This document shows positions 1 through 64,000 of a stretch of DNA of 64,000 bases, piece after piece. The stretch lies in contig CDROCS010000253.1 of assembly GCA_977020255.1 (NCBI GenBank), forward strand, positions 496,001 through 560,000, given 5' to 3'. The notes under the pieces were generated by a model that worked only from the letters and a program-made list of their open reading frames with translations, ran no database searches and was not told the DNA's origin. Origin of the DNA: Obrimoposthia wandeli. Its lineage: Eukaryota. A program made the position numbers and the translations under genes. Numbering within the stretch: position 1 is the first letter of the stretch; the number at the start of each line of letters is the position of its first letter.

Positions 1-574
1 CACCTTCAACTTGAGATAGTAATGGTAAAATAGTTGTGCCTGAGTGACCACCAATTACTGGTACTTTAACTGTAGCAACATCTAAGCCTTTCAGTTCAGC
101 AACAAAAGCTTCACTACGGATAACATCTAAAGTAGTCACACCGAAAAGGCGAGCAGCATCATAAGTACCCGCTTTTTTGAATACTTCAGCAACAATTGGC
201 ACAGTACCGTTAACTGGGTTAGTAATTACACCTACCAACGCTTTAGGACAGCTAGCAACAATGCCTTCAGCCAATACTTTAATAATACCAGCATTTACAT
301 TGAACAAATCAGCACGGTCCATACCTGGCTTACGTGGCATACCTGCTGGGATCAAAACGATATCAGCACCTGCTAACGCACCGTTAAGGTCGTCACGACC
401 AAAACCAGCAACTTTAACATCAGTTGGGATGTGTGATAAATCTACCGCAACACCTGGAACAACAGGTGCAACATCATATAAAGACAACTCAGATCCTGCT
501 GGTAATTGAGTTTTCAATAATAATGATAATGCTTGACCAATACCGCCTGCGGCGCCTAAAACAGCTACTTTCAT
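1..574 (-). CDS. mdh: Malate dehydrogenase (5' part; runs off the window start)
   Basis: Not in the ORF track. Reverse complement from the ATG at 574 reads [50 protein letters not shown]...[24 protein letters not shown], a classic MDH N-terminus. Divergent from argR, as in enterobacteria. Confidence 0.97.
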
Positions 575-814
575 GTGATTTCTCCGAAACTAAGTGGGGG
601 TTATTTGTTGTAAAATTTATGATTAAAATATTATTCGAGTAAATACGTTAATTTTTTGCTGACCAAAAGATATAGCATAAGTAAGTAAAAAACAATTGTT
701 ATACTCTTTTACTCAGATATTAACTTTCAGTATTAGGATGCGATAACGTATACTAGCTTTATTTATACTGATTACAAACGCCACTTTAGTCTACTACAGG
801 GTTGATTACGCATT

Positions 815-1288
815 ATGAGCGGTTTACAAAAACAAGAAGCACTCGTACAAGAATTTAAAGATTTACTAAAACAAGAACAGTTTGGCTCTCAAGGTGAAAT
901 CGTTGATGCACTCAAAGCCAATGGATTTGACAATATCAGTCAATCAAAAATATCTCGTATGCTCAGTAAATTTGGTGCAGTAAGAACCCGAAATGCTCGC
1001 CAAGAAATGGTCTATTGTTTACCTGCTGAATTAGGCGTACCGACCGCACAAAGCCCACTTAAGCAGTTGGTATTAGAAATAGAACATAACGAAGTAATGA
1101 TCATCATTCAAACGAGTCCCGGTGCTGCGCAATTAATTGCCCGACTACTTGATAGTTTAAGTAAAAGTGATGGTGTACTTGGCACAATTGCTGGAGATGA
1201 TACTATTTTCATTGCACCTAGTGATGTGAGTAAAATCAATGAAACCATCAAAAAATTAGAACAACTTTTCTCTAAAAACTTAAGCTAA
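815..1288 (+). CDS. argR: Arginine repressor
   Basis: SQSKISRML helix-turn-helix, [14 protein letters not shown] and [10 protein letters not shown] motifs; 157 aa. Confidence 0.97.
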
Positions 1289-1328
1289 AATTTACGCTTA
1301 AAGTTAACCCTAAAACATAGGGGATAGC

Positions 1329-4300
1329 TTAAACTTTTATTTCACTTAGCACTTTTTTTATGCTGCTAAGCAATGTTTGTCCGGTAACGGGTTTAGGCAT
1401 ATGCAAGTTCATTCCGGCTGCTAAACTTTGTTGTTTATCTTCCTCTCGGGCATGAGCTGTCATGGCGATGATGGGTAAATGTTGATACTTTTTTTGCGAT
1501 CTAATATGTTTAGCTGCGGTAAGTCCATCCATAATGGGCATTTGAATATCCATTAATACAACATCAAAATCATGTTCTGCTAAGATATCTAAAGCCCCTT
1601 GACCGTTATCAGCTATAATCACTTTAGCCTGCATACTCAATAACAACTCTTTAGCGACTAATTGATTAACTAAGTTATCCTCCACCAACAAAACAGACAC
1701 GCCTTGTAAATTCTCTCCACCCTTTGTAATTAAGCTCCCTTTGCTATTCACTGTTGCTGTTGTATTAATAACGCCATCTCTATGATCCTGATAATGATTA
1801 GTGCTTACTCTTAAAACGTTATTCTGTTGAGCTGAGTGCTCTACTTTATAAAATAACGCTTGTGCTATTTGGTCAAGCGCATAACGAAACAAAGGCATAT
1901 CAACTAAAAGGTAAGGTGTAGACAGCTGATCTAAATAGTTACACGTTTCATTGTTCAGTTGCGTTAATGCCGGCTGGCACAAACAGAGTAATTTAAACTT
2001 AGCTAAAGGGAGCATTAACTCTTGATCACTTTGTTGCTGAACAAAATCTGCTTCTCCAATAAGTAAAACACTATTTTCTACAATGTCTAACTGACATAAC
2101 GCTTGAACACTACTAACGGTATGTAACAGCCAATTCATTTTAGTAATACTTTGAGTAAAGCTGGCTGATAGCTTTTGATTTATCGTATAAATACTAATAT
2201 CAGAGAGTAAGGGCTGACTTAATTCTGCAGGTAAATTAGTCCTCAACTCATCAGTAACTCGTTGAGTTGATTTATCCTCTATTGCTGAGATTTTTTGATT
2301 CAATAGGTCAAGTTGAACTCGTTGAAATGGCAAGACAAAGCTAAGTTCACTGCCTTGTCCTAATTGGCTAGTAAGTTTGATCTTGCCGCCGAGCAGCTTA
2401 ATAATTTGTTGGCAAATAGATAAGCCTAAGCCTGAGCCGCCATATTTTCGCGTCATTGATTCATCGGCTTGGCTAAAGGCGTTAAACAAATGGCTTTGAT
2501 TATGATTAGCAATACCAATACCGGTGTCACTCACTCGAAAACGTAGTTGAGCCACAGTATCATCTATTGAAAGCGCATCAATGGTTAACTTAATCTGACC
2601 TTGTTCGGTAAACTTGATAGCATTATTAAATAAATTAGCCAGTACTTGAACTAAGCGCATTTCATCACTGATCACATTGCTAGGCACATCTGCACCCATA
2701 TCAACAATTATCTCCACGCGTTGATGATCGACATTGGTAATATTGAGTTTCAATGCTTTATTAATAATAATCGGCAGATTCACTGCCTCTTGATTGACAA
2801 TCATTTTACCCGCTTCAATCTTTGACAAATCTAAAAGCTCATCAACCAGATGAAGCAAGGTTGATGAAGCACTTTGCGCATTCATTAAATAATGTTGCTG
2901 ACGGGTATCTAGAGAAGTATGAGTTAACAAATCCATCATGCCCTGCATGGCATTGATTGGTGTTCTAACTTCATGGCTCATATTTGCCAGAAACTGAATC
3001 TTGACTCGGTTAGCATACTCGGCTTGATTTTTTGCTTTTTCCAATGCTAACTGTGTGGTTTGCTGTAACGTAACATCGTGTAAAATACTGATAGAGCCGA
3101 GAATATTACCTTGTTCATCGGTAAACTGATTACAAAAACCTTGATAGATAAATGCCCCTGCTTTAATGAATGCTTGTTGGGGGTAAACATCATTGTTGAT
3201 AGCATTTAATCGGTTAATTTCTTCTGCCAAAAGGACTGGCATAAAATTGACTGCACTAACCCCTAACATTTGTTCAACAGAATGATTAGTCAAACGCTCA
3301 AAAGCCTTGTTACAACCCATTAATAAGCCGTTAGGATCATTAAAGACAATCAATTCAGGGATGGCATTCATCACCGACCGTAATAGAGCATAATCACGTT
3401 GATGCTTAGTACTTGTTTCCTGTAGCGCTTTCGTTTTTTCAATAACACGGCTATCTAACACATCATTCTGCTCGGTAAGCTGTAATAATAAACTACGATT
3501 TTGAGCAAATATATCTTCAACCACTTGAAACCAATGTAGCCAATCAGCTGCTGGGGTAACCTTACCAGGATCCCCTTCAGCACAGTATTGAATATGACTT
3601 ATAAATTCAGTTGTTGGTTTAATAAAGGTACGCTTTGTCATGGTATTAACTAACATAAGAAATGCCAGCAAGCCGATAAATGACATCGCAAAAACAAAAA
3701 TAAAATCACTATACAGGGGCGCTGAAAAGTCCTCATACTGCTGATATTTAAGTAAGGTCCAACCATTAACAGCGAGCACCTGTTTTTCAATAAACCAATC
3801 ACCTAAGCGTTCAGTACTTCCTAATTTAGCTAGATGCTTAGCATTAAGACCTTGCAGTGATTTAGGTAATAGATCTTGCCAAGAAGCACGATAACTTAGT
3901 GACTCTTTCCCTAGACGTTTTGAAAGTAGAACATCATTGTTTTTATTATATAAAACAAGTCCTTGATTATAGGATTCTAATTCAGGCAAACTGGCATGCA
4001 AACGCGATAAATTGATATCAATAACGACTGAGCCTAACAACTTGCCCTGATGAACAACACCCGTTCCTAATGAAGCATTCATGCCCCCACCCGCAGCATC
4101 TAGATAAGGAGGAGACCATATAACACGATTATTTTTTGCTGTTAATACTCGCATGGCTTTACCATGTGGGCTATTTAGGGCTTTTTCACTAAACTGCCAT
4201 ATTTCACGGTCAACCCAAGGGTATATATTCACAAAGTTATCCAAGGAAATATAATAAAACCATGTTGCTTCTTTGAGGATGTTTTGCGCAGCAACAAATG

Positions 4301-4739
4301 CAGGAGTTAACGCATTAGCCATGGCGATTTCTTGTTTTTTAAGTTCGCCAAACTGACTCACCTGCCCTATACCAGTAATATTACTACTTAAACGTTTACC
4401 TTGCTTAATGACATCATGCAGGGGCTTATTTAAATAAAACATATCCTCTTGTTGTGACAAGGAAGGCATAGGAGTATTTATTTCATTCGGGTGCTTTAGA
4501 ATATACTCGGCAAATTCTTTTATACCAACGACCGCTTGAACACTTTGCTCTAGCATAATATTTAGCTGTTGAGCCTCTTGATGGAGCTCGGCCAAACTTT
4601 GCTGTTTATGTTGCGCGATTTGATTGAAATAACGTAATGAGGCGACAGAAAAGGCAATGAGAATAATGACAATAAAGGCAACTACTACGGTGGTGTTATA
4701 GCGCCTGAAAACTGTATTTATGCCCGCTTGGTAATACAC
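1329..4739 (-). CDS. Membrane-bound hybrid sensor histidine kinase/response regulator (Cache-like sensor, PAS, HisKA, HATPase, receiver)
   Basis: Two TM segments flank a periplasmic domain (WSPPYLDAAGGG). PAS (NDPNGLLMGCNKAF), H-box FLANMSHEVRTPINA, G-boxes DTGIGI and GGSGLGLSI, C-terminal receiver VLLVEDN...DVVLMDIQMP...KP. No Hpt domain seen. Confidence 0.92.
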   Translation of the reverse strand: MYYQAGINTVFRRYNTTVVVAFIVIILIAFSVASLRYFNQIAQHKQQSLAELHQEAQQLNIMLEQSVQAVVGIKEFAEYILKHPNEINTPMPSLSQQEDMFYLNKPLHDVIKQGKRLSSNITGIGQVSQFGELKKQEIAMANALTPAFVAAQNILKEATWFYYISLDNFVNIYPWVDREIWQFSEKALNSPHGKAMRVLTAKNNRVIWSPPYLDAAGGGMNASLGTGVVHQGKLLGSVVIDINLSRLHASLPELESYNQGLVLYNKNNDVLLSKRLGKESLSYRASWQDLLPKSLQGLNAKHLAKLGSTERLGDWFIEKQVLAVNGWTLLKYQQYEDFSAPLYSDFIFVFAMSFIGLLAFLMLVNTMTKRTFIKPTTEFISHIQYCAEGDPGKVTPAADWLHWFQVVEDIFAQNRSLLLQLTEQNDVLDSRVIEKTKALQETSTKHQRDYALLRSVMNAIPELIVFNDPNGLLMGCNKAFERLTNHSVEQMLGVSAVNFMPVLLAEEINRLNAINNDVYPQQAFIKAGAFIYQGFCNQFTDEQGNILGSISILHDVTLQQTTQLALEKAKNQAEYANRVKIQFLANMSHEVRTPINAMQGMMDLLTHTSLDTRQQHYLMNAQSASSTLLHLVDELLDLSKIEAGKMIVNQEAVNLPIIINKALKLNITNVDHQRVEIIVDMGADVPSNVISDEMRLVQVLANLFNNAIKFTEQGQIKLTIDALSIDDTVAQLRFRVSDTGIGIANHNQSHLFNAFSQADESMTRKYGGSGLGLSICQQIIKLLGGKIKLTSQLGQGSELSFVLPFQRVQLDLLNQKISAIEDKSTQRVTDELRTNLPAELSQPLLSDISIYTINQKLSASFTQSITKMNWLLHTVSSVQALCQLDIVENSVLLIGEADFVQQQSDQELMLPLAKFKLLCLCQPALTQLNNETCNYLDQLSTPYLLVDMPLFRYALDQIAQALFYKVEHSAQQNNVLRVSTNHYQDHRDGVINTTATVNSKGSLITKGGENLQGVSVLLVEDNLVNQLVAKELLLSMQAKVIIADNGQGALDILAEHDFDVVLMDIQMPIMDGLTAAKHIRSQKKYQHLPIIAMTAHAREEDKQQSLAAGMNLHMPKPVTGQTLLSSIKKVLSEIKV

Positions 4740-4761
4740 GACAACGCCTTAATTTTTTGTA

Positions 4762-4820
4762 TATACACGTTAGCAATCAAGATGCATGTTTCAGAGTGCA
4801 CTTTGAATGGTAACGGGTAT
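4762..4820. repeat. 59-bp internally deleted ERIC-like element (type-2 termini)
   Basis: TATACACGTTAGCAATCAAGATGCATGTTTCAGAGTGC joined directly to ACTTTGAATGGTAACGGGTAT. These are the two ends of the 264-bp element at 48765-49028. Confidence 0.85.
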
Positions 4821-4952
4821 CGATAATCAGATAACTTGATAAGTTAAAGCAGTCACCCGATTTAAACAAGGATTAAACAAGCGTTAAACAAGGAAAAGTA
4901 ACGTATTTATAGCCGCTACTTTTTCTTGTGCATTAGCAAGTACATTAACAAA

Positions 4953-6386
4953 CTATAAATTTTCCTCTGCAAATGACGCAAGTCTGCTACGTACCACACC
5001 GTTTAAGTTAACGGTCGCAGATCCCGGGAAATCTTTAAAACGCTCGACAATGTAAGTTAGTCCAGAGGTAACTGCGGTTAAATAGTTACTATCAATTTGC
5101 GCCAAATTACCTGAGCAAACTAATTTAGTCCCTTCACCACAGCGGGTGATAATAGTTTTTAGCTGAGCCGCAGTTAAATTTTGACACTCATCAAGCAGTA
5201 CGAGGGCGTTTTGAATACTACGTCCACGCATGAAATTCACCGACTTGAATTGGATATTGGCTTTATCCATAATATAGTTCAAGCTGCCATGCATACTTTC
5301 ATCTTGTTGATGTAACACTTCAAGAGAATCCGTTATTGCAGCGAGCCAAGGCGCCATTTTCTCTTCTTCGGTACCCGGTAAAAAGCCAATAGATTCTGCA
5401 ATTTCAGGTGTACTACGCGTTACAATTATTTTGTCATAAAGACCACGTTCTATTACTTGCTCTAAAGCCGAAGCTAAAGCAAGTAAGGTCTTACCACTAC
5501 CTGCTGGCCCGGTAAGAATAACTAAATCAATCGTAGGGTCCAATAAGGCATCCATTGCCATACCTTGATAAATATTTTTAGGATGAATACCCCAAGCATT
5601 TTTCGCTAACAGTCGCTCACGCCCTAGGTCTAAAATAGAAATTTTCTCATCATCCCAACCGGTAACCTTTCCAGCAAAAGTATCACCCTCATCGAGTAAG
5701 TATTCATTGATGTAAGTTGAAGGTACTGTATCTCGCGCAACATAATGGGTAGTGTTCCTCCCTTCTGTCTCGCTATCAACAGACTGAATTTGTTGCCAGA
5801 AATCGCCTTCAAATTGATGATAGCCTTTAGTCAAAAATTGAATGTCATCAATGAGCTGATCAGTTCTGTAATCTTCAACGTGTGCTAGCCCTGCTCCCTT
5901 TGCTTTCAGACGCATATTAATATCTTTAGTGACCAGAACAATTTTTTTATTCGGCGTTTTCTTTTGGATATGCAAAGCAGCGTTAATGATACGATTATCA
6001 TTTTCATTGAAAGATAAAGTATGAGCAGTTTTCTCAAGGGCATAATCATTAATAATGGCGAGACTGCCACTGGGATGTTGGTCATCGTTTTGAGGAAGTT
6101 TAACGCCAGCAAGTACTTGGTCTGGTGTGGCATCTCGCAAAGTGTCTTCAAGCGCTCGTATAGCAACCCTAGCATCACGACTGACATCTTTACGCCTATC
6201 TTTGATTGAGTCGAGCTCTTCCAGCACGGTCATGGGTACAACCACATCATGTTCTTTGAAAGATAAAAAAGCGAAAGGTTCGTGCAAAAGGATATTAGTA
6301 TCTAATATATAGATAATTTGTTGTTCGTTAACTTCCGTTTGAAGTGGGGTAGCTAATTTCTCATTATTCATATTCTCTTTAGTCAT
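4953..6386 (-). CDS. PhoH-family ATPase with N-terminal PIN domain (PIN-PhoH)
   Basis: PIN motifs ILDTNILLH, VLEELD, NDNRII, LVTKDINMRLKA; P-loop GPAGSGKT; FMRGRS and LLDECQN PhoH motifs. Start moved to MTKEN (6386); the ORF track starts at 6443. Confidence 0.9.
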   Translation of the reverse strand: MTKENMNNEKLATPLQTEVNEQQIIYILDTNILLHEPFAFLSFKEHDVVVPMTVLEELDSIKDRRKDVSRDARVAIRALEDTLRDATPDQVLAGVKLPQNDDQHPSGSLAIINDYALEKTAHTLSFNENDNRIINAALHIQKKTPNKKIVLVTKDINMRLKAKGAGLAHVEDYRTDQLIDDIQFLTKGYHQFEGDFWQQIQSVDSETEGRNTTHYVARDTVPSTYINEYLLDEGDTFAGKVTGWDDEKISILDLGRERLLAKNAWGIHPKNIYQGMAMDALLDPTIDLVILTGPAGSGKTLLALASALEQVIERGLYDKIIVTRSTPEIAESIGFLPGTEEEKMAPWLAAITDSLEVLHQQDESMHGSLNYIMDKANIQFKSVNFMRGRSIQNALVLLDECQNLTAAQLKTIITRCGEGTKLVCSGNLAQIDSNYLTAVTSGLTYIVERFKDFPGSATVNLNGVVRSRLASFAEENL

Positions 6387-6462
6387 GACTAATCTCCGTA
6401 ATTCACTGACAAAACAAATATAAAAGAGCAATACCGTAATCAATATCGATTAAAGTATAGCT

Positions 6463-6728
6463 TATACCAAGCGGACTAATTTATTGATCACTTAGCGAGA
6501 ATTAAAAGGTTTAGAGGCAAGGCATTGATTGAAGAGAATAGTTATTCTATTGTCAAAATCAATAACGCCGCATGTAATCCTTTTAAACTCGTCCTTCGGA
6601 AGCTCCTTAGCAAACTGATAACATCACCAAATGAATAAAATATAGACTAACTATGTTTAAATCATTTTGCTTGTTTTAAGCTCGCTAATGTAGTTCTAAG
6701 CTGACTAATAAATTAATCCGTTTGGTAT
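6463..6728. mobile_element. ERIC-like MITE, copy A (type-3 termini, about 266 bp)
   Basis: TIRs ATACCAAGCGGACTAATTTATT / AATAAATTAATCCGTTTGGTAT (22 bp, 2 mismatches). The core GGCAAGGCATTGATTGAAGAGAATAGTTATTC is shared with the copies at 22268, 35949 and 41599. Confidence 0.85.
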
Positions 6729-6884
6729 TATTAACAATAATATCTTAATAATTGCGAAGCAAGCATAATTTTTAATGATTCCGTCTATGATTAAGAGTAC
6801 TATAGCGCCTTTTTTTTACCCCTAGTTTTTAATGCTTAGTATTTGCCTTAATAAGCACTAAGCAATCGTTGGAGAAGTAAGTTT

Positions 6885-9812
6885 ATGCCATTTCAGGTAG
6901 GTCAGCGTTGGATCAGTGACAGTGAATCAGATCAAGGATTGGGTACAGTAACTGGCGTTGAAAATCGCTTTGTTAATATTATTTTCACAGCAACCGGTGA
7001 AGCCCGTAAATACGCTAAAGAAAATGCGCCATTAACGCGTGTTATCTTTAATAAAGATGACCTTATCCCTAGCCACGAAGGCTGGTCGTTAAAAGTAACT
7101 TCACATAGTGAAGCTCATGGCATAATCAACTACGAAGGCATACGCCAAGATACCAATGAGCAAGTCATCCTAAAAGAAGTGATGATAGACCACTTTATTA
7201 AATTCAATAAACCTCACGACCGCTTACTCAATAGCCAAGTTGACCGTTTAGACTGGTTTCGCTTGCGAAAAGATTGCTTACAACATCAATATCAACAACA
7301 GCAATCTGATTTAACCGGTTTGACCGGTGGTCGAGTTAGCTTAATACCACACCAACTGTATATTGCCGATGAAGTCGGTAATCGCTTTGCTCCTAGAGTT
7401 TTACTGGCCGATGAAGTTGGCTTAGGAAAAACCATTGAAGCGGGTTTAATCATCCATCAGCAATTGGTCACTGGCCGTGCAAAAAGAATTCTGATCATAG
7501 TACCCGAGTCTTTAATGCATCAATGGTTGGTTGAAATGCTACGCCGTTTTAACCTTAACTTTAGTATTTTTGATAATGAGCGTTGTGTTGAAACTAGCCA
7601 AGATAATTATATTGATGGCAAAAAAGCTAATCCCTTTAGTTCAGAACAATTAGTACTGGTTAACCTAGGTTTTATCACTAATAATCCACAATGGTATGAC
7701 GCATTACTTAGTGAAGATTGGGATTTAATGGTGGTCGATGAGGCGCACCATCTAAACTGGCAACAAGATAAACCCAGTATTGAATACCAGTGTATTGAAC
7801 AACTCGCGCAAGTCATCCCAGGTGTTTTATTATTAACTGCCACACCAGATCAATTAGGTCATGAAAGTCACTTTGCCCGTTTACGTTTGCTTGATGCTGA
7901 CCGTTTTTATGATTATCAAAAATTCACTGAAGAAGAATCCCATTATAGCGAAGTTGCTGATGCTGCCAATGCGTTAGTCGAAGGTAACAAACTTTCTAGT
8001 GAGCAAGAAAAGACACTCTCTGATTTATTAAAAGAAACTGATATCAGCGTGCAACTGACTGAGTTAAATCAAACAGACAGCGAGCAATCAGTAAAAGTAC
8101 GCCAAGGTTTATTAAAACAGTTACTCGACAGACACGGTACTGGTCGTATCTTGTTTAGAAACTCTCGCAATACTATTAAAGGCTTCCCTGCCCGTCAAGT
8201 AGTACCCGCTGCGTTAGCTATGCCTGAGCAATATCAAGAAAACATTAATGAGTTTATGCTCAGTGACTGCCCTGAAGCCTTAGCGAAATCAAAGCAGGCT
8301 AAATATATTTTCACCCCAGAAATGCTGCACGGCTTAAATCAACAAAATGACACTTGGACTGACTTTGATCCTAGAGTTGATTATTTAATTGATCTATTAC
8401 AGTCACTTAAAAAAGAAAAAGTATTAGTCATTTGTGCAAATGCTCAAACAGCGATTGATTTAGAAGCTGTTCTTCGTATTAAAGAAGGTATTCGCAGCGC
8501 TGTTTTCCATGAGGGTCTATCAATATTTGAACGCGATAAGGCTGCCGCTTATTTTGCCCAAGACGAAGATAGTGCTCAACTATTGCTGTGTTCTGAGATT
8601 GGTAGTGAAGGACGTAATTTTCAATTTGCTCATCATCTAGTGCTTTTTGATTTACCCAGCAACCCTGATTTATTAGAGCAACGCATTGGTCGCTTAGACA
8701 GAATTGGCCAAACAGAGATAATCCGTATTCATGTGCCTTACTTTGAAGATTCGGCCCAGCAGTTATTATTTGATTGGTACCAACAAGGTATGCAAGCATT
8801 TGAGCATACCTGTATTACCGGTCGAGTGGTTTTTGAAACTTTTGGTGAACAACTACTCGCATTAGCGTTAACTTGCCAACAGCAATCAGCTGAAGCAGAG
8901 TCGCTGATTAGTAGCAGTTGGCAGAAACATTTAACCATTAAAGCTGAATTAGAATCTGGCCGAGATAAGTTATTAGAGCTGAACTCATCTGGCCAAGGAC
9001 GTGCCCATGAATTAGTTGAGAAAATACAGCAAGCTGATAATGACATAGGCTTACCTCAATTTATGTTTCAGGCACTCGATGTATTCGGTGTGCAGCAAGA
9101 TGATAAAGCGGATAATGCCATCGCCTTGAATCAAAGCGAGCATATGCTTAATAGTAACTTCCCTTGTTTACCAGAAGACGGCACCACTGTTACTTTTGAT
9201 AGAGAGACAGCCTTAGTTAATGAGAATTATCAATTATTAACTTGGGATCATCCTATGGTTCGTGGTGTGATGGATTTGGTCCTCAGCGATGAAATTGGTA
9301 ATGCCAGTATTGGTTTATTAAAAAATGAAGCACTACCGGTAGGCACCTTCTTCCTTGAATGCTTATTTACCGTTGAAGCTACCGCCCCTGCTCATTTACA
9401 ACTAGGTCGTTACTTACCTACTACGCCAATTCGTATCTTGGTAGACAAAAATGGCAATAATTTAGCAGACAAAGTCAGTGAAAAAGTACTTGATAAACAA
9501 TTGTCACCTGTTAAAAAACAAATGGCCTTACAACTTATCAAAGCACTTAAGACACAAATAGCGCCTTTGGTTGCTAAAGCAGAAGCACATGGCGCGCAGC
9601 ATATTATTGCAATCCAAGAGAAGTCGTTAACAGCAATGCAAAATAAACTCTCGTTAGAGCAACAAAGATTAACAGCCTTAAAAGCTATTAACCCAAGTGT
9701 GCGCCAAGAAGAGATTGATTTTATTAGTCAGCAACAAGATGAATTAAGCCACTATATTGATAAAGCGCAATTGACCTTTGAAGCAATTCGCATGATAGTG
9801 GTTACGCACTAA
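6885..9812 (+). CDS. rapA: RNA polymerase-associated SWI2/SNF2 ATPase RapA (HepA)
   Basis: MPFQVGQRWISDSE N-terminus; LLADEVGLGKTIEAG, VDEAHH and EQRIGRLDRIGQ motifs; 975 aa. Confidence 0.97.
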   Translation: MPFQVGQRWISDSESDQGLGTVTGVENRFVNIIFTATGEARKYAKENAPLTRVIFNKDDLIPSHEGWSLKVTSHSEAHGIINYEGIRQDTNEQVILKEVMIDHFIKFNKPHDRLLNSQVDRLDWFRLRKDCLQHQYQQQQSDLTGLTGGRVSLIPHQLYIADEVGNRFAPRVLLADEVGLGKTIEAGLIIHQQLVTGRAKRILIIVPESLMHQWLVEMLRRFNLNFSIFDNERCVETSQDNYIDGKKANPFSSEQLVLVNLGFITNNPQWYDALLSEDWDLMVVDEAHHLNWQQDKPSIEYQCIEQLAQVIPGVLLLTATPDQLGHESHFARLRLLDADRFYDYQKFTEEESHYSEVADAANALVEGNKLSSEQEKTLSDLLKETDISVQLTELNQTDSEQSVKVRQGLLKQLLDRHGTGRILFRNSRNTIKGFPARQVVPAALAMPEQYQENINEFMLSDCPEALAKSKQAKYIFTPEMLHGLNQQNDTWTDFDPRVDYLIDLLQSLKKEKVLVICANAQTAIDLEAVLRIKEGIRSAVFHEGLSIFERDKAAAYFAQDEDSAQLLLCSEIGSEGRNFQFAHHLVLFDLPSNPDLLEQRIGRLDRIGQTEIIRIHVPYFEDSAQQLLFDWYQQGMQAFEHTCITGRVVFETFGEQLLALALTCQQQSAEAESLISSSWQKHLTIKAELESGRDKLLELNSSGQGRAHELVEKIQQADNDIGLPQFMFQALDVFGVQQDDKADNAIALNQSEHMLNSNFPCLPEDGTTVTFDRETALVNENYQLLTWDHPMVRGVMDLVLSDEIGNASIGLLKNEALPVGTFFLECLFTVEATAPAHLQLGRYLPTTPIRILVDKNGNNLADKVSEKVLDKQLSPVKKQMALQLIKALKTQIAPLVAKAEAHGAQHIIAIQEKSLTAMQNKLSLEQQRLTALKAINPSVRQEEIDFISQQQDELSHYIDKAQLTFEAIRMIVVTH

Positions 9813-9864
9813 CTAGTTACGCCTTAACTGATTGGGCTAAGTTCAAATGAGCATAGCCCTAATC

Positions 9865-9900
9865 ATACCAATCAGATTAATTAATGGATCTGATTGGTAT
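9865..9900. repeat. Perfect 13-bp inverted repeat with MITE-like ends
   Basis: ATACCAATCAGAT-TAATTAATGG-ATCTGATTGGTAT. The ends match the ATACCAA...TTGGTAT termini of copies A and B. Confidence 0.6.
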
Positions 9901-9919
9901 CACTAATCCTGAGAAAATA

Positions 9920-10603
9920 ATGAGCGCAAACCCTGATTTTATCTATTTACCTCCGATGTCACCTTACCTTGATATTATTTACCAAGATGATGATATTGTT
10001 GTCTTAAATAAAGCGAGTGGTATTCTAAGTGTGCCTGGTCGCTTACCTGAACATCAAGATTGTTTACAAAACCGTGTGCAAAGAATTTTACCTACTGCCA
10101 CTATCGTGCATAGGTTAGATATGGCCACTTCAGGCATCATGATTATGGCGTTAAACAAACCCGCACATGTCGCTATTAGCCGTCAATTTGAGCAAAGAAA
10201 AACTCAAAAGAGCTATATCGCCCGTGTATGGGGTTTAGTCGAACTGAGTGAAGGCAGTGTGGATTTACCCTTGATATCTGACTGGCCCAATAGACCAAAG
10301 CAAAAAGTTGACCGTGAAAACGGTAAAAAATCATTAACGCATTATCGCGTGCTTAGCCATAATGATTCAACAGATGAACAAGCTAGTACTCTGCTTGAAC
10401 TGACACCTATTACCGGACGTTCTCATCAACTTAGAGTCCATATGTTAGCCTTAGGTCATCCCATATTAGGGGATAGACTTTATGCGCCTAAAGAAGCATT
10501 AACTATGAGAAACAGATTACAGTTACATGCTTTGAATTTACGTTTATTTCATCCAAGTACTGAACAAGCAATTACTTTTAATACACAGTGCCCTTTCAGT
10601 TAA
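9920..10603 (+). CDS. rluA: Pseudouridine synthase RluA
   Basis: NKASGILSVPG, HRLDMATSG (catalytic Asp), TGRSHQLRVH; downstream of rapA. The likely start is MSANP (9920); the longer ORF starts inside the hairpin at 9884. Confidence 0.93.
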   Translation: MSANPDFIYLPPMSPYLDIIYQDDDIVVLNKASGILSVPGRLPEHQDCLQNRVQRILPTATIVHRLDMATSGIMIMALNKPAHVAISRQFEQRKTQKSYIARVWGLVELSEGSVDLPLISDWPNRPKQKVDRENGKKSLTHYRVLSHNDSTDEQASTLLELTPITGRSHQLRVHMLALGHPILGDRLYAPKEALTMRNRLQLHALNLRLFHPSTEQAITFNTQCPFS

Positions 10604-10667
10604 TTCTTTTTATGTCGCGCTTTTTATTCTATGGTCGATATAGAATTATTGGTAAAGGGTAATACCC

Positions 10668-11654
10668 ATGAGGTTTAAGAGCTTTAAGGAAAAACAGTTG
10701 CATACGACAAGTCCACATAACGTAAGTCGAAATACTATTAGCCAAAGGAAAGGCAGCTCAATATTATTAGTTTTATTTCTCTGTATGCTTACTTTTATTT
10801 GCTCCCCCCTGACCTTTGCAGAAGAACAGAAAACTGACACGTCAGCAGAGAATACTCAAAAGACTGCGAATAAAGTTACTCCAATAAAAAAACCTATCGA
10901 GTTAACTAAACAGTACAAAGAAGACCTTAAACATTACCTAGCCGCTGAGCAAGTAAAGCCATTGTTAGCAGGACCTGATGATTATTTGACTCTAGTAAAA
11001 AGGTACACAAGTGCTAACAGTAAAGGGGTAGTTATTTTATTACCTGAATGGCAGCAAGGCGCCACTAACCCAAAGGCAATTAATTACTTACGTAATGCCC
11101 TCCCGGCTAAAGGTTGGAGCACCATCGCAATACAACCGAATAATAAGCCGGAAAATTATCCCTCAACAGCAATCACGGTAGCGGAACAAAAAAAAGAAAA
11201 TCAATTAGTCTTAGAGGATTATAAAAGTAAACTAAAAAGCATGTTCAATGCCGTCATGAACACAGCAAGGGAGTATCCAGGTATAGTACTGGTTATTGCT
11301 CAAGGGAATAATGCCGCCTTACTCGTAGATTTATACAGCCAAGACGGTAGCCAACAGCCCAATGCACTCATTATGCTAAGTAGCTATCGACAGAGTAATC
11401 ATGCACTCATTAATACTGTAAATGAAAACTTTGCACGTCAACTCGCTTTTACTGAGCTACCTGTACTCGACCTTTATCTTAAACACGATAACCCACTCGT
11501 GCTAGCTAAGGCCGCACAAAGAAAGGCATTTTCAAAGCAAGAGATGAAAGTATATTACCGTCAACGTCAGCTAAACAATACCGTTACTGGTTATTATCCA
11601 GAGGAAGAATTATTACGCCAAATTAATAGCTGGCTAAAAGCTATTGGTTGGTAA
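10668..11654 (+). CDS. Exported DUF3530-like protein, alpha/beta-hydrolase-like fold
   Basis: Hydrophobic signal-like segment ending TFA-EE, then GVVILLP, GWSTIAIQP, LVIAQGNNA, LIMLSSY and LPVLDLY strand/helix pattern. The true start is uncertain and may be downstream. Confidence 0.65.
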   Translation: MRFKSFKEKQLHTTSPHNVSRNTISQRKGSSILLVLFLCMLTFICSPLTFAEEQKTDTSAENTQKTANKVTPIKKPIELTKQYKEDLKHYLAAEQVKPLLAGPDDYLTLVKRYTSANSKGVVILLPEWQQGATNPKAINYLRNALPAKGWSTIAIQPNNKPENYPSTAITVAEQKKENQLVLEDYKSKLKSMFNAVMNTAREYPGIVLVIAQGNNAALLVDLYSQDGSQQPNALIMLSSYRQSNHALINTVNENFARQLAFTELPVLDLYLKHDNPLVLAKAAQRKAFSKQEMKVYYRQRQLNNTVTGYYPEEELLRQINSWLKAIGW

Positions 11655-11696
11655 CGTTAATCCCCTTTTAAAAGTGGTAAAGCGATTCAACGTCAA

Positions 11697-11735
11697 ATGG
11701 TTTGATGGTTTGATGGTTTGATGGTTTGATGGTTT
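11697..11735. repeat. Tandem octamer repeat (ATGGTTTG)x4.9
   Basis: Four perfect units plus 7 of 8 bases, between convergent genes. Confidence 0.95.
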
Positions 11736-11793
11736 CTAATCATAATCAGAGTACAAAAGATAACAGTAATGCACTCTGATTTTTTATTTTAGG

Positions 11794-12621
11794 CTATTTC
11801 TTCTGTTTCTCAATTAAATCATATGCCGCTTGAATTTCTTGCGTTTTTTCTTTAGCACTTTCCATCATTTCTGGTGGTAAGCCCTTAGCCATTAACTTAT
11901 CAGGGTGATGCTGCAACATTAATTTTTTATAAGCCTTTTTAATCACCGGCATTGATGAGTTTTTATCAACCCCTAAGACTTTAAAAGCATTTTCTAGCTG
12001 CTGACCACTCGTAGGAATACTTCCTGAACCTTGTTGACGATACCCCCTACCACTCTGTTGTTGGTGGAAGTTAGCTCCGGCAATAATCATTTCCAGTAAT
12101 TTATCAAGTTCTCCCGCCGAATAACCTAACAATTTGGCTATGGTGTGCAAAACAGATCGCTCTGCGTCATCTAATTCGCCATCACTAAAGGCAACTTGAA
12201 CTTGGATTTCTAAAAACATTAACAACAAATCATGTCTATTACCCATCAAACGTTTAAATTTAACCAGACGGTCTTTGAGTGGGAAGCCTGTTGATTTACC
12301 CTCACGAAAAGCATCTTGTGCTTGTTCGCGTAATTCACTGCTCAGCCCAAGCTTGTCCATATAAGCACTAGCAAAAAGAATTTCATGGTTAGTCACTTTT
12401 CCTTTAGCTTTGGCAACATGTCCCATCACCGAAAAAGTGGTATAGAAAAAAGCAGCTTGCCGAGCAATGTCATCTTCTTTACCGCCAGCTATGCCATTGA
12501 AATTAAAACCACGGCCGCGATCAAACATATGACCAAGCCAAAGACCCAGCAAAGCACCAAAGAAGTTTTTAGTGAGCATAAAGCCAAATAAAAAACCTAA
12601 AATTTTACCCCAAATATGCAT
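11794..12621 (-). CDS. djlA: DnaJ-like membrane co-chaperone DjlA
   Basis: MHIWGKILG N-terminal TM, TerB-like middle, C-terminal J domain with HPDKL. Start set at the second Met. Confidence 0.96.
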   Translation of the reverse strand: MHIWGKILGFLFGFMLTKNFFGALLGLWLGHMFDRGRGFNFNGIAGGKEDDIARQAAFFYTTFSVMGHVAKAKGKVTNHEILFASAYMDKLGLSSELREQAQDAFREGKSTGFPLKDRLVKFKRLMGNRHDLLLMFLEIQVQVAFSDGELDDAERSVLHTIAKLLGYSAGELDKLLEMIIAGANFHQQQSGRGYRQQGSGSIPTSGQQLENAFKVLGVDKNSSMPVIKKAYKKLMLQHHPDKLMAKGLPPEMMESAKEKTQEIQAAYDLIEKQKK

Positions 12622-12649
12622 ATTTCTTAGCATTCCTTAAAATAATATT

Positions 12650-12720
12650 TATACCCGTTACCATTCAAAGTGAAATAGCTCACCAACTTTGAAACATCCA
12701 TATTGATTGGTAACGGCTAT
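12650..12720. repeat. 71-bp internally deleted ERIC-like element (type-2 termini)
   Basis: TATACCCGTTACCATTCAAAGTG...TGAAACATCCATATTGATTGGTAACGGCTAT is the reverse complement of the two ends of element 48765-49028. Confidence 0.85.
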
Positions 12721-12850
12721 TGTCTACAGGTGAACTATCCCATAAGAAGTTAGTCCAACTGAAAAAATTGCTATATCATAAAGCAATTAGCCGTTAAAAT
12801 ACTTGATTCATAGCTATTTTATCAGTACTTTCATCATTTCCGGACAATAA

Positions 12851-15163
12851 ATGCTTTTTTCCCGTACATTAAATTTTACCCTAGTTGCCCTCTTAGTTTG
12901 CTTTGTCGAAGTGGCGCAAGCCAACGCTAAAGTAGCGAATCAATCACCTGAAAATAAAGTAATGCTTTGCCCATTACCTGTATTTGATGATATTGCTTTA
13001 GGCATACCTAAGGTTATTGATAGCACTATCCGTATATCCTCTTTACAAGCAAGTATTAAACAAGACGAAATTGCACTATTTAACGGCTCGGTTATTCTGG
13101 TAGATAAAGGTCAAAAAATCATTGCCGACCAACTTTCCTTTAATCGTTTAAAAATGCAGATAGAAGCCATTGGCAATATTCATTACCAAAACAAACAAAT
13201 CAATATTTTTGCCAACACACTAAGCGCAAGCAAAACAGAGCGCGCAACAGAAATGACCTCTGCATCCTATCAACTGGATGGTAATCCAGGCCATGGTAAG
13301 GCGGAAAAATTGTCTATCAACGGTGATGGCATGATGAGTTTAGTCGACTCAACTTTTACCACCTGTTTACAAGAAGTGCCCGATTGGCAAATAAAAGCGT
13401 CTGAAATTAATCTCTCTTCAAGTGGTGATTTTGGCGAAGCTTACCATGCACAGTTTAGAGTATTAGATGTACCTGTGTTTTATGTACCTTACTTTTCTTT
13501 TCCAATATCTAAAGCACGCTTAACTGGCTTTTTGTATCCTGAGCTGAGTACATCAAGCAGCTTAGGCGTAGAGTTTAGCGCCCCTTTTTATTGGAATATT
13601 GCTGAGAACTATGATGCCACGATTACTCCGCGCTATATGTCTGAACGTGGCACGCAACTACAAACTGAATTTCGTTATTTGCTAAACCAACAAGCGGGAA
13701 AAATTGATCTTGAATATTTAAATAATGATAAAAAAATCAAAACCAATGATGATCCCCGTTATTTAGCACGCTTTCAACATGTCGGCACTTTTTCTCAAGA
13801 TTTCCGTGCTTATCTTGATTACACCACCATTAGCGATGATAACTATTTAGTCGATATTGGCAGTAAACAATATAACTCAAATGATGCGTATCTTTATCAA
13901 ACAGGTGAATTGGCTTACTTTGGCGAGCAGTGGCAAGCGACATTGCAATTACAAGATTTTGAAGTACTCGGTGATCATCAGCCTAGCTATAAAACATTAC
14001 CGCATATTGAACTATCAGCCCAACAGCCATTAAACTTTCTCTCTGGCCAATTTGAACTTTATTCTGAAATGACTAATTTTCAAGCTGCAGAAAAAGATCA
14101 AGTAGAAGCAAATCGCTATCATGTTGAAGCGGGCTTTACCTTCCCTATTTCTAGACCCGCTTGGTTTTTAAACTCTGAAGTAAAGTTAATGCATACTTAT
14201 TATCAACAAGACAATATTACTGCAGGAAGCTCATTAGAAAAGACAGTTGAAAGAACCTTACCTAAGGTACGTATCCATGCAGGTATTAATTTTGATCGAC
14301 AACTGCTCGCTTTTGGACAAAGCTATCGCCATACCCTAGAACCGCAGTTACAATACCTTTACGTGCCAGACAAAGATCAATCCAATATTGGCTTATATGA
14401 TACGACAATCCTACAAGATGATTTCCACGGCATTTTTCGTGATACCCGTTATAGTGGCTTAGATAGAATCGCGGCAGCTAACCAGTATACTTGGGGTATT
14501 ACCAGTCGATTACTTGATGAAGATAACTTAGAAATAATTCGCGTTAGTCTTGGTCGTATTCAATATATTGGTGAAAATAATACCAACCTTGCCAATGATG
14601 CCTTGTTAACTGATAATGGCGACATTGACAATAAACAATCATCTGTTGCTGCGGATTTGTTTTACCGAATAAATCATCAGTGGCAAGTGAGCGGCGATAT
14701 TCAATACAACACCCTAGAGAACTTTACCAATAAAGGGCAAGTGAATATTGATTATCAAATGAATAAATATAATCTAATACAATTGAACCATCGCTATACT
14801 CGTAATGTCTCAGGAGAGAGCTTAGAACAAGCGTCCCTATTAACAAGTGTTGCTATTAACGAAAACTGGGCATTTGTCGGACGTTTAACACAAGATTTAC
14901 AGCAAAATAGAAGTTTAGAGTCATATGCTGGCTTTCAATACGAAAGTTGCTGTTGGGCAGTACGTATAGCCTATCAGCGCCATATTAACTCTAACTTAGA
15001 TGCCGCCAGCTTTGTTAGTGAGGGTCGTGAAGAGTTTGATACTGGTATCAGCATCAAACTCATCATTAAAGGCTTGGACGGCAAGCAATCAGCCATAGGT
15101 ACGCAAGAGATGTTTGATAAGAGCATATTTGGTTATAAACGCCCTTATTATTTACAAAACTAA
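12851..15163 (+). CDS. lptD: LPS assembly outer-membrane protein LptD
   Basis: Signal peptide, OstA-like N domain, [23 protein letters not shown] near the C-terminus; precedes surA. Confidence 0.96.
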
Positions 15164-15234
15164 TTTACACTACTTACTTTGCAATAATCAGTACCATACG
15201 CAATATTAAGAATATAAAACAAGATATAAAAAAT

Positions 15235-16536
15235 ATGAAATATAGAATTAAAGCAATACTGTTAGCCTCTAGTCTTATCATTACTACTATCACGTCAGTG
15301 CAAGCTAAAGAAGAACTGCTTGATAGAGTCGCTGCCATTGTTAATAGTGGTGTAGTACTTGAGTCTGAAGTTAACGACCTCGTTGTTAATATTAAACAAC
15401 AAGCTAAAAAAAATAATCAAGGCTTACCCTCTGATAAAGCTTTACGCATTCAAGTAATGGATAAACTAATTAATGACAGCCTGCTCAGTCAAATGGGTCA
15501 GCGCATGGGCATACAAATTAGTGATGCACAACTTGACCAAACCTTAAATAACATGGCCAAAGAAGATAAACTGACCTTAGCTCAATTTCGCCAACAAGTT
15601 ATTAATGAGGGCAGTAGTTATGAAAAATACCGTGAAAATGTTCGAATAGAACTCGTTTCAGGTGAAGTAAGCCGTAATAGTGTTAGGCGCAGAATATTTG
15701 TTTCACCACAGGAAGTGGCAAATTTACTTAGTGTAATGAAAGAGCAAAGCACTAATAATGTCGAATACCATTTAGGCCATATCTTAATAGAATTCCCTGC
15801 CGATGCTACCCAAGAAGATTTAACCGCAGCTAAAACTCGTGCGACAAAGGTGGTAGAGTTACTTAATGATGGCTCTGACTTTGCTAAAATCGCGATTACT
15901 TCATCAGGTGATGCTAACGCGTTAAAAGGTGGTGATTTAGGTTGGAAAAATATTAATGAAATGCCAACGCTCTTCTCTGAGTTAATTAACGACAAAGCTA
16001 AAGACACCATTGTTGGCCCAATTCGTACAGGCTTAGGTTATAGCATAGTTAAAGTTTTAGATATTCGAGGTAGAAAAATTGTTGAAGTTGAAGAAGTAAA
16101 ATCTCGCCATATATTGATTAAACCATCGATTATTTTAAGTGATGAAAAAGCTAAAGATTTATTACAAGGTTTTTTAAATCAAATAAACGCGGGAGAAGCC
16201 ACCTTTGAAGAGTTAGCTAAAGCACATTCTGAAGGGCCAACCTCAGTGCGCGGTGGCGATTTAGGTTGGGCAGATCCTAAAAGCTATGATCCAGCTTTTA
16301 AAGACGCGCTAGCAACCATGAAAAAAGGGGAATACCATAAACCATTTCGCTCCTCTTTTGGCTGGCATATTATCCAGTTAGAAGATCGCCGACTGGTTGA
16401 TGCCACTTCACAATTGAATGAAAATCGTGCTTATCAAATCCTCTTCAACCGTAAATACGGTATGGAGAGCACACGTTGGTTAAAAGAAACCCGCGATGAA
16501 GCTTACATTGAAATATTTGAACAGGATAGCAAGTAA
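15235..16536 (+). CDS. surA: Periplasmic chaperone/PPIase SurA
   Basis: [18 protein letters not shown]; two parvulin domains (GGDLGW twice, FGWHIIQL). Confidence 0.97.
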
Positions 16537-17516
16537 TGACACAACGCATTGCCATTACCCCCGGTGAACCAGCAGGAATTGGTTCCGACTTAATCATTAC
16601 TATCGCTCAGCAAGACTGGCCTGTAGAAATGGTTGTCATTGCTTCAAAATCATTATTACAAGAAAGAGCGAAATTACTTTCTTTACCGTTAAACATAATT
16701 GATTATGATCAAGATGCCCCAGCAAAAACACAACAAGCAGGGAGTTTAACCGTGCTTGATGTTGAGCTAGCACAACCTTGCATTCCAGGAGTACTCAATA
16801 GTGCTAATGGCGCCTACGTAGTAGAAACATTAAGAATTGCCAGTGAAAAAAACATTTCTGGTGAGTTTGACGCTATCGTGACAGGTCCTGTACACAAAGG
16901 CCTAATAAATAAAGCAGGAATTGCTTTTAGTGGTCACACCGAATATTTTGCTAATCAAGCAAATTGCACCGATGTTGTAATGATGCTTGCAACTCAAGGT
17001 CTTCGAGTTGCATTAGTCACTACACACATTCCGCTGGCTTACGTATCCAAAGCAATTACTTATGAGCGATTACAAAAAGTCACCCGGATTTTACATCAAG
17101 ATTTACAAAAGAAATTCGGTATAAAATCACCTACGATTTATGCTTGTGGTATCAATCCCCATGCGGGTGAAGATGGTCATCTTGGCCGTGAAGAAATAGA
17201 CGTTATGGAGCCAGCGTTTGCTGAGCTTCGCACTGAGGGCATAGATATTATTGGTCCTTTACCTGCTGATACTATTTTTCAAGAAAAATACTTGGCTGAA
17301 GCGGATGCTATTTTAGCGATGTACCACGACCAAGGTCTGCCTGTACTAAAATACAAAGGCTTTGGCTCGTCAGTAAATATTACGCTAGGTTTACCTTTTA
17401 TTCGTACCTCCGTTGATCACGGAACAGCACTTGAACTTGCAGGTAAAGGTACCGCAGACTCTGGCAGCTTTATTGAAGCAATGAACACCGCCATCAACTT
17501 AGCTAGAAACAAATAG
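16536..17516 (+). CDS. pdxA: 4-hydroxythreonine-4-phosphate dehydrogenase
   Basis: [34 protein letters not shown]. Confidence 0.97.
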
Positions 17517-17534
17517 TTTAACAAAGAAGCAGTT

Positions 17535-18440
17535 ATGAACGACAAAAAACATTTAGGCCATCAAGCAAAAAAACGCTTTGGACAGAACTTTCTCCACAAT
17601 GATGCTGTTATCAGTGACATTGTCGATGCAATTAACCCAGAGCCTGGTGAAAACCTAGTCGAAATTGGCCCTGGTTTAGGCGCCTTAACGGAACCTGTTA
17701 TTGAACGCGCAGGTAAATTATCTGTGGTTGAATTAGACAGAGACCTTGCCCATAGACTTCGTCATCATCCCTTTTTGGCTAAAGACTTAACTATCTATGA
17801 AACAGATGCACTGAAATTTGATTTTTCCGAGTTAGCGACAGAAGAAAAACCACTACGCATTTTTGGTAATTTACCCTATAACATTTCAACACCACTTATT
17901 TTTCATCTTTTAACATTTAAAGATAAAGTGAAAGATATGCATTTCATGCTGCAAAAAGAAGTGGTAGAACGCATGGCTGCAGGGCCTCACTGTAAAGCCT
18001 ATGGTCGCTTGTCGATAATGACTCAATACCAGTGTCAGGTGTTCCCTGTGATGGAAATTGGACCGGAGGCTTTTAAACCTGCTCCCAAAGTTGATTCAGC
18101 GATAGTACGTTTAATTCCTCATGCTCATATTGAGAACCCAGTTAAAGACATTAACGCACTCAATACAATTTGTTTAGCTGCCTTTAATCAACGCAGAAAA
18201 ACGATTCGAAATACTTTTAAAAAGTTAATTACAGAAGCACAGTTAGCTGAATTAAACATTGATGCTAACTTACGCCCAGAAAACTTATCCCTTGATGAGT
18301 ATAAAAAGCTTGCCGATTTTATTGTTGATAATCCGCCAGAGGCTGCTCCAATAAAAGAAAAAAGACATATGGCAAAAAATAAAAAAGCTCAACATGATAA
18401 CGACAGTTTGAATGAGGAATCTGCACCCGAAGCAGAGTAG
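17535..18440 (+). CDS. rsmA: 16S rRNA m6,2A1518/1519 dimethyltransferase RsmA (KsgA) with a charged C-terminal tail
   Basis: [32 protein letters not shown]. Confidence 0.97.
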
Positions 18441-18443
18441 TTT

Positions 18444-19307
18444 ATGGCTATTTACTTGGTAGGCGATATTCAAGGTTGCTTTAACGAGTTAACCTCCTTG
18501 TTATTACAAGTCAACTTCGACCGTAATAAGGATGTCCTGTACCTTGCGGGCGACTTAGTCGCTCGCGGTCCAAACTCTCTTGACACCTTACGTTTTGTTA
18601 AGTCTCTTGGCGAAAGCGCCAAGATCGTTTTAGGTAACCACGATTTACATTTACTCGCTGTTCACGCTGGTATCAAAAAAGTAAAAAAAGCAGATTACTT
18701 ATCAGCACTATTAGCCGCTCCCGATGTTGATGAACTCATGGACTGGTTAGCTGCACAGCCTTTATTACAAAAAATACCTCATACTTGTTCAAATTCAAGC
18801 TCAAGCTCAGCAAACAAAATTAATAATGACAGTGCCTACATGAGCCATGCTGGTATTTCACCACAATGGCAACTAGCCGATGCGCTAGAACAAGCAGAGC
18901 TTATTCATACTAAATTAGCAAGTAATGACCGTAATACTTGGTTAGCGCTTATGTATGGTGAAAAGCCTAACAATTGGCATCAAGCAATAACTGAAATTGA
19001 AAAATTTCGTTATAGCATTAATGCGTTTACCCGTATGCGATTTTGCTTTATCGACGGGACGCTAGAATTTACACAGAAAGAGTCTCCTGACAATACTACT
19101 GCGACTAATATAGTCCCTTGGTATGAATTATCTAAAACGATTAATAATACTCACTGGGTTTTTGGTCATTGGGCTTCGCTCATGGGCAAAAGTACACACC
19201 CTAACATTTATCCCTTAGATACAGGCTGTGTTTGGGGTAATCATTTGACCATGCTGCGCTGGCATGATAAAAAATACTTCAGGCAAAATGCCGAGCTGAG
19301 TGATTAA
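18444..19307 (+). CDS. apaH: Symmetrical bis(5'-nucleosyl)-tetraphosphatase
   Basis: GDIQGC, GDLVARGP, LGNHDLH, HAGI, GHWA, DTGCVWG. Confidence 0.96.
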   Translation: MAIYLVGDIQGCFNELTSLLLQVNFDRNKDVLYLAGDLVARGPNSLDTLRFVKSLGESAKIVLGNHDLHLLAVHAGIKKVKKADYLSALLAAPDVDELMDWLAAQPLLQKIPHTCSNSSSSSANKINNDSAYMSHAGISPQWQLADALEQAELIHTKLASNDRNTWLALMYGEKPNNWHQAITEIEKFRYSINAFTRMRFCFIDGTLEFTQKESPDNTTATNIVPWYELSKTINNTHWVFGHWASLMGKSTHPNIYPLDTGCVWGNHLTMLRWHDKKYFRQNAELSD

Positions 19308-19387
19308 TCAAAATTATTTATTGTACAAAAAAGCAAGTCCCCATAGAGGATGACTTTTTGCTGAGTATAATAAAAGCGCCTAAACAT

Positions 19388-19414
19388 TAAGTATTTCCTA
19401 TTACGCGCCGATAC
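19388..19414 (+). promoter_or_regulatory. Probable sigma-28 (FliA) promoter
   Basis: TAAG-N15-GCCGATAC, 70 bp upstream of an MCP gene; close to the TAAA-N15-GCCGATAA consensus. Confidence 0.65.
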
Positions 19415-19484
19415 AAGCTTAGCTTGATATATAAAAACTAATTAACGTATAACTAGGCAATAGCCTACCAATTGGGTGGATTGA

Positions 19485-21503
19485 ATGAATTTAACTGTAG
19501 CTGTAAAAATAATTGGTGGCTTTGCCATTATCTCAACTTTACTGATAGTAATTAGCATCATATCGTTATCTAATTTAAACACCATCAGCGAGTCGACTCA
19601 GCAGCAGAGCACTTTAGCGATTCCAACACTCAAAGCCAGTAATAAGCTTGCCCTTGAGATCAGTCAAATGAGCAATGTGACCTTAAAAGGTTATTATCAA
19701 ACAGATCTTGCTCTATTAGCTGGTAATTTAACAAATTATAAAAATATAGAAACAGTGTTCGCGCAACAATTAGCAGAATTAAAGCAAACTGTCGCTTTGG
19801 AGCCAGATTTACTGACCAACTTGACTCAAGTAGAGCAACTCTATGCAAACTTTCAGCATGCTAATATTGGATTATTTAATAATCATAAAGTGAGTATCGA
19901 ACAAAAACAGTTGTTAACTGAAAAAATTAATAGTTTAGAAGAAAAAGCAGATAACACTATTATGCTACTGTTAGATTTGGCTGATCATGAACTCGCTGGT
20001 ACTAAACTGCAACGTGCAATCAATTTAAGTGACTACTTAGAAACACAATTGAACTCGATTGTCTCTTCTGCTTTAGAGTATCGTGATATCTTGAACGAAA
20101 GCACAGCACAATTTTTCGGCAGTGAGCTTACTAGTAGTATTAGTGATGCGAAACACTCAGTTGATAATATTATCTTGGAATTAAATAACCATGAACTTGA
20201 AGGCATCTCTGAGCAAGTTACCTTAGCATTCAACGAAATACAGAGCCTCTTATCACAAGAAAATGGCATCCTAGCCCACAAAGTAAAGCAATTAAAAGCG
20301 AACCAACAAACCTATCTCCTGCTCTTAGAGGAAGAGAAGGTGGCCAAACAAGTTAATAAAATATTAGAGAAGCAAATTGAGCTAGCGAACCAAACCACCA
20401 TTAGAGCTAGTCAACTGGTTGAGGATTCAGTAAGTAGTGGTAGTACCCAAACCACCATTATTATGCTCATATCCATTGCTGTTGCGTTAATAATCGCTCG
20501 AATTACGCTGATTGGTATTACTCGTCCATTAACACGTGTTAATGAAATGCTCAGTATCGTCGCTTCTGGTGACCTTTCGATGAAGCTTGATGAAAGTGGT
20601 AACGATGAATTCGCTCAATTATCAAAAAATTGTAATTTATTAATTGATAGTTTACGTAATCTAATTGAAAGCATTGTTAATCGTTCCGCACAATTAGCTG
20701 CTGCTGCAGAACAAACCTCAGCCGTGACTGCACAAAGTACCACTGCAATTGAAGAACAACGTAATCAAGTAGAACAAGCAGCCTCGGCAACAACCGAAAT
20801 GAGCAGTACCTCACAAAGTGTGCTTTCAAGTGCCAACGATGCCTTAAGTGAAATTAAACATGCTGATGAAGAAGCGGAACGTGTTAAAGGCATTTCAGCT
20901 AGAAACCGTCAGACCATTGAAATGCTTGCTAATGAAGTAGAATCAGCCGCTCAAGTTATCAACCAATTACAACTGGACAGTGCCTCAATAGGCGGAATAT
21001 TAGATGTAATTCGTGGTATTGCTGAACAAACTAACTTACTAGCACTAAATGCAGCCATTGAAGCAGCACGAGCTGGTGAGCAAGGACGAGGTTTTGCTGT
21101 CGTTGCAGATGAGGTACGTACCTTAGCCAGTAGAACACAAGAATCAACGTCTGAAATTCAAACGATGATAGAAGCACTACAAACAGGTGCAGGTAAAGCG
21201 GTAACAGTTATGGATGCAGGTAAGTCTAAAGCCAGTGATTGTGTAAATCAAAGTGAGGAAGCTGACCAAGCACTTGAAATTATTACCCTCGCAGTACACG
21301 AGGCATTTGATCGCAGTTCACAAATTGCAACCGCTGCTGAAGAGCAAAGTGTTGTTGCCCATGAAATCAGTGAAAATCTTGAGTCTATTGTGACTATTGC
21401 TGAGCAAACTACCGCTGGCTCACAACAAACAGCAGCATCAAGTAGTGAAGTTGCTCGTTTAGCTGAAGAGTTACAACAATCAGTGCAAGAATTTAAATTA
21501 TAA
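19485..21503 (+). CDS. Methyl-accepting chemotaxis protein
   Basis: Two TMs, large helical periplasmic domain, HAMP, signalling hairpin [37 protein letters not shown]. Confidence 0.96.
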
Positions 21504-21540
21504 GCTGTAAGCTTAATTTTCAGCTAAACCATACTTATAG

Positions 21541-21568
21541 TTGACATACTCATTGTTAACTATATAAT
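21541..21568 (+). promoter_or_regulatory. Consensus sigma-70 promoter of the csp gene
   Basis: TTGACA-N16-TATAAT with perfect hexamers, about 190 bp upstream of the csp ATG. Confidence 0.8.
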
Positions 21569-21761
21569 GCACCCAGCTTGAAGTTAGTTTTATTTTTTTG
21601 TACACCATTTCGATGTTATCTCATGCTTACTTTAGATAAGATATCTGTAACACGTCCTGATTTATAAGTAATAGCAACTCTTTTTAGCAAACCCCTAACA
21701 GCTTAGCTTAATGCAAAGATTGTTAGTACAATTACTCTTAAATATTTATAGGATTACACAT

Positions 21762-21968
21762 ATGTCTACTACTACTGGTACAGTAAAATGGTTTAACGAA
21801 GCTAAAGGTTTTGGTTTTATCGAGCAAGAAAACGGTCCAGACGTTTTTGCTCATTTCAACGCTATCGTTGGTGACGGTTTCAAAACTCTTGCTGAAGGTC
21901 AAAAAGTTGAATTTACAGTTACTGACGGTCAGAAAGGACCTCAAGCTGAAAACATCGTTGCACTTTAA
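21762..21968 (+). CDS. Cold-shock domain protein (CspA family), 68 aa
   Basis: [40 protein letters not shown] before the ATG at 21762 (the ORF track extends it to 21711). Confidence 0.97.
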
Positions 21969-22019
21969 TTTGCAATATTTAGGTTAGTTACTAGGTAACA
22001 AACCTAAAGATGTTAAAGA

Positions 22020-22050
22020 AAGGACATACCTTAATTGGATGTCCTTTTTT
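22020..22050 (+). terminator. Intrinsic terminator of csp
   Basis: AAGGACAT...ATGTCCTT stem followed by a T tract. A second hairpin (TTTAGGTT...AACCTAAA) precedes it at about 21978-22008. Confidence 0.8.
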
Positions 22051-22229
22051 ATTGTCTAAAGATCACTGAACCTCACAGTCAAAATAACATAACTACGCTT
22101 TTATTCTATTAGAATAGAGTACTTCCCTAATTTATTTTTCCCTCGAAAACAGGAATATACACTTAATTAAACCTATATCCCCTTTCTTACCTCTTAGGTT
22201 TAAGGGTTGCATATTAATAATGCGCGCAT

Positions 22230-22261
22230 AAAAAAGGCTAGCACTTGTTAAAGTACTAACC
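22230..22261 (-). terminator. Intrinsic terminator downstream of murA and MITE B
   Basis: Minus strand GGTTAGTACT-loop-AGTGCTAGCC followed by TTTTTT. Confidence 0.7.
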
Positions 22262-22267
22262 TATTTA

Positions 22268-22530
22268 ATACCAAGTCCATTAAGTTAGTTCCCACTCAGA
22301 GCTTGCCAGCGGTTTGAGAACAAATAGAATTTTTTGCATATAGTCACTCTATATGAAAGAAATTCTATGCGGTTATCGAGTCGCTGGAAAGCTCCCGAAG
22401 GGCGAGTTTAAAAGGCTTACATGCTGCGTTATTGATTTTGATAAGGGAAAAACCATTATCTACAATCAATGCCTTGCCTCTAAGCCTTTTAACTCTCGCT
22501 GAGTGGGAAGAAACTTATTGGAATTGGTAT
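22268..22530. mobile_element. ERIC-like MITE, copy B (type-3 termini, 263 bp)
   Basis: 32-bp TIRs ATACCAAGTCCATTAAGTTAGTTCCCACTCAG / CTGAGTGGGAAGAAACTTATTGGAATTGGTAT (4 mismatches). The 3' half matches the reverse complement of 6490-6604. Confidence 0.88.
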
Positions 22531-22584
22531 AAGTAATATTACTGACAAAGCTATAAATACATTACACTTTGGTCATTTAGATAA

Positions 22585-23859
<1,275 letters not shown>

Positions 23860-23964
23860 TTACTTAAATGATTAAAAAATATCGAGCCAGTATACACAAA
23901 AATGCCCAGCATTAAAAAGCTAGGCATTAAAAATACAATTTAGTAACACTATTACTAAATATTA

Positions 23965-24228
23965 CTAACTATTAAATAATTTATCGCGTTGCCACTGTGC
24001 TTTATTGAATGTTTTCACAGTAACCGCGTGGATTGTGCCATCTTTGATAATATCGGCTAATGGCTTAAGAACTGCTTGCTGACGCTTAACACGACTTAAA
24101 TCATCAAACATATCACTTACTGCATTAATTCGACATTGAGAGCCATCAAATTTCACATGTACTTCATCAAGTTCAAGTGCATCATTTATTAATTTTTTTA
24201 CTAATTGTTCAATCTCACCAACTTCCAT
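23965..24228 (-). CDS. ibaG: BolA-family protein IbaG (YrbA)
   Basis: SRVKRQQAV, IHAVTVKTF; conserved position between mlaB and murA. Confidence 0.88.
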   Translation of the reverse strand: MEVGEIEQLVKKLINDALELDEVHVKFDGSQCRINAVSDMFDDLSRVKRQQAVLKPLADIIKDGTIHAVTVKTFNKAQWQRDKLFNS

Positions 24229-24260
24229 GGGAGTCTCCTTTGTTCGTTATTTTTATAATA

Positions 24261-24563
24261 CTAATCACATGTTATAGGTAATAAACCATCTACGCCACTT
24301 AAGGTGATTAGTTTAGTTAATTTTTCAGGTATATTGCAAAAAATCAACTGACAAGAGTGATGTGCGGCCTGTTCTAAAAGGTAAAATAACCAAGCAAGGC
24401 CTGCGGTATCTACTTTACTAACATTGCTTAAATCAACGTTAACAGCACCATGAGCAAACCAATTGACATATTCATTCTTTTTAATGTGCGCGACACTATG
24501 ACGGCTCAATTGACCAGAGATAGCTAGGGTACCATGATTAAGAACTATATTCGCTTTACTCAC
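24261..24563 (-). CDS. mlaB: STAS-domain protein MlaB
   Basis: VDLSNVSKVDTAGLAWL; position in the operon. Confidence 0.9.
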   Translation of the reverse strand: MSKANIVLNHGTLAISGQLSRHSVAHIKKNEYVNWFAHGAVNVDLSNVSKVDTAGLAWLFYLLEQAAHHSCQLIFCNIPEKLTKLITLSGVDGLLPITCD

Positions 24564-24566
24564 TTT

Positions 24567-25340
24567 TTATCCCTGCTGTTCTTTTTTTGCTGTGGTGTTT
24601 TTATCTTTTACTGCGCGATTTTTAAAAACAATATCTCGAGTACTTTTGCTTTTTAATAATTCAGTAACGTAAGGTAGACCCTTTTGCCTAATGATACCCC
24701 CGAGCTCAGCTTGCTTTGAGTCAAGTAAACTGATCCCTTCGGCCACCATATCAAATGCTTGCCACTGTTTAGTATTTTTATTAAGCCTAACTTTGAACGC
24801 CACATCAATATTATCTCTACCCACCATAATAATACGCGTATTCACTGCTACTATTCTTTTACCCACAAAGGATCTTTCTGGGGAAAACTCCACCGCTTGG
24901 TTATCATATAAAGTAAATACTTGTGCATAAGAACTCACTAAATATTCTCGAAAAACGGGTACAAAAGCACGTCGTTCTTCATCCGTCGTTTTCCTTAAAT
25001 GCTGACCAATAACTTTAAAAGCAGAGTATTTATAGTTGATATAAGGCATCAGCTCTTCTCGCACGATGTCTTTCAACAAGTTTGGATTTTCTTGAATAGC
25101 TTGTTGCTCACGCGCAAATCTTTTAAAAGTCTGCTCGGCCGCACCTTGCACCATTTGATATGGATTACTTTGATCTATAATTAGACGTGTTGACTCTTTA
25201 GCTAACTCAGTTGTTTGAGAAGGTAACGTAGTTGCTGCTACTTCATTATTAGCAAGAGCACTTTTACTAATGGTCAGACTAAGTGCCAAGCCAATTGTTA
25301 AAGCCAAAACATTATTTTTACAAAAATTACTTATACCCAC
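24567..25340 (-). CDS. mlaC: Periplasmic phospholipid-binding protein MlaC
   Basis: Signal peptide, VREELMPY, AFDMVAEGISLL. Confidence 0.92.
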   Translation of the reverse strand: MGISNFCKNNVLALTIGLALSLTISKSALANNEVAATTLPSQTTELAKESTRLIIDQSNPYQMVQGAAEQTFKRFAREQQAIQENPNLLKDIVREELMPYINYKYSAFKVIGQHLRKTTDEERRAFVPVFREYLVSSYAQVFTLYDNQAVEFSPERSFVGKRIVAVNTRIIMVGRDNIDVAFKVRLNKNTKQWQAFDMVAEGISLLDSKQAELGGIIRQKGLPYVTELLKSKSTRDIVFKNRAVKDKNTTAKKEQQG

Positions 25341-25344
25341 TTAT

Positions 25345-25818
25345 TTACTCCTCACCACTTCCCTGACTAAATAAAAACTGTCCTATCAATTCTTCTAATA
25401 CTAAAGCTGGCTTAGTATCTTCAATAAAGTCACCTGGTTGTAAAGTATCAACAGACTCATCTACAAAACCAGGTTGTACACCTAAATACTGCTCACCTAA
25501 TAAACCGGCTGTTAATATTGCAACAGAAGTAGCTTCTGAAAAATTATTATATTGTGTATAAATGTCAAGAGTCACCACCGGTGTATAGTCTTCTTCATCT
25601 AACGAAATATCACTAACACGACCAATAACAACTCCGCCAACTTTTATCGGCGAGCGCACTTTTAAGCCGCCAATATTATCGAACTTAGCAAAAAGCTGAT
25701 AACTTTCACCACTACCACCCATACCTGAGTCTGCGACTTTAAGTGATAACATCAATAAGGCAGCTAGTCCTAATGCAACAAAAAAACCGACCAATAACTC
25801 TACTTTCTTAGACACCAT
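25345..25818 (-). CDS. mlaD: MCE-domain protein MlaD
   Basis: FDNIGGLKVRSPIKVGGVVIGRV, LTAGLLGEQY. Confidence 0.96.
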   Translation of the reverse strand: MVSKKVELLVGFFVALGLAALLMLSLKVADSGMGGSGESYQLFAKFDNIGGLKVRSPIKVGGVVIGRVSDISLDEEDYTPVVTLDIYTQYNNFSEATSVAILTAGLLGEQYLGVQPGFVDESVDTLQPGDFIEDTKPALVLEELIGQFLFSQGSGEE

Positions 25819-25905
25819 GTCTTTCACCAACGCCTTGTAATAAAAAATTCAATAATAAAATTCTAACGGGATAACAATGTGCAGTAATTGCTTTATGAGA
25901 CTAAA

Positions 25906-26682
25906 TTACTTTACGAACATTAATGCCGTTAATATGAAATCCAAAAATAACACCAGTAATGATGATTGTACTACCGTTGAAGTAGTCGCTCGACTAATAC
26001 CTTCAGAAGTAGGTTCACAATCATAACCTTTGTATACGGCTATCCACATAACAACAAAAGCAAAAACAATACTTTTAATAATCCCGTTGAGGATATCTTT
26101 TTCAAAGTCGACTTGGTCTTGCATTACCGACCAAAAAGTTCCGCTATCGACACCCAGCCAATCAACACCAACAACATGAGCGCCAAGTATACCCACCATA
26201 GAAAAAATCGCCGCTAACAAGGGTAAACTAATAAATCCCGCCCAAAAACGCGGCGCAATAACTCGCCTTAAGGGATCAATAGCCATCATCTCTAGACTTG
26301 ATAATTGCTCAGTTGCTTTCATTAAGCCTATTTCGGCAGTAAGCGCCGAGCCTGCACGACCCGCGAATAACAGAGCGGCAACCACAGGGCCAAGCTCTCG
26401 CAATAACGACAGCGCAACCATAGGACCTAGACTCGCTTCTGCGCCATATCCCACAAGAATAGTATAGCCCTGTAACGCTAATACCATACCAATAAACGTA
26501 CCTGACACGACAATAATTAACAAAGACAATACACCGACACTGTAAAGCTGTTGCATCAATAAAGGCGTTCCTTTACGAATGTTGGGGACATGTATTAACG
26601 CTGAGACCAACAAAATTACTGCGCGGCCTAAACCACTAATCATATTTAGAGTTTGTCTACCTAAAAACTGTATCTGTTGCAC
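25906..26682 (-). CDS. mlaE: ABC permease MlaE
   Basis: [27 protein letters not shown]. Confidence 0.97.
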
Positions 26683-26708
26683 TATTTCTCGCCTTGAAAC
26701 TGATTCAT

Positions 26709-27539
26709 TTAGTTAACTCTTTTTGAAGATATTTTAATGAGTTCATCACGATAAGCTGGCGCTTCATAATGAAACGGTACTGCGCCATCAGCTTCGCCTT
26801 GAATAAACTGTTGCACTAAAGGAGAGCTATCTTGGCGTATTTGTTCAGGCGTACCATGGCCAATGATTTTCTTTTCCGCAACAATATAAATATAATCTGC
26901 GATGCTCATGACTTCAGGAACATCGTGTGAAACGACTATCGAAGTTAACCCTAACGCATCACTTAACGAGCGTATTAACCGAACAATAACCCCCATAGAA
27001 ATAGGATCTTGACCAGCAAAAGGTTCATCATACAAAATGAGTTCAGGATCTAACGCAATTGCCCGTGCTAGCGCCACCCTACGGGCCATGCCACCAGACA
27101 GTTCGCTCGGCTGTAAGTGCCTTGCACCACGTAAACCAACCGCTTCAAGCTTCATCAAAACAATTTTTTCAATGATGTCTTCAGATAGTTGGGTGTGCTC
27201 TCTTATAGGGAAGGCGATATTATCGTAAACACTCATTTCGGTGAATAACGCACCACTTTGAAAGAGCATACTCATATCTTTGCGGGCTTCATATAAGTCC
27301 GCTCGGGATAATAAGGGGATATTTTTTCCCGCAAAAAATATATTACCACTTTCAGGTTTTATTTGACCGCCAATCAAGCGCAGTAAGGTCGTTTTACCAA
27401 TGCCACTTGGCCCCATAATAGCGGTAACTTTCCCTTTAGCAATAGATAAGCTGATATCGTCATAAATGACTCGCTCACCTCGTTTAAAGGTTAGGTTTTC
27501 AATTTCAACCAAGTTTGCTTCAGGTGCAGGATTTGTCAT
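26709..27539 (-). CDS. mlaF: ABC ATPase MlaF
   Basis: [36 protein letters not shown]. Confidence 0.97.
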
Positions 27540-27807
27540 CGTTCAACGTCACTGTTGTTTATTGTCTGAATTTACAATATAAATTTTCTTAATAGCAGAT
27601 GATTTTACCTGAGCGGTAACAATTCTTCATTAGAAATAAAGCAATAAAGTCGCAATAATTGTAAAAATTTGAGCTTAATTTGTAAGAAAGTGATCGTTTT
27701 TGCTTAAAAAGTAAGGCAAAACAATATTATTTTCATTTTGGTCGCATTATTTACTTCTTTTTTGCTCAACAACCAGCGACAATTTACGCTTAACTTTGGA
27801 GTCATTA

Positions 27808-28791
27808 ATGCTAGAACAAATTTTTATATTACTTATTGCCCTTGTTGCTTTAGTTTGGAGCGCCGATAAATTCGTCTTTGGTGCGTCATCATTAGCGAGA
27901 AACTTAGGTATCTCACCAATGATAGTTGGTTTAACCATTGTTGCTATGGGCTCTTCAGCACCAGAAATGATGGTCGCTGCAACTGCATCGATGCAAGGTA
28001 ACCCCGATACGGCCATTGGTAATGCTATTGGCTCAAACATTACCAATATCGCCTTGGTATTGGGCATTACCGCCTTATTACAACCTCTAACAGTTTCATC
28101 ACAAACAATTAAACGTGAAATCCCCCTCATTTTGGCCGTTACCGCGCTAGGGTATTGGTTACTTATTGATAACCACTTAAGTTTTGTTGAAGGCATTGTC
28201 TTAATGTCTGGTTTTGCCATTTACATTATCGCACTACTTGTTATCACGTTGAATAAAACAAAGGGCAGACCCAGCGATGATCCTTTAATCATTGAAGCTG
28301 AACAGGATGTTGCGCCTGCTGTAAGTATGAAGCTATCATTAATTTGGTTGGGTGTTGGTATCATTTTATTACCATTAAGTGCGAGCTTTTTGGTTGATTC
28401 TTCTGTATTTATTGCTAAAGCATATGGTATTAGTGACTTAGTTATCGGCTTAACTATTATTGCGATAGGTACTAGTTTACCTGAGCTCGCCGCCAGTATT
28501 ATGAGTATTATAAAAAAAGAAGATGATTTAGCATTAGGTAATATAATAGGTTCAAATATCTTTAATATTTTAGCGGTATTACCCATAGCGGGTCTCATTG
28601 CTCCTGGTAATATTGATCCTTTGGCTGCCAGTAGAGATGCACCTTATATGTTAGGTATTACCTTGCTGCTATTTATTTTATGTTTTAGTCGCCGCTTAGG
28701 CTCATTTAGAATTACCCGTGCCAAAGGCGTATTATTACTGCTAAGCTTTATCGCTTATCAAGTATTACTTTTTAGTCAATTGTCAGAATAA
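27808..28791 (+). CDS. yrbG: Ca2+/Na+ antiporter family protein (YrbG)
   Basis: Alpha repeats GSSAPE/GNAIGSNITN and GTSLPE/GNIIGSNIFN; GGAG RBS before the ATG at 27808. Confidence 0.9.
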   Translation: MLEQIFILLIALVALVWSADKFVFGASSLARNLGISPMIVGLTIVAMGSSAPEMMVAATASMQGNPDTAIGNAIGSNITNIALVLGITALLQPLTVSSQTIKREIPLILAVTALGYWLLIDNHLSFVEGIVLMSGFAIYIIALLVITLNKTKGRPSDDPLIIEAEQDVAPAVSMKLSLIWLGVGIILLPLSASFLVDSSVFIAKAYGISDLVIGLTIIAIGTSLPELAASIMSIIKKEDDLALGNIIGSNIFNILAVLPIAGLIAPGNIDPLAASRDAPYMLGITLLLFILCFSRRLGSFRITRAKGVLLLLSFIAYQVLLFSQLSE

Positions 28792-28813
28792 AGGCTGATA
28801 TTAATTAACCATT

Positions 28814-29779
28814 ATGAAAAATTTCAAACAGTTAGCAAAAAACGTTATTGAGATTGAACAGCAAGCCATTGCTGAACTCGTGCAATTTATTGATGATAGC
28901 TTTGAGCTTGCCTGCCAACTCATGTTTCATTGCAAAGGGCGAGTGATCGTTATTGGCATGGGCAAATCAGGTCATATTGGCGGTAAAATAGCAGCGACAC
29001 TTGCCAGTACAGGTACCCCAGCTTTCTTTGTTCATCCTGGAGAAGCCAGTCATGGCGATCTAGGTATGATCACCAGTAATGATGTGGTGTTAACCATCTC
29101 TAACTCAGGTGAAACCAGCGAAGTACTTGCCATAATCCCTGTTATTAAGCGCATTGGCGCTAAATTAATTTCAATGACAGGTAACACTGAGTCTACCTTA
29201 GCTAAATTAGCCGATACGCATATCTGTATTAAAGTATCTGCAGAAGCTTGTCCGCTTGGTTTAGCACCTACATCAAGCACCACAGCAACCTTAGTAATGG
29301 GTGATGCTTTAGCTGTCGCTTTGCTCAATGCGCGTGATTTTACCGCTGATGATTTCGCTTTGTCTCACCCAGGTGGCAGTTTAGGTAAACGTTTATTACT
29401 TCGTCTAAGCGATATTATGCATAAAGATGAACGTGTTCCTGTGGTCTCTGAGCATGCATTTATCAAAGATGCCTTAGTTGAAATGTCATTAAAAGGCTTG
29501 GGCATGACTGCGATAGTTAATGAGCAGCAACAACTAGTCGGCTTGTTTACTGATGGCGATCTCCGTAGAGTATTGGATAATAGAATAGATATCCACAGTG
29601 AGAAAATCAGCACCGTAATGACCCATAATCCTAGCGTAGCGCAAAGTGATATGCTGGCTGCACAGGCCCTGAAAATAATGGAAGATAAGAAAATCAACGG
29701 TTTAATTATTGTCGATAACAATAATAAACCCGTTGGTGCAATGAATATGCATGACTTCTTAAGTTCTGGAGTGCTTTGA
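28814..29779 (+). CDS. kdsD: Arabinose-5-phosphate isomerase
   Basis: SIS domain GMGKSGHIG, HPGEASHGDLG; C-terminal CBS pair. Confidence 0.96.
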   Translation: MKNFKQLAKNVIEIEQQAIAELVQFIDDSFELACQLMFHCKGRVIVIGMGKSGHIGGKIAATLASTGTPAFFVHPGEASHGDLGMITSNDVVLTISNSGETSEVLAIIPVIKRIGAKLISMTGNTESTLAKLADTHICIKVSAEACPLGLAPTSSTTATLVMGDALAVALLNARDFTADDFALSHPGGSLGKRLLLRLSDIMHKDERVPVVSEHAFIKDALVEMSLKGLGMTAIVNEQQQLVGLFTDGDLRRVLDNRIDIHSEKISTVMTHNPSVAQSDMLAAQALKIMEDKKINGLIIVDNNNKPVGAMNMHDFLSSGVL

Positions 29780-30324
29780 TGAATACCCTATATGGCAATG
29801 TCCAAAACAACATTTTAGCTAAAGCGCAGCAAATAAAATTACTGGTATGTGATGTTGATGGCGTATTTTCTGACGGTAGAATATATTTAGGAAATAATGG
29901 TGAAGAATTAAAAGCTTTTCATACAAAAGATGGCTTTGGTATAAAAGCCTTAGGCGCTAGTGGTGTTGATGTTGCTATTATTACTGGCAGAAATTCTGCT
30001 ATCGTAGCAAATCGTATGAAAGCACTAAACGTAGCACATATTATTCAAGGTCAAGAAGATAAATTACCTGCATTAATCAAGTTAGCTCAACAGTTAAAAG
30101 TAGATCTTAACGAGGTAGCCTACATTGGTGATGATGTACCCGACTTAGCTTGCATTAAAGCCGTAGGTTTTGGTATTAGCGTCTTTGATGGCCACCCTCT
30201 TGTGTTGCGCGGTGCAGATTACACCACCTTTACGCGTGGTGGTTTTGGTGCTGTACGGGAAACGTGTGACTTGATTATGCAAAGCCAAAATAACTTAAAC
30301 AGTGCATCAGGCGCGAGTATATGA
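29779..30324 (+). CDS. kdsC: KDO-8-phosphate phosphatase
   Basis: HAD motifs CDVDGVFSDG and YIGDDVPD, GGFGAVRE; TGATG overlap with kdsD. Confidence 0.96.
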   Translation: MNTLYGNVQNNILAKAQQIKLLVCDVDGVFSDGRIYLGNNGEELKAFHTKDGFGIKALGASGVDVAIITGRNSAIVANRMKALNVAHIIQGQEDKLPALIKLAQQLKVDLNEVAYIGDDVPDLACIKAVGFGISVFDGHPLVLRGADYTTFTRGGFGAVRETCDLIMQSQNNLNSASGASI

Positions 30325-30890
30325 ATCGATTAAATAGCCTAGCGCTATTTGTCTTACTGCTTAGTGCGCTAATTTATGGCATTATTGAATGGCGTAGCGC
30401 ATCAATAGAGCAAGATACCTTAATTGTTGATGACCAACGCCCTGACTTTATCGCTGAGCAGTTACAAAGCAAAATCTATAGTGACTTAGGGCAACTGTCC
30501 CATACTATTGAAGCACAAAGAATGGAACATTATGCTGATTTGGAAGTCAGTTATTTTGAATTACCAAATTACACCTTATATCCGCAAAAAGAAGGCCAAC
30601 CATGGACGGTCAGTGCGCAAGAAGCGACACTTTACAAAGACAACCGTGTGGAGCTAAAGAATCAAGTACATATTAAAGCAACCGAAATTGACAGCTTAAT
30701 AAAAGAGATTCACTGCAAAACAATAGCATTAGATTTAAAAACAAATATTATTAGTTCAGAGCAATCAGTTGTTGTGGTTGGAAAAGATTTCACCATGTAC
30801 GGCTCAGGATTAATTATCGATTTAAACACTAAACAAATGACCCTAACCCAGCATGAACGTACTATTTATAAAAAACATGATGAAAGCTAA
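30321..30890 (+). CDS. lptC: LPS export protein LptC
   Basis: N-terminal TM, PDFIAE, beta-jellyroll; position in the operon. Confidence 0.92.
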   Translation: MNRLNSLALFVLLLSALIYGIIEWRSASIEQDTLIVDDQRPDFIAEQLQSKIYSDLGQLSHTIEAQRMEHYADLEVSYFELPNYTLYPQKEGQPWTVSAQEATLYKDNRVELKNQVHIKATEIDSLIKEIHCKTIALDLKTNIISSEQSVVVVGKDFTMYGSGLIIDLNTKQMTLTQHERTIYKKHDES

Positions 30891-31497
30891 TTTAAACCGT
30901 ATTACCTTCAAAGTAATAGCACTAACTTGTAGTTTAGTTCTTTTCAGTCCTGCTCACGCAGATATAACAGATTTAGAACAAGAAATTACCATTAAATCGC
31001 AGCGACAAGCTGCTGATCTTAAAAATAAAATTGCCAGTTATTTAGATAACGTCAGTATTCGCCAAGGCTCAATCTCTATTACCGCAGATGTCGTTAAAGT
31101 ATTTAGTCGCGTTGATAAAAAGAGTGGCGAAAAAAATGATACTTATTTAGCTAAAGGAAAGCCCGCGATCTTCAAACAACAACTTGAAGATGGTAGTTTA
31201 ATCACCTTACAAGCAGATGAAATAACCTATAAGCCTAACTCCAATATGATCACTATTTCAGGCAATGCTCTAGTCAAGCAAGCGGGTAGTGAAGTGAGTG
31301 GTAATGAAATAACGTATAATACCTTAAGTGAAAAATTAGAAGCACAAAGTGATAATAATCAACCTGTTACCACTATATTACAACCAACTATCCTCAAGAA
31401 GCAGAAAGAAACTTACAACAAATCTAAAGAAGAAAAAACCACTGAAAAAGAGCCTGAAAAGGTAGCTGAAAAAGAAGGCGATAGCCGTGACAACTAA
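30877..31497 (+). CDS. lptA: LPS transport periplasmic protein LptA
   Basis: Signal peptide, [22 protein letters not shown]; lies between lptC and lptB. Confidence 0.92.
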
Positions 31498-32242
31498 TAC
31501 AACGAACAAAAACACAGTAAATACACTTATTGCCAACAATTTATCAAAGTCTTATAAAAGCAGACAAGTCGTCAAAAGCGTTAGTTTGCAAGTTGATGCA
31601 GGACAAATCGTTGGTTTGTTAGGACCTAATGGCGCCGGAAAAACTACCTCCTTTTATATGATTGTTGGCTTAGTCCCTAGTGACAATGGAACGGTCAAGC
31701 TCAACGGACAAGACTTAACACTTGCTCCTATGCATGAAAGAGCCCGAAGTGGTATTGGCTATTTACCACAAGAAGCATCAATTTTTAGAAAGCTCACCGT
31801 TACAGATAATATCATGGCGATATTACAAACACGCAAAGAACTGAGTGAAGCCCAGCGCGCTGAAAAACTCGAACACTTATTAGAAGAGTTTCACATTTGT
31901 CATATCAAAGACAATACTGGTATGAGCTTATCTGGTGGCGAAAGGCGAAGAGTTGAAATTGCCCGAGCACTGGCTGCAGACCCTCAATTCATTTTATTAG
32001 ATGAGCCCTTTGCCGGCGTTGATCCTATTTCGGTTGGCGACATTAAAAAAATCATCTTACACTTAAAAGAACGAGGCATAGGTATATTAATCACAGACCA
32101 TAATGTTAGAGAAACACTCGATGTTTGTGAGCATGCCTATATAGTTAGTCACGGTGAAATTATTGCACAAGGTACTGCAGATCAAATTCTTGCTAATCAA
32201 AAAGTCAGAGATGTATACCTTGGCGAACAATTCACGCTATAG
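31487..32242 (+). CDS. lptB: LPS export ABC ATPase LptB
   Basis: [45 protein letters not shown]. Confidence 0.98.
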
Positions 32243-32348
32243 TAAAGTTATAGGTTAGTAACTCTAGCCAGAATACTTAATAGAAAAGTAGTTACACATT
32301 GCAAAACGTAATTACTAAGAATAATAAATAGGAAATCATATAACCTAG

Positions 32349-33866
32349 ATGCGCCCTACACTACAGCTCCGTATTGGACAACACTTAACAATGACTCCAC
32401 AGTTGCAACAAGCGATTAAGCTGTTGCAACTGTCTACGTTAGAGTTACAACAAGAAATTCAAGAAGTTTTAGAGAGCAATCCATTACTTGAGCTTGATGA
32501 AAAAGCTCAAAGTGACAATGCTAGTGAACAAAATAATCTTGAAGAAGCCTTTTCATCCAGTGCCAATGAAGAAAAAACTGATCAATCGGCAAGCGATGGT
32601 AGTGAAGATCAGCAGGCAAGTATTGACGAAATCAGTACCACTGAGGCGATGGAAAAAAATGATATACCAGAAGAACTCAATATCGATACAACCTGGGAAG
32701 AAAGTTATAGTGCAGGGGTATCAAATACTGGTGCTGTAAGTAGTCCCGCTGATGACTATACCTATCAAGGTGAAACTACTGATTCTATTCAGGACCATTT
32801 ATTATGGCAAATGGAATTAACGCCCTTCACCGATACCGATAAAACCATCGCTATTGCTATTATTGAAGCAGTTGATGATGCTGGTTATTTAACCGTATCA
32901 CCAGAAGATATCTTAGAAAGTGTTGGTACTGAAGGCCTCGAGCTTGATGAGGTTGAAGCCGTGTTAAAGCGTATCAATATGTTTGATCCTGTTGGCGTTG
33001 CCGCTCGCTCAATTCCTGACTGTTTACTTATTCAATTAAATCAATTTAGTGCTGACACCCCTTATTTGAAGGAAAGTAAATTAATAATCAATGAGCATAT
33101 TGATTTGCTTGGTAATCGAGATTACCGCCAGTTAATGCGCAAAACCAAATTAAAAGAAGATCAACTACGTGAAGTAATGCGCTTAATTCAAAGCTTGAAT
33201 CCTCGCCCTGGTGATGTGGTCATTAAAAGCGATGACCAGTATGTTATTCCTGATGTTACTGTTGAGAAAAAGAATGGTCGTTGGGTGGTAGAATTAAACT
33301 CAGATACTGCGCCGAAATTGTCGATAAATAAACAGTATGCAGCCATGTCTAAAACAATGAAATCATCAACTGATGATGGACAATTTATTAGATCTAACTT
33401 ACAAGAAGCTAAGTGGTTTATTAAAAGTTTAGAATCTCGCAATGACACGCTACTAAAAGTATCTAACTGCATTGTGCAACGTCAGCAAGGATTTTTAGAG
33501 CATGGTGCTGAAGCCATGCGCCCTATGGTTCTAAATGATATAGCTGAAGCTGTTGATATGCACGAGTCCACCATCTCACGTGTTACCACGCAAAAGTATA
33601 TGCATACACCAAGAGGTATCTTCGAACTAAAGTATTTCTTCTCTAGTCATGTCAGCACGGAAAATGGTGGTGAATGTTCATCTACCGCAATTCGATCTTT
33701 AATTAAGAAGCTTATCTTAGCGGAGACACCTGCTAAACCGTTAAGTGATAGTAAAATGGCTAATTTATTAGCTGAGCAGGGAATAAAAGTGGCACGACGT
33801 ACCATTGCTAAATACCGAGAATCATTAGCGATACCACCGTCAAACCAACGTAAGAGTTTACTTTAG
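32349..33866 (+). CDS. rpoN: RNA polymerase sigma-54 factor
   Basis: [14 protein letters not shown]; RpoN box [10 protein letters not shown]. Confidence 0.98.
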
Positions 33867-33892
33867 AAGACTACAATAAAAGGATCATGCTT

Positions 33893-34180
33893 ATGCAAAT
33901 TAATCTTTCTGGCCACCATGTTGAAGTAACCAGTTCATTACGCGAATATGTCGATACAAAATTTTCAAAATTAGAGCGACATTTTGATCATATCAATAAT
34001 GTTCATGTGGTACTTACTGTAGAAAAACTCAACCAAAAAGCTGAAGCTAATGTTCATATGAATGGCAGTGAAGTGTTTGCTTCTGCGGTAAACACAGACA
34101 TGTATGCTTCTATTGATACTTTAGTTGATAAACTTGATAGACAGATCCTTAAGCATAAAGGTAAGGTATCTCAGCACTAA
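33893..34180 (+). CDS. hpf: Ribosome hibernation promoting factor
   Basis: MQINLSGHHVEVTSSLREYV, DMYASID. Confidence 0.96.
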   Translation: MQINLSGHHVEVTSSLREYVDTKFSKLERHFDHINNVHVVLTVEKLNQKAEANVHMNGSEVFASAVNTDMYASIDTLVDKLDRQILKHKGKVSQH

Positions 34181-34288
34181 GTCGAGTTCATTCGACAGAA
34201 CGCTTTAAAGTAATTAAAGCATATTAGCACAGGCGCCCAGAGCTAAATAATTTAGCGTAAGTGGCGCCTAATAACCATTAATTCAATT

Positions 34289-34741
34289 ATGAAATTATCC
34301 GAAATATTAACGACAAGCTGTACCAGTTGTGGTGTAGCAGTAACTAGTAAAAAACGCATTCTAGAAAAAATTTGTCAGCTCGCTGCGATTCAAATAACGG
34401 ATATAGAGCAATATGAACTATTAGAAAGTTTACTTAATAGAGAAAAAATGGGTAGCACAGGCATAGGTAACGGCATTGCTATTCCTCATGGTCGATTACC
34501 CAATACAAACAAAGCAGTTGCTGTGTTAATAACAACCGAGAAAGCTATCGATTTTGATGCCATAGACAGTAGAGACGTAGATATTTTTGTTGCCTTATTT
34601 GTCCCTGAAAATAGCTGCAAAGAACATTTAGATACCCTACAAAATATTGCTAAATTATTTAGTGATAAAAAGATGATCAAGCAAGTTCGAAAATGCAATG
34701 ATAATCAGGCACTCTATAACTTAATTCAACAAGCAAGCTAG
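34289..34741 (+). CDS. ptsN: PTS EIIA-Ntr
   Basis: REKMGSTGIGNGIAIPHGR. Confidence 0.96.
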   Translation: MKLSEILTTSCTSCGVAVTSKKRILEKICQLAAIQITDIEQYELLESLLNREKMGSTGIGNGIAIPHGRLPNTNKAVAVLITTEKAIDFDAIDSRDVDIFVALFVPENSCKEHLDTLQNIAKLFSDKKMIKQVRKCNDNQALYNLIQQAS

Positions 34742-34770
34742 CAATAAATAAAGCATTCGGAATAGTATAA

Positions 34771-35625
34771 ATGAAATTAATCATTGTCAGTGGTCGCTCA
34801 GGCTCAGGTAAATCAGTTGCACTAAGAGTTTTAGAAGATCTTGGTTATTATTGTGTAGATAACATCCCTATTAATCTCCTACCAGCATTAACCCATACGG
34901 TTATCAATGACTATGAAAATGTTGCCGTAAGTCTAGATGTAAGAAACTTACCTAAAGACCCTCAGGATATCCCGGAAATTATTGCTTATTTACCTAAAGC
35001 GGTAGATGTTAACACACTATTTTTAGATGCCGATGATAATGACTTAATCAGACGATTTAGTGAAACACGCCGTTTACATCCACTTATTCGAGAGAATATG
35101 GCGCTTGATCAGGCTATTGCTTTAGAAAAATCATTACTAGAGCCTATATCTACTAACGCTGATCTCTATATTAATACCAGTCAACTAACCCCCCATCAAC
35201 TAGCTGATTTAGTCAGAGAGCGGATTTTAGGCAAAAAGACGGGCTCTATGGTATTAGTGTTTGAATCGTTTGGTTTTAAACACGGTATCCCTGTTGATGC
35301 TGATTATGTGTTTGACGCTAGGTTTTTACCTAACCCATTTTGGGAGAAGTCACTTAAAGGTAAAACAGGTGTCGATTCTGAGGTAAAGGATTTCCTCGCC
35401 AGCCAAGCTATTGTGACTAAATTTATTTGGCAAATTAACAGCTTTATGATGACTTGGTTACCGCATTTAGAACGAAATAATCGAAGTTATGTCACTATAG
35501 CCATTGGGTGTACTGGTGGTAAGCATAGGTCGGTTTATATCGCTGAAATGTTGGCAAAAAATTTCCGCAAAGAGCGTGAAGATATTCAAACACATCATAG
35601 AGATATTGATGTTAAATCGACCTAA
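34771..35625 (+). CDS. rapZ: RNase adapter RapZ
   Basis: SGRSGSGKS, FESFGFKHG, FLPNP, CTGGKHRSV. Confidence 0.97.
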   Translation: MKLIIVSGRSGSGKSVALRVLEDLGYYCVDNIPINLLPALTHTVINDYENVAVSLDVRNLPKDPQDIPEIIAYLPKAVDVNTLFLDADDNDLIRRFSETRRLHPLIRENMALDQAIALEKSLLEPISTNADLYINTSQLTPHQLADLVRERILGKKTGSMVLVFESFGFKHGIPVDADYVFDARFLPNPFWEKSLKGKTGVDSEVKDFLASQAIVTKFIWQINSFMMTWLPHLERNNRSYVTIAIGCTGGKHRSVYIAEMLAKNFRKEREDIQTHHRDIDVKST

Positions 35626-35639
35626 CAAGGAAGTATGAA

Positions 35640-35915
35640 ATGAGTGTTATATCACAACAAGTGACCATTTGTAATAAGTTAGGTTTACACGCCCGCGCCG
35701 CCACTAAATTAGCGCAGTTAAGCCAAAAATTTGCTGCACAAATCACCCTTGAATTAGCCGGTAAAGAAGCTGACGCTAGTAGTATTATGGCGCTCATGCT
35801 CTTAGCAGGCGGCCAAGGAAAAATTGTCAATATCACCGCACAAGGTGAAGATGCACAACTGGCACTCGCTGAAATATGCCAACTCATTTCTGATAAGTTT
35901 GATGAAGCTGAGTAA
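35640..35915 (+). CDS. npr: Phosphocarrier NPr (HPr family)
   Basis: NKLGLHARAA, ASSIM; end of the rpoN operon. Confidence 0.93.
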   Translation: MSVISQQVTICNKLGLHARAATKLAQLSQKFAAQITLELAGKEADASSIMALMLLAGGQGKIVNITAQGEDAQLALAEICQLISDKFDEAE

Positions 35916-35948
35916 CTAATTTATTACTCCCTTGGTATTAGCCCTAGC

Positions 35949-36296
35949 TATACCCGCTCCACTTGAAGATGCTCATTTCAGGAAACCTGAGCGAATCATA
36001 ATCAAGGCACATTTTTTGTTAAGGGTTATTCCCTTAAAAACAAATGTAACGACGAATATGATTTGCTCCGTTTTCCCCAAAGGGCTGGTTTATAAAAGGC
36101 TCAGAGCTCCCCGTAGGGCTGGTTTAGAAACTCTTTCTGCTGCGTTATTGATTTCGACAATAACGCTACATGGATGTAGCTTATTAGAGAATGCAGGAGC
36201 ATATTCTCCTGAATAACTATTCTCTTCAATCAATGCCTTGCCTAAAGACGTTTCTAATTCCAGCTGAATCCTGCATCTTCAAGTGGCTTGGGTATA
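35949..36296. mobile_element. ERIC-like MITE, copy C (type-1 termini, 348 bp, composite)
   Basis: TIRs TATACCCGCTCCACTTGAAGATGC / GCATCTTCAAGTGGCTTGGGTATA. Two inverted core modules, a duplicated CCCCnnAGGGCTGGTTTA motif and nested small hairpins. Confidence 0.9.
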
Positions 36297-36362
36297 AACC
36301 GCCCTTCATAAGATAAAAAAGCTGATTAAACCACTAAGTTACGATAAACTTAAGGTGACTTT

Positions 36363-36395
36363 CAGCTGTTTCCCAAAGAAAGCTGTTTTTATTTT
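36363..36395 (+). terminator. Terminator-like hairpin in the mgtE leader
   Basis: CAGCTGTTTC-CCAAA-GAAAGCTG followed by TTTTTATTTT. Confidence 0.5.
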
Positions 36396-36481
36396 CATCC
36401 TTAAGCACCCCTGCGTTTCGCGACTTTCTCAGCGACACACTCTTTAGAGGGGTTTCTGTGCACAATATAAGCAGAGTCGCT

Positions 36482-37840
36482 ATGCCAGAAGTATCAGAAC
36501 AAGAGTATAACCAACAAAGATTACAACAGGTCAACGAAGCCCTTGGCAGTGGTATGTTCGTCTACGTACGAAAATTACTACAGCACATGCCTGCTTATGA
36601 TTTAGCCCTTATTTTAGAGTCTTCCACGGCTAAAAGTCGCCCCATTTTGTGGCAACTTATCGATCCAGATTTTCATGGTGAAGTACTCGAAGAGCTTAAT
36701 GAAGAAGTTCGTAAAGGTATTCTTAAAAGCATGCGACCTGAAAAGCTTGCTGCTGTTGCCGAAGGCATGGACGTTGATGATTTAGTCGAAGTTTTACGTA
36801 CACTACCCGATAGTACTTTTAACGAAGTACTCAATTCGATGGACTCGCAAGACCGTAGTCGTGTCGAAGCAGCATTATCTTATGAGGAAGATACTGCTGG
36901 TGGGATAATGAATACCGATACCATCACTTTACGCCCCGATGTAAGTGTTGATGTAGTGTTACGGTACTTACGCTTAAAAGGCAATCTCCCTGATGCAACC
37001 GACTCTTTCTATGTCGTTGACCGTAATAATAACTTTATTGGTGCAGTATCACTTGCGGCCATAGTGACTGCTAAAGCAGAAGTTATTGTCTCAAGTTTGA
37101 TTAATGCTGAAGTTGAAGCGGTGCAAGCCGATATGGACGAGCAAGATGTTGCGCAACTTTTTGAACGCCATGATTGGTTTTCTGCTCCCGTTGTTGATGA
37201 AGCAGGTCACTTACTTGGTCGTATTACTATTGATGATGTCATTGATATTATTAGAGAAAATGCAGAGCACTCCATGATGAGTATGGCTGGTTTAGATGAT
37301 GAGGCAGATACTTTTGCTCCCGTCATTAAAAGTACTAAACAGCGTTCATTATGGCTTGGCGTTAATCTTATCACCGCATTAATGGCAGTTGCTGTCACCA
37401 GTATGTTTGAGGGTGTTTTTCAGCAGTTAGCCATTTTAGCGGTATTAAATTCTTTAGTGCCTAGTATGGGTGGCGTTGCCGGCAATCAAACCTTAACGCT
37501 GGTTATTCGTGGTATGGCGTTAGGTCATGTTGGTGATAGTAACGCTCGTGCACTGCTCAGTAAAGAAGTGGCAATTGGATTTTTAAATGGTGTTATTTGG
37601 GCAACATTAATTGCGACTGTGGTAGCTATTTGGAAACAGGACTTAATGCTTGGTGGCGTGATTGCGTTTGCTATGCTGATGAACATGACTGCTGCGGGCC
37701 TTGCTGGTGTAAGTATTCCGTTGTTATTAAAGCGCCTCAATATAGATCCTGCATTGGCAGGTAGCGTAATTATTACCACGGTAACTGATGTAGTCGGTAT
37801 TTTCGCTTTTCTAGGAACCGCAACGTTATTTCTTACTTAG
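36482..37840 (+). CDS. mgtE: Magnesium transporter MgtE
   Basis: N domain, CBS pair (TAGGIMNT), TM domain GGVAGNQT and IITTVTDVVG. Start set at MPEVSE. Confidence 0.96.
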   Translation: MPEVSEQEYNQQRLQQVNEALGSGMFVYVRKLLQHMPAYDLALILESSTAKSRPILWQLIDPDFHGEVLEELNEEVRKGILKSMRPEKLAAVAEGMDVDDLVEVLRTLPDSTFNEVLNSMDSQDRSRVEAALSYEEDTAGGIMNTDTITLRPDVSVDVVLRYLRLKGNLPDATDSFYVVDRNNNFIGAVSLAAIVTAKAEVIVSSLINAEVEAVQADMDEQDVAQLFERHDWFSAPVVDEAGHLLGRITIDDVIDIIRENAEHSMMSMAGLDDEADTFAPVIKSTKQRSLWLGVNLITALMAVAVTSMFEGVFQQLAILAVLNSLVPSMGGVAGNQTLTLVIRGMALGHVGDSNARALLSKEVAIGFLNGVIWATLIATVVAIWKQDLMLGGVIAFAMLMNMTAAGLAGVSIPLLLKRLNIDPALAGSVIITTVTDVVGIFAFLGTATLFLT

Positions 37841-37900
37841 TACTATTTATCGAGTGCTTTACGAGTACTATTTACCGAGTAATAGTTACCTAGTTTCATC

Positions 37901-37941
37901 AAAAAAAACGTCACCAATATTACATTGATGACGCTTTTTTA
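37901..37941. terminator. Bidirectional terminator between mgtE and pmbA
   Basis: A8-CGTCACCAAT-loop-ATTGATGACG-C-T7. Confidence 0.8.
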
Positions 37942-37981
37942 TTACTCGCTTTACTCATAATTATAGTAATAACGTTACTGT

Positions 37982-39343
37982 TTAATGTCCGGCAACTTGC
38001 ATCTCATCAATTAGAATTGAACCTGTACGGATACTACCGCGCATATCCACATCAGAGCCAACAGCAACAATACCTTTGAACATTTGAGCTAAATTACCTG
38101 CGATGGTAATTTCACTTACAGGATAAGCAATTTCACCATTTTCTACCCAAAATCCTGCCGCGCCGCGGGAGTAATCGCCATTAACAACATTGACTCCTTG
38201 CCCCATTAATTCAGTAACCAACAAACCTGTGCCTAAGGTTTTTAACATAGCGTCCAAACTGCCATCGTGTCCTTGCGCATCGACCAACCAGTTATGAATG
38301 CCACCAGCATGTCCTGTGGTAGTTAAGCCTAACTTACGAGCAGAATAACTCGTCAATAAGTAAGTTTGTAATGCTCCTTGACTAATTATTTCTCGATCCT
38401 GCGTTAAAACCCCCTCACTATCAAAAGCACTACTCGCTAACGCCTTCGCAATATGAGGCCTCTCACTAATATTTAAAAACTTAGGAAAAACATCATTACC
38501 AATAGCATCAAGCAAGAAAGATGATTTACGGTATAAGTTACCACCACTAATTGCCGCTATAAAGTGTCCCCATATTGTATTGGCAATATCAGCTCTGAAT
38601 AATACCGGTACTTTACCCGTTGGGATTGTTTGTGGTTTTAAACGGGATAAAACTTCTTGTGAGGCTTGTAGACCAACATTTTTAGCGCTTTCTAGTAAAG
38701 AGAACTCTCGACTAACCGTGTAGGCATAGTCACGTTCCATATCGTCACCATCACTGGCAATCATCACACAGCTTAAGCTATGGCGAGTACTTGGGTAACC
38801 GACTAACTGGCCATAACTATTTCCATAAACTTTAAAACCTGAAAAGGTATCAAAGTTAGCACCATCTGAATTACTAACACGCTGGTCAACGGCTAAGGCG
38901 CTTTCTTCACATTCTTTGGCCAGCTCAATCGCCTCTTCAGTACTTATTTCATGGGGATGATATAAATCCAAATCAATCGGTTGCATTGCAAGAAGGGACT
39001 TATCAGCTAGACCTGAACAATCATCTACCGAGGTATATTTAGCAATGTTTACCGCTGCGGTAACTGTTTGAATTAATGCTTTTTCTGACAAGTCAGCTGT
39101 AGAAGCACTACCTTTACGGCCTTCACGGTAAACAGTGATACCTAAACCACCATCATTAGTAAACTCAACATTTTCCACTTCACCCATGCGCGTACCGACA
39201 CTTAAGCCTTGTTGGCGGCTCATAGCAACTTCAGCACCATCTGCGCCAAGTGATTTTGCAAGTTCAAGTACCGTGCTAACACGTGCTTTAACTTCGCTGA
39301 GTTGTGTAGTAATTGGATCATGCGATTTAGAGGCTAGGGTCAT
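37982..39343 (-). CDS. pmbA: Metalloprotease subunit PmbA (TldE)
   Basis: GSASTADLS, FDSEGV, GDYSRGAAGFWVENGEIAYPV. Confidence 0.95.
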   Translation of the reverse strand: MTLASKSHDPITTQLSEVKARVSTVLELAKSLGADGAEVAMSRQQGLSVGTRMGEVENVEFTNDGGLGITVYREGRKGSASTADLSEKALIQTVTAAVNIAKYTSVDDCSGLADKSLLAMQPIDLDLYHPHEISTEEAIELAKECEESALAVDQRVSNSDGANFDTFSGFKVYGNSYGQLVGYPSTRHSLSCVMIASDGDDMERDYAYTVSREFSLLESAKNVGLQASQEVLSRLKPQTIPTGKVPVLFRADIANTIWGHFIAAISGGNLYRKSSFLLDAIGNDVFPKFLNISERPHIAKALASSAFDSEGVLTQDREIISQGALQTYLLTSYSARKLGLTTTGHAGGIHNWLVDAQGHDGSLDAMLKTLGTGLLVTELMGQGVNVVNGDYSRGAAGFWVENGEIAYPVSEITIAGNLAQMFKGIVAVGSDVDMRGSIRTGSILIDEMQVAGH

Positions 39344-39471
39344 ATTGGTTTCTACTTTCTCTTTTCTTTAGTAAGGAGTAATAAGGCGTAAACAGTGACT
39401 TAGAGTTTTATTAAAATAGTGATATAATAAGAGCAATTATTATTTATTTTAACATGGTATTAGACATTATT

Positions 39472-39996
39472 ATGCCCCAGTCAGCCAAAGATATCGACGA
39501 ATCTTCAGAAGAAATGGAAGAAGAGTTAAAAAGTAAAAGCGAAGTTAAGCGTGAAATGCATAAATTACAAGATTTCGCACAGAGCTTAATAGAAATGTCT
39601 AAGCATCAACGAAGTCGCTTACCCTTAAGTGATGACATAAAAGATGCCATGATTTTAGCCGATAAGATCAGCAATAAACATGAAGCTTTACGACGCCACA
39701 TTCGTCATACCGCTAGGATACTTTTGGAAACCGACCTTGAGCCAATTCACCATGCTATTGAAGTTATGGCCAATAAGCACCAACAAGAAACAGCAAAATT
39801 TGTTCGTTTAGAAGTGATTAGAGATGAATTAATTGATCAGGGAAATGACGCTGTTGAAGCCTTGATTAGTGAATTTCCACAAATAGAGCGACAAAAAATC
39901 AAGCAGTTGATTCGCCATGCAGCAAAAGAGAAAAAAGCAGAAAAATTGGGTAAGCATTATAAAAACTTGTTCACTTACCTAAAAGAAAATGCCTAA
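39472..39996 (+). CDS. yjgA: Ribosome biogenesis factor YjgA (DarP)
   Basis: SKSEVKREM, RRHIRH, ERQKIKQLIRHA; divergent from pmbA. Confidence 0.9.
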   Translation: MPQSAKDIDESSEEMEEELKSKSEVKREMHKLQDFAQSLIEMSKHQRSRLPLSDDIKDAMILADKISNKHEALRRHIRHTARILLETDLEPIHHAIEVMANKHQQETAKFVRLEVIRDELIDQGNDAVEALISEFPQIERQKIKQLIRHAAKEKKAEKLGKHYKNLFTYLKENA

Positions 39997-40036
39997 AAGC
40001 TAAATAGAAGCGATTAAATAGGTAAAGAAAATAAGT

Positions 40037-40068
40037 ATTAGCAAGCACTATCAATAGTGCTTGCTAAT
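40037..40068. terminator. Perfect 15-bp inverted repeat, probable bidirectional terminator
   Basis: ATTAGCAAGCACTAT-CA-ATAGTGCTTGCTAAT between the convergent yjgA and tldD. Confidence 0.7.
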
Positions 40069-40101
40069 GTTATTGTTCACTAACTTAGTAAAATTCGCTA
40101 A

Positions 40102-41547
40102 TTACTGCGTACCACCAATAGTCATTTCATCAATTTTAAGCGTAGGTTGACCAACCCCAACCGGTATACTTTGACCATCTTTACCACACACGCCAACACC
40201 GGCATCAAATTTTAAATCGTTACCGACCATACTGATCCGCTTCATAGCTTCAGGTCCATTACCTATTAACGTAGCACCTTTTACCGGTGACGTTATTTTA
40301 CCATCTTCAATCAAATAGGCCTCTGAACTGGTAAAAACAAACTTACCCGACGTAATATCTACCTGCCCACCAGCAAAATTTGGTGCATAAATACCTTTTT
40401 TAACCGACTTAATAATATCCTCAGGACTAGACTCTCCTGCTAACATATAAGTATTAGTCATTCGTGGCATAGGTAAATGGGCATATGATTCGCGTCTACC
40501 ATTACCTGTTGGTTTCACGCCCATTAAGCCAGCATTATGCTTATCTTGCATGTAGCCTTTTAAGATACCCTTTTCGATTAATACGTTATATTGTCCAGGG
40601 GTGCCTTCATCATCAATAGAGATTGAACCACGACGATCAGCCAACGTGCCATCATCAACAATAGTACAAAGTTCAGAAGTAACCTGTTGGCCAACTTTAC
40701 CTGAGAATGCTGAAGAGCCTTTACGGTTAAAGTCTCCTTCTAAACCATGCCCTACCGCTTCATGCAGTAATACACCTGGCCAACCTGCTCCTAATACAAC
40801 AGGGTAAGTACCTGCTGGCGCTTCAATGGCAACTAAGTTAACTAAAGCTTGTCTAACTGATTCTTCAGCATAAGCGAGGTAACGTGGTTTGTTATCACCC
40901 GCTGCAACTTCAAAGAAGTAACTATAATCTGTACGAGCACCGCCACCAGCACTGGCACGTTCACGCTTACCATTTTCTTCAACTAATACCGAACAGTTTA
41001 AGCGAACTAATGGACGAATATCGGTACCAAAGGTGCCATCACTAGCACTCACTAAAATAGTTTCATAAACACCTGATATGCTAGCAATAACCTGCTTAAC
41101 ACGGCTATCAACTTGGCGAGCATGTGCTTCAATTTGATGTAATAAGTCAATTTTTTTCTCTTGCGTTAAACTACCAAGCGGCTCAACTGATTGATAAACT
41201 TCAATGGGTGATTGACGAGTAAACGCTTTAACGGTTGCACCAGTACCGCTATCTGCAATACCTTTTGCCGCATCGGCCGCCTGCTGAAGTGCTTCAGGAG
41301 TAATATCATCAGAATAAGCAAAGCCTGTTTTTTCGCCTGAAATAGCTCTTACACCAACACCTCGTTCAATGTTATATGAACCTTCTTTGACAATGCCATC
41401 TTCTAAAACCCAGGTTTCATGCTGACTCGCTTGAAAATAAAAATCAGCATAATCAACTTTTCGTCCCATCATACTGTTTAAGGTTTTTGATAACATTTCT
41501 TCATCAATATGACTATCACTTAATAAGGATTTTTCAACTATATTCAT
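40102..41547 (-). CDS. tldD: Metalloprotease TldD
   Basis: [11 protein letters not shown] (HExxxH), DDEG, PRMTNT, CGKDGQ. Confidence 0.97.
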
Positions 41548-41598
41548 TAGGTCTTAGCTCTACTTCTATGTTCTTTAATTATAATCAAATTGCTGCTA

Positions 41599-41775
41599 TA
41601 TACCCAAGCCACTTGAAGCTGTGTGTTTCAGGGGTCCCCATAGGGCTGGTTTAGAAACGCTTTATGCTACGTTATTAATTTTGAGAAGGGAGTAACCATT
41701 CTCTTCAATCAATGCCTTGCCTAAAGGCGTTTCTAATTACAGCTGAAACCTGTATCTTCATATGGTTTGGGTATA
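41599..41775. mobile_element. ERIC-like MITE, copy D (type-1 termini, 177 bp, single module)
   Basis: TATACCCAAGCCACTTGAAG...CTTCATATGGTTTGGGTATA; overlaps the last codons of the nitrilase gene. Confidence 0.9.
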
Positions 41776-42606
41776 TGTATTCAGCGGCGAGTTCAAAGGC
41801 ATGCTTTGACGTATGCGTGTTAATTCTTCAGGGTGATAGTCGATTGAAATATAACCTTCACCTGTTTCAATACTCTGTTCAATTTCGCCCCAAGGATTAA
41901 TAATCATTGAGTGACCCCAAGTTTCGCGACCATTTTCATGAATGCCCTCTTGACCTGCAGCAATTATATAGACTTGGTTTTCAATAGCTCTTGCTTGCAA
42001 TAATGCTTGCCAGTGCGCTTTTCCAGTTACTCTTGTAAAAGCACTGGGTACAGTAATAATGTCAGCGCCAGCTTTAGATAGTTGCTGAAACAAATTAGGA
42101 AAGCGTAAATCGAAACAAACCGATAGACCAATGTTAGCGAACTCGGCATCAACAACACTTATTTCTTTACCTGCTTGGGTATAACGAGATTCACAATAAC
42201 TTTTAGTATTATCACTCACATTAACATCAAATAAATGAATTTTATCGTATTGTCCTATTAACTCACCACAAGGATTAAAAACACAACTGCTATTAGTAAA
42301 CTTTGTAGCAGACTCCGTTAAAATAGGGATAGTACCGGCCACTAAGAAAACTTTAAATTTTTTGGCAAGTGCTCCAAGCGCTAAACAAAGGTCACTACCT
42401 TTTGAAGAGTTTAGTGCCGATTTTTTTGCCAAATCCAATTGTTCACTGTCTTTACTACCAAAATACAAACAACACTCTGGTAATACTACTAAGTGCTGAG
42501 TATCATCTTGGCTAGCAGTAATTTTAGTCAGTAACTCAGCTATCGTAGCAAGGTTCGTGGCGACATTAGCCGCTGAGGATAACTGTATCGCACTCAATTT
42601 AACCAT
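41758..42606 (-). CDS. Carbon-nitrogen hydrolase (Nit1/deaminated glutathione amidase family)
   Basis: Glu-Lys-Cys triad LPEC, YDKIHLFD, VCFDLRF; RAIENQ, TWGHSM. Confidence 0.93.
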   Translation of the reverse strand: MVKLSAIQLSSAANVATNLATIAELLTKITASQDDTQHLVVLPECCLYFGSKDSEQLDLAKKSALNSSKGSDLCLALGALAKKFKVFLVAGTIPILTESATKFTNSSCVFNPCGELIGQYDKIHLFDVNVSDNTKSYCESRYTQAGKEISVVDAEFANIGLSVCFDLRFPNLFQQLSKAGADIITVPSAFTRVTGKAHWQALLQARAIENQVYIIAAGQEGIHENGRETWGHSMIINPWGEIEQSIETGEGYISIDYHPEELTRIRQSMPLNSPLNTYTQTI

Positions 42607-45600
42607 TCGTTGCCTTATCTTTAGAGGTAGGTGGTGTTTCTATCGTCGAGTCTTCTTGTTTAGCATCTTCTGTCGGTACTGTGGTATCAACACTAACATC
42701 CCTGCTCTTACGATTAACTTCTTGAAAATCAGGATTTTCGATCGTACCAGTAAGTTTAAACTTAAATTCAGAAACTACCTGAGATTTAATAACTTGATCG
42801 ATAGCTACGCCTGCCAGGAATGTTACTGGGTTCAGCGTTGCTATCCAAGCTAATACAGGTAAGCTTGAGGTTAAATTTGGCTTGTAGGACATCTCATAAT
42901 CAAGTTCACCTGTTACCAGATTCGTATGACCCGTCATAAACAAATCACCTGCGGTGCCATTCATTTCGGTATTATTGGTCGTTAACAATCCCTGATTTAA
43001 TTGATAGCTTCCTTTGATATTACTGTAAAACATACCATCACTAAAAATATCACGAAAGTCGAGTGTTAATTTACGTACCAGTGATTTTAAACTAAGCACT
43101 GAGAATATTTTTGCTTTATCACTTACATCGGCTAAATAACCATCATCAAGTCGTCCATTAACAGTGCCGTTTAACTGGCTAAGTACAAAGTCATGTAAGC
43201 CTCCAGCCCAATTGAGATTTACCTCAACCTTAGCGCCACTGTCTTTAATGATTGATTCATAACCTGCTGCTTTTAATTCTGTTTCTATGTCATCCACCGC
43301 TAGCTTGCCTGCTAACGAGGTTGTTGACTCTTGCTCATTATGAAGCCAACGACCGGTTAGATTTAATGTTGTTTTATCTCGCGTTGCCGTGAAGTTGGTA
43401 AACTCTACCGTCTGATGGTCAACACGTTTAACGTCTATATCAACCTTCCCTAGATTTAATAAGCCAATAGTACAGCGATCACAATGGAACTTCATCGGCG
43501 GGATATTAGCAAAGACAATATCATTTTCAGCTTTATCTGGCTGTTGACTTAGTGGTGACAAAGTCGCCTCTTTAGCTTCATTGTTCTGAGGCAGAGTTAA
43601 AAATTCAGCATTAATATCTAAGCCTTGCGCTAACCAGTCAGGATAAATTTTTAGTTGACTACGCGTTTCTTTAGCATTGAGTTGTAATAACCACCATTGT
43701 GATTTATCTAACAAGTTAAAAGAGACATTATGGAGATCCTGTCCCAATATTTTCAACTGACCAATTGAGCCCCTAATCCTTTTTGGCTTAGCTAAAAAAG
43801 GCATCGAGTTTGCTTGTTCTACACTCATTAAGTTTTCTTGCTTTGCATTTATTGAGGGTTGATTAGTACTGCCTAGAATGTCGCTGATTAATGGCTGCCA
43901 TTTCGAAAAGTCAGCGTGGGCGAGTTTTGTGGTGATATGAAAACCATCACCAGGTAGAGCCATAGTGCCTTTGCCAAACATTAAATTAGCGCGAGTAAAT
44001 GCAGTACTTTGGTGTTCGAGCAATCCTGAAAAGTGCAATTTATCACCGTAACTTAGTACAACAGTAGACTGGCCTATATTGCCATTAATTTGTACCGACA
44101 GAGCATTTTCTTGTTGCTCGTTACGCTGATAAGGCGCTGGCAATAACAGTTGGGTATTATTTAATTCACTATCAAAATTTGCTGAGTAAGAAAAGCCGCC
44201 CTCATGGTGCTGGTTTAGCGATAATTTTCCTTGCCATGCTAGTTCACCCTGCGTATATCGACGTAATTTTTCGGGGACAGAGGGTAACCATGTAGACTCT
44301 TGCCATAATGCGGCTAAGTTAATCTCGGTATTGTAATAATCGGCTTTATCCATACCTGATATATCAAGTGTAATGGGTAATCCTTGCCACAGTAACGTTA
44401 AATTTTTAGTACTAATTTTATCGTTACTAAAGTTAAACTGCCCTTGAACCTCACTAAAGTTCATCCGAGGGGCTTGCAAGGCAACTTGATTATTATCAAA
44501 GTGAATAGAGCCACTTGCCAGTGCTTGCTCATTATTATTAAGGGGTAGATTTAAATGAAATTCGCCACTTACCTCTCCATTAATTTTCAACTGCTCTAAC
44601 ACACTACCAACACTGTCTTGGAATGGACTTTGATTCATCAAATCGCCAATATAACGTGCTTGAGTTGGCTTTATCTCGGCATCTACCGTTAAAATTTGAC
44701 CATGGGCTAAATCAGCAATACCTGCGCTAACACCTGTAACATCTAAACCGGTTAACTTGCCGCCTCGACCGGTTATTAACATCGAATTATTGGTAAAATT
44801 CAAATTGGCAACAAAGTCAGTTATCGCTGGCCAGTTTTCTACAAATTTAAACTCTGACTTGCTCAACTCGGCATCAACGACAAAAATACCGCTACCATCA
44901 GTAAACGGAAAACGGCTAATAGGTCCATTAATTAATACTTGTGCATTTTCAACACGACCTGAAACAACGGCTGCATTTAAGTAATTAACTAAATTTGTAC
45001 TCATGATAGGTAAAGGTAAATAACGCCCCACTAAGCCAGCATTACCATTGGAGACATTAACTAATAAAGCTAAATTGACCTCACTATCGATGGGAGCCTC
45101 AACTTTCACTTGCGCTGATAAGTTAATTTCTTTGGATAGAAAATCAAATTCTTCGACCGTCAATGCCCAGCCTTTATCATCAAATGCAGCATTTAGTTGT
45201 CCTGACAGTTTTTGATAAGGAAAAGCTTCTACAAACAACTTATCAAAATCTAACTTACCTTGCTCTGCATTAAAGTCTACGGCTAAATAATTATCTGCAT
45301 AACTGAGCTTTCCAGAGACATTTTCTAGACCCGGAATACCGTGACTATAACTATTATTAAACGCAGAGAAGTTTGTTACTATTTGCAGTTCGTTATTTTG
45401 GTGACGAATATATAGGTCTGTAATTTTTCCCGTTAAGGTCATCTCAGAGAGTAAATTTCGGGTTGCTTTTTTTTCTACGATCAATGGTGTTAGTTGGGCG
45501 AGCATCGCCACATCAATTTCAGATAGATGTAAGGAGACGTCCTTTTCTTGTTTAGCTAACATAGCAGTAAATTGTTGTGGTTTTTTCTCATTAAGCTGTA

Positions 45601-46558
45601 ATGATAATGGTGTGCTATAGAGTTTCAAGCTTTGTTCTGTTTTACCTTTTACCAGTAATAATTGCCCTTGCTCTAACGTCAGTTTTTGCTTTTTATCCTC
45701 AAACTGCCAGTGCATACTACTATCAGAAAAATCAATTTGTAAGCGATTAATATCGCTATTATTGATGTGTAACCACGCAGAAAAATTAATATCCGTTCTA
45801 GTTTTATCGTCTTCAAGCACTAATACACTATCTAACCAAGGAGTGATATCAATCTGATTTGCTTGCAAGTACACTTTCCCAGTAAGTGCACTGCCTTTAT
45901 TTCCTTGTAGGTCTACTTTCAACTGCAAGTTATTTGAGCTTAAACCGTTAAGCACAACACTGCCTTCGGCCTGGTGGCGATCCTGAGTATTTAACCAACG
46001 TAGCTGGTTTAATTTTATACTGCGTGTGATGTCTTTATTACGTACCGTAATTTGACTATCACGTATAGAAAATCGCTTTATACGCTTTAAAAAAAGGTCA
46101 CTAATAACTTCAATATCATCTACTTCGTTCGCTATTTTAGCTTTACTTGAAGGATCTTTATCCTTTTTACCTAGCCACAATTTTTCGGATACATTAACTT
46201 TTGCACCTGAAATTATAAGGTTTTTTGAAATAAGGTTTTGTTCTGAGAGGGTACGCCAAAAATCAACTTGCATTTCAAGCTGCTTGATAAATACAACAGC
46301 ATTCTCCGTTTCAAGTACTTGTACATCACCAATAATCAGGATAGGCCCAGACCTTTGCCAGGTCATACTTAACGTACCAATAACGAAATTTGCTTGAGAC
46401 ATTTCGTTTAAATAGTTTTGTAGGGGCAGCTTATAATGATGGACGTAAGGTAAAAACAAACGAAAAGCACTAATTAATACCGCTAACAGCACTAACAAAA
46501 TAGCAACTGTTTTATAAAGGCGGTTTAGCCAACGGTTAGAAGTACTTACAATGCTCAT
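42599..46558 (-). CDS. yhdP: AsmA-like lipid transport protein YhdP
   Basis: 1319 aa, N-terminal TM, beta-taco repeats, C-terminal LRKLTLDFRDIF-type motif (VRKLTLDFRDIF); lies between rng and nit. Confidence 0.92.
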   Translation of the reverse strand: MSIVSTSNRWLNRLYKTVAILLVLLAVLISAFRLFLPYVHHYKLPLQNYLNEMSQANFVIGTLSMTWQRSGPILIIGDVQVLETENAVVFIKQLEMQVDFWRTLSEQNLISKNLIISGAKVNVSEKLWLGKKDKDPSSKAKIANEVDDIEVISDLFLKRIKRFSIRDSQITVRNKDITRSIKLNQLRWLNTQDRHQAEGSVVLNGLSSNNLQLKVDLQGNKGSALTGKVYLQANQIDITPWLDSVLVLEDDKTRTDINFSAWLHINNSDINRLQIDFSDSSMHWQFEDKKQKLTLEQGQLLLVKGKTEQSLKLYSTPLSLQLNEKKPQQFTAMLAKQEKDVSLHLSEIDVAMLAQLTPLIVEKKATRNLLSEMTLTGKITDLYIRHQNNELQIVTNFSAFNNSYSHGIPGLENVSGKLSYADNYLAVDFNAEQGKLDFDKLFVEAFPYQKLSGQLNAAFDDKGWALTVEEFDFLSKEINLSAQVKVEAPIDSEVNLALLVNVSNGNAGLVGRYLPLPIMSTNLVNYLNAAVVSGRVENAQVLINGPISRFPFTDGSGIFVVDAELSKSEFKFVENWPAITDFVANLNFTNNSMLITGRGGKLTGLDVTGVSAGIADLAHGQILTVDAEIKPTQARYIGDLMNQSPFQDSVGSVLEQLKINGEVSGEFHLNLPLNNNEQALASGSIHFDNNQVALQAPRMNFSEVQGQFNFSNDKISTKNLTLLWQGLPITLDISGMDKADYYNTEINLAALWQESTWLPSVPEKLRRYTQGELAWQGKLSLNQHHEGGFSYSANFDSELNNTQLLLPAPYQRNEQQENALSVQINGNIGQSTVVLSYGDKLHFSGLLEHQSTAFTRANLMFGKGTMALPGDGFHITTKLAHADFSKWQPLISDILGSTNQPSINAKQENLMSVEQANSMPFLAKPKRIRGSIGQLKILGQDLHNVSFNLLDKSQWWLLQLNAKETRSQLKIYPDWLAQGLDINAEFLTLPQNNEAKEATLSPLSQQPDKAENDIVFANIPPMKFHCDRCTIGLLNLGKVDIDVKRVDHQTVEFTNFTATRDKTTLNLTGRWLHNEQESTTSLAGKLAVDDIETELKAAGYESIIKDSGAKVEVNLNWAGGLHDFVLSQLNGTVNGRLDDGYLADVSDKAKIFSVLSLKSLVRKLTLDFRDIFSDGMFYSNIKGSYQLNQGLLTTNNTEMNGTAGDLFMTGHTNLVTGELDYEMSYKPNLTSSLPVLAWIATLNPVTFLAGVAIDQVIKSQVVSEFKFKLTGTIENPDFQEVNRKSRDVSVDTTVPTEDAKQEDSTIETPPTSKDKATNG

Positions 46559-46608
46559 TAAAACTTAGCGTATCCTATATTTGTTATGATGCGATTACCC
46601 AAAGCTAA

Positions 46609-48066
46609 TTACATCATAACAACGTCAAATTGTTCCTGATTATACATGGGTTCGGCTTGTACTTTAATTAACTTACCAATAAAAACTTCAACTTCAGCTA
46701 AGTTATGGTATTCATCGTTAACCAGCGAATTACTCACCGCAGTTGATGCATAAACAGTGAATTTATCTGCGTCATGAGCACGATTTACGCGTACTATTTC
46801 TCTGAGTATTTCAAAACAAACAGTTTCTACTGTTTTTAAGTGACCGCGGCCAGTACAAAGTGGACACTCACCACACAATACATGCTCTAAGCTTTCACGT
46901 GTTCTTTGGCGTGTCATTTCAACCAAACCAAGGGCTGAAAAACCATGAAGACTATATTTAACCTTATCTTTGCTCATTGCCATATCTAGGCTGTGCAATA
47001 CGCGACGTTTGTGGTCTTCATTATGCATGTCAATAAAATCGACAATGATAATACCACCGAGGTTTCTTAATCTTAGTTGCCTAGCGATAACTTGTGTTGC
47101 TTCAATATTGGTACTAAAGATGGTATCGGCTAAGTTTCGATGCCCAACAAAAGCACCAGTATTGATATCGATGGTTGTCATGGCTTCGGTTTGATCAATG
47201 ATTAAATAACCACCTGATTTAAGTTCTATTTTGCGATGTAAAGCACGCTGAATTTCTCGTTCAACAGAAAACAAATCAAAAATAGGTAACTCACCTGGAT
47301 AATACTCTAATAAAGGTGTGAGTTCAGGTACGAATTCTTCAGTAAAAACAGCTAATTCTTGAAAAGTCAGATTAGAGTCAATACGAATACGTTCAAGGTT
47401 AATACCAACAAAATCTCTTAACACTCGAAAAGATAACGATAGATCTTGATAGAGAGGTAAAGTAGTTTGCTTACGTTGTTTGCGCGCTAACACTTTATGC
47501 CATACTCGGCGTAAAAACTCAGCATCATGTTGCAAGTCTAATTCACCAGCGCCTTCTCCGGCAGTGCGAACAATAAAGCCTTGTTGTTCATCACAATACG
47601 GGCTAACAATGTCTTTTAAACGATCTCGCTCTTTTGCATCTTCGATGCGTAATGAAATACCCGCATGTTGAGAATTAGGCATTAGCACGAGATAACGTGA
47701 AGCAATAGTAATATCAGTTGTTAAACGTGCACCTTTTGAGCCAAGCGGATCTTTAACCACTTGCACCATGATATGTTGACCTTCATGTACTAAAGATCGA
47801 ATGTCAGGTACCTGATCAGTTTCTTCTTTTAAGATGAGTTTGCTATTAATATCTGAGGCATGTAAAAATGCCGCTTTATCAAGGTTAATATCTACAAAAG
47901 CGGCTTGCATACCCGGTAATACACGGATGACTTTACCTAAGTAGATATTACCAACAATGCCACGTTTTGCTTGTCGCTCTATATGCACTTCTTGCAATGA
48001 GCCATTTTCGATCAAAGCAACTCGTGTTTCGCTAGGCGTAACATTGATTAATAATTCAGCACTCAT
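46609..48066 (-). CDS. rng: Ribonuclease G
   Basis: MSAELLINVTPSETRVAL, S1 domain, IDINTG, LRNLGGIIIVDFIDM. Confidence 0.97.
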   Translation of the reverse strand: MSAELLINVTPSETRVALIENGSLQEVHIERQAKRGIVGNIYLGKVIRVLPGMQAAFVDINLDKAAFLHASDINSKLILKEETDQVPDIRSLVHEGQHIMVQVVKDPLGSKGARLTTDITIASRYLVLMPNSQHAGISLRIEDAKERDRLKDIVSPYCDEQQGFIVRTAGEGAGELDLQHDAEFLRRVWHKVLARKQRKQTTLPLYQDLSLSFRVLRDFVGINLERIRIDSNLTFQELAVFTEEFVPELTPLLEYYPGELPIFDLFSVEREIQRALHRKIELKSGGYLIIDQTEAMTTIDINTGAFVGHRNLADTIFSTNIEATQVIARQLRLRNLGGIIIVDFIDMHNEDHKRRVLHSLDMAMSKDKVKYSLHGFSALGLVEMTRQRTRESLEHVLCGECPLCTGRGHLKTVETVCFEILREIVRVNRAHDADKFTVYASTAVSNSLVNDEYHNLAEVEVFIGKLIKVQAEPMYNQEQFDVVMM

Positions 48067-48113
48067 AAATATCCTTTATTTCAAACAGTAGTTCAAAAAA
48101 TCAGTTGAAAAAA

Positions 48114-48743
48114 TTATTTCGTATGAATACTGCCAACAAAACCAGCTTTAGCCAGTAATTGGGCAGTTTCATATAGTGGTAAACCAACAACGGCAGAATA
48201 GCTGCCGTTGATGGTTTTAACAAATTGTCCTGCAATCCCCTGAATACCGTAACTTCCCGCTTTATCTTGGGGTTCACCCGTCAACCAGTAAGCTGAAATT
48301 TCAGCCTTTGTTAGCGTCTTAAAAACAACGTCAGTGGTAATAACTTGCCCCTGCATACCCGCTTGACTCACAAGTGCAATAGCCGTTAAGACTTGATGCT
48401 GATTGTTTGATAACAAAGACAAAGTATTAATACAGTCTTCTTCATTATCTGGCTTGCCTAGAATTTTACCCTTAAATACCACACTGGTATCTGAGCCTAA
48501 GACATAACTATTTACTTGTTCAGCTTCAGGTAATAAATTTAGAATATGTTGGGCTTTCTGTTTTGCTAAGCGCAGTACATACTCATACGCAGTTTCAGCT
48601 TTTTCTACCGCCTCATCAATATCACTTGCCTGAACAGAAAATTGATAGCCCAATTGCGCTAATAATTCTCTTCGTCTAGGTGATTGCGAAGCCAATATCA
48701 GTTTTTGACTTGTACTTGTTGAGTTAGCTATTACGTTGGTCAT
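48114..48743 (-). CDS. maf: Maf-family nucleotide pyrophosphatase (YhdE)
   Basis: LILASQSPRRRELL, GSDT, DKAGSYGIQG, VVGLPL. Confidence 0.95.
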   Translation of the reverse strand: MTNVIANSTSTSQKLILASQSPRRRELLAQLGYQFSVQASDIDEAVEKAETAYEYVLRLAKQKAQHILNLLPEAEQVNSYVLGSDTSVVFKGKILGKPDNEEDCINTLSLLSNNQHQVLTAIALVSQAGMQGQVITTDVVFKTLTKAEISAYWLTGEPQDKAGSYGIQGIAGQFVKTINGSYSAVVGLPLYETAQLLAKAGFVGSIHTK

Positions 48744-48764
48744 AAAAATTATTCACTATTGGTA

Positions 48765-49028
48765 TATACCCGTTGCCAATCAAGATACATGTTTCAGAGT
48801 GCTTGAGCAATTTCAATTCAAGGCGCTGTGATGAAACAATGGTTATTCCATTATAAATCACAGCAACGATGAAGTGATTTTTCTCAAGCGCTTCTGCGAT
48901 GGGTTTAAAGTGACTTTATTCTTCGTCAAATAATCAAAGTATAGAGTGACTATGCTTAAATTATTTTCCTTGCCTAAAGTCATTTTAATTCCCACTGAAA
49001 TCCTGCACTTTGAATGGTAACGGGTATA
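48765..49028. mobile_element. ERIC-like MITE, copy E (type-2 termini, 264 bp)
   Basis: TIRs TATACCCGTTGCCAATCAAG / CTTTGAATGGTAACGGGTATA; two inverted CAAGG-stem-loop modules. Confidence 0.9.
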
Positions 49029-49082
49029 GCTAGTCCTTGAGAAAGTGTGGAGTGATTCAATGCATGCTCATTTAACGCATTG

Positions 49083-49562
49083 CTATTTAATACCGAAGTG
49101 ACGGCGAACACGGCGTAATAATAAAAATACCCATGGCCAAAGTACAATAGTAGTTACTACTGGATATAAATAATTAGGTAAAAAGACAACATCACTTAAG
49201 AAGCGTTGCAACCAAAAAACAACAAGATGGTATTGCGCTGAGAGTACACCAATAATGAGTGCTTGTTGCCAAACCGAGAAATTTCTAATTTTTTGAAAAT
49301 TAACTACCACAATATAAACAGATAAAACCATGGCACAAGCATGAACACCAAGTACAGAGCCCAGTAAAACATCAAGAATAAAGCCCATCACCCAAGCAGT
49401 AAAAATATTCACTTTATTAGGTAACGCTAAGCACCAGTATACCAAAACAATAAGCACCCAATCGGGACGAAATGCATCAACACTCAATGGCATAGGGGTA
49501 ATACTTGCCATCAAAGCAATCAGTAAGGTTAAGAAAATAATAAAGCCATTATTGCTAAACAT
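49083..49562 (-). CDS. mreD: Rod shape protein MreD
   Basis: RPDWVLIVLVYW, LWPWVFLLLRRVRR. Confidence 0.96.
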   Translation of the reverse strand: MFSNNGFIIFLTLLIALMASITPMPLSVDAFRPDWVLIVLVYWCLALPNKVNIFTAWVMGFILDVLLGSVLGVHACAMVLSVYIVVVNFQKIRNFSVWQQALIIGVLSAQYHLVVFWLQRFLSDVVFLPNYLYPVVTTIVLWPWVFLLLRRVRRHFGIK

Positions 49563-50458
49563 TATAATTTCCCTACCGCTGTAGTAATTTTTCTCGAGCT
49601 AGTACTCTTAATAACCTGCGCCTTCGTTGGCTCTTTAGCAAGCCCCTTAGAAAGCAGTAGCATATAACGTAATCGATCAATTTGAGCTACTGGTTCGCTA
49701 AAAATAGTCGCAAATTCTCGTGATTCATCGGTACGTACTAATACAACACGGGAAACAGGATAGCCTTCTGGGTACTTACCACCCAAACCTGAGGTGACTA
49801 ATAAATCACCTTCTTTCACATCAGCGCTATGCGGAACAAAGTTATGAATGAGTCGATCAATTTGACCACTGCCAGAAGCTATAAGTCTTAAGCCGTTTCG
49901 TTGCACACGTACCGGGATAGCATGAGATATATCACTGATTAAAATTACCCGCGAGCTACTCACCCCCACATGTAATATTTGTCCAACAATACCTTTTTCA
50001 TCAAGTACTGGTTGACCTTCATAAACACCATCATTGGCGCCGCGATTAATCACTACTTGGTGAGAATAAGGATCACTATCAACTGATAATATTTCGGCAA
50101 ACATCTTTTTTATTTCACCACGAACGGGTGACGAAAGTAATAGACGTAATCTTTCATTTTCTTGACGCACAATACTTAACTGCATCACTTGTTCATGAAA
50201 AAACAGTTCATTTTCACGAAAATTTTGATTTTCTTCCATGAGTTGCTGGCGAATAACTATATTTTCTGAAGCCCAAGTCATCATTTGCTTAGGCGCATTA
50301 GCCATATATTGCAACGGGCTAACTAAGGACTGTAAATAACCACGTGCGGTTTCAAAACTCGACATTTTATGGTCGAAAAAAATCAAGGCCACCGAACAGC
50401 AAAGCACCAAGATAAGTCGGTGTGCTGGTGATGTACCTTGATTAAAAATTGGGTTCAT
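49562..50458 (-). CDS. mreC: Rod shape protein MreC
   Basis: ENERLRLLL, GDLLVTSGLGGKYPEGYPV. Confidence 0.96.
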   Translation of the reverse strand: MNPIFNQGTSPAHRLILVLCCSVALIFFDHKMSSFETARGYLQSLVSPLQYMANAPKQMMTWASENIVIRQQLMEENQNFRENELFFHEQVMQLSIVRQENERLRLLLSSPVRGEIKKMFAEILSVDSDPYSHQVVINRGANDGVYEGQPVLDEKGIVGQILHVGVSSSRVILISDISHAIPVRVQRNGLRLIASGSGQIDRLIHNFVPHSADVKEGDLLVTSGLGGKYPEGYPVSRVVLVRTDESREFATIFSEPVAQIDRLRYMLLLSKGLAKEPTKAQVIKSTSSRKITTAVGKL

Positions 50459-50656
50459 ATAAGTTACAAACTTGAGGGGTAAGGTTTTGATACTATAAAG
50501 AGAATAAAGTTCAACAATATAGCAGCATAACTTTCAATCAATAATTTATTCACAGGAATTTCGCTCAAGTACAAGACAATAGCACGGAGTTGACGTTAGT
50601 CAATGAGTACTATTAACGCCGTAACTGAGTTAAATGACACAGAAGAAAAATTGATT

Positions 50657-51724
<1,068 letters not shown>

Positions 51725-52001
51725 CTAATTAAGTAAACGCTGTTAAATGCGAATGGCAGATCGGATAATCATACCTTAGTCTTAAGCTAATGTGTTGCTT
51801 TTTTTAAAAGAAACAGTAAAGAAAAAGTAAAGAAATATACGGCAGCAGTTTTCTATAAAAATTTGCTACAAGGAGGTGAGAATATAGCGCCTTACTTGAG
51901 GAGAAAGTGATAAAATATCCCTTTCTTATCTTTCATTCTCCCCCTCCTCTTTCGAATACTTATATGACTTTCTTTCAAATGCAGGAATTTAGTAAACTCC
52001 C

Positions 52002-55000
52002 TTAGCGAGAGATTTCACGTTGATAAATAATACGATCATTACCGCGGTATATACCAAATGTGGCAACAGCACGAGGGTTGTCATTATACAATCCATCTAC
52101 TCCCTCATCGTCATAGCCCCAATCGTATTTCAACCAATCACTAATGCCATAAATAACCCCAACTTTACCTGTATTAATATTTGTCGGGGAAGTTGTTGGC
52201 GCTGTAAGTACAATACTTCGAGTTTCACCCAAAGGTAACTTATCAGTAAACGCTCCTGACACAGGCTCTTTCACTTCAGTTTTTGTCGGGTCTAAACCTT
52301 CATCCGTTAAAGAAATATTGGTAGAATCATATGTAGTACAAGTATCTATTTCATTCAATACATAACCTTTGTCGGTGTAATAATGAATTGACAATGTTTG
52401 GGGTAAATCTGAAGTATCAGGACCATAGCTATTTTCAAGTTGAGCACGACCAAAGCGTATTTCTTTACTTTCTGGCTTTAACACCCACAAACGATTATTA
52501 TCACTGTCATTATCACTGTCGATAGCCAATACATCATCAGAATCTTTTATATTACTTATCCCTAATTCTATTAGGCTAGGAAAAGGGAAAATTTCTGCAT
52601 TTTGTTCATGAAGATAAACAAAGTTATCATTAACATTAAATGCATAAGTTATAACGCCATTAGCTTCTTCTGGTAAAGTGCCTTCACTTAAGTTAGCAAG
52701 TAACTTAATTGTATCACCTAATAAACCTACTTTATTCGGAGTTGCATCTTCAAGTGGAATGATATATTCGACATCCTCCGCTGAAAACTTAATAAAATCA
52801 CCCGTATAATTCTGTGTAGTAGTACATTTATCACTAGGACAAATAGATGATTTAGCCGTAATTAATAGTTCTGGTTGAAATAAGTGTTCATATTGTAGAG
52901 CACCTTTATTGTCACCTACGCTACTTACTTGCCCCGTATATGCGAATGCCATTTCACTGCTAGGTGAAGTGATATCACAAACAGAAATAATACTACCGTC
53001 GAAACCTGTGCTTAACTCAAAATGATCAGGAATAAAACGTCCTACATAAGGCTCATAACCTTGAACATCACTCGAACCTAAATAAGCACCACTCGTTAAA
53101 TTGGCACTAAAACTAATAATACCCACCTCCGAATATGTCATATCAGTATTGGTGGCTATACCTTGTTCATCACTGCCTCCCGATGAAAAGCTATCAAAAG
53201 TAACGCTAGATAAAGTGCCTAAAACGCCGAAAGTAGGAAGAGTAGATAAATTTGGGAGTACCATACTCGGTGATATTTTTGCTGTTTCAGGCATTTGCTC
53301 ATTGCCGAAGTTCTTTGTAACTTCGTTATCGGACAGGTCTGTATCATTATCAGCTTGCCACTGTACCGCTTTCAATACGGTAGAAAACTCTTCACCTGCC
53401 GCAATAAATTTGATCCCTCCTGCTGTTTCCGCTTTTTGGTTACCAACTACGTTAATAGAAAAAGCAAAAGGTCTAACAACGAACTGATTAGACGTACCAA
53501 GCATATAATTACCACTTGGATCGCCATTTTCATCTGGAATATTATAACGAGCATGAAGCTGAATTTTACCCGCATCAGGATAAGAGAGAATAAACTCAGC
53601 GCTGTTAACCGTATTATCACTAAAATTTAGGCCGACTGGACTGTATGAGAGTACAGCGTTATTATCGAGAGTGATTATATTGGTTGGAGTGCTTAAGTTA
53701 TTTATAGCCACTTGACTGCCCGCACACGCATTAGGATCGACACAAGTAGCCGCCATTTCAATCTCAGTGGTATTAATGAAAGTTGCTTGGCAGGCCCCTG
53801 TGTCAGGATTTTTTTCAATCGCTTGAATCTTCAATGTGTTTGATGGTTTTGCTGATACTTGTGTAGGTATAGGATTAGCTTCTCTATCTTCAAAAAACCT
53901 AAAACCTGTATCAGCAAAAACAATATCGCAAAGGTTAGGACTTCCACCGACACAAACGGTTGCACTAGTTGACGGAATAGTTTCATTTATCACCCCTAAT
54001 GTTAATGTATCTGCAGTCGTTTGACTCAAACTTACCGTTGTACTACCAGTGAAGGTAAGTGCCTCTTTGGTGATACCATCACTCTGAAAGTCCAAAGAAA
54101 CTGACACGGAACTCAGAGGAGAACAAACGCTGTTCGTGCAAGCTTTAATTGTGATAGTTTCGGGTGCGCAGGTTAAGCCATCGCCATTATGCTCAATTTG
54201 ATAGTGATCAATTGCAGGCCCGCCACAAACTCCAAATTGCACCTTACCGTTGAGAGCGCCGTGTTCTAAAATTTCATAACCTGTAGGCGCAGCATTCGTA
54301 CGGATGTCATTGGCAATGGATATTTCTAAATAATCACCGCCGCCACGTTCAAAAAATATCGCCGCTATATCAAAAATAGAATCTTCAGTTAAGGTAAAAG
54401 ATCCGCCCGTATTTGAATTACCCGTTGGTTGTTCATACCTTAATTCATTACTCTCACCTATGGTTGAAAGACCAAATTTGTTGAATACAACCGTATCACC
54501 AAACAGCGTATCCATGATAAAACTAAAACCGTCATCAGCCTCAACATAAATAGTGTAATCACCTGCGGGCAAGCTGAGCGTTCCAGAGGTATGCACTAAA
54601 AAATCTGAACCACCAACCCCCGGATAGGGTAATGTACTTGAAAAATCGTGCCTTGAACCACCAAAGTCTATACGATCAACTGTACTTGAACCACTTGCAG
54701 TAACATTATAGGTGGCATTATCGATAAACCCTGTTGCAGGTGAACCTGCAGTCAGCCACTCAGCATGAATTGCTAGCGCTTCAGTGGTTGTGTTTATCTG
54801 AGTATTGCTACCATTACTATCAATTTTAATACCGACTGCGTTTAGCTGGCCAGGAATGGAATCACATACAGCATCACACTGCACAGGATCACGCATGGTG
54901 CCGTCATAGTTTTTATTAGCTAGTTGGTTGTTATAAATTGTTGATATGCTATCAGCCGTTAATGCGACATCATAAACAAGAAACTCATCTAATGGCGCTC

Positions 55001-56093
55001 TAAAGCCTTGTGGATTACTGCTATTAATACCATCAAAAGAGGTACCAATGAATTTAAGTGTTCCTGAAGGTACTCTAGCGATTGTATCCACTAAACCACC
55101 GTCAATATAAAGTTGTGTTTTACCCACAGAATATACTAACGTTAAGTGATGCCAGTTATTATCTAAAGTGCCAAAAGAGTAACGACCAAGTGTTGGGCCA
55201 GAAAGATTATAAACTCCCCATCTCCAACCATTATCTCTATCAATATAAAGTAAATCTCCACCATTTTGCATAGCCCCTAAAACAAAAGCAGGGTTACCTG
55301 AAGCCGATGTGGGTATTTTAAACCACGTGGATACAGAAAAACTGGCAGGTAGGGGAATAGCCGTTTCAATATGGTGATCTGCATTGGATATATCAGCAAA
55401 CCGTTCAATTTTACCAGCGTTATTGGTATCAACACGACTAAAAGACTGACCAGGGTATCTACCCATTTGATCAATTACATCACCATTTATACCGGTATAA
55501 GCACATTCATCAAAACGGTAATTAGCGATAGGTTGAACTGGCGGTATCGCACCACACATACCATTAAAATCAGCATTAGATATATAATTGGCGTTATAAT
55601 TCACATTAAAGCGATCAGCGAAACCGACAGCAACTGATGCGCCATTAATGGTCGGATTTCCAGATACTGATATTGCGCCCTTAACATATATAATCGCATT
55701 AATAACTGTACTCCCCCCTTTTATTTTCAGGTTACCATCAATCACGATGATAAGGTCCTCAGGGTTACCTGCTTCATTTATTTTGACATTTTTCCAACTA
55801 ACATTTGACCTAAAAAACAAACGAGCTGTTGTTTCTTGGGCTGTTCTTTGACCTACAAAAATTTTACCTTTATTTGGCAGGTTGGAGTTACTATAAAGGT
55901 TGTCACCTCGGGGTAAGGTTGTGTTTGTTGTTAGAGTATTTCCTGAATTATTCGCCGGAAAATTAATTAACTGGTCAGCTACGGGTGTAGATTCACGCCA
56001 GCCAGAAGAAAATACATCTAAGCATGCTGCCGCCTCAACACGGGGAAATAGAAGGAGTATCATTAAAAACGTTAAAACCAAACGTAATAGCAT
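52002..56093 (-). CDS. mshQ: MSHA pilus adhesin MshQ-like (DUF6701) with LamG-like and PA14-like modules
   Basis: 1363 aa exported protein following mshP. C-terminal YVGRFIPDHF, RFGRAQLEN and ATFGIYRGNDRIIYQRE motifs typical of MshQ. Confidence 0.85.
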   Translation of the reverse strand: MLLRLVLTFLMILLLFPRVEAAACLDVFSSGWRESTPVADQLINFPANNSGNTLTTNTTLPRGDNLYSNSNLPNKGKIFVGQRTAQETTARLFFRSNVSWKNVKINEAGNPEDLIIVIDGNLKIKGGSTVINAIIYVKGAISVSGNPTINGASVAVGFADRFNVNYNANYISNADFNGMCGAIPPVQPIANYRFDECAYTGINGDVIDQMGRYPGQSFSRVDTNNAGKIERFADISNADHHIETAIPLPASFSVSTWFKIPTSASGNPAFVLGAMQNGGDLLYIDRDNGWRWGVYNLSGPTLGRYSFGTLDNNWHHLTLVYSVGKTQLYIDGGLVDTIARVPSGTLKFIGTSFDGINSSNPQGFRAPLDEFLVYDVALTADSISTIYNNQLANKNYDGTMRDPVQCDAVCDSIPGQLNAVGIKIDSNGSNTQINTTTEALAIHAEWLTAGSPATGFIDNATYNVTASGSSTVDRIDFGGSRHDFSSTLPYPGVGGSDFLVHTSGTLSLPAGDYTIYVEADDGFSFIMDTLFGDTVVFNKFGLSTIGESNELRYEQPTGNSNTGGSFTLTEDSIFDIAAIFFERGGGDYLEISIANDIRTNAAPTGYEILEHGALNGKVQFGVCGGPAIDHYQIEHNGDGLTCAPETITIKACTNSVCSPLSSVSVSLDFQSDGITKEALTFTGSTTVSLSQTTADTLTLGVINETIPSTSATVCVGGSPNLCDIVFADTGFRFFEDREANPIPTQVSAKPSNTLKIQAIEKNPDTGACQATFINTTEIEMAATCVDPNACAGSQVAINNLSTPTNIITLDNNAVLSYSPVGLNFSDNTVNSAEFILSYPDAGKIQLHARYNIPDENGDPSGNYMLGTSNQFVVRPFAFSINVVGNQKAETAGGIKFIAAGEEFSTVLKAVQWQADNDTDLSDNEVTKNFGNEQMPETAKISPSMVLPNLSTLPTFGVLGTLSSVTFDSFSSGGSDEQGIATNTDMTYSEVGIISFSANLTSGAYLGSSDVQGYEPYVGRFIPDHFELSTGFDGSIISVCDITSPSSEMAFAYTGQVSSVGDNKGALQYEHLFQPELLITAKSSICPSDKCTTTQNYTGDFIKFSAEDVEYIIPLEDATPNKVGLLGDTIKLLANLSEGTLPEEANGVITYAFNVNDNFVYLHEQNAEIFPFPSLIELGISNIKDSDDVLAIDSDNDSDNNRLWVLKPESKEIRFGRAQLENSYGPDTSDLPQTLSIHYYTDKGYVLNEIDTCTTYDSTNISLTDEGLDPTKTEVKEPVSGAFTDKLPLGETRSIVLTAPTTSPTNINTGKVGVIYGISDWLKYDWGYDDEGVDGLYNDNPRAVATFGIYRGNDRIIYQREISR

Positions 56094-56587
56094 TACAAAC
56101 TCCGCGCTTCAACTTGAAGAGTACGGCTGCTATTTACCATATTTTTACTTCCTGCTTCCATTGTGCCACTGCCACATTTACCCGTACTGGTTAACCGGTA
56201 ATATTTCGGGCCACCAGAAGGGTCTGTTGGTTTGGGATAATAATTATCACAAGTTGTCGTAGCTTTACAGTCGTAAAGCCCTGGTATATCGGTTTTAAAA
56301 TCATAGGAGGTCGCGTTACAGACACCTGTAGCGCCATTGAGAGGAAATAGTAATTGTAATTCTGCTTGCATAGCAGAGTTGGCTGCCATATAAGCACGAG
56401 TACCTAACACCTCTTGTGATACTGTTTCACTGCTTGTGGAAATCATGCGCATTAAAACACTGCCTAACAAGGTTAATATAATAATGACAAACAAGGCCAA
56501 AATTAAAGAACTGCCTCGCTGCTTAGAGATGCGAGGTAAGTGGAGCAGTGCTTTATTTTCAGGTAATGGCTGATAATGAATAAACAT
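56093..56587 (-). CDS. mshP: MSHA minor pilin MshP (PilX-like)
   Basis: QRG-SSLILALFVIIIL prepilin-like start, GTRAYMAANSA. Confidence 0.85.
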   Translation of the reverse strand: MFIHYQPLPENKALLHLPRISKQRGSSLILALFVIIILTLLGSVLMRMISTSSETVSQEVLGTRAYMAANSAMQAELQLLFPLNGATGVCNATSYDFKTDIPGLYDCKATTTCDNYYPKPTDPSGGPKYYRLTSTGKCGSGTMEAGSKNMVNSSRTLQVEARSL

Positions 56588-56798
56588 ATTGGCTTTAAGG
56601 CTACAATTTATATGGCAGAAGTTAGTACAAATGTAACGCTAAGCACTTATTTTTGCAATATAAAGCATAACCCCCCCCGTAATTCGGAGCAGTCAGTTAA
56701 GACTAAATGACGGTTGAACAACTGAGGTTTTCCTTACGCTGGCTTCTCTATCAGTATAATTTATAAAGTTAAACAGGTTTTCTCAAAAAATTAATTAC

Positions 56799-57677
56799 CT
56801 AGGGGACATTATTTATATGTACTTCATGGTCAAAAACATAATTTTCATCATCGTTAGTAAATTGCAAATGAATTTGCACAACTGCATTTCGTTTCAGTGA
56901 CGGGGGCTCATAATTAAAAGGGGGATTATCACCGAAATTATTGACCAAGTAACCAGCCATATAATTCCCATTTAAAATGGGATGGCTTTGTAGGCCTCCG
57001 GTAATATCTTCTTTATAACGCATGATAAAACCAGCAGAAGCACAATAACTAACCTGCTCTTTTGTTATGTATAACCGCTGAGTAGGAGAGTCCTCATCAA
57101 CAAGTACATCTTGCGTATTAGATATATTTATTTTCCAAGGCGTTACAGTTGCATCAACGCTCCCTACACTAAATATCTTACCGCTGTCACTGGTGAAATC
57201 GTCATAGATATCTTCATTTTTCAATGGGTAAACAGTGATTAAATCTTTGCAATTTCCACCAGTACCAGCAACAGGACATTGATATGGATCACCCTCACTA
57301 TTGTTAAAGGGAATGACCGAAAAGACTTTAGTGGCTGGCTTTGGTGCAACAGGAATATCGGTATACACGGTGCTCGCAATAATCGGCGTAAATTGAATGC
57401 ATTGTGATGTGTTATCAACTGATAAAATACGAATACTATTGGGTACTGCATTACGTAACTCTCGACTTAGACGTTCAATGACAAAGCGAGCATTACCTAC
57501 AAGTTCGTCGCGATTACTCGCATTTAAGTAAGTTTGTGTTGATAAGGTGATAAAGCCGCTTATGCCAACGGCCATTATGCCCATAATGATAATGACTAAT
57601 ACGAGCTCAATTAGGGTGAAACCTTGGCTGGCTTTTCTATTTATACCGCTAAATTTATTTTTAAAGTAGCCCATCAA
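56799..57677 (-). CDS. mshO: MSHA minor pilin MshO
   Basis: QG-FTLIELVLVI, ERLSRELRNAVPNSIR, C-terminal HEVHINNVP. Confidence 0.9.
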   Translation of the reverse strand: MMGYFKNKFSGINRKASQGFTLIELVLVIIIMGIMAVGISGFITLSTQTYLNASNRDELVGNARFVIERLSRELRNAVPNSIRILSVDNTSQCIQFTPIIASTVYTDIPVAPKPATKVFSVIPFNNSEGDPYQCPVAGTGGNCKDLITVYPLKNEDIYDDFTSDSGKIFSVGSVDATVTPWKINISNTQDVLVDEDSPTQRLYITKEQVSYCASAGFIMRYKEDITGGLQSHPILNGNYMAGYLVNNFGDNPPFNYEPPSLKRNAVVQIHLQFTNDDENYVFDHEVHINNVP

Positions 57678-58228
57678 AAATTAGCCTTATAACTGCTAAA
57701 CTCTATCGCTGTGCCTAACGGTGTAGTAACCGTGACAGTAATACGTTTCGCTAACATATTATCTGATAATTGTAACTCATCCCCTGCGTAGCTCACTTTA
57801 ACAAGAATTTCAAACTGCCTATAACCTTCATCAATATTTTGATCGAGCGCATTTTTCTTCTCGCTATAGTTATTAAAATCATCGACATCATTGTAGTGCT
57901 TACGCTCAGTTTCACCGGGATCAGAGCTGAGATTTAAAGTGCAAGGTAGTGCTCCCGCTTCACCACAACGAAGTAATCCACCTGACATATCTGAATTGTG
58001 ATCAAAAGCACGGCTAGTTATATCGTTCATCAAGCTCTGTGCCAGTTCTGAAGCTTTAATTTGTAGTACATTATCAGCACTTTTTTCTTCTGCTGGCACA
58101 ATTAAGGTACTGACTATGGATAATGAAAGCGTTAGCACAATGATGCCAACAATAAGCTCAATTAAAGTAAAGCCTTGTTGACGCTTAAATTGAGCTTTAA
58201 TTAGGCGATTAAGGGAGATCGAAGACAT
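57674..58228 (-). CDS. mshD: MSHA minor pilin MshD
   Basis: QQG-FTLIELIVGI, YNDVDDFN, C-terminal YKANF. Confidence 0.9.
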   Translation of the reverse strand: MSSISLNRLIKAQFKRQQGFTLIELIVGIIVLTLSLSIVSTLIVPAEEKSADNVLQIKASELAQSLMNDITSRAFDHNSDMSGGLLRCGEAGALPCTLNLSSDPGETERKHYNDVDDFNNYSEKKNALDQNIDEGYRQFEILVKVSYAGDELQLSDNMLAKRITVTVTTPLGTAIEFSSYKANF

Positions 58229-58748
58229 GAATATAACCCTCTTCTTCAATAGAAATGATTAAAGGCTTCTCGCCGGGTCGGATGACATTAATTTCACAGC
58301 CACCAGCACAATCGTAGATGGGACGTCCCATCCAGTCAAAACCTACTTTTACATGATCAGTAAGAATCGCACCACCTTCTTTAACAATATTAAAGGTAAT
58401 TTGATAGCGACTATCAACTAGATGCCCTGTGGCATCAGGAATCCATTTTTCGATGGGGGTAGGAGTAGGGAAAACAATATTATCGCAATTCTTTCTATCA
58501 GGTACACCGTAGCGAGTATAATCATCAGCACCCTCAAAAACAATTTGATGGCAATAATCATCTGTAGTATCTGTTTGCTGCATTGCGCGTTGTTGTGTTA
58601 ACCGTAAAGCTGAAATAAGTTGTGCTCTGTGTGTGTGTGCTTCGTAGCCAGTAGTACCATCAAATTTAGGTGCTACTGACACCGCTATAATAGCGATCAA
58701 AATTATCACTACAATTAATTCTATTAAAGAAAATCCCTTATTATTCAT
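58209..58748 (-). CDS. mshC: MSHA minor pilin MshC
   Basis: KG-FSLIELIVVI, LRLTQQRAM, C-terminal IEEEGYIH. Confidence 0.85.
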   Translation of the reverse strand: MNNKGFSLIELIVVIILIAIIAVSVAPKFDGTTGYEAHTHRAQLISALRLTQQRAMQQTDTTDDYCHQIVFEGADDYTRYGVPDRKNCDNIVFPTPTPIEKWIPDATGHLVDSRYQITFNIVKEGGAILTDHVKVGFDWMGRPIYDCAGGCEINVIRPGEKPLIISIEEEGYIHVFDLP

Positions 58749-58886
58749 TTGTTTTCTCTATTGTGGCTGACAAAAATTTCAAGAAAAACGCCCCAATTAT
58801 CACCTACATAAATATAGTTATTATCTTACAACACTTTAGCGATAGATTGTATACTCAACCATCGCATTTACCACAACGAGTTCATT

Positions 58887-60620
58887 TTGTCTTTATTACC
58901 CTACTTTAAATTATTTCTTGTTCTGTATTTTCTTATTGGCATGCATATTATTTTAGATACACCTGGCGGTGTTGGCTTGTATTATTCCTATAATGTTATT
59001 GCTTGGATAATTACCGCTATTCTTATTGCGCTTGGTTTGTGGCAAGTCACTTTGAATAAAAAAATATACTATAGCAAGATGTTACTTTGGTTAGCTTTAG
59101 GGTGTACTTTTTTAGTCATACCCGCTTTTTATCCCTTTGATTTTACTGACCATGCCATTCCTCGAATTTTAGCCTTAGTGGGCGGCTTTCTTTTTCTATT
59201 TTCACTCTATCAATTTAACCTTTCAAAAATAGAAGCATTACAATTACTCACTCTAATTCTCATCGCAGTGGTTATTGAAGCATGTTTTGGTTTGGTGCAG
59301 TTTTTTATATTCGAAGCAGGTGACTGGGGCGGATATATTGTGGGTAGCAGCAGACCACATGGTGTTTTCATTCAGCCTAACGTTATGGCTAGTTTTATGG
59401 CAACTGGTTTAGCCATTGCATTATTCCTCTCCGTTAAAACCAAGATTATTCAAAATAAACTATGCTTTAATTGCCTAATAGCTTTCAGCCTATTTGTTAC
59501 TAGCTTTTTACTCATATTACTGCAGTCTCGTACCGGTTTTGTCGGGGCATTCGCTGTAATTTTGCTTATATCACCTTATTTATATCAAAAGAACAAAAAG
59601 CAATTATTCACTAACCTAGTTATTATCACAATAGCAGTACTCAGTGCGATAATAAGCCTTGAGCAGTCAGCAACGCCCATTCGTGGCCAGCAAGTGTATG
59701 AAAATGTTGGATCTCGTGATGCTTTATTTATTGTCAGTGTTGATATGATTAAAGAAAAACCATTACTTGGCTACGGCTATGGTGGTTTTGAGCGTAGTTT
59801 CATCGATCACTTCAACCAATATGCAGTAAAAAATCCTGAGATAGGTAATACTATTACCGGATTATCTCATCCACATAATGAGGTACTTTTCTGGGTAGTT
59901 GAAGGAGGTATTATTGCCTTATTGGCTTTTATCTTTTTCACTATTGGTTATATTTGTACTTGGCGTAAAATACCGCTGAGTAAGGGACTAGCATTACTTG
60001 GTTTAGTATTACCTATACTATTACATAGCCAATTAGAATTTCCTTTTTATAGCTCCGTCAGTCATTGGCTAGTGTTTCTCATTATGCTTTGGTTACTAGA
60101 TCATTATTCCTTAAATAATGATGCCCTAGCTGAAGATAAAGATCATAACTTTATCAACTGTCCTCAGACTTTCTTATTACGCTTTTTTGCAATATTAATC
60201 CCAAGTATTTTTATCCCTTTTTTAGTAACCACTTTACACACCGCAAACATTCTTGTTGAACACGAAAAAAATCCTAAAAAATCATTAGCACGATTCAGTG
60301 ACATTATTAACCCAATAGCATGGCAGAGTCGCTTAGATGCGGCTGTTTATGCACATATTCTTATTTCTGGCTTACACAGTCAGGATATAGATAAACTAGA
60401 GAGCTACCTAACATGGGTACTTAAGCGCATTAAGCATAAACCTAGAGAGGACCTTTACGTTCATGCTTTATTAGTACTAAAGACACTGCAGAGGAACGAG
60501 CAATATCAACTATTATTACTTGAAGCAAAACAAACTTATCCGCAAAAAAGTAACTGGCAAGATAGTATTTTACAACCCGATAACATTACCACTTTAGATG
60601 GAATGAAGAGTAGTAATTAA
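58887..60620 (+). CDS. O-antigen ligase/PglL-type O-oligosaccharyltransferase (Wzy_C plus C-terminal extension)
   Basis: About 12 TM segments; GVFIQPNVMASF, LQSRTG, PLLGYGYGGF, HPHNEVLFWVVEGG, LHSQLEFPFY; long soluble C-terminal domain. TTG start is uncertain. Confidence 0.85.
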   Translation: MSLLPYFKLFLVLYFLIGMHIILDTPGGVGLYYSYNVIAWIITAILIALGLWQVTLNKKIYYSKMLLWLALGCTFLVIPAFYPFDFTDHAIPRILALVGGFLFLFSLYQFNLSKIEALQLLTLILIAVVIEACFGLVQFFIFEAGDWGGYIVGSSRPHGVFIQPNVMASFMATGLAIALFLSVKTKIIQNKLCFNCLIAFSLFVTSFLLILLQSRTGFVGAFAVILLISPYLYQKNKKQLFTNLVIITIAVLSAIISLEQSATPIRGQQVYENVGSRDALFIVSVDMIKEKPLLGYGYGGFERSFIDHFNQYAVKNPEIGNTITGLSHPHNEVLFWVVEGGIIALLAFIFFTIGYICTWRKIPLSKGLALLGLVLPILLHSQLEFPFYSSVSHWLVFLIMLWLLDHYSLNNDALAEDKDHNFINCPQTFLLRFFAILIPSIFIPFLVTTLHTANILVEHEKNPKKSLARFSDIINPIAWQSRLDAAVYAHILISGLHSQDIDKLESYLTWVLKRIKHKPREDLYVHALLVLKTLQRNEQYQLLLLEAKQTYPQKSNWQDSILQPDNITTLDGMKSSN

Positions 60621-60797
60621 GCCATTTGAAGGTGCAGGATTCAGCTGGAATTATAAACGCCTTTAAGTAAGACATTGATTGAAAATAATGGTTATTCAGG
60701 AGCACATTCTCCTGAATGACCCTTAATAAAAAAATGCGCCTTGATTATGAATTACTCAGACTTCCTGAAACGAGCATCTTCAAGTGGAGCGGGTATA
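60619..60797. mobile_element. ERIC-like MITE, copy G (type-1 termini, left end eroded)
   Basis: Matches the reverse complement of copy C at both ends (AAGCCATTTGAAGGTGCAGGATTCAGCTGGAATT... and ...GAGCATCTTCAAGTGGAGCGGGTATA) with a large internal deletion. Confidence 0.88.
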
Positions 60798-60852
60798 AGG
60801 CCTTTATCAACCAGGCCATTGAGGAAATCTGATGGGTATAAAAAACAGACAC

Positions 60853-60878
60853 AAAAAAGCCGAGATTATCTCGGCTTT
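60853..60878 (-). terminator. Intrinsic terminator after mshA
   Basis: Minus strand AAAGCCGAGAT-A-ATCTCGGCTTTTTT. Confidence 0.85.
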
Positions 60879-60912
60879 AAGTAAAGAACTATCCCGAAGG
60901 ATTGGCTAAGAA

Positions 60913-61389
60913 TTAACAGTCGTCGGTGTTACTGCTAATTTCAGGCTTATTATGTCTATTATCTGTTGCTTCATAAGTCGCTACACATTCTGCTGGTGTC
61001 GCCGCTTTACTATGGGTAAAAGATGCGGCTGCAGCAGATGAAACACGGATAAAGTCACCGCCATTACCACTAAGTGAATCATTAATTTGCATCAACAAAT
61101 GAATCGAATTACCATCAGGGTAACTCTCTTTAAATGTAATAGCTATACCAGCGATGCTAATAGTGCCATCAACAACACCTGCAACTAATGCTTTCGCATG
61201 CGCCATATCAGCTGCAGAGTGAAGAGAACCTTCTACCGCTTGCACTACTGATTTTTTAGCATCACCCGTTAAATCAATAAATTTAGGTGCAGCTGTTACC
61301 GCTAAAATACCCAAAATAACGATTACTACGACCAATTCAATTAAGGTAAATCCTTTTTGGCTTGCTTTAATATTCATACTACTTTTCAT
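60913..61389 (-). CDS. mshA: MSHA major pilin
   Basis: QKG-FTLIELVVVIVILGILAVTAAPKF, C-terminal Cys pair, own strong terminator. Confidence 0.9.
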   Translation of the reverse strand: MKSSMNIKASQKGFTLIELVVVIVILGILAVTAAPKFIDLTGDAKKSVVQAVEGSLHSAADMAHAKALVAGVVDGTISIAGIAITFKESYPDGNSIHLLMQINDSLSGNGGDFIRVSSAAAASFTHSKAATPAECVATYEATDNRHNKPEISSNTDDC

Positions 61390-61455
61390 GCTTCTTCCTC
61401 AATTTACGAACGAATTTAATTAAAATAATTTAGACCATGTTTACTTAGACAAGGT

Positions 61456-62121
61456 TTACGATTTATCATTTATATAAATAATCACCGAGCTATTTGCAGG
61501 CTGGTAACTAAAACTATTACCTACTTTAGTTAAGTCTGATGGTGCGATATAAGCCCCACCACTATCACGTGCTAACGTTTCTTTTAAGTGATAATGACAC
61601 AAAGTAGATGAGTCGCTACCAGAAACATTGGCTAGATATCGAAAACTACCATCAGTATTGATCTCTGCAACGTTACTGGCAAGTAACGGCGGTTGTTGAA
61701 ATAAACTATTCCATACGCTCATACAAGCAGCTACCGTCATACTTTTATTATTATTAATGCCAGCACTACTATTAGTGCCAACAATATAACCTGGGCTAAT
61801 GGTTGGCGAAGTTGAACTATCGTCACTGGTTAAATATACGATAGTGCCATCATAATTAACCATATTAATACCAGCAATATCTTTGGGACGCGCCTCGGCT
61901 TCCCATTGTGAACGCGCTAATGATACGCCTGTCGCAAAGCCGCCTGCCATACCTTCAATATTTGCCTGTTTTGCTTGTTCAGTTAAATCGACAAACTTAG
62001 GAATAGCGGTAGCCGCCAAAAAACCTAAAATTACGACAACTATTACCAGCTCAATTAAGGTAAAACCCCTCTGGTCATTACTGTTGCGAACAGTGTTGCT
62101 GTGCATATTGCTTTGGATCAT
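61456..62121 (-). CDS. mshB: MSHA minor pilin MshB
   Basis: QRG-FTLIELVIVVVILGFLAATAIPKF, EGMAGGFATGV. Confidence 0.88.
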   Translation of the reverse strand: MIQSNMHSNTVRNSNDQRGFTLIELVIVVVILGFLAATAIPKFVDLTEQAKQANIEGMAGGFATGVSLARSQWEAEARPKDIAGINMVNYDGTIVYLTSDDSSTSPTISPGYIVGTNSSAGINNNKSMTVAACMSVWNSLFQQPPLLASNVAEINTDGSFRYLANVSGSDSSTLCHYHLKETLARDSGGAYIAPSDLTKVGNSFSYQPANSSVIIYINDKS

Positions 62122-62329
62122 TGAGATAACCTTGTTATATGAAACTACACTTTAACTTAATAATGCTACGTGTTAGTTCTAAATGTAAACCTTTAACTGG
62201 CCTAGCCGTGAATATTAACATTATGATTCAGGGCTATCCATATTTCAACGTAGAATAAATTTAATTACTTGTATTAGCATAATAAATTATTATTTACACT
62301 AAAGAAAACCTTACTCTACCCGACGTAAA

Positions 62330-62821
62330 TTAATTAACTTGTTTTACTTTACCTGTGTCACTACGATAATCAAAATATTGCCCATTAGCAAGGCTATAAC
62401 GACATAAACGACCGTTTTTAATAGCATTATTCTGAATTTCAATTGCTATTACTCTTGATTTTACCACCTGTAGTGGCATGGCTAATGTTTGTTGCCAAAT
62501 TTGATGGCAAGCCAAACTGGCATGCTCATTATCAACCCAACCCATATTGTTCACATGAATAAATTCTTTTACATCACTATTTAATCGATTTAACACTACG
62601 GTATTCGGCTGTTTGTCCATAAGCCATTGCCCGTGTATTACGTTAACTTTACTGGTAAAGCTTTGTGCTAAGCCTACAAAGGCGGTATTCGTTATTTTTT
62701 CTTGCTGGCTAAAAAAAACATCGACTAACAGCTTCATCATTATAGCAACTATTACCACAACGATTAAAAATTCAATAATTGAACGTTGCTTTTTCTCAGC
62801 GTACTTACGTGCTTTTTCCAT
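62330..62821 (-). CDS. mshF: MSHA biogenesis protein MshF-like
   Basis: Pilin-like hydrophobic segment, IHGQWLMDKQP, CHQIWQQ; lies between mshG and mshB. Start set at MEKARK. Confidence 0.7.
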   Translation of the reverse strand: MEKARKYAEKKQRSIIEFLIVVVIVAIMMKLLVDVFFSQQEKITNTAFVGLAQSFTSKVNVIHGQWLMDKQPNTVVLNRLNSDVKEFIHVNNMGWVDNEHASLACHQIWQQTLAMPLQVVKSRVIAIEIQNNAIKNGRLCRYSLANGQYFDYRSDTGKVKQVN

Positions 62822-62832
62822 GAGTTTTGCTA

Positions 62833-64000
62833 TTAACCTTGCATAGCCGAGGCCATATCCCACATAGGAGTAAATATACCTAATGCTAACACGAGTACCA
62901 TAACAGCAACGACGACTAAGAGCAGCGGCTCAATTCTTGCGGTTAGTGTTGCCAAATCATAATCAACTTCTCGCTCGTAATAATCCCCCACCTCAGTAAG
63001 CAATTCATCAACTCGGCCAGTTTCTTCGCCTACAGCCACCATCTGCAAGACTAAAGGCGTAAATAAGGCACTGGCTACAGCAGAGCGCAATAAACTTTCT
63101 CCACTTTCGATACCTTGACGCATGGCGGATATTTTTTTCTGCATGTAACTATTATCGACCGCCTCAGCCACCAAGGTTAACCCCGTAGTCATAGGTACGC
63201 CCGCTTTTAATACGATGGCAAAACTATGAGAGAAACGCGCTAATATTGAGCGTTCGATAATACTGCCAATAATAGGGATTTTTATCTTACGTCTATCCCA
63301 CTGGTATCGCCCTTTCTTTGTTTTTATAGATTGGTTGATCATAAAAAATACAAACATAACGCCAAGCAACATATAAGGCCAGTAATGTATAAACAAGTTA
63401 GAGCTCGCAATAATAAATCGCGTAGCAAATGGTAACTCAGCCCCTAAGCGAGAAAACATATCGGCAAAGGTTGGGATGACAAAGATATTTAAAATGACTA
63501 TCGCTGCAGTTATGGCAATGAGTACCATACTAGGATAACGTAATGCAGCTTTAATGCGTTTTCGGGTGTCTAATTCACGTTCAAGATAAGTAGTTAATTT
63601 TAAAAAAGCTTGATCTAATTGTCCGGTGTTTTCACCCACATGCACTAAAGAAACAAATAGATGGTCAAAAATCTTAGGGTGATTATTGAGTGCTGAAGAA
63701 AACGTATAACCTCCTTCAAGCTGCTTTCCTATATCCGTTAATGCTTTTTTCAGCGCGATTGAATTCGCCGATTCAACCATGCCATTAATTGCTCGTAATA
63801 TCGGCACACCAGAGCGCATTAAAGCATACATTTGTCGACAAAAAACGATCAGTTCTTCTAGTGAAACTCGACCATTATTGAGTAATTCAAAGACATCAAT
63901 ACTAGCAGCATTATTGCCTTTTATCGCTGCAACAATAGAGATGGGGGTAATACCCTTTTTAAATAACTTTTCCGCGGCAACATCTGCATTGGCAGCATCA
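62833..64000 (-). CDS. mshG: MSHA platform protein MshG (PilC/GspF family), 5' end outside the window
   Basis: The frame stays open to the window edge (DAANADVAAEKLFKKGITPI...). FCRQMYALMRSGVP, GENTGQLD, ALRYP, VGEETG. Confidence 0.95.
   Translation of the reverse strand, partial: DAANADVAAEKLFKKGITPISIVAAIKGNNAASIDVFELLNNGRVSLEELIVFCRQMYALMRSGVPILRAINGMVESANSIALKKALTDIGKQLEGGYTFSSALNNHPKIFDHLFVSLVHVGENTGQLDQAFLKLTTYLERELDTRKRIKAALRYPSMVLIAITAAIVILNIFVIPTFADMFSRLGAELPFATRFIIASSNLFIHYWPYMLLGVMFVFFMINQSIKTKKGRYQWDRRKIKIPIIGSIIERSILARFSHSFAIVLKAGVPMTTGLTLVAEAVDNSYMQKKISAMRQGIESGESLLRSAVASALFTPLVLQMVAVGEETGRVDELLTEVGDYYEREVDYDLATLTARIEPLLLVVVAVMVLVLALGIFTPMWDMASAMQG

Follow-up and report, generated by a model that had tools for sequence, protein, structure and literature searches.

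The short repeats scattered through the 64-kb window (the whole stretch of DNA analyzed here) are very probably nonautonomous IS630-type MITEs of a Colwellia-like chromosome, whose shared core goes back to rare chimeras and is now exchanged only occasionally. The two unlike ends of types 1 and 2 are those of a CCC-type insertion sequence of the IS630 family, in the group to which classic ERIC also belongs, and the type-3 ends are those of another IS630 lineage that is deeply divergent from the first. ERIC-type repeats are in wide use for strain typing, and both their mover and the role of their folded interior are poorly understood. In the family described here, the MITE ends pair clearly with two separate IS630 lineages, and mobilization is therefore testable with cloned transposases. 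The family further provides a natural experiment, in which one 50-nt hairpin keeps its shape and position across four genera while joined to three or more unrelated kinds of ends, and it brings to light a tiny insert that is strictly specific for a loop.

Nine elements and their chromosomal setting

The window is part of a 4.68-Mb Colwellia-like bacterial contig within a whole assembly of 1.35 Gb. The original prediction had placed nine elements in it, and all of these are present, either exactly where proposed or a few bases off. Searches of the 64 kb by nhmmer with profiles of the family recovered eight of the nine and nothing further; the remaining one, at 9865, was read directly from the sequence because its 34 bp are too short for nhmmer. 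The string TATACCC occurs 13 times in the window against 5.8 expected, a count reached by 0 of 100 shuffles. The features are as follows.

4762..4821, + strand: E1, type-2 mini of ~60 bp in which two ends, TATACACGTT… and …AACGGGTA, are fused; right-hand duplication decayed to TC
6462..6730, + strand: E2, full type-3 element, proper 6465-6727 (TACCAA…TTGGTA); TTA duplication at 6462-6464 and 6728-6730; hairpins at 6518-6567 (+) and 6621-6679 (-)
9863..9902, no strand: E8, type-3 mini palindrome, proper 9866-9899 (34 bp); TCA duplication
12650..12721, + strand: E9, type-2 mini of ~70 bp with both ends and without a hairpin
22266..22532, - strand: E3, full type-3 element of subtype b, proper 22269-22529; TAA duplication; hairpins at 22422-22479 (-) and 22328-22374 (+)
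35949..36296, - strand: E4, type-1 element of 348 bp, the 267-bp form having been enlarged by a 48-nt two-hairpin insert and by a 34-nt duplication of the central hairpin; ends of different subtype (GCTCC versus AAGCC)
36163..36210, - strand: 48-nt two-hairpin submodule within E4, directly 3' of the GTTATTC loop heptamer, which on the + strand is GAATAAC (36211-36217)
41599..41775, - strand: E5, one-arm type-1b element of 177 bp; hairpin at 41665-41724; its end holds the last codons and stop of the ORF at 41758..42606 (-)
48765..49028, - strand: E6, full type-2 element of 264 bp; TA duplication; hairpins at 48812-48873 (+) and 48919-48977 (-); 98% identical to another chromosomal copy
60612..60797, + strand: E7, type-1 element with a loop-to-loop deletion and a 16-nt remnant of the 48-nt insert; degenerate left end overlapping the stop of the ORF at 58887..60620

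Some of the copies differ from their first description. Those at 4762, 9865, and 12650 are real but are merely end-only minis of 34 to 72 bp, the first of which starts with TATACAC and not TATACCC, and the copy at 60619 is likewise real but has a degenerate left end. Elements come in three forms: full elements with two arms and a length of about 265 bp, elements with a single arm (about 177 bp), and elements reduced to their ends (34 to 72 bp). Sizes span 34 to 370 bp. They have no coding capacity, and the sole ORF of at least 80 codons within any of them is a mechanical 94-aa TTG ORF across E4. The predicted junction GAATTAnAA…TTTAG(A)GGCAAGG is seen in every full copy.

Further copies were sampled by BLAST with the whole window elements as queries, with at most 40 scored hits per query. 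At first look, the type-1 query gave 215 candidates and the type-3 query gave 176; there are ~30 full type-2 copies. Because the copies were picked with whole window elements, the sample is biased against recombinants, and both these counts and the scarcity of hybrids reported below describe BLAST-selected copies rather than a census of the contiguous chromosome. Literature searches on MITEs of Colwellia or Shewanella, and on IS630 elements with a TNA duplication, returned nothing relevant.

Ends, target duplications, and transposases

The ends of type-1 and type-2 elements have the form TA/TACCC…GGGTA/TA and match those of a 1.1-kb CCC-type insertion sequence of the IS630 family. Type-1 ends agree with the right end of this insertion sequence at 28 to 30 of 34 nt, against 9 to 17 of 34 for the other lineage, and the two unlike ends of type 1 correspond to its left and right ends; type-2 ends agree with its ends at 24 to 25 of 34 nt. 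Type-3 elements instead have TACCAA…TTGGTA ends and a 3-bp TNA duplication, and their agreement with the TACCAA-type insertion sequence is moderate (17 to 23 of 34 nt, versus 9 to 19 of 34 for the wrong lineage). TA is found on both sides of 27 of 30 type-1 copies and 24 of 26 type-2 copies (51 of 56 together), and identical TNA flanks occur in 13 of 18 type-3 copies; TNA is also present at four of five TACCAA-type insertion sequences. When relatives were searched for empty sites, as had been proposed, precise ones were found: E6 is represented by one TA in genome G091, and the same genome, genome G047, and a contig from an ice metagenome each have one TTA in place of E2. For E1, E3, E8, and E9, the intergenic DNA of the relatives is too diverged for exact junctions, and one of the loci holds a masked run of N. 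The elements combine the copied ends, the TA duplication with empty sites (TNA in type 3), and the lack of coding capacity expected of an IS630-family MITE. As a separate observation, the alignment of the GAATTA linker with the subterminal region of the insertion sequences is too weak to call the linker a remnant of it.

The transposases of the CCC and TACCAA types are 23% identical to each other. Tc1-like copies from the host genome dominated the search for IS630 transposases in the whole assembly, and only GC content together with the ends exposed two bacterial copies, namely, a 5'-truncated CCC-type copy on contig C5398, which is other than the chromosome, and a frameshifted, 3'-truncated TACCAA-type copy in the chromosome. 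The view that the window lacks a transposase was borne out. In place of a mobilizing enzyme that had been called unknown, there are now two IS630-family lineages with matching ends, for neither of which was an intact transposase found in this chromosome; matching insertion sequences are present in other genomes, for example, those with a CCC-type transposase in Vibrio hannami and Psychromonas and one with a TACCAA-type transposase in genome G151. Movement would be by cut and paste in trans, with the transposases coming from elsewhere or from the past.

Among known systems, ERIC or IRU (ISfinder MITEEc1; MITEPlu5 of Photorhabdus) shares with these elements the outer TA/TACCC…GGGTA/TA with its TA duplication, the intergenic location, the two unlike ends mirroring the left and right ends of CCC-type IS630, and a single strand with a very stable fold. 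ERIC/MITEPlu5 has been linked to CCC-type IS630 (PMC6267812). The original prediction's description of ERIC as a 127-bp TATACCC…GGGTATA repeat is right for 30 canonical copies in Pectobacterium polonicum, a genome that also has the CCC-type insertion-sequence group. The first 24 nt of the type-1 end equal the Pectobacterium ERIC end at 18 of 24 positions, and the likeness is confined to approximately the first 24 to 34 nt of each end (21 of 34), with unrelated interiors. TATACCC…GGGTATA ends with a TA duplication are found in types 1 and 2 and not in type 3, and the family does not match the full-length ERIC consensus with its central inverted repeat, an ERIC-type center being absent from all three consensus sequences. 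The ERIC interior (…CACTCACCC…GTAAGCTC…GGGATTCAC…) is replaced here by two GTTATTC-loop arms, and the fold is Y shaped, whereas that of ERIC is a rod. The proposal of an ERIC-related family larger than ERIC is supported (265 versus 127 bp). RUP of Streptococcus pneumoniae (with IS630-Spn1) is similarly short and gene-less, with terminal inverted repeats copied from IS630 and a TA target, and RUP-like IS630-family MITEs are presumed to be mobilized in trans (PMC2229807). In contrast to RUP, at least two IS630 lineages have given ends to core-sharing MITEs here, and for one of these lineages the duplication is the 3-bp TNA instead of TA.

The 50-nt hairpin and its insert

The full 265-bp element is predicted to fold as a Y, consisting of an end stem and two arms (z-scores of -7.7 to -11.7), with each arm capped by a 50-nt hairpin of the form CAAGG–stem–GTTATTC loop–stem–AACG. 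Such modules had been recognized in the original prediction and are real, the exact pattern being matched 3 times in the window and never in shuffles, and a hairpin HMM giving ~11 hits. In each half, the hairpin begins at a fixed distance of 55 to 57 nt from the outer TA and is oriented toward the interior, and the GTTATTC loop is common to all six hairpin classes. Stem pairs are 93.6% canonical, versus 39 to 58% with the partners slid, and most stem positions show two to four pair types, with compensating substitutions and with shape, loop, and flanks kept. Palindromes can stay paired through DNA-level repair, without selection.

The hairpin is present in 10 of the 18 genomes tested, in company with TACCC, TACCAA, and GGG(T/C)CTGTT ends, and its carriers comprise Colwellia-group genomes, Psychromonas, Moritella, and Shewanella (four genera or genus-level groups). 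The GGG(T/C)CTGTT class, found in other genera, couples unrelated ends to the same hairpin at the same offset; a partner insertion sequence for these ends was not found among 10 IS630 loci in three genomes. None of the insertion-sequence loci contains this hairpin, and the exact hairpin pattern had no match in Pectobacterium, Klebsiella, or Symbiopectobacterium. Its recurrence across four genera, behind ends of three or more unrelated kinds, argues that the hairpin, rather than the ends, may be what makes the elements successful. As the likeliest option we propose, with low confidence, that the hairpin is a candidate cis-acting, DNA-level part of each transposon end. If it is true that the hairpin raises transposition or binds a host factor, this would explain the amplification of some bacterial MITEs to hundreds of copies.

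The stability of the folds also raises the question of a function for the host at the RNA level, in which cotranscribed copies would alter mRNA stability or processing, as has been reported for ERIC in Yersinia, and the fold would be maintained for this reason. All nine window copies are intergenic, and the two genes flanking each of E1, E4, E5, E6, and E8 share a strand; for ERIC RNA, evidence of an orientation-dependent effect on transcript stability has been summarized by Delihas (PMC2229807). The twofold symmetry of the present elements, however, means that either orientation yields one GUUAUUC and one GAAUAAC loop, and the fixed offset, together with TA/TNA-type ends across genera, suggests an end-linked role. 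Moreover, Rfam gave no match at the gathering score for the whole window and none at an E value of ≤1 for E4, and scans for promoters and terminators at the elements gave no signal above chance. We regard a role as RNA as conceivable but rather unlikely.

The 48-nt two-hairpin insert, of which there are some 60 copies, always lies exactly 3' of GTTATTC, in one orientation only and without a duplication. It is reminiscent of mini elements derived from IS200/IS605, with which it would share the fixed short site on its 5' side, the single orientation, the lack of duplication, and a hairpin near each end. It differs from them in being only 48 nt long and in having a heptamer in a hairpin loop as its target, and the chromosome yielded no IS200/IS605 transposase. 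One could conceive of the GTTATTC-loop hairpin as a structure, taken up repeatedly by IS630-type MITEs with unrelated ends, that is recognized by an enzyme whose substrate is single-stranded or extruded DNA, and of the 48-nt insert as hairpin-loop-targeting mobile DNA of an undescribed kind nested in these MITEs; we consider this unlikely and offer it as a speculation.

Common cores and different ends

The prediction that several terminal types carry one common hairpin core is supported, and the affinities of the three types depend on the region compared. The ends group type 1 with type 2, and the core groups type 1 with type 3, with type-1 and type-3 cores being 83 to 90% identical versus 34 to 44% at the ends, so that a mosaic is apparent along the element. 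In a tree of the cores of 59 copies, there is one clade per terminal type (100/99 for type 2, 89/81 for type 1, and 90/85 for type 3), and type 2 is set apart from types 1 and 3. The proposed comparison of trees of termini and cores has a divided outcome: the two disagree between subfamilies, but within the genome the cores cluster by end type. Since the three subfamilies are unrooted, rate differences between regions, and not recombination, could account for part of the mosaic.

The same limitation of three unrooted groups, which alone cannot prove recombination, leaves room for vertical descent from one ancestral MITE, with a core under selection and with ends that diverged fast while coevolving with different transposases. 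The three consensus sequences are indeed collinear from end to end and nearly free of indels, the hairpin is clearly constrained, and ATACC is present in both end types. Nevertheless, the type-3 ends resemble those of an independent insertion-sequence lineage with a TNA duplication instead, and the third, unrelated end class in other genera has the same hairpin at the same offset. A Moritella element pairs CCC-type ends with a type-3 linker and center, and one sampled copy (L029), which joins a type-2 body to the end and linker of type 1, is a plain hybrid. These observations make purely vertical descent very unlikely.

At the opposite extreme, the original prediction envisaged free mix-and-match, with cores exchanged continuously between subfamilies like REPIN doublets moved by a RAYT/HUH enzyme. 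Exchange does occur, as is attested by the clear type-1/type-2 hybrid L029 and by E4 (the copy at 35949), a type-1a/type-1b hybrid with ends of two subtypes. Both inner-stem haplotypes, ATAG/CTAT and ATGG/CCCT, are found in type 1 and type 3, as are the 48-nt insert and even a 94-nt nested insert. However, these few hybrids stand against cores that are monophyletic for each terminal type across the 59 copies, and we hold exchange of a continuous and free kind to be highly improbable. REP/REPIN sequences resemble the elements in being short intergenic hairpins in inverted pairs, and the chromosome has a single RAYT gene (C253:2376573-2377037). This gene is flanked by unrelated GC-rich REPs, whose GGCGACT…AGTCGCC hairpins are unlike those of the MITEs, and REPINs lack the IS630-type terminal inverted repeats and TA/TNA duplications that the elements possess. 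A RAYT/REPIN system was rejected for the elements because the RAYT is accompanied by its own REPs.

Because the cores cluster by end type and hybrids are occasional, the combination of a common core with different ends points to rare old chimeras and not to free shuffling. The common core would have arisen through rare chimera formation, by recombination or by template switching during repair, and in particular, the core of a CCC-type MITE may have gained TACCAA ends. Successful chimeras would have been amplified afterwards, and present-day exchange is probably occasional and not free. At the level of individual hairpins, the left hairpin is, as predicted, nearly identical in the type-3 copy at 6464 and in type-1 copies. 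The ATAGTCACTCTATA loop of a type-3 and a type-2 copy, which had been taken for an exchanged module, proves in both to be one or two substitutions away from the common GTTATTC.

Elements of the window and their chromosome

The contig that carries the window, C253, is 4.68 Mb long with 38% G+C and belongs to a 1.35-Gb assembly of 6,912 contigs; its size and composition in this setting indicate a bacterial chromosome assembled together with the eukaryote. Two genomes, G047 and G091, both from a family that includes an uncultured Colwellia genome, are syntenic with the window at 73 to 83% nucleotide identity, consistent with a Colwellia-like bacterium. All nine repeat elements claimed for the window exist where they had been placed (E1 to E9 at 4762, 6462, 22266, 35949, 41599, 48765, 60612, 9863, and 12650, respectively), and all nine are intergenic. 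Profiles built from genome-wide copies recovered eight of them and no others in the window; E8, which is below profile-detectable length, was identified by direct reading of the sequence. The full-length form measures 264 to 267 bp. E5 (177 bp) is missing one arm, in E7 a deletion stretches between the two hairpin loops, E1, E8, and E9 are ends only (34 to 72 bp), and E4 (348 bp) holds two additional pieces. BLAST searches of the whole assembly with one element per type as the query yielded about 30 full copies of type 2 (74 to 98% identity) and, as first-look candidates, 215 for the type 1 query and 176 for the type 3 query, with the best 40 of each of the latter two sets scored. In all, 80 copies were retrieved with their flanks.

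The ends of two of these miniature elements (MITEs) provide the final codons and the stop of adjacent open reading frames (ORFs):

41758..42606, - strand: ORF ending inside an end of E5 (overlap at window 41758-41775)
58887..60620, + strand: ORF ending inside an end of E7 (overlap at window 60610-60620)

Other features of the window include a run of same-strand short ORFs (158 to 292 aa) at 57586-62779, sharing repeated 100-nt stretches that are 65 to 73% identical (family D1 and others), which is probably a paralogous gene cluster. Positions 20998-21190, within ORF 19485..21503, have many matches in G047 and G091 (72 to 83% identity) and probably encode a domain conserved across a large family of paralogous genes. 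Directly downstream of ORF 10668..11654, a short tandem repeat (11698-11742) consists of three units of TGGTTTGA followed by TGGTTT.

Target duplications, empty sites, and IS630 relatives

In types 1 and 2, the sequence outside TATACCC…GGGTATA differs from copy to copy and is unrelated, so that the element proper is TACCC…GGGTA between duplicated TA; TA flanks both sides in 27 of 30 type 1 and 24 of 26 type 2 copies. Type 3 is instead TACCAA…TTGGTA flanked by a duplicated 3-bp TNA, with identical flanking triplets in 13 of 18 copies (TAA in six, TTA in six, and TCA in one) and, in the window, in E2 (TTA), E3 (TAA), and E8 (TCA). The TCA duplications cannot be read as duplications of TA.

Empty sites in relatives, a check suggested in the original prediction, were found precisely for two elements. 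The orthologous site of E6 in G091 reads …GTTA-TA-GCTAG…, versus …GGTA-TA[TACCC…GGGTA]TA-GCTAG… in the window, and the E2 site in both G091 and G047 is AAAGTATAGC-TTA-, with a single occurrence of the triplet. Further, an ice metagenome contig from run X5 joins window position 6440 to 6728 via TAAAGTATAGC, which is exactly the predicted empty site of E2 with one TTA. Contigs of a second run, X1, match the window without any difference, and one of them, at the same depth as its flanks, joins 6461 to 6728 without E2 and without one TTA. The X1 contigs suggest that E2 may be polymorphic for presence among near-identical cells, possibly within one strain.

A search of the assembly with the IS630 family model retrieved mostly Tc1-like host copies and two bacterial matches. 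The first, on contig C5398 (39% G+C), is a 340-codon open frame whose 5' end has been removed by another element and which terminates in …CTTGAAAGGCGACGGGTATA, a type 2-like end. Relatives of its protein are encoded by 1.1-kb insertion sequences of Psychromonas, a Methyloprofundus genome (in many copies), a Colwellia genome, Agaribacter, Vibrio hannami, Pectobacterium polonicum, a Klebsiella, Symbiopectobacterium, and others. These CCC-type insertion sequences have the left end TATACCCGTGATCATTGAAGATGCTTG… and the right end TATACCCnnnnnACTTCAAGATGCAGGTTT…, to which the two dissimilar ends of type 1 (…GATGCTCGTTTCAGG and …GATGCAGGATTCAGC) correspond, with up to 30 of 34 nt identical to the right end. 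The second match, at 3.878 Mb of C253, has a frameshift and a 3' truncation, and its left end, ACACCAATTCCATTAAG, is type 3-like. It is related to 1.11-kb insertion sequences that several genomes of the same family carry in multiple copies, with the ends ATACCAATCGGCAT… and a TTA or TAA duplication in four of five copies. Type 3 ends match these TACCAA-type insertion sequences at 17 to 23 of 34 nt, versus 9 to 19 of 34 for the CCC type, and the transposases of the two lineages are 23% identical across the catalytic half. No intact copy of either lineage was found in chromosome C253. Types 1 to 3 are probably a family mobilized by IS630 transposases.

Both bacterial copies (L082, G000:C5398:42914-46783; L091, C253:3876744-3881169) are broken by or adjoin other insertion sequence-like genes (ORF L082:624-1349 and ORFs starting at L091:2501). 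The lineage with TACCAA ends (L175-L186, relatives of the broken 3,878-kb copy) and its MITEs duplicate TNA (TTA, TAA, or TCA) rather than the usual TA; in the literature searched, we found no mention of an IS630 family lineage with a 3-bp TNA duplication.

The proposed ERIC affinity of the elements holds at the ends: ERIC and types 1 and 2 have ends of the same kind, with identity at 18 of the first 24 nt and at 21 of 34 nt overall, whereas the interior and size are not those of ERIC. Types 1 and 2 work like ERIC while lying outside the ERIC sequence family. In P. polonicum, a 127-bp TATACCC…GGGTATA element whose interior is the known one of ERIC is present in 30 copies, and the CCC-type insertion sequence is present in three. 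No partner was listed for ERIC by Delihas in 2008 (PMC2229807); its relative MITEPlu5 has been linked to "CCC-type" IS630 elements with TA duplication (Zamora-Lagos et al. 2018, PMC6267812). The suggested resemblance to REPINs was not borne out, as the single RAYT-type gene of the chromosome (154 aa, residues HLHWLF; L226, G000:C253:2375800-2377800) is flanked by different, GC-rich REP hairpins (GGCGACTnnAGTCGCCCCTACGG), which form with it a separate REP system.

A hairpin core behind different ends

The consensus sequences of the three types align end to end. Reading inward from either end, a ~35-nt inverted repeat is followed by a ~20-nt linker and then by the hairpin module, in which CAAGG leads into a stem and an inner stem, GTTATTC forms the loop, and the return arms run down to AACG; a small central hairpin divides the element into two halves. 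In each of the six end types, CAAGG begins at position 55 to 57, counted from the outer TA. Single strands of the three types adopt a common Y-shaped fold, in which the two ends pair as a basal stem bearing two ~100-nt arms (z-scores of -11.7, -10.5, and -7.7). In an alignment of 100 distinct hairpins from six classes, canonical pairs fill 93.6% of the cells of 11 stem pairs, versus 39 to 58% after a shift of the 3' partner by one to three columns; most stem positions show two to four canonical pair types each, and CAAGG, the loop, and AACG are conserved at frequencies of 0.7 to 1.0.

An exact pattern, CAAGG-N15-22-GTTATTC-N13-20-AACG, matched as follows:

Colwellia-group family, seven genomes: 3 to 17 matches each
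Psychromonas hadalis: 13 matches
A Moritella genome: 6 matches
Shewanella inventionis: 11 matches

It had no matches in V. hannami, Pectobacterium, Klebsiella, Symbiopectobacterium, Methyloprofundus, Agaribacter, Endonucleobacter, or a partial Psychromonas genome. The reversed control pattern had none in the ten positive genomes and, elsewhere, one in Pectobacterium and six in Symbiopectobacterium. The stem sequence is genome specific and fully compensated within the same 49- to 50-nt frame. Read from the flanks across genomes, the hairpin lies 54 to 57 nt from ends of three kinds:

TACCC ends: G138, Moritella, and P. hadalis
TACCAA ends: P. hadalis
Third class, TA|GGG(T/C)CTGTT…: Shewanella, G151, and G138

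MITEs of the third class (L250, L255, L260, and L275 in S. inventionis; L247-L267 in G151; L251 and L271 in G138) begin TA|GGG(T/C)CTGTT(G/T)ATCTTT…, with the hairpin at the same 55-nt offset; a partner insertion sequence or transposon for this class was looked for among 10 IS630 loci of three genomes and not found.

The hairpin is not contained in the insertion sequences themselves. This absence, the fixed distance from the ends, the twofold symmetry, and the recurrence behind different TA/TNA-type ends lead us to favor, tentatively, a function as DNA in conjunction with the transposon ends. The hairpin may also act as RNA, in the manner reported for Yersinia ERIC (PMC2229807).

Identity along the element is mosaic. 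The left hairpins of types 1 and 3 are 83 to 90% alike, the level seen among copies of one type, whereas their ends are 31 to 44% alike, versus 60 to 74% between the ends of types 1 and 2. Separate consideration of termini and cores thus reveals discordance at the level of types, with types 1 and 3 grouped (100/99) and type 2 separate (100/99) in the core tree and types 1 and 2 sharing ends. Yet within the core tree, each terminal type retains its own clade (type 1, 89/81; type 3, 90/85), indicating that exchange is not rampant. Of the mix-and-match organization first proposed, a shared core with a history unlike that of the ends therefore stands, and free shuffling does not. The loop ATAGTCACTCTATA, offered as evidence of exchange between type 3 and type 2 copies, is no such evidence: each instance lies just one or two substitutions from the common loop. 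Direct signs of occasional exchange are L029, a hybrid with a type 1 end and linker on a type 2 body; E4, with two ends of different subtypes; and an inner-stem haplotype differing by three substitutions (ATAG/CTAT versus ATGG/CCCT) that is found in types 1 and 3 alike. The subfamilies are probably stable old chimeras, neither freely shuffling parts nor REPIN-like.

A 266-bp Moritella element combines CCC-type ends, 75 to 83% like those of type 1, with the linker (AGCGAGAATT) and center (AAACTCGCCCTTCGGGAGC) of Colwellia type 3 (77 to 79% identical, versus 53 to 70% for type 1). Under the simplest account, type 3 would have arisen when a CCC-type MITE core took on TACCAA-type ends. More generally, the hairpin-bearing core may have joined new ends several times, with every successful combination later amplified.

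A nested 48-nt insert

A 48-nt piece, AGGAGAATATGCTCCT-GCATTCTCTAATAA-GCTACATCCATGTAGC-GT, has two small hairpins and is present in many copies (about 60 candidates in the genome), always immediately 3' of the loop heptamer GTTATTC, ahead of the stem's return arm, and in one orientation:

Window 36163-36210: insert in E4
L030-L040, L020, L021, L029, L068, L077, L078, and L241-L245: further loci

The junctions, AGTTATTC^TATTG and GGGTTATTC^CCTTAA, are clean, with no duplication. Among the best 40 matches scored with the insert and its flanks as the query, the adjoining heptamer is kept in all except a nested copy, even with different stems. No IS200/IS605 transposase was found in the chromosome. 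The insert occupies the left hairpin of types 1 and 3, that on the right in type 2 (where it is inverted), and the other hairpin of a further type 1 set, making four hairpin classes in all. Insertion was specific for both site and orientation and took place at least four separate times. One type 1 and one type 3 copy contain a 94-nt nested double insert.

Follow-up and report, generated by a model that had tools for sequence, protein, structure and literature searches.

A PglL-family oligosaccharyltransferase gene embedded between mshA and mshC in Colwelliaceae: a candidate system for glycosylation of the MSHA pilus

Why should a gene cluster for a type IV pilus be interrupted, immediately beside the gene for its major pilin, by an apparent oligosaccharyltransferase (OTase) gene read from the opposite strand, and on what would such an enzyme act? 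In Vibrio, Shewanella, and many marine bacteria, cells attach to surfaces and begin biofilms by means of MSHA pili, which phages also use as receptors. Within the 64,000 nucleotides analyzed here (the window), which belong to a marine Colwellia, the gene order is mshG, mshF, mshB, mshA, OTase, mshC, mshD, mshO, mshP, mshQ, and mreB. Every msh gene lies on the minus strand: the pilin gene mshB (61456-62121), which is kept in clusters with or without the OTase; the major MSHA pilin gene mshA (60913-61389), identified by an N_methyl motif and its place after mshB; and a block that opens with the minor pilin gene mshC (58209-58748) and continues through mshD (57674-58249), mshO (56799-57677), mshP (56093-56587; PilX_N), and mshQ (52002-56093; DUF6701 and Laminin_G_3). 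As the initial annotation had described, a 577-aa open reading frame on the opposite strand splits mshA from mshC; the OTase gene (58887-60620, plus strand, TTG start) is convergent with mshA and divergent from mshC, with a 138-bp spacer between the latter two. Profile and motif matches at related loci indicate that the surrounding cluster is of the MSHA type: the secretin of the syntenic locus L001 scores 300.7 bits with the MshL equivalog TIGR02519 (cutoff 250.2), the ATPase of the same locus bears an MshE-type c-di-GMP motif, and MshEN domains are found in L161, L163, and L164. We considered and rejected a truncated MshG, which simply runs past the end of the window.

The OTase itself appears to be of the PglL type rather than a WaaL O-antigen ligase, as first proposed from its motifs; HMM scores and signature residues support this, and so do its size and its context. 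The Pfam profiles Wzy_C_2 (87.7 bits, residues 369-555), Wzy_C (74.2 bits, cut-off 31.7), and PglL_A (27.2 bits, cut-off 25, residues 159-181), which the initial annotation had suggested scoring, all exceed their gathering scores; most of the 120 homologs listed carry the same three domains, no NCBIfam model matches the protein, and NCBI already names the orthologs "PglL family O-oligosaccharyltransferase". The motifs claimed for the protein were all located, namely QPN (163-165), SRTG (214-217), GxGxGxF as GYGYGGF (295-301), HxHN as HPHNE (328-332), EGG (339-341), and HSQLEFP (380-386), together with RPHG (156-159), and they are invariant or almost so in an alignment of 50 homologs. Schulz et al. 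(2013, PMC3643930) distinguished PglL-specific residues (Q178, N180, G316, G318, H400, E404, and P406) from those that PglL has in common with WaaL (R224, R298, P313, and H349). Mapped from Neisseria by motif and spacing rather than by direct alignment, the PglL-specific set corresponds to Q163, N165, G295, G297, H380, E384, and P386, all of which are present, and the shared set to R215, R277, P292, and H328. These positions are kept in 48-50 of the 50 homologs (96-100%) except for R215, where 40 have R and 9 have K; R277 and H330 do not vary, and H328 is found in 49.

The OTase is predicted to cross the membrane with some 13 helices, and in its AlphaFold model (pLDDT 91.2) the C-terminal domain is all-helical, with residues 429-572 forming a helical domain, in agreement with the long C-terminal domain noted earlier. 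A fold search of the PDB with this model returned WaaL (7tpg) as the sole clear match (TM 0.63 on target), and the 403-residue WaaL chain has no counterpart of the C-terminal helical domain; a PDB sequence search with the OTase found no match, so that WaaL surfaced through the fold search only. The TTG start and first 18 residues are shared by orthologs, and a dN/dS of ~0.07-0.12 against them indicates purifying selection. Phase variation of the gene was considered and rejected: it contains no phase-variable tracts, and its longest homopolymer is A7.

The position of the gene is no peculiarity of the window. A survey of linkage to msh, proposed in the initial annotation, found the OTase between mshA and the next pilin gene, on the opposite strand, in 19 of 19 Colwelliaceae genome loci (42-80% identity), and in the same slot and orientation in 15 metagenome contigs; further lineages have it in the same slot at identities down to 37%. 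Three more OTase clusters are linked to msh (P0121, P0123, and P0126), of which P0123 and P0126 have the same slot and orientation, and the P0121 protein is identical to that of L018. Isolates with the OTase include Colwellia sp. 75C3, C. demingiae ACAM 459, C. piezophila ATCC BAA-637, and C. psychrerythraea GAB14E. In the tree, the OTases embedded in msh clusters group together in a single clade (support 100). Sister OTases of Thalassotalea and Thalassomonas adjoin pilA or pilBCD, one of them convergent with its pilin gene, and homologs in Aeromonas, Tolumonas, and Vibrio do not adjoin pilins. A search for a pil-linked paralog in Colwellia proper, with the Thalassomonas OTase as query, returned Thalassotalea-type and msh-embedded Colwellia genes only.

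Presence of the OTase is variable, and the variation follows the pilin. Of the msh clusters found by way of MshG, the OTase is present in 15 and missing from 28, with differences even among close relatives. Mapped on the MshA tree, OTase presence requires 2 changes, versus 8 on the tree of the flanking mshG, where at least 6 of the 8 are forced by well-supported branches; the OTase thus travels with a single clade of MshA alleles, the "short-type" alleles to which the window MshA belongs. The mshG tree offers 6 independent pairs, of which on average 5.9 show a shift of MshA type in the same direction (sign test, p = 0.03), and the 2x2 table of OTase presence against MshA type, uncorrected, reads 13/3/3/25 (Fisher p = 4.5e-6). 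The exceptions are three metagenome loci and one genome locus (L004) that have the OTase with a long-type MshA, and three loci that have a short-type-like MshA without it. That OTase presence tracks the MshA allele favors a pilin-directed role. Adjacency of mshA and the OTase gene would by itself give co-transfer, and co-variation is therefore expected under hitch-hiking too.

The OTase may also have its own transcriptional signals. A block at 58826-58855 (plus strand; TTACAA-N18-TATACT, ~32 nt before the start codon) faces the OTase and is near-invariant in 8 loci at a constant distance from the OTase start, while the remainder of the spacer is variable; we take it to be a putative OTase promoter. 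A promoter scan, whose sites were overall no more frequent than in shuffled sequence, gave no minus-strand site in the mshC-OTase spacer; the initial annotation's idea of a new mshC promoter within 58749-58886 was not confirmed. On the other side, the claim that mshA has its own terminator was borne out by a terminator scan and an inverted repeat search: an intrinsic terminator at 60856-60878 (minus strand), reading AAAGCCGAGAT A ATCTCGGCTTT followed by TTTGTG, forms a hairpin of 10 pairs with a T-run. Between this terminator and the OTase lies a MITE-like repeat (60613-60797) with ends TATACCC...GGGTATA, whose degraded left end (~60613/60619) overlaps the OTase TAA stop, as had been seen initially. 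Four further copies in the window (6456-6686, 22308-22538, 35949-36296, and 41545-41775) match this repeat in inverted or direct orientation, and in L083 the mshC-OTase spacer itself holds a MITE.

Might the OTase gene then be a functionless passenger that arrived with mobile DNA and is merely tolerated in the msh cluster? The MITE at its stop codon and its presence or absence in different strains would fit, but the reading frame is unbroken and strongly constrained by purifying selection, the catalytic residues are all retained, the slot is conserved down to 37-42% identity, and only some loci have MITE copies, the spacer between OTase and mshA being elsewhere as short as 55-106 nt; of all the explanations that we weighed, this seems to us the least probable. 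Scarcely better is the prospect that the enzyme is a WaaL O-antigen ligase, or another lipid-glycan enzyme of the Wzy_C type, acting on LPS or polysaccharide and not on protein. The OTase does have a Wzy_C domain, WaaL shares its transmembrane fold and the Arg and His residues of the Wzy_C loop, 7tpg is the only clear structural match, and JGI labels relatives "O-antigen polymerase" or "O-antigen ligase"; on the other hand, the PglL_A motif, above threshold here, is reported absent from WaaL ligases (PMC3643930), which are ~400 aa rather than 577 aa, have no C-terminal domain such as Wzy_C_2, are encoded in LPS loci, and have lipid A-core rather than protein as acceptor. The present gene is instead inside a pilus operon, and, consistent with the earlier remark that no sugar-pathway genes are adjacent, we found no sugar or LPS genes within 25 kb beyond mshQ, the side examined, where mreBCD, maf, rng, yhdP, a nitrilase gene, tldD, pmbA, mgtE, and rapZ are located. 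Judged by its PglL_A motif, length, operon, and neighbors, the OTase appears to lie outside the WaaL class, and we consider a lipid-directed role improbable.

A more serious contender is a general, broad-spectrum O-oligosaccharyltransferase for which the msh location is historical and MshA at most one of many substrates. The size and domain set are those of the PglL class (520-620 aa; PMC9829042), the nearest characterized relatives are broad-spectrum (PMC6901666, PMC9829042), the promoter-like block and opposite strand predict expression independent of the pilus genes, and, as noted, the Aeromonas, Tolumonas, and Vibrio homologs stand apart from pilins. Against this, OTase presence varies among very close relatives and follows the MshA allele, not the genomic background, and the sister paralogs adjoin another pilus locus; we regard a general enzyme as unlikely, though by a good deal the most credible of the rivals. 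Since the OTase is gained and lost together with one major pilin type, it most likely glycosylates that pilus, and our preferred explanation (with a probability of roughly 0.6) is a pilin-linked O-oligosaccharyltransferase that would glycosylate MshA, the lipid-linked glycans being products of genes in other parts of the genome.

Behind this pilin-linked explanation stand four observations made here: the protein belongs to the family by its sequence and by its fold, its slot is conserved, it is under purifying selection, and it co-varies with the MshA allele. The activity, the donor, MshA as acceptor, the acceptor residue, and the ecological benefit are inferred, with the mechanism extrapolated from the family along the following lines. 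The OTase would be an inner-membrane PglL-class enzyme belonging functionally to the MSHA pilus; the donor would be an undecaprenyl-diphosphate-linked glycan from an O-antigen or capsule pathway whose genes lie at another place in the genome; the glycan would be moved en bloc, on the periplasmic face, to Ser or Thr of the MshA globular domain before MshA is released from its inner-membrane anchor; and the assembled MSHA fibre would end up coated with glycan. Its own promoter-like block and its opposite strand would allow the OTase to be expressed separately from the pilus genes. The OTase and the short-type mshA allele would be gained and lost as one cassette in natural Colwelliaceae populations, as expected if the OTase were an accessory to one pilin and subject to diversifying selection. 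A broader proposal, which we put forward tentatively and at somewhat less than even odds, is that a PglL-class enzyme grown specific for one pilin allele O-glycosylates the MSHA pili of many marine Colwelliaceae, and that pilus-targeting phages or grazers keep the swappable mshA-OTase cassette polymorphic in natural populations.

How does such a system compare with those already known? In Vibrio cholerae, the msh operon has pglL upstream of it, and MSHA components have been speculated to be targets (Vorkapic et al. 2019, PMC6901666); the enzyme, VC0393 (PglL_Vc), was shown to O-glycosylate proteins and is broad-spectrum, with no MSHA proteins among the identified targets (PMC6901666). Orthologs in other Vibrio species are 34% identical to the OTase over 543 residues (E = 6e-103) and occupy a uvrA-pglL-aminotransferase context ~6 kb from mshH that matches VC0393, and the L162 neighborhood is the same. 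PglL_Vc and the Colwellia OTase are alike in Pfam architecture, size, and msh linkage, but the former lies outside the msh operon and is apparently fixed in the genus, whereas the latter separates mshA from mshC, is found in some strains only, and goes with the pilin allele. More generally, 21 of 31 PglL homologs adjoin pilin genes (PMC3643930). In Pseudomonas aeruginosa group I (TfpO/PilO) and in Acinetobacter, O-antigen units come from elsewhere, and glycosylation protects against pilus-specific phages (bioRxiv 10.1101/150227; PMC9829042). Here as there, the OTase gene adjoins the major pilin gene and travels with one pilin allele group, and the pairing of OTase and MshA allele may be drawn much as that of tfpO with group I pilins. 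TfpO differs, however, in being 440-470 aa (420-470 aa for the TfpO/TfpM class) without a large C-terminal domain, as against 577 aa with Wzy_C_2, and in being co-transcribed downstream of pilA on the same strand with a C-terminal Ser/Thr acceptor, as against convergent with mshA; by size, C-terminal domain, orientation, and pilin C-terminus, the OTase would thus fall outside the TfpO/PilO (TfpM) class. Also comparable are Neisseria PglL and Acinetobacter PglS, the latter dedicated to one adjacent pilin-like protein (ComP) with its acceptor Ser in a disulfide-flanked loop (PMC9829042, PMC3643930); compared with the OTase by description, both are alike in PglL-class size, Wzy_C and PglL motifs, and, as expected for MshA, an internal pilin acceptor site, and differ in their pilins (PilE or ComP versus MSHA), in orientation, and in strain-variable presence.

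Where on MshA might a glycan be placed? The precursor is 158 aa (145 aa mature), and in MshA and its orthologs the last residue is Cys, or else Cys is followed by just one more (N, S, or D), a C-terminal Ser being found in one ortholog only (L015) and not conserved; an internal acceptor site is therefore expected. C122 and C145, the only cysteines, are predicted to form a disulfide, and the MshA model (pLDDT 88.9) places candidate Ser/Thr/Ala/Pro-rich exposed loops at 91-100, 104-109, 114-121, and C122-C145, the last of which holds S139 and S140, with a matching Ser in most but not all OTase-associated alleles. No Ser or Thr in the alignment is both invariant in OTase-associated pilins and absent from pilins without the OTase. 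A Ser placed six residues ahead of the C-terminal Cys is, like T118, frequent in OTase-associated alleles, but both were rejected as markers: neither is universal, and both also occur in some OTase-less loci.

The initial annotation saw in this locus a dedicated MSHA glycosylation and phage-evasion module of a kind not known to be described. Of that interpretation, the PglL-type call (from HMM scores and residues) stands, and the survey that it called for found the msh linkage not to be unique and OTase presence to track the MshA allele; the mshC promoter was not confirmed, and dedication to MshA and phage evasion are predictions. The novelty is tempered by the V. cholerae speculation and by pilin-adjacent PglL enzymes already published (PMC6901666, PMC3643930). 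Our literature search found no demonstration of a glycosylated MSHA pilin. New here are the recurring msh slot, the presence/absence polymorphism of the OTase, and its coupling to an MshA allele clade. Allele-specific glycosylation, if true, would give the first glycosylated MSHA pilus and an independent PglL-class parallel to the P. aeruginosa pilin-group and tfpO system. Closely related clusters with and without the OTase, each with the matching pilin allele, constitute a natural test system for asking whether MSHA fibres are glycosylated and whether specificity for a pilin is possible in a PglL-class enzyme. On the practical side, enzymes of this class whose acceptor sequences are short and defined attract interest for glycoconjugate production. 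The value of the finding is limited by the familiarity of pilin-linked OTases as a theme and by the existing PglL-family annotation of the gene.

Two minor observations concern the wider distribution of this DNA. Contigs from public runs break at the ends of the MITE, where depth is 70-140x that of the flanks, as befits a high-copy element. Contig comparison also revealed near-identical strains in other samples.

Window positions 52002-64000 carry, on the - strand, the structural half of a pilus cluster of the MSHA type, in the order mshG (past the window end), mshF, mshB (61456-62121), mshA (60913-61389), mshC (58209-58748), mshD, mshO, mshP (with PilX_N), and mshQ, with mreBCD beyond; these names were assigned from V. 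cholerae gene order and sizes. The PglL-type O-oligosaccharyltransferase under study (OTase; 577 aa, 58887-60620, + strand) lies between mshA and mshC. In the syntenic locus of Colwellia sp. 75C3, the upstream secretin passes the MshL equivalog TIGR02519 (300.7 bits vs a cutoff of 250.2) and the upstream ATPase bears an MshE-related c-di-GMP-binding motif. The best protein matches for the window come from Colwellia species (75-85% identity), and its source appears to be a Colwellia-like gammaproteobacterium. Residues 247-384 of MshQ (1363 aa, 52002-56093) form a Laminin_G_3 domain, a lectin domain of the concanavalin-A-like kind, which is followed by DUF6701. As the initial annotation observed, sugar-pathway genes are absent nearby, and none occurs in the 25 kb beyond mshQ.

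The description of the OTase as a Wzy_C-type, PglL-like protein holds up: scores for Wzy_C_2 (87.7 bits), Wzy_C (74.2), and PglL_A (27.2) all exceed the Pfam gathering scores, and the motifs originally cited were located at residues 163-165 (QPN), 214-217 (SRTG), 295-301 (GYGYGGF), 328-332 (HPHNE), 339-341 (EGG), and 380-386 (HSQLEFP). RPHG stands at 156-159, and across 50 aligned homologues (26-80% identity) the motifs from RPHG to HSQLEFP vary little or not at all. The PglL_A model represents features found in PglL but missing from WaaL (Schulz et al., PMC3643930); the PglL-specific residues of Neisseria (Q178, N180, G316, G318, H400, E404, P406) and those common to PglL and WaaL (R224, R298, P313, H349; PMC3643930) correspond in the OTase to Q163, N165, G295, G297, H380, E384, and P386, and to R215, R277, P292, and H328, as mapped by motif spacing rather than direct alignment, and all are present and highly conserved. 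In size and in its large C-terminal domain the OTase resembles the PglL and PglS classes, unlike TfpO and TfpM, which measure 420-470 aa (classes per PMC9829042). The family assignment itself is not new, since the orthologues already bear the NCBI name "PglL family O-oligosaccharyltransferase".

The linkage to mshA is not unique to the window. A scan with one genome per species returned 80 OTase loci, and in all 19 from Colwelliaceae (Colwellia, one Thalassotalea, and several MAGs; 42-80% identity) the OTase sits on the opposite strand, flanked by mshA and the pilin gene that follows; two further 50%-identity OTase protein clusters, P0123 (20 contigs) and P0126 (37% identity), are arranged alike in msh, and a third, P0121, is identical to the OTase of Colwelliaceae locus L018. 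The msh-embedded OTases form a single clade in the protein tree (SH-aLRT 100), whose sister group consists of Thalassotalea/Thalassomonas OTases adjoining pilA or pilBCD, one of them convergent with its pilin. In that sister clade, pilA is convergent and 53 nt downstream of the OTase at L047, and the type IVa pilus genes at L042 and L030 run zapD, pilD, pilC, pilB, pilA within 6 kb. Vibrio homologues (33-35% identity) occupy a uvrA-OTase-aminotransferase context, with MshH (GAPES4-GGDEF-EAL) about 6 kb and mshJ about 9.6 kb off, in agreement with Vorkapic et al. on VC0393 (PMC6901666); Aeromonas homologues follow yjbEFGH, and the Tolumonas homologue lies among sugar genes. One further locus (CP028897.1, 4149-7785) shares the Vibrio neighbourhood and has two tandem PglL-like genes beside uvrA-ssb-mshH, the first split into a 357-aa ORF (PglL_A and Wzy_C) and a 261-aa ORF (Wzy_C_2), which suggests a frameshifted copy.

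Pilin-adjacent PglL homologues are already well known (21 of 31 adjoin pilins; PMC3643930), and recent cryo-EM work on Shewanella MshA names glycosylation only for flagellin (PMC13334000). The initial annotation knew of no description of an MSHA glycosylation module; in the literature searched, neither glycosylation of an MSHA pilin nor an OTase gene inside an msh operon was reported, but it was already pointed out in 2019 that pglL lies near msh in V. cholerae and that MSHA could be a target (PMC6901666). What the present loci add is a natural, allele-linked system of OTase presence and absence, which makes the question of MSHA glycosylation directly testable.

When msh clusters were sampled as metagenome contigs via MshG, and thus without selection on the OTase, 43 loci were long enough to judge: an OTase was present between mshA and the next pilin in 15 and absent in 28, and both states were found among clusters with MshG at least 90% identical to that of the window. 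OTase presence varies with the MshA allele. Specifically, i) loci with the OTase mostly carry short-type MshA of 139-156 mature residues, with the C-terminal pattern T-(Y/F)-x-H...C.A.Y...KP.I.S....C, while loci lacking it mostly carry longer, unrelated C-terminal domains (raw table of OTase against MshA type, 13/3/3/25); ii) OTase presence requires 2 changes on the tree of MshA globular domains vs 8 on the tree of flanking mshG DNA, at least 6 of the 8 being forced by well-supported branches; and iii) across 6 independent mshG-tree pairs differing in the OTase, MshA type shifts the same way in 5.9 on average (sign test, p = 0.03). The exceptions are three metagenome loci and genome locus L004 with both OTase and long-type MshA, and three loci without the OTase whose MshA is short-type-like. 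The association of tfpO with a single group of pilA alleles in Pseudomonas aeruginosa is similar. Hitch-hiking of the neighboring mshA and OTase genes would yield an identical pattern; the co-variation supports functional coupling, short of proof.

Ten of the 19 genome loci (L004, L005, L009, L010, L012, L013, and L016-L019) have an additional major-pilin-like gene interposed between mshC and the OTase, some 170-230 nt upstream of the start of the latter; the first 30 residues of its product nearly match those of MshA, and the C-terminal domain is long-type. Two such pilins in tandem are also present in many loci without the OTase. Among the Colwellia loci, the mshC-D-O-P-Q block exists in two very different versions (57-75% vs 33-49% identity to the window), whereas the OTase (72-80%) and mshG (87-94%) vary little, a pattern suggestive of a recombination mosaic in which a breakpoint falls close to the OTase. 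Five msh clusters with MshG about 80% identical (L115, L120, L123, L136, and L137) stop after mshA or mshB and lack mshC-Q, giving way to unrelated genes that include one resembling purL. Lower-depth contigs of one public run (X2; window 57600-62200) connect 60880 with 61190, which omits the MshA globular domain, and 58176 with 58810, which omits mshC; with their short flanks, these joins hint weakly that strains with exchanged pilin alleles co-occur.

We favor, with a probability of roughly 0.6, the reading that this PglL-class OTase glycosylates MshA. A lipid-linked glycan built elsewhere in the genome would be the donor, the OTase would move it onto an internal Ser or Thr, and modification would precede pilus assembly. 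The mature MshA model (pLDDT 88.9) consists, as is usual, of a long N-terminal helix and a small beta-sheet domain. Its exposed, variable, Ser/Thr/Ala/Pro-rich stretches are 91-100 (DSLSGNGGDF, where model confidence is lowest and orthologues differ by indels), 104-109 (SSAAAA), 114-121 (SKAATPAE), and the C122-C145 loop, which holds S139 and S140 and is bounded by the sole cysteines of the protein, predicted to form a disulfide. Because MshA terminates in Cys, a C-terminal acceptor of the TfpO kind is ruled out. No Ser/Thr was found that tells pilins of OTase-bearing loci from those of OTase-less loci. Phage evasion through MSHA glycosylation is conceivable by analogy with P. aeruginosa (bioRxiv 10.1101/150227), and the varying presence of the OTase and the great variety of mshA alleles would be compatible with it.

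That the OTase is a protein O-OTase at all is very probable. The main rival, a good deal less likely than MshA glycosylation, is a broad-spectrum enzyme like the Vibrio relative, its msh position being incidental; against it speaks that OTase presence, even among close relatives, follows the MshA type. A WaaL-like role is quite improbable. The AlphaFold model (50-sequence alignment; pLDDT 91.2, pTM 0.92) has WaaL ligase 7tpg as its sole clear PDB match (probability 1.00, TM 0.63 on target), as expected, since 7tpg was the only Wzy_C-type structure that the fold search returned; its 403-residue chain is without a counterpart to the OTase helical domain at residues 429-572. Least likely of all is a functionless passenger: a dN/dS of about 0.07-0.12, with dS near saturation, indicates that purifying selection on the OTase is strong. 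The gene has no long homopolymer tract.

The mshA gene has its own terminator, as proposed, a clean hairpin at 60878-60856. The 138-bp spacer had been expected to hold an mshC promoter; its strongly conserved block (58826-58855, TTACAA-N18-TATACT) instead points towards the OTase, at a constant distance from the TTG start in 8 loci, while other spacer sequence is variable. In one metagenome relative (L083), a MITE at 9095-9560 of that locus separates the block from mshC. It belongs to the family of the MITE noted at the OTase stop, a MITE-like repeat that spans the stop codon to 60797 (60613-60797) and has ends TATACCC...GGGTATA; four other copies occur in the 64 kb, at 6456-6686, 22308-22538, 35949-36296 (longer, about 350 nt), and 41545-41775. 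Public-run contigs break at both ends of the 60.6-kb copy, where summed depth is 2565-4920 vs about 35 on the flanks (70-140x), and the family is therefore very abundant in the genome or the community.
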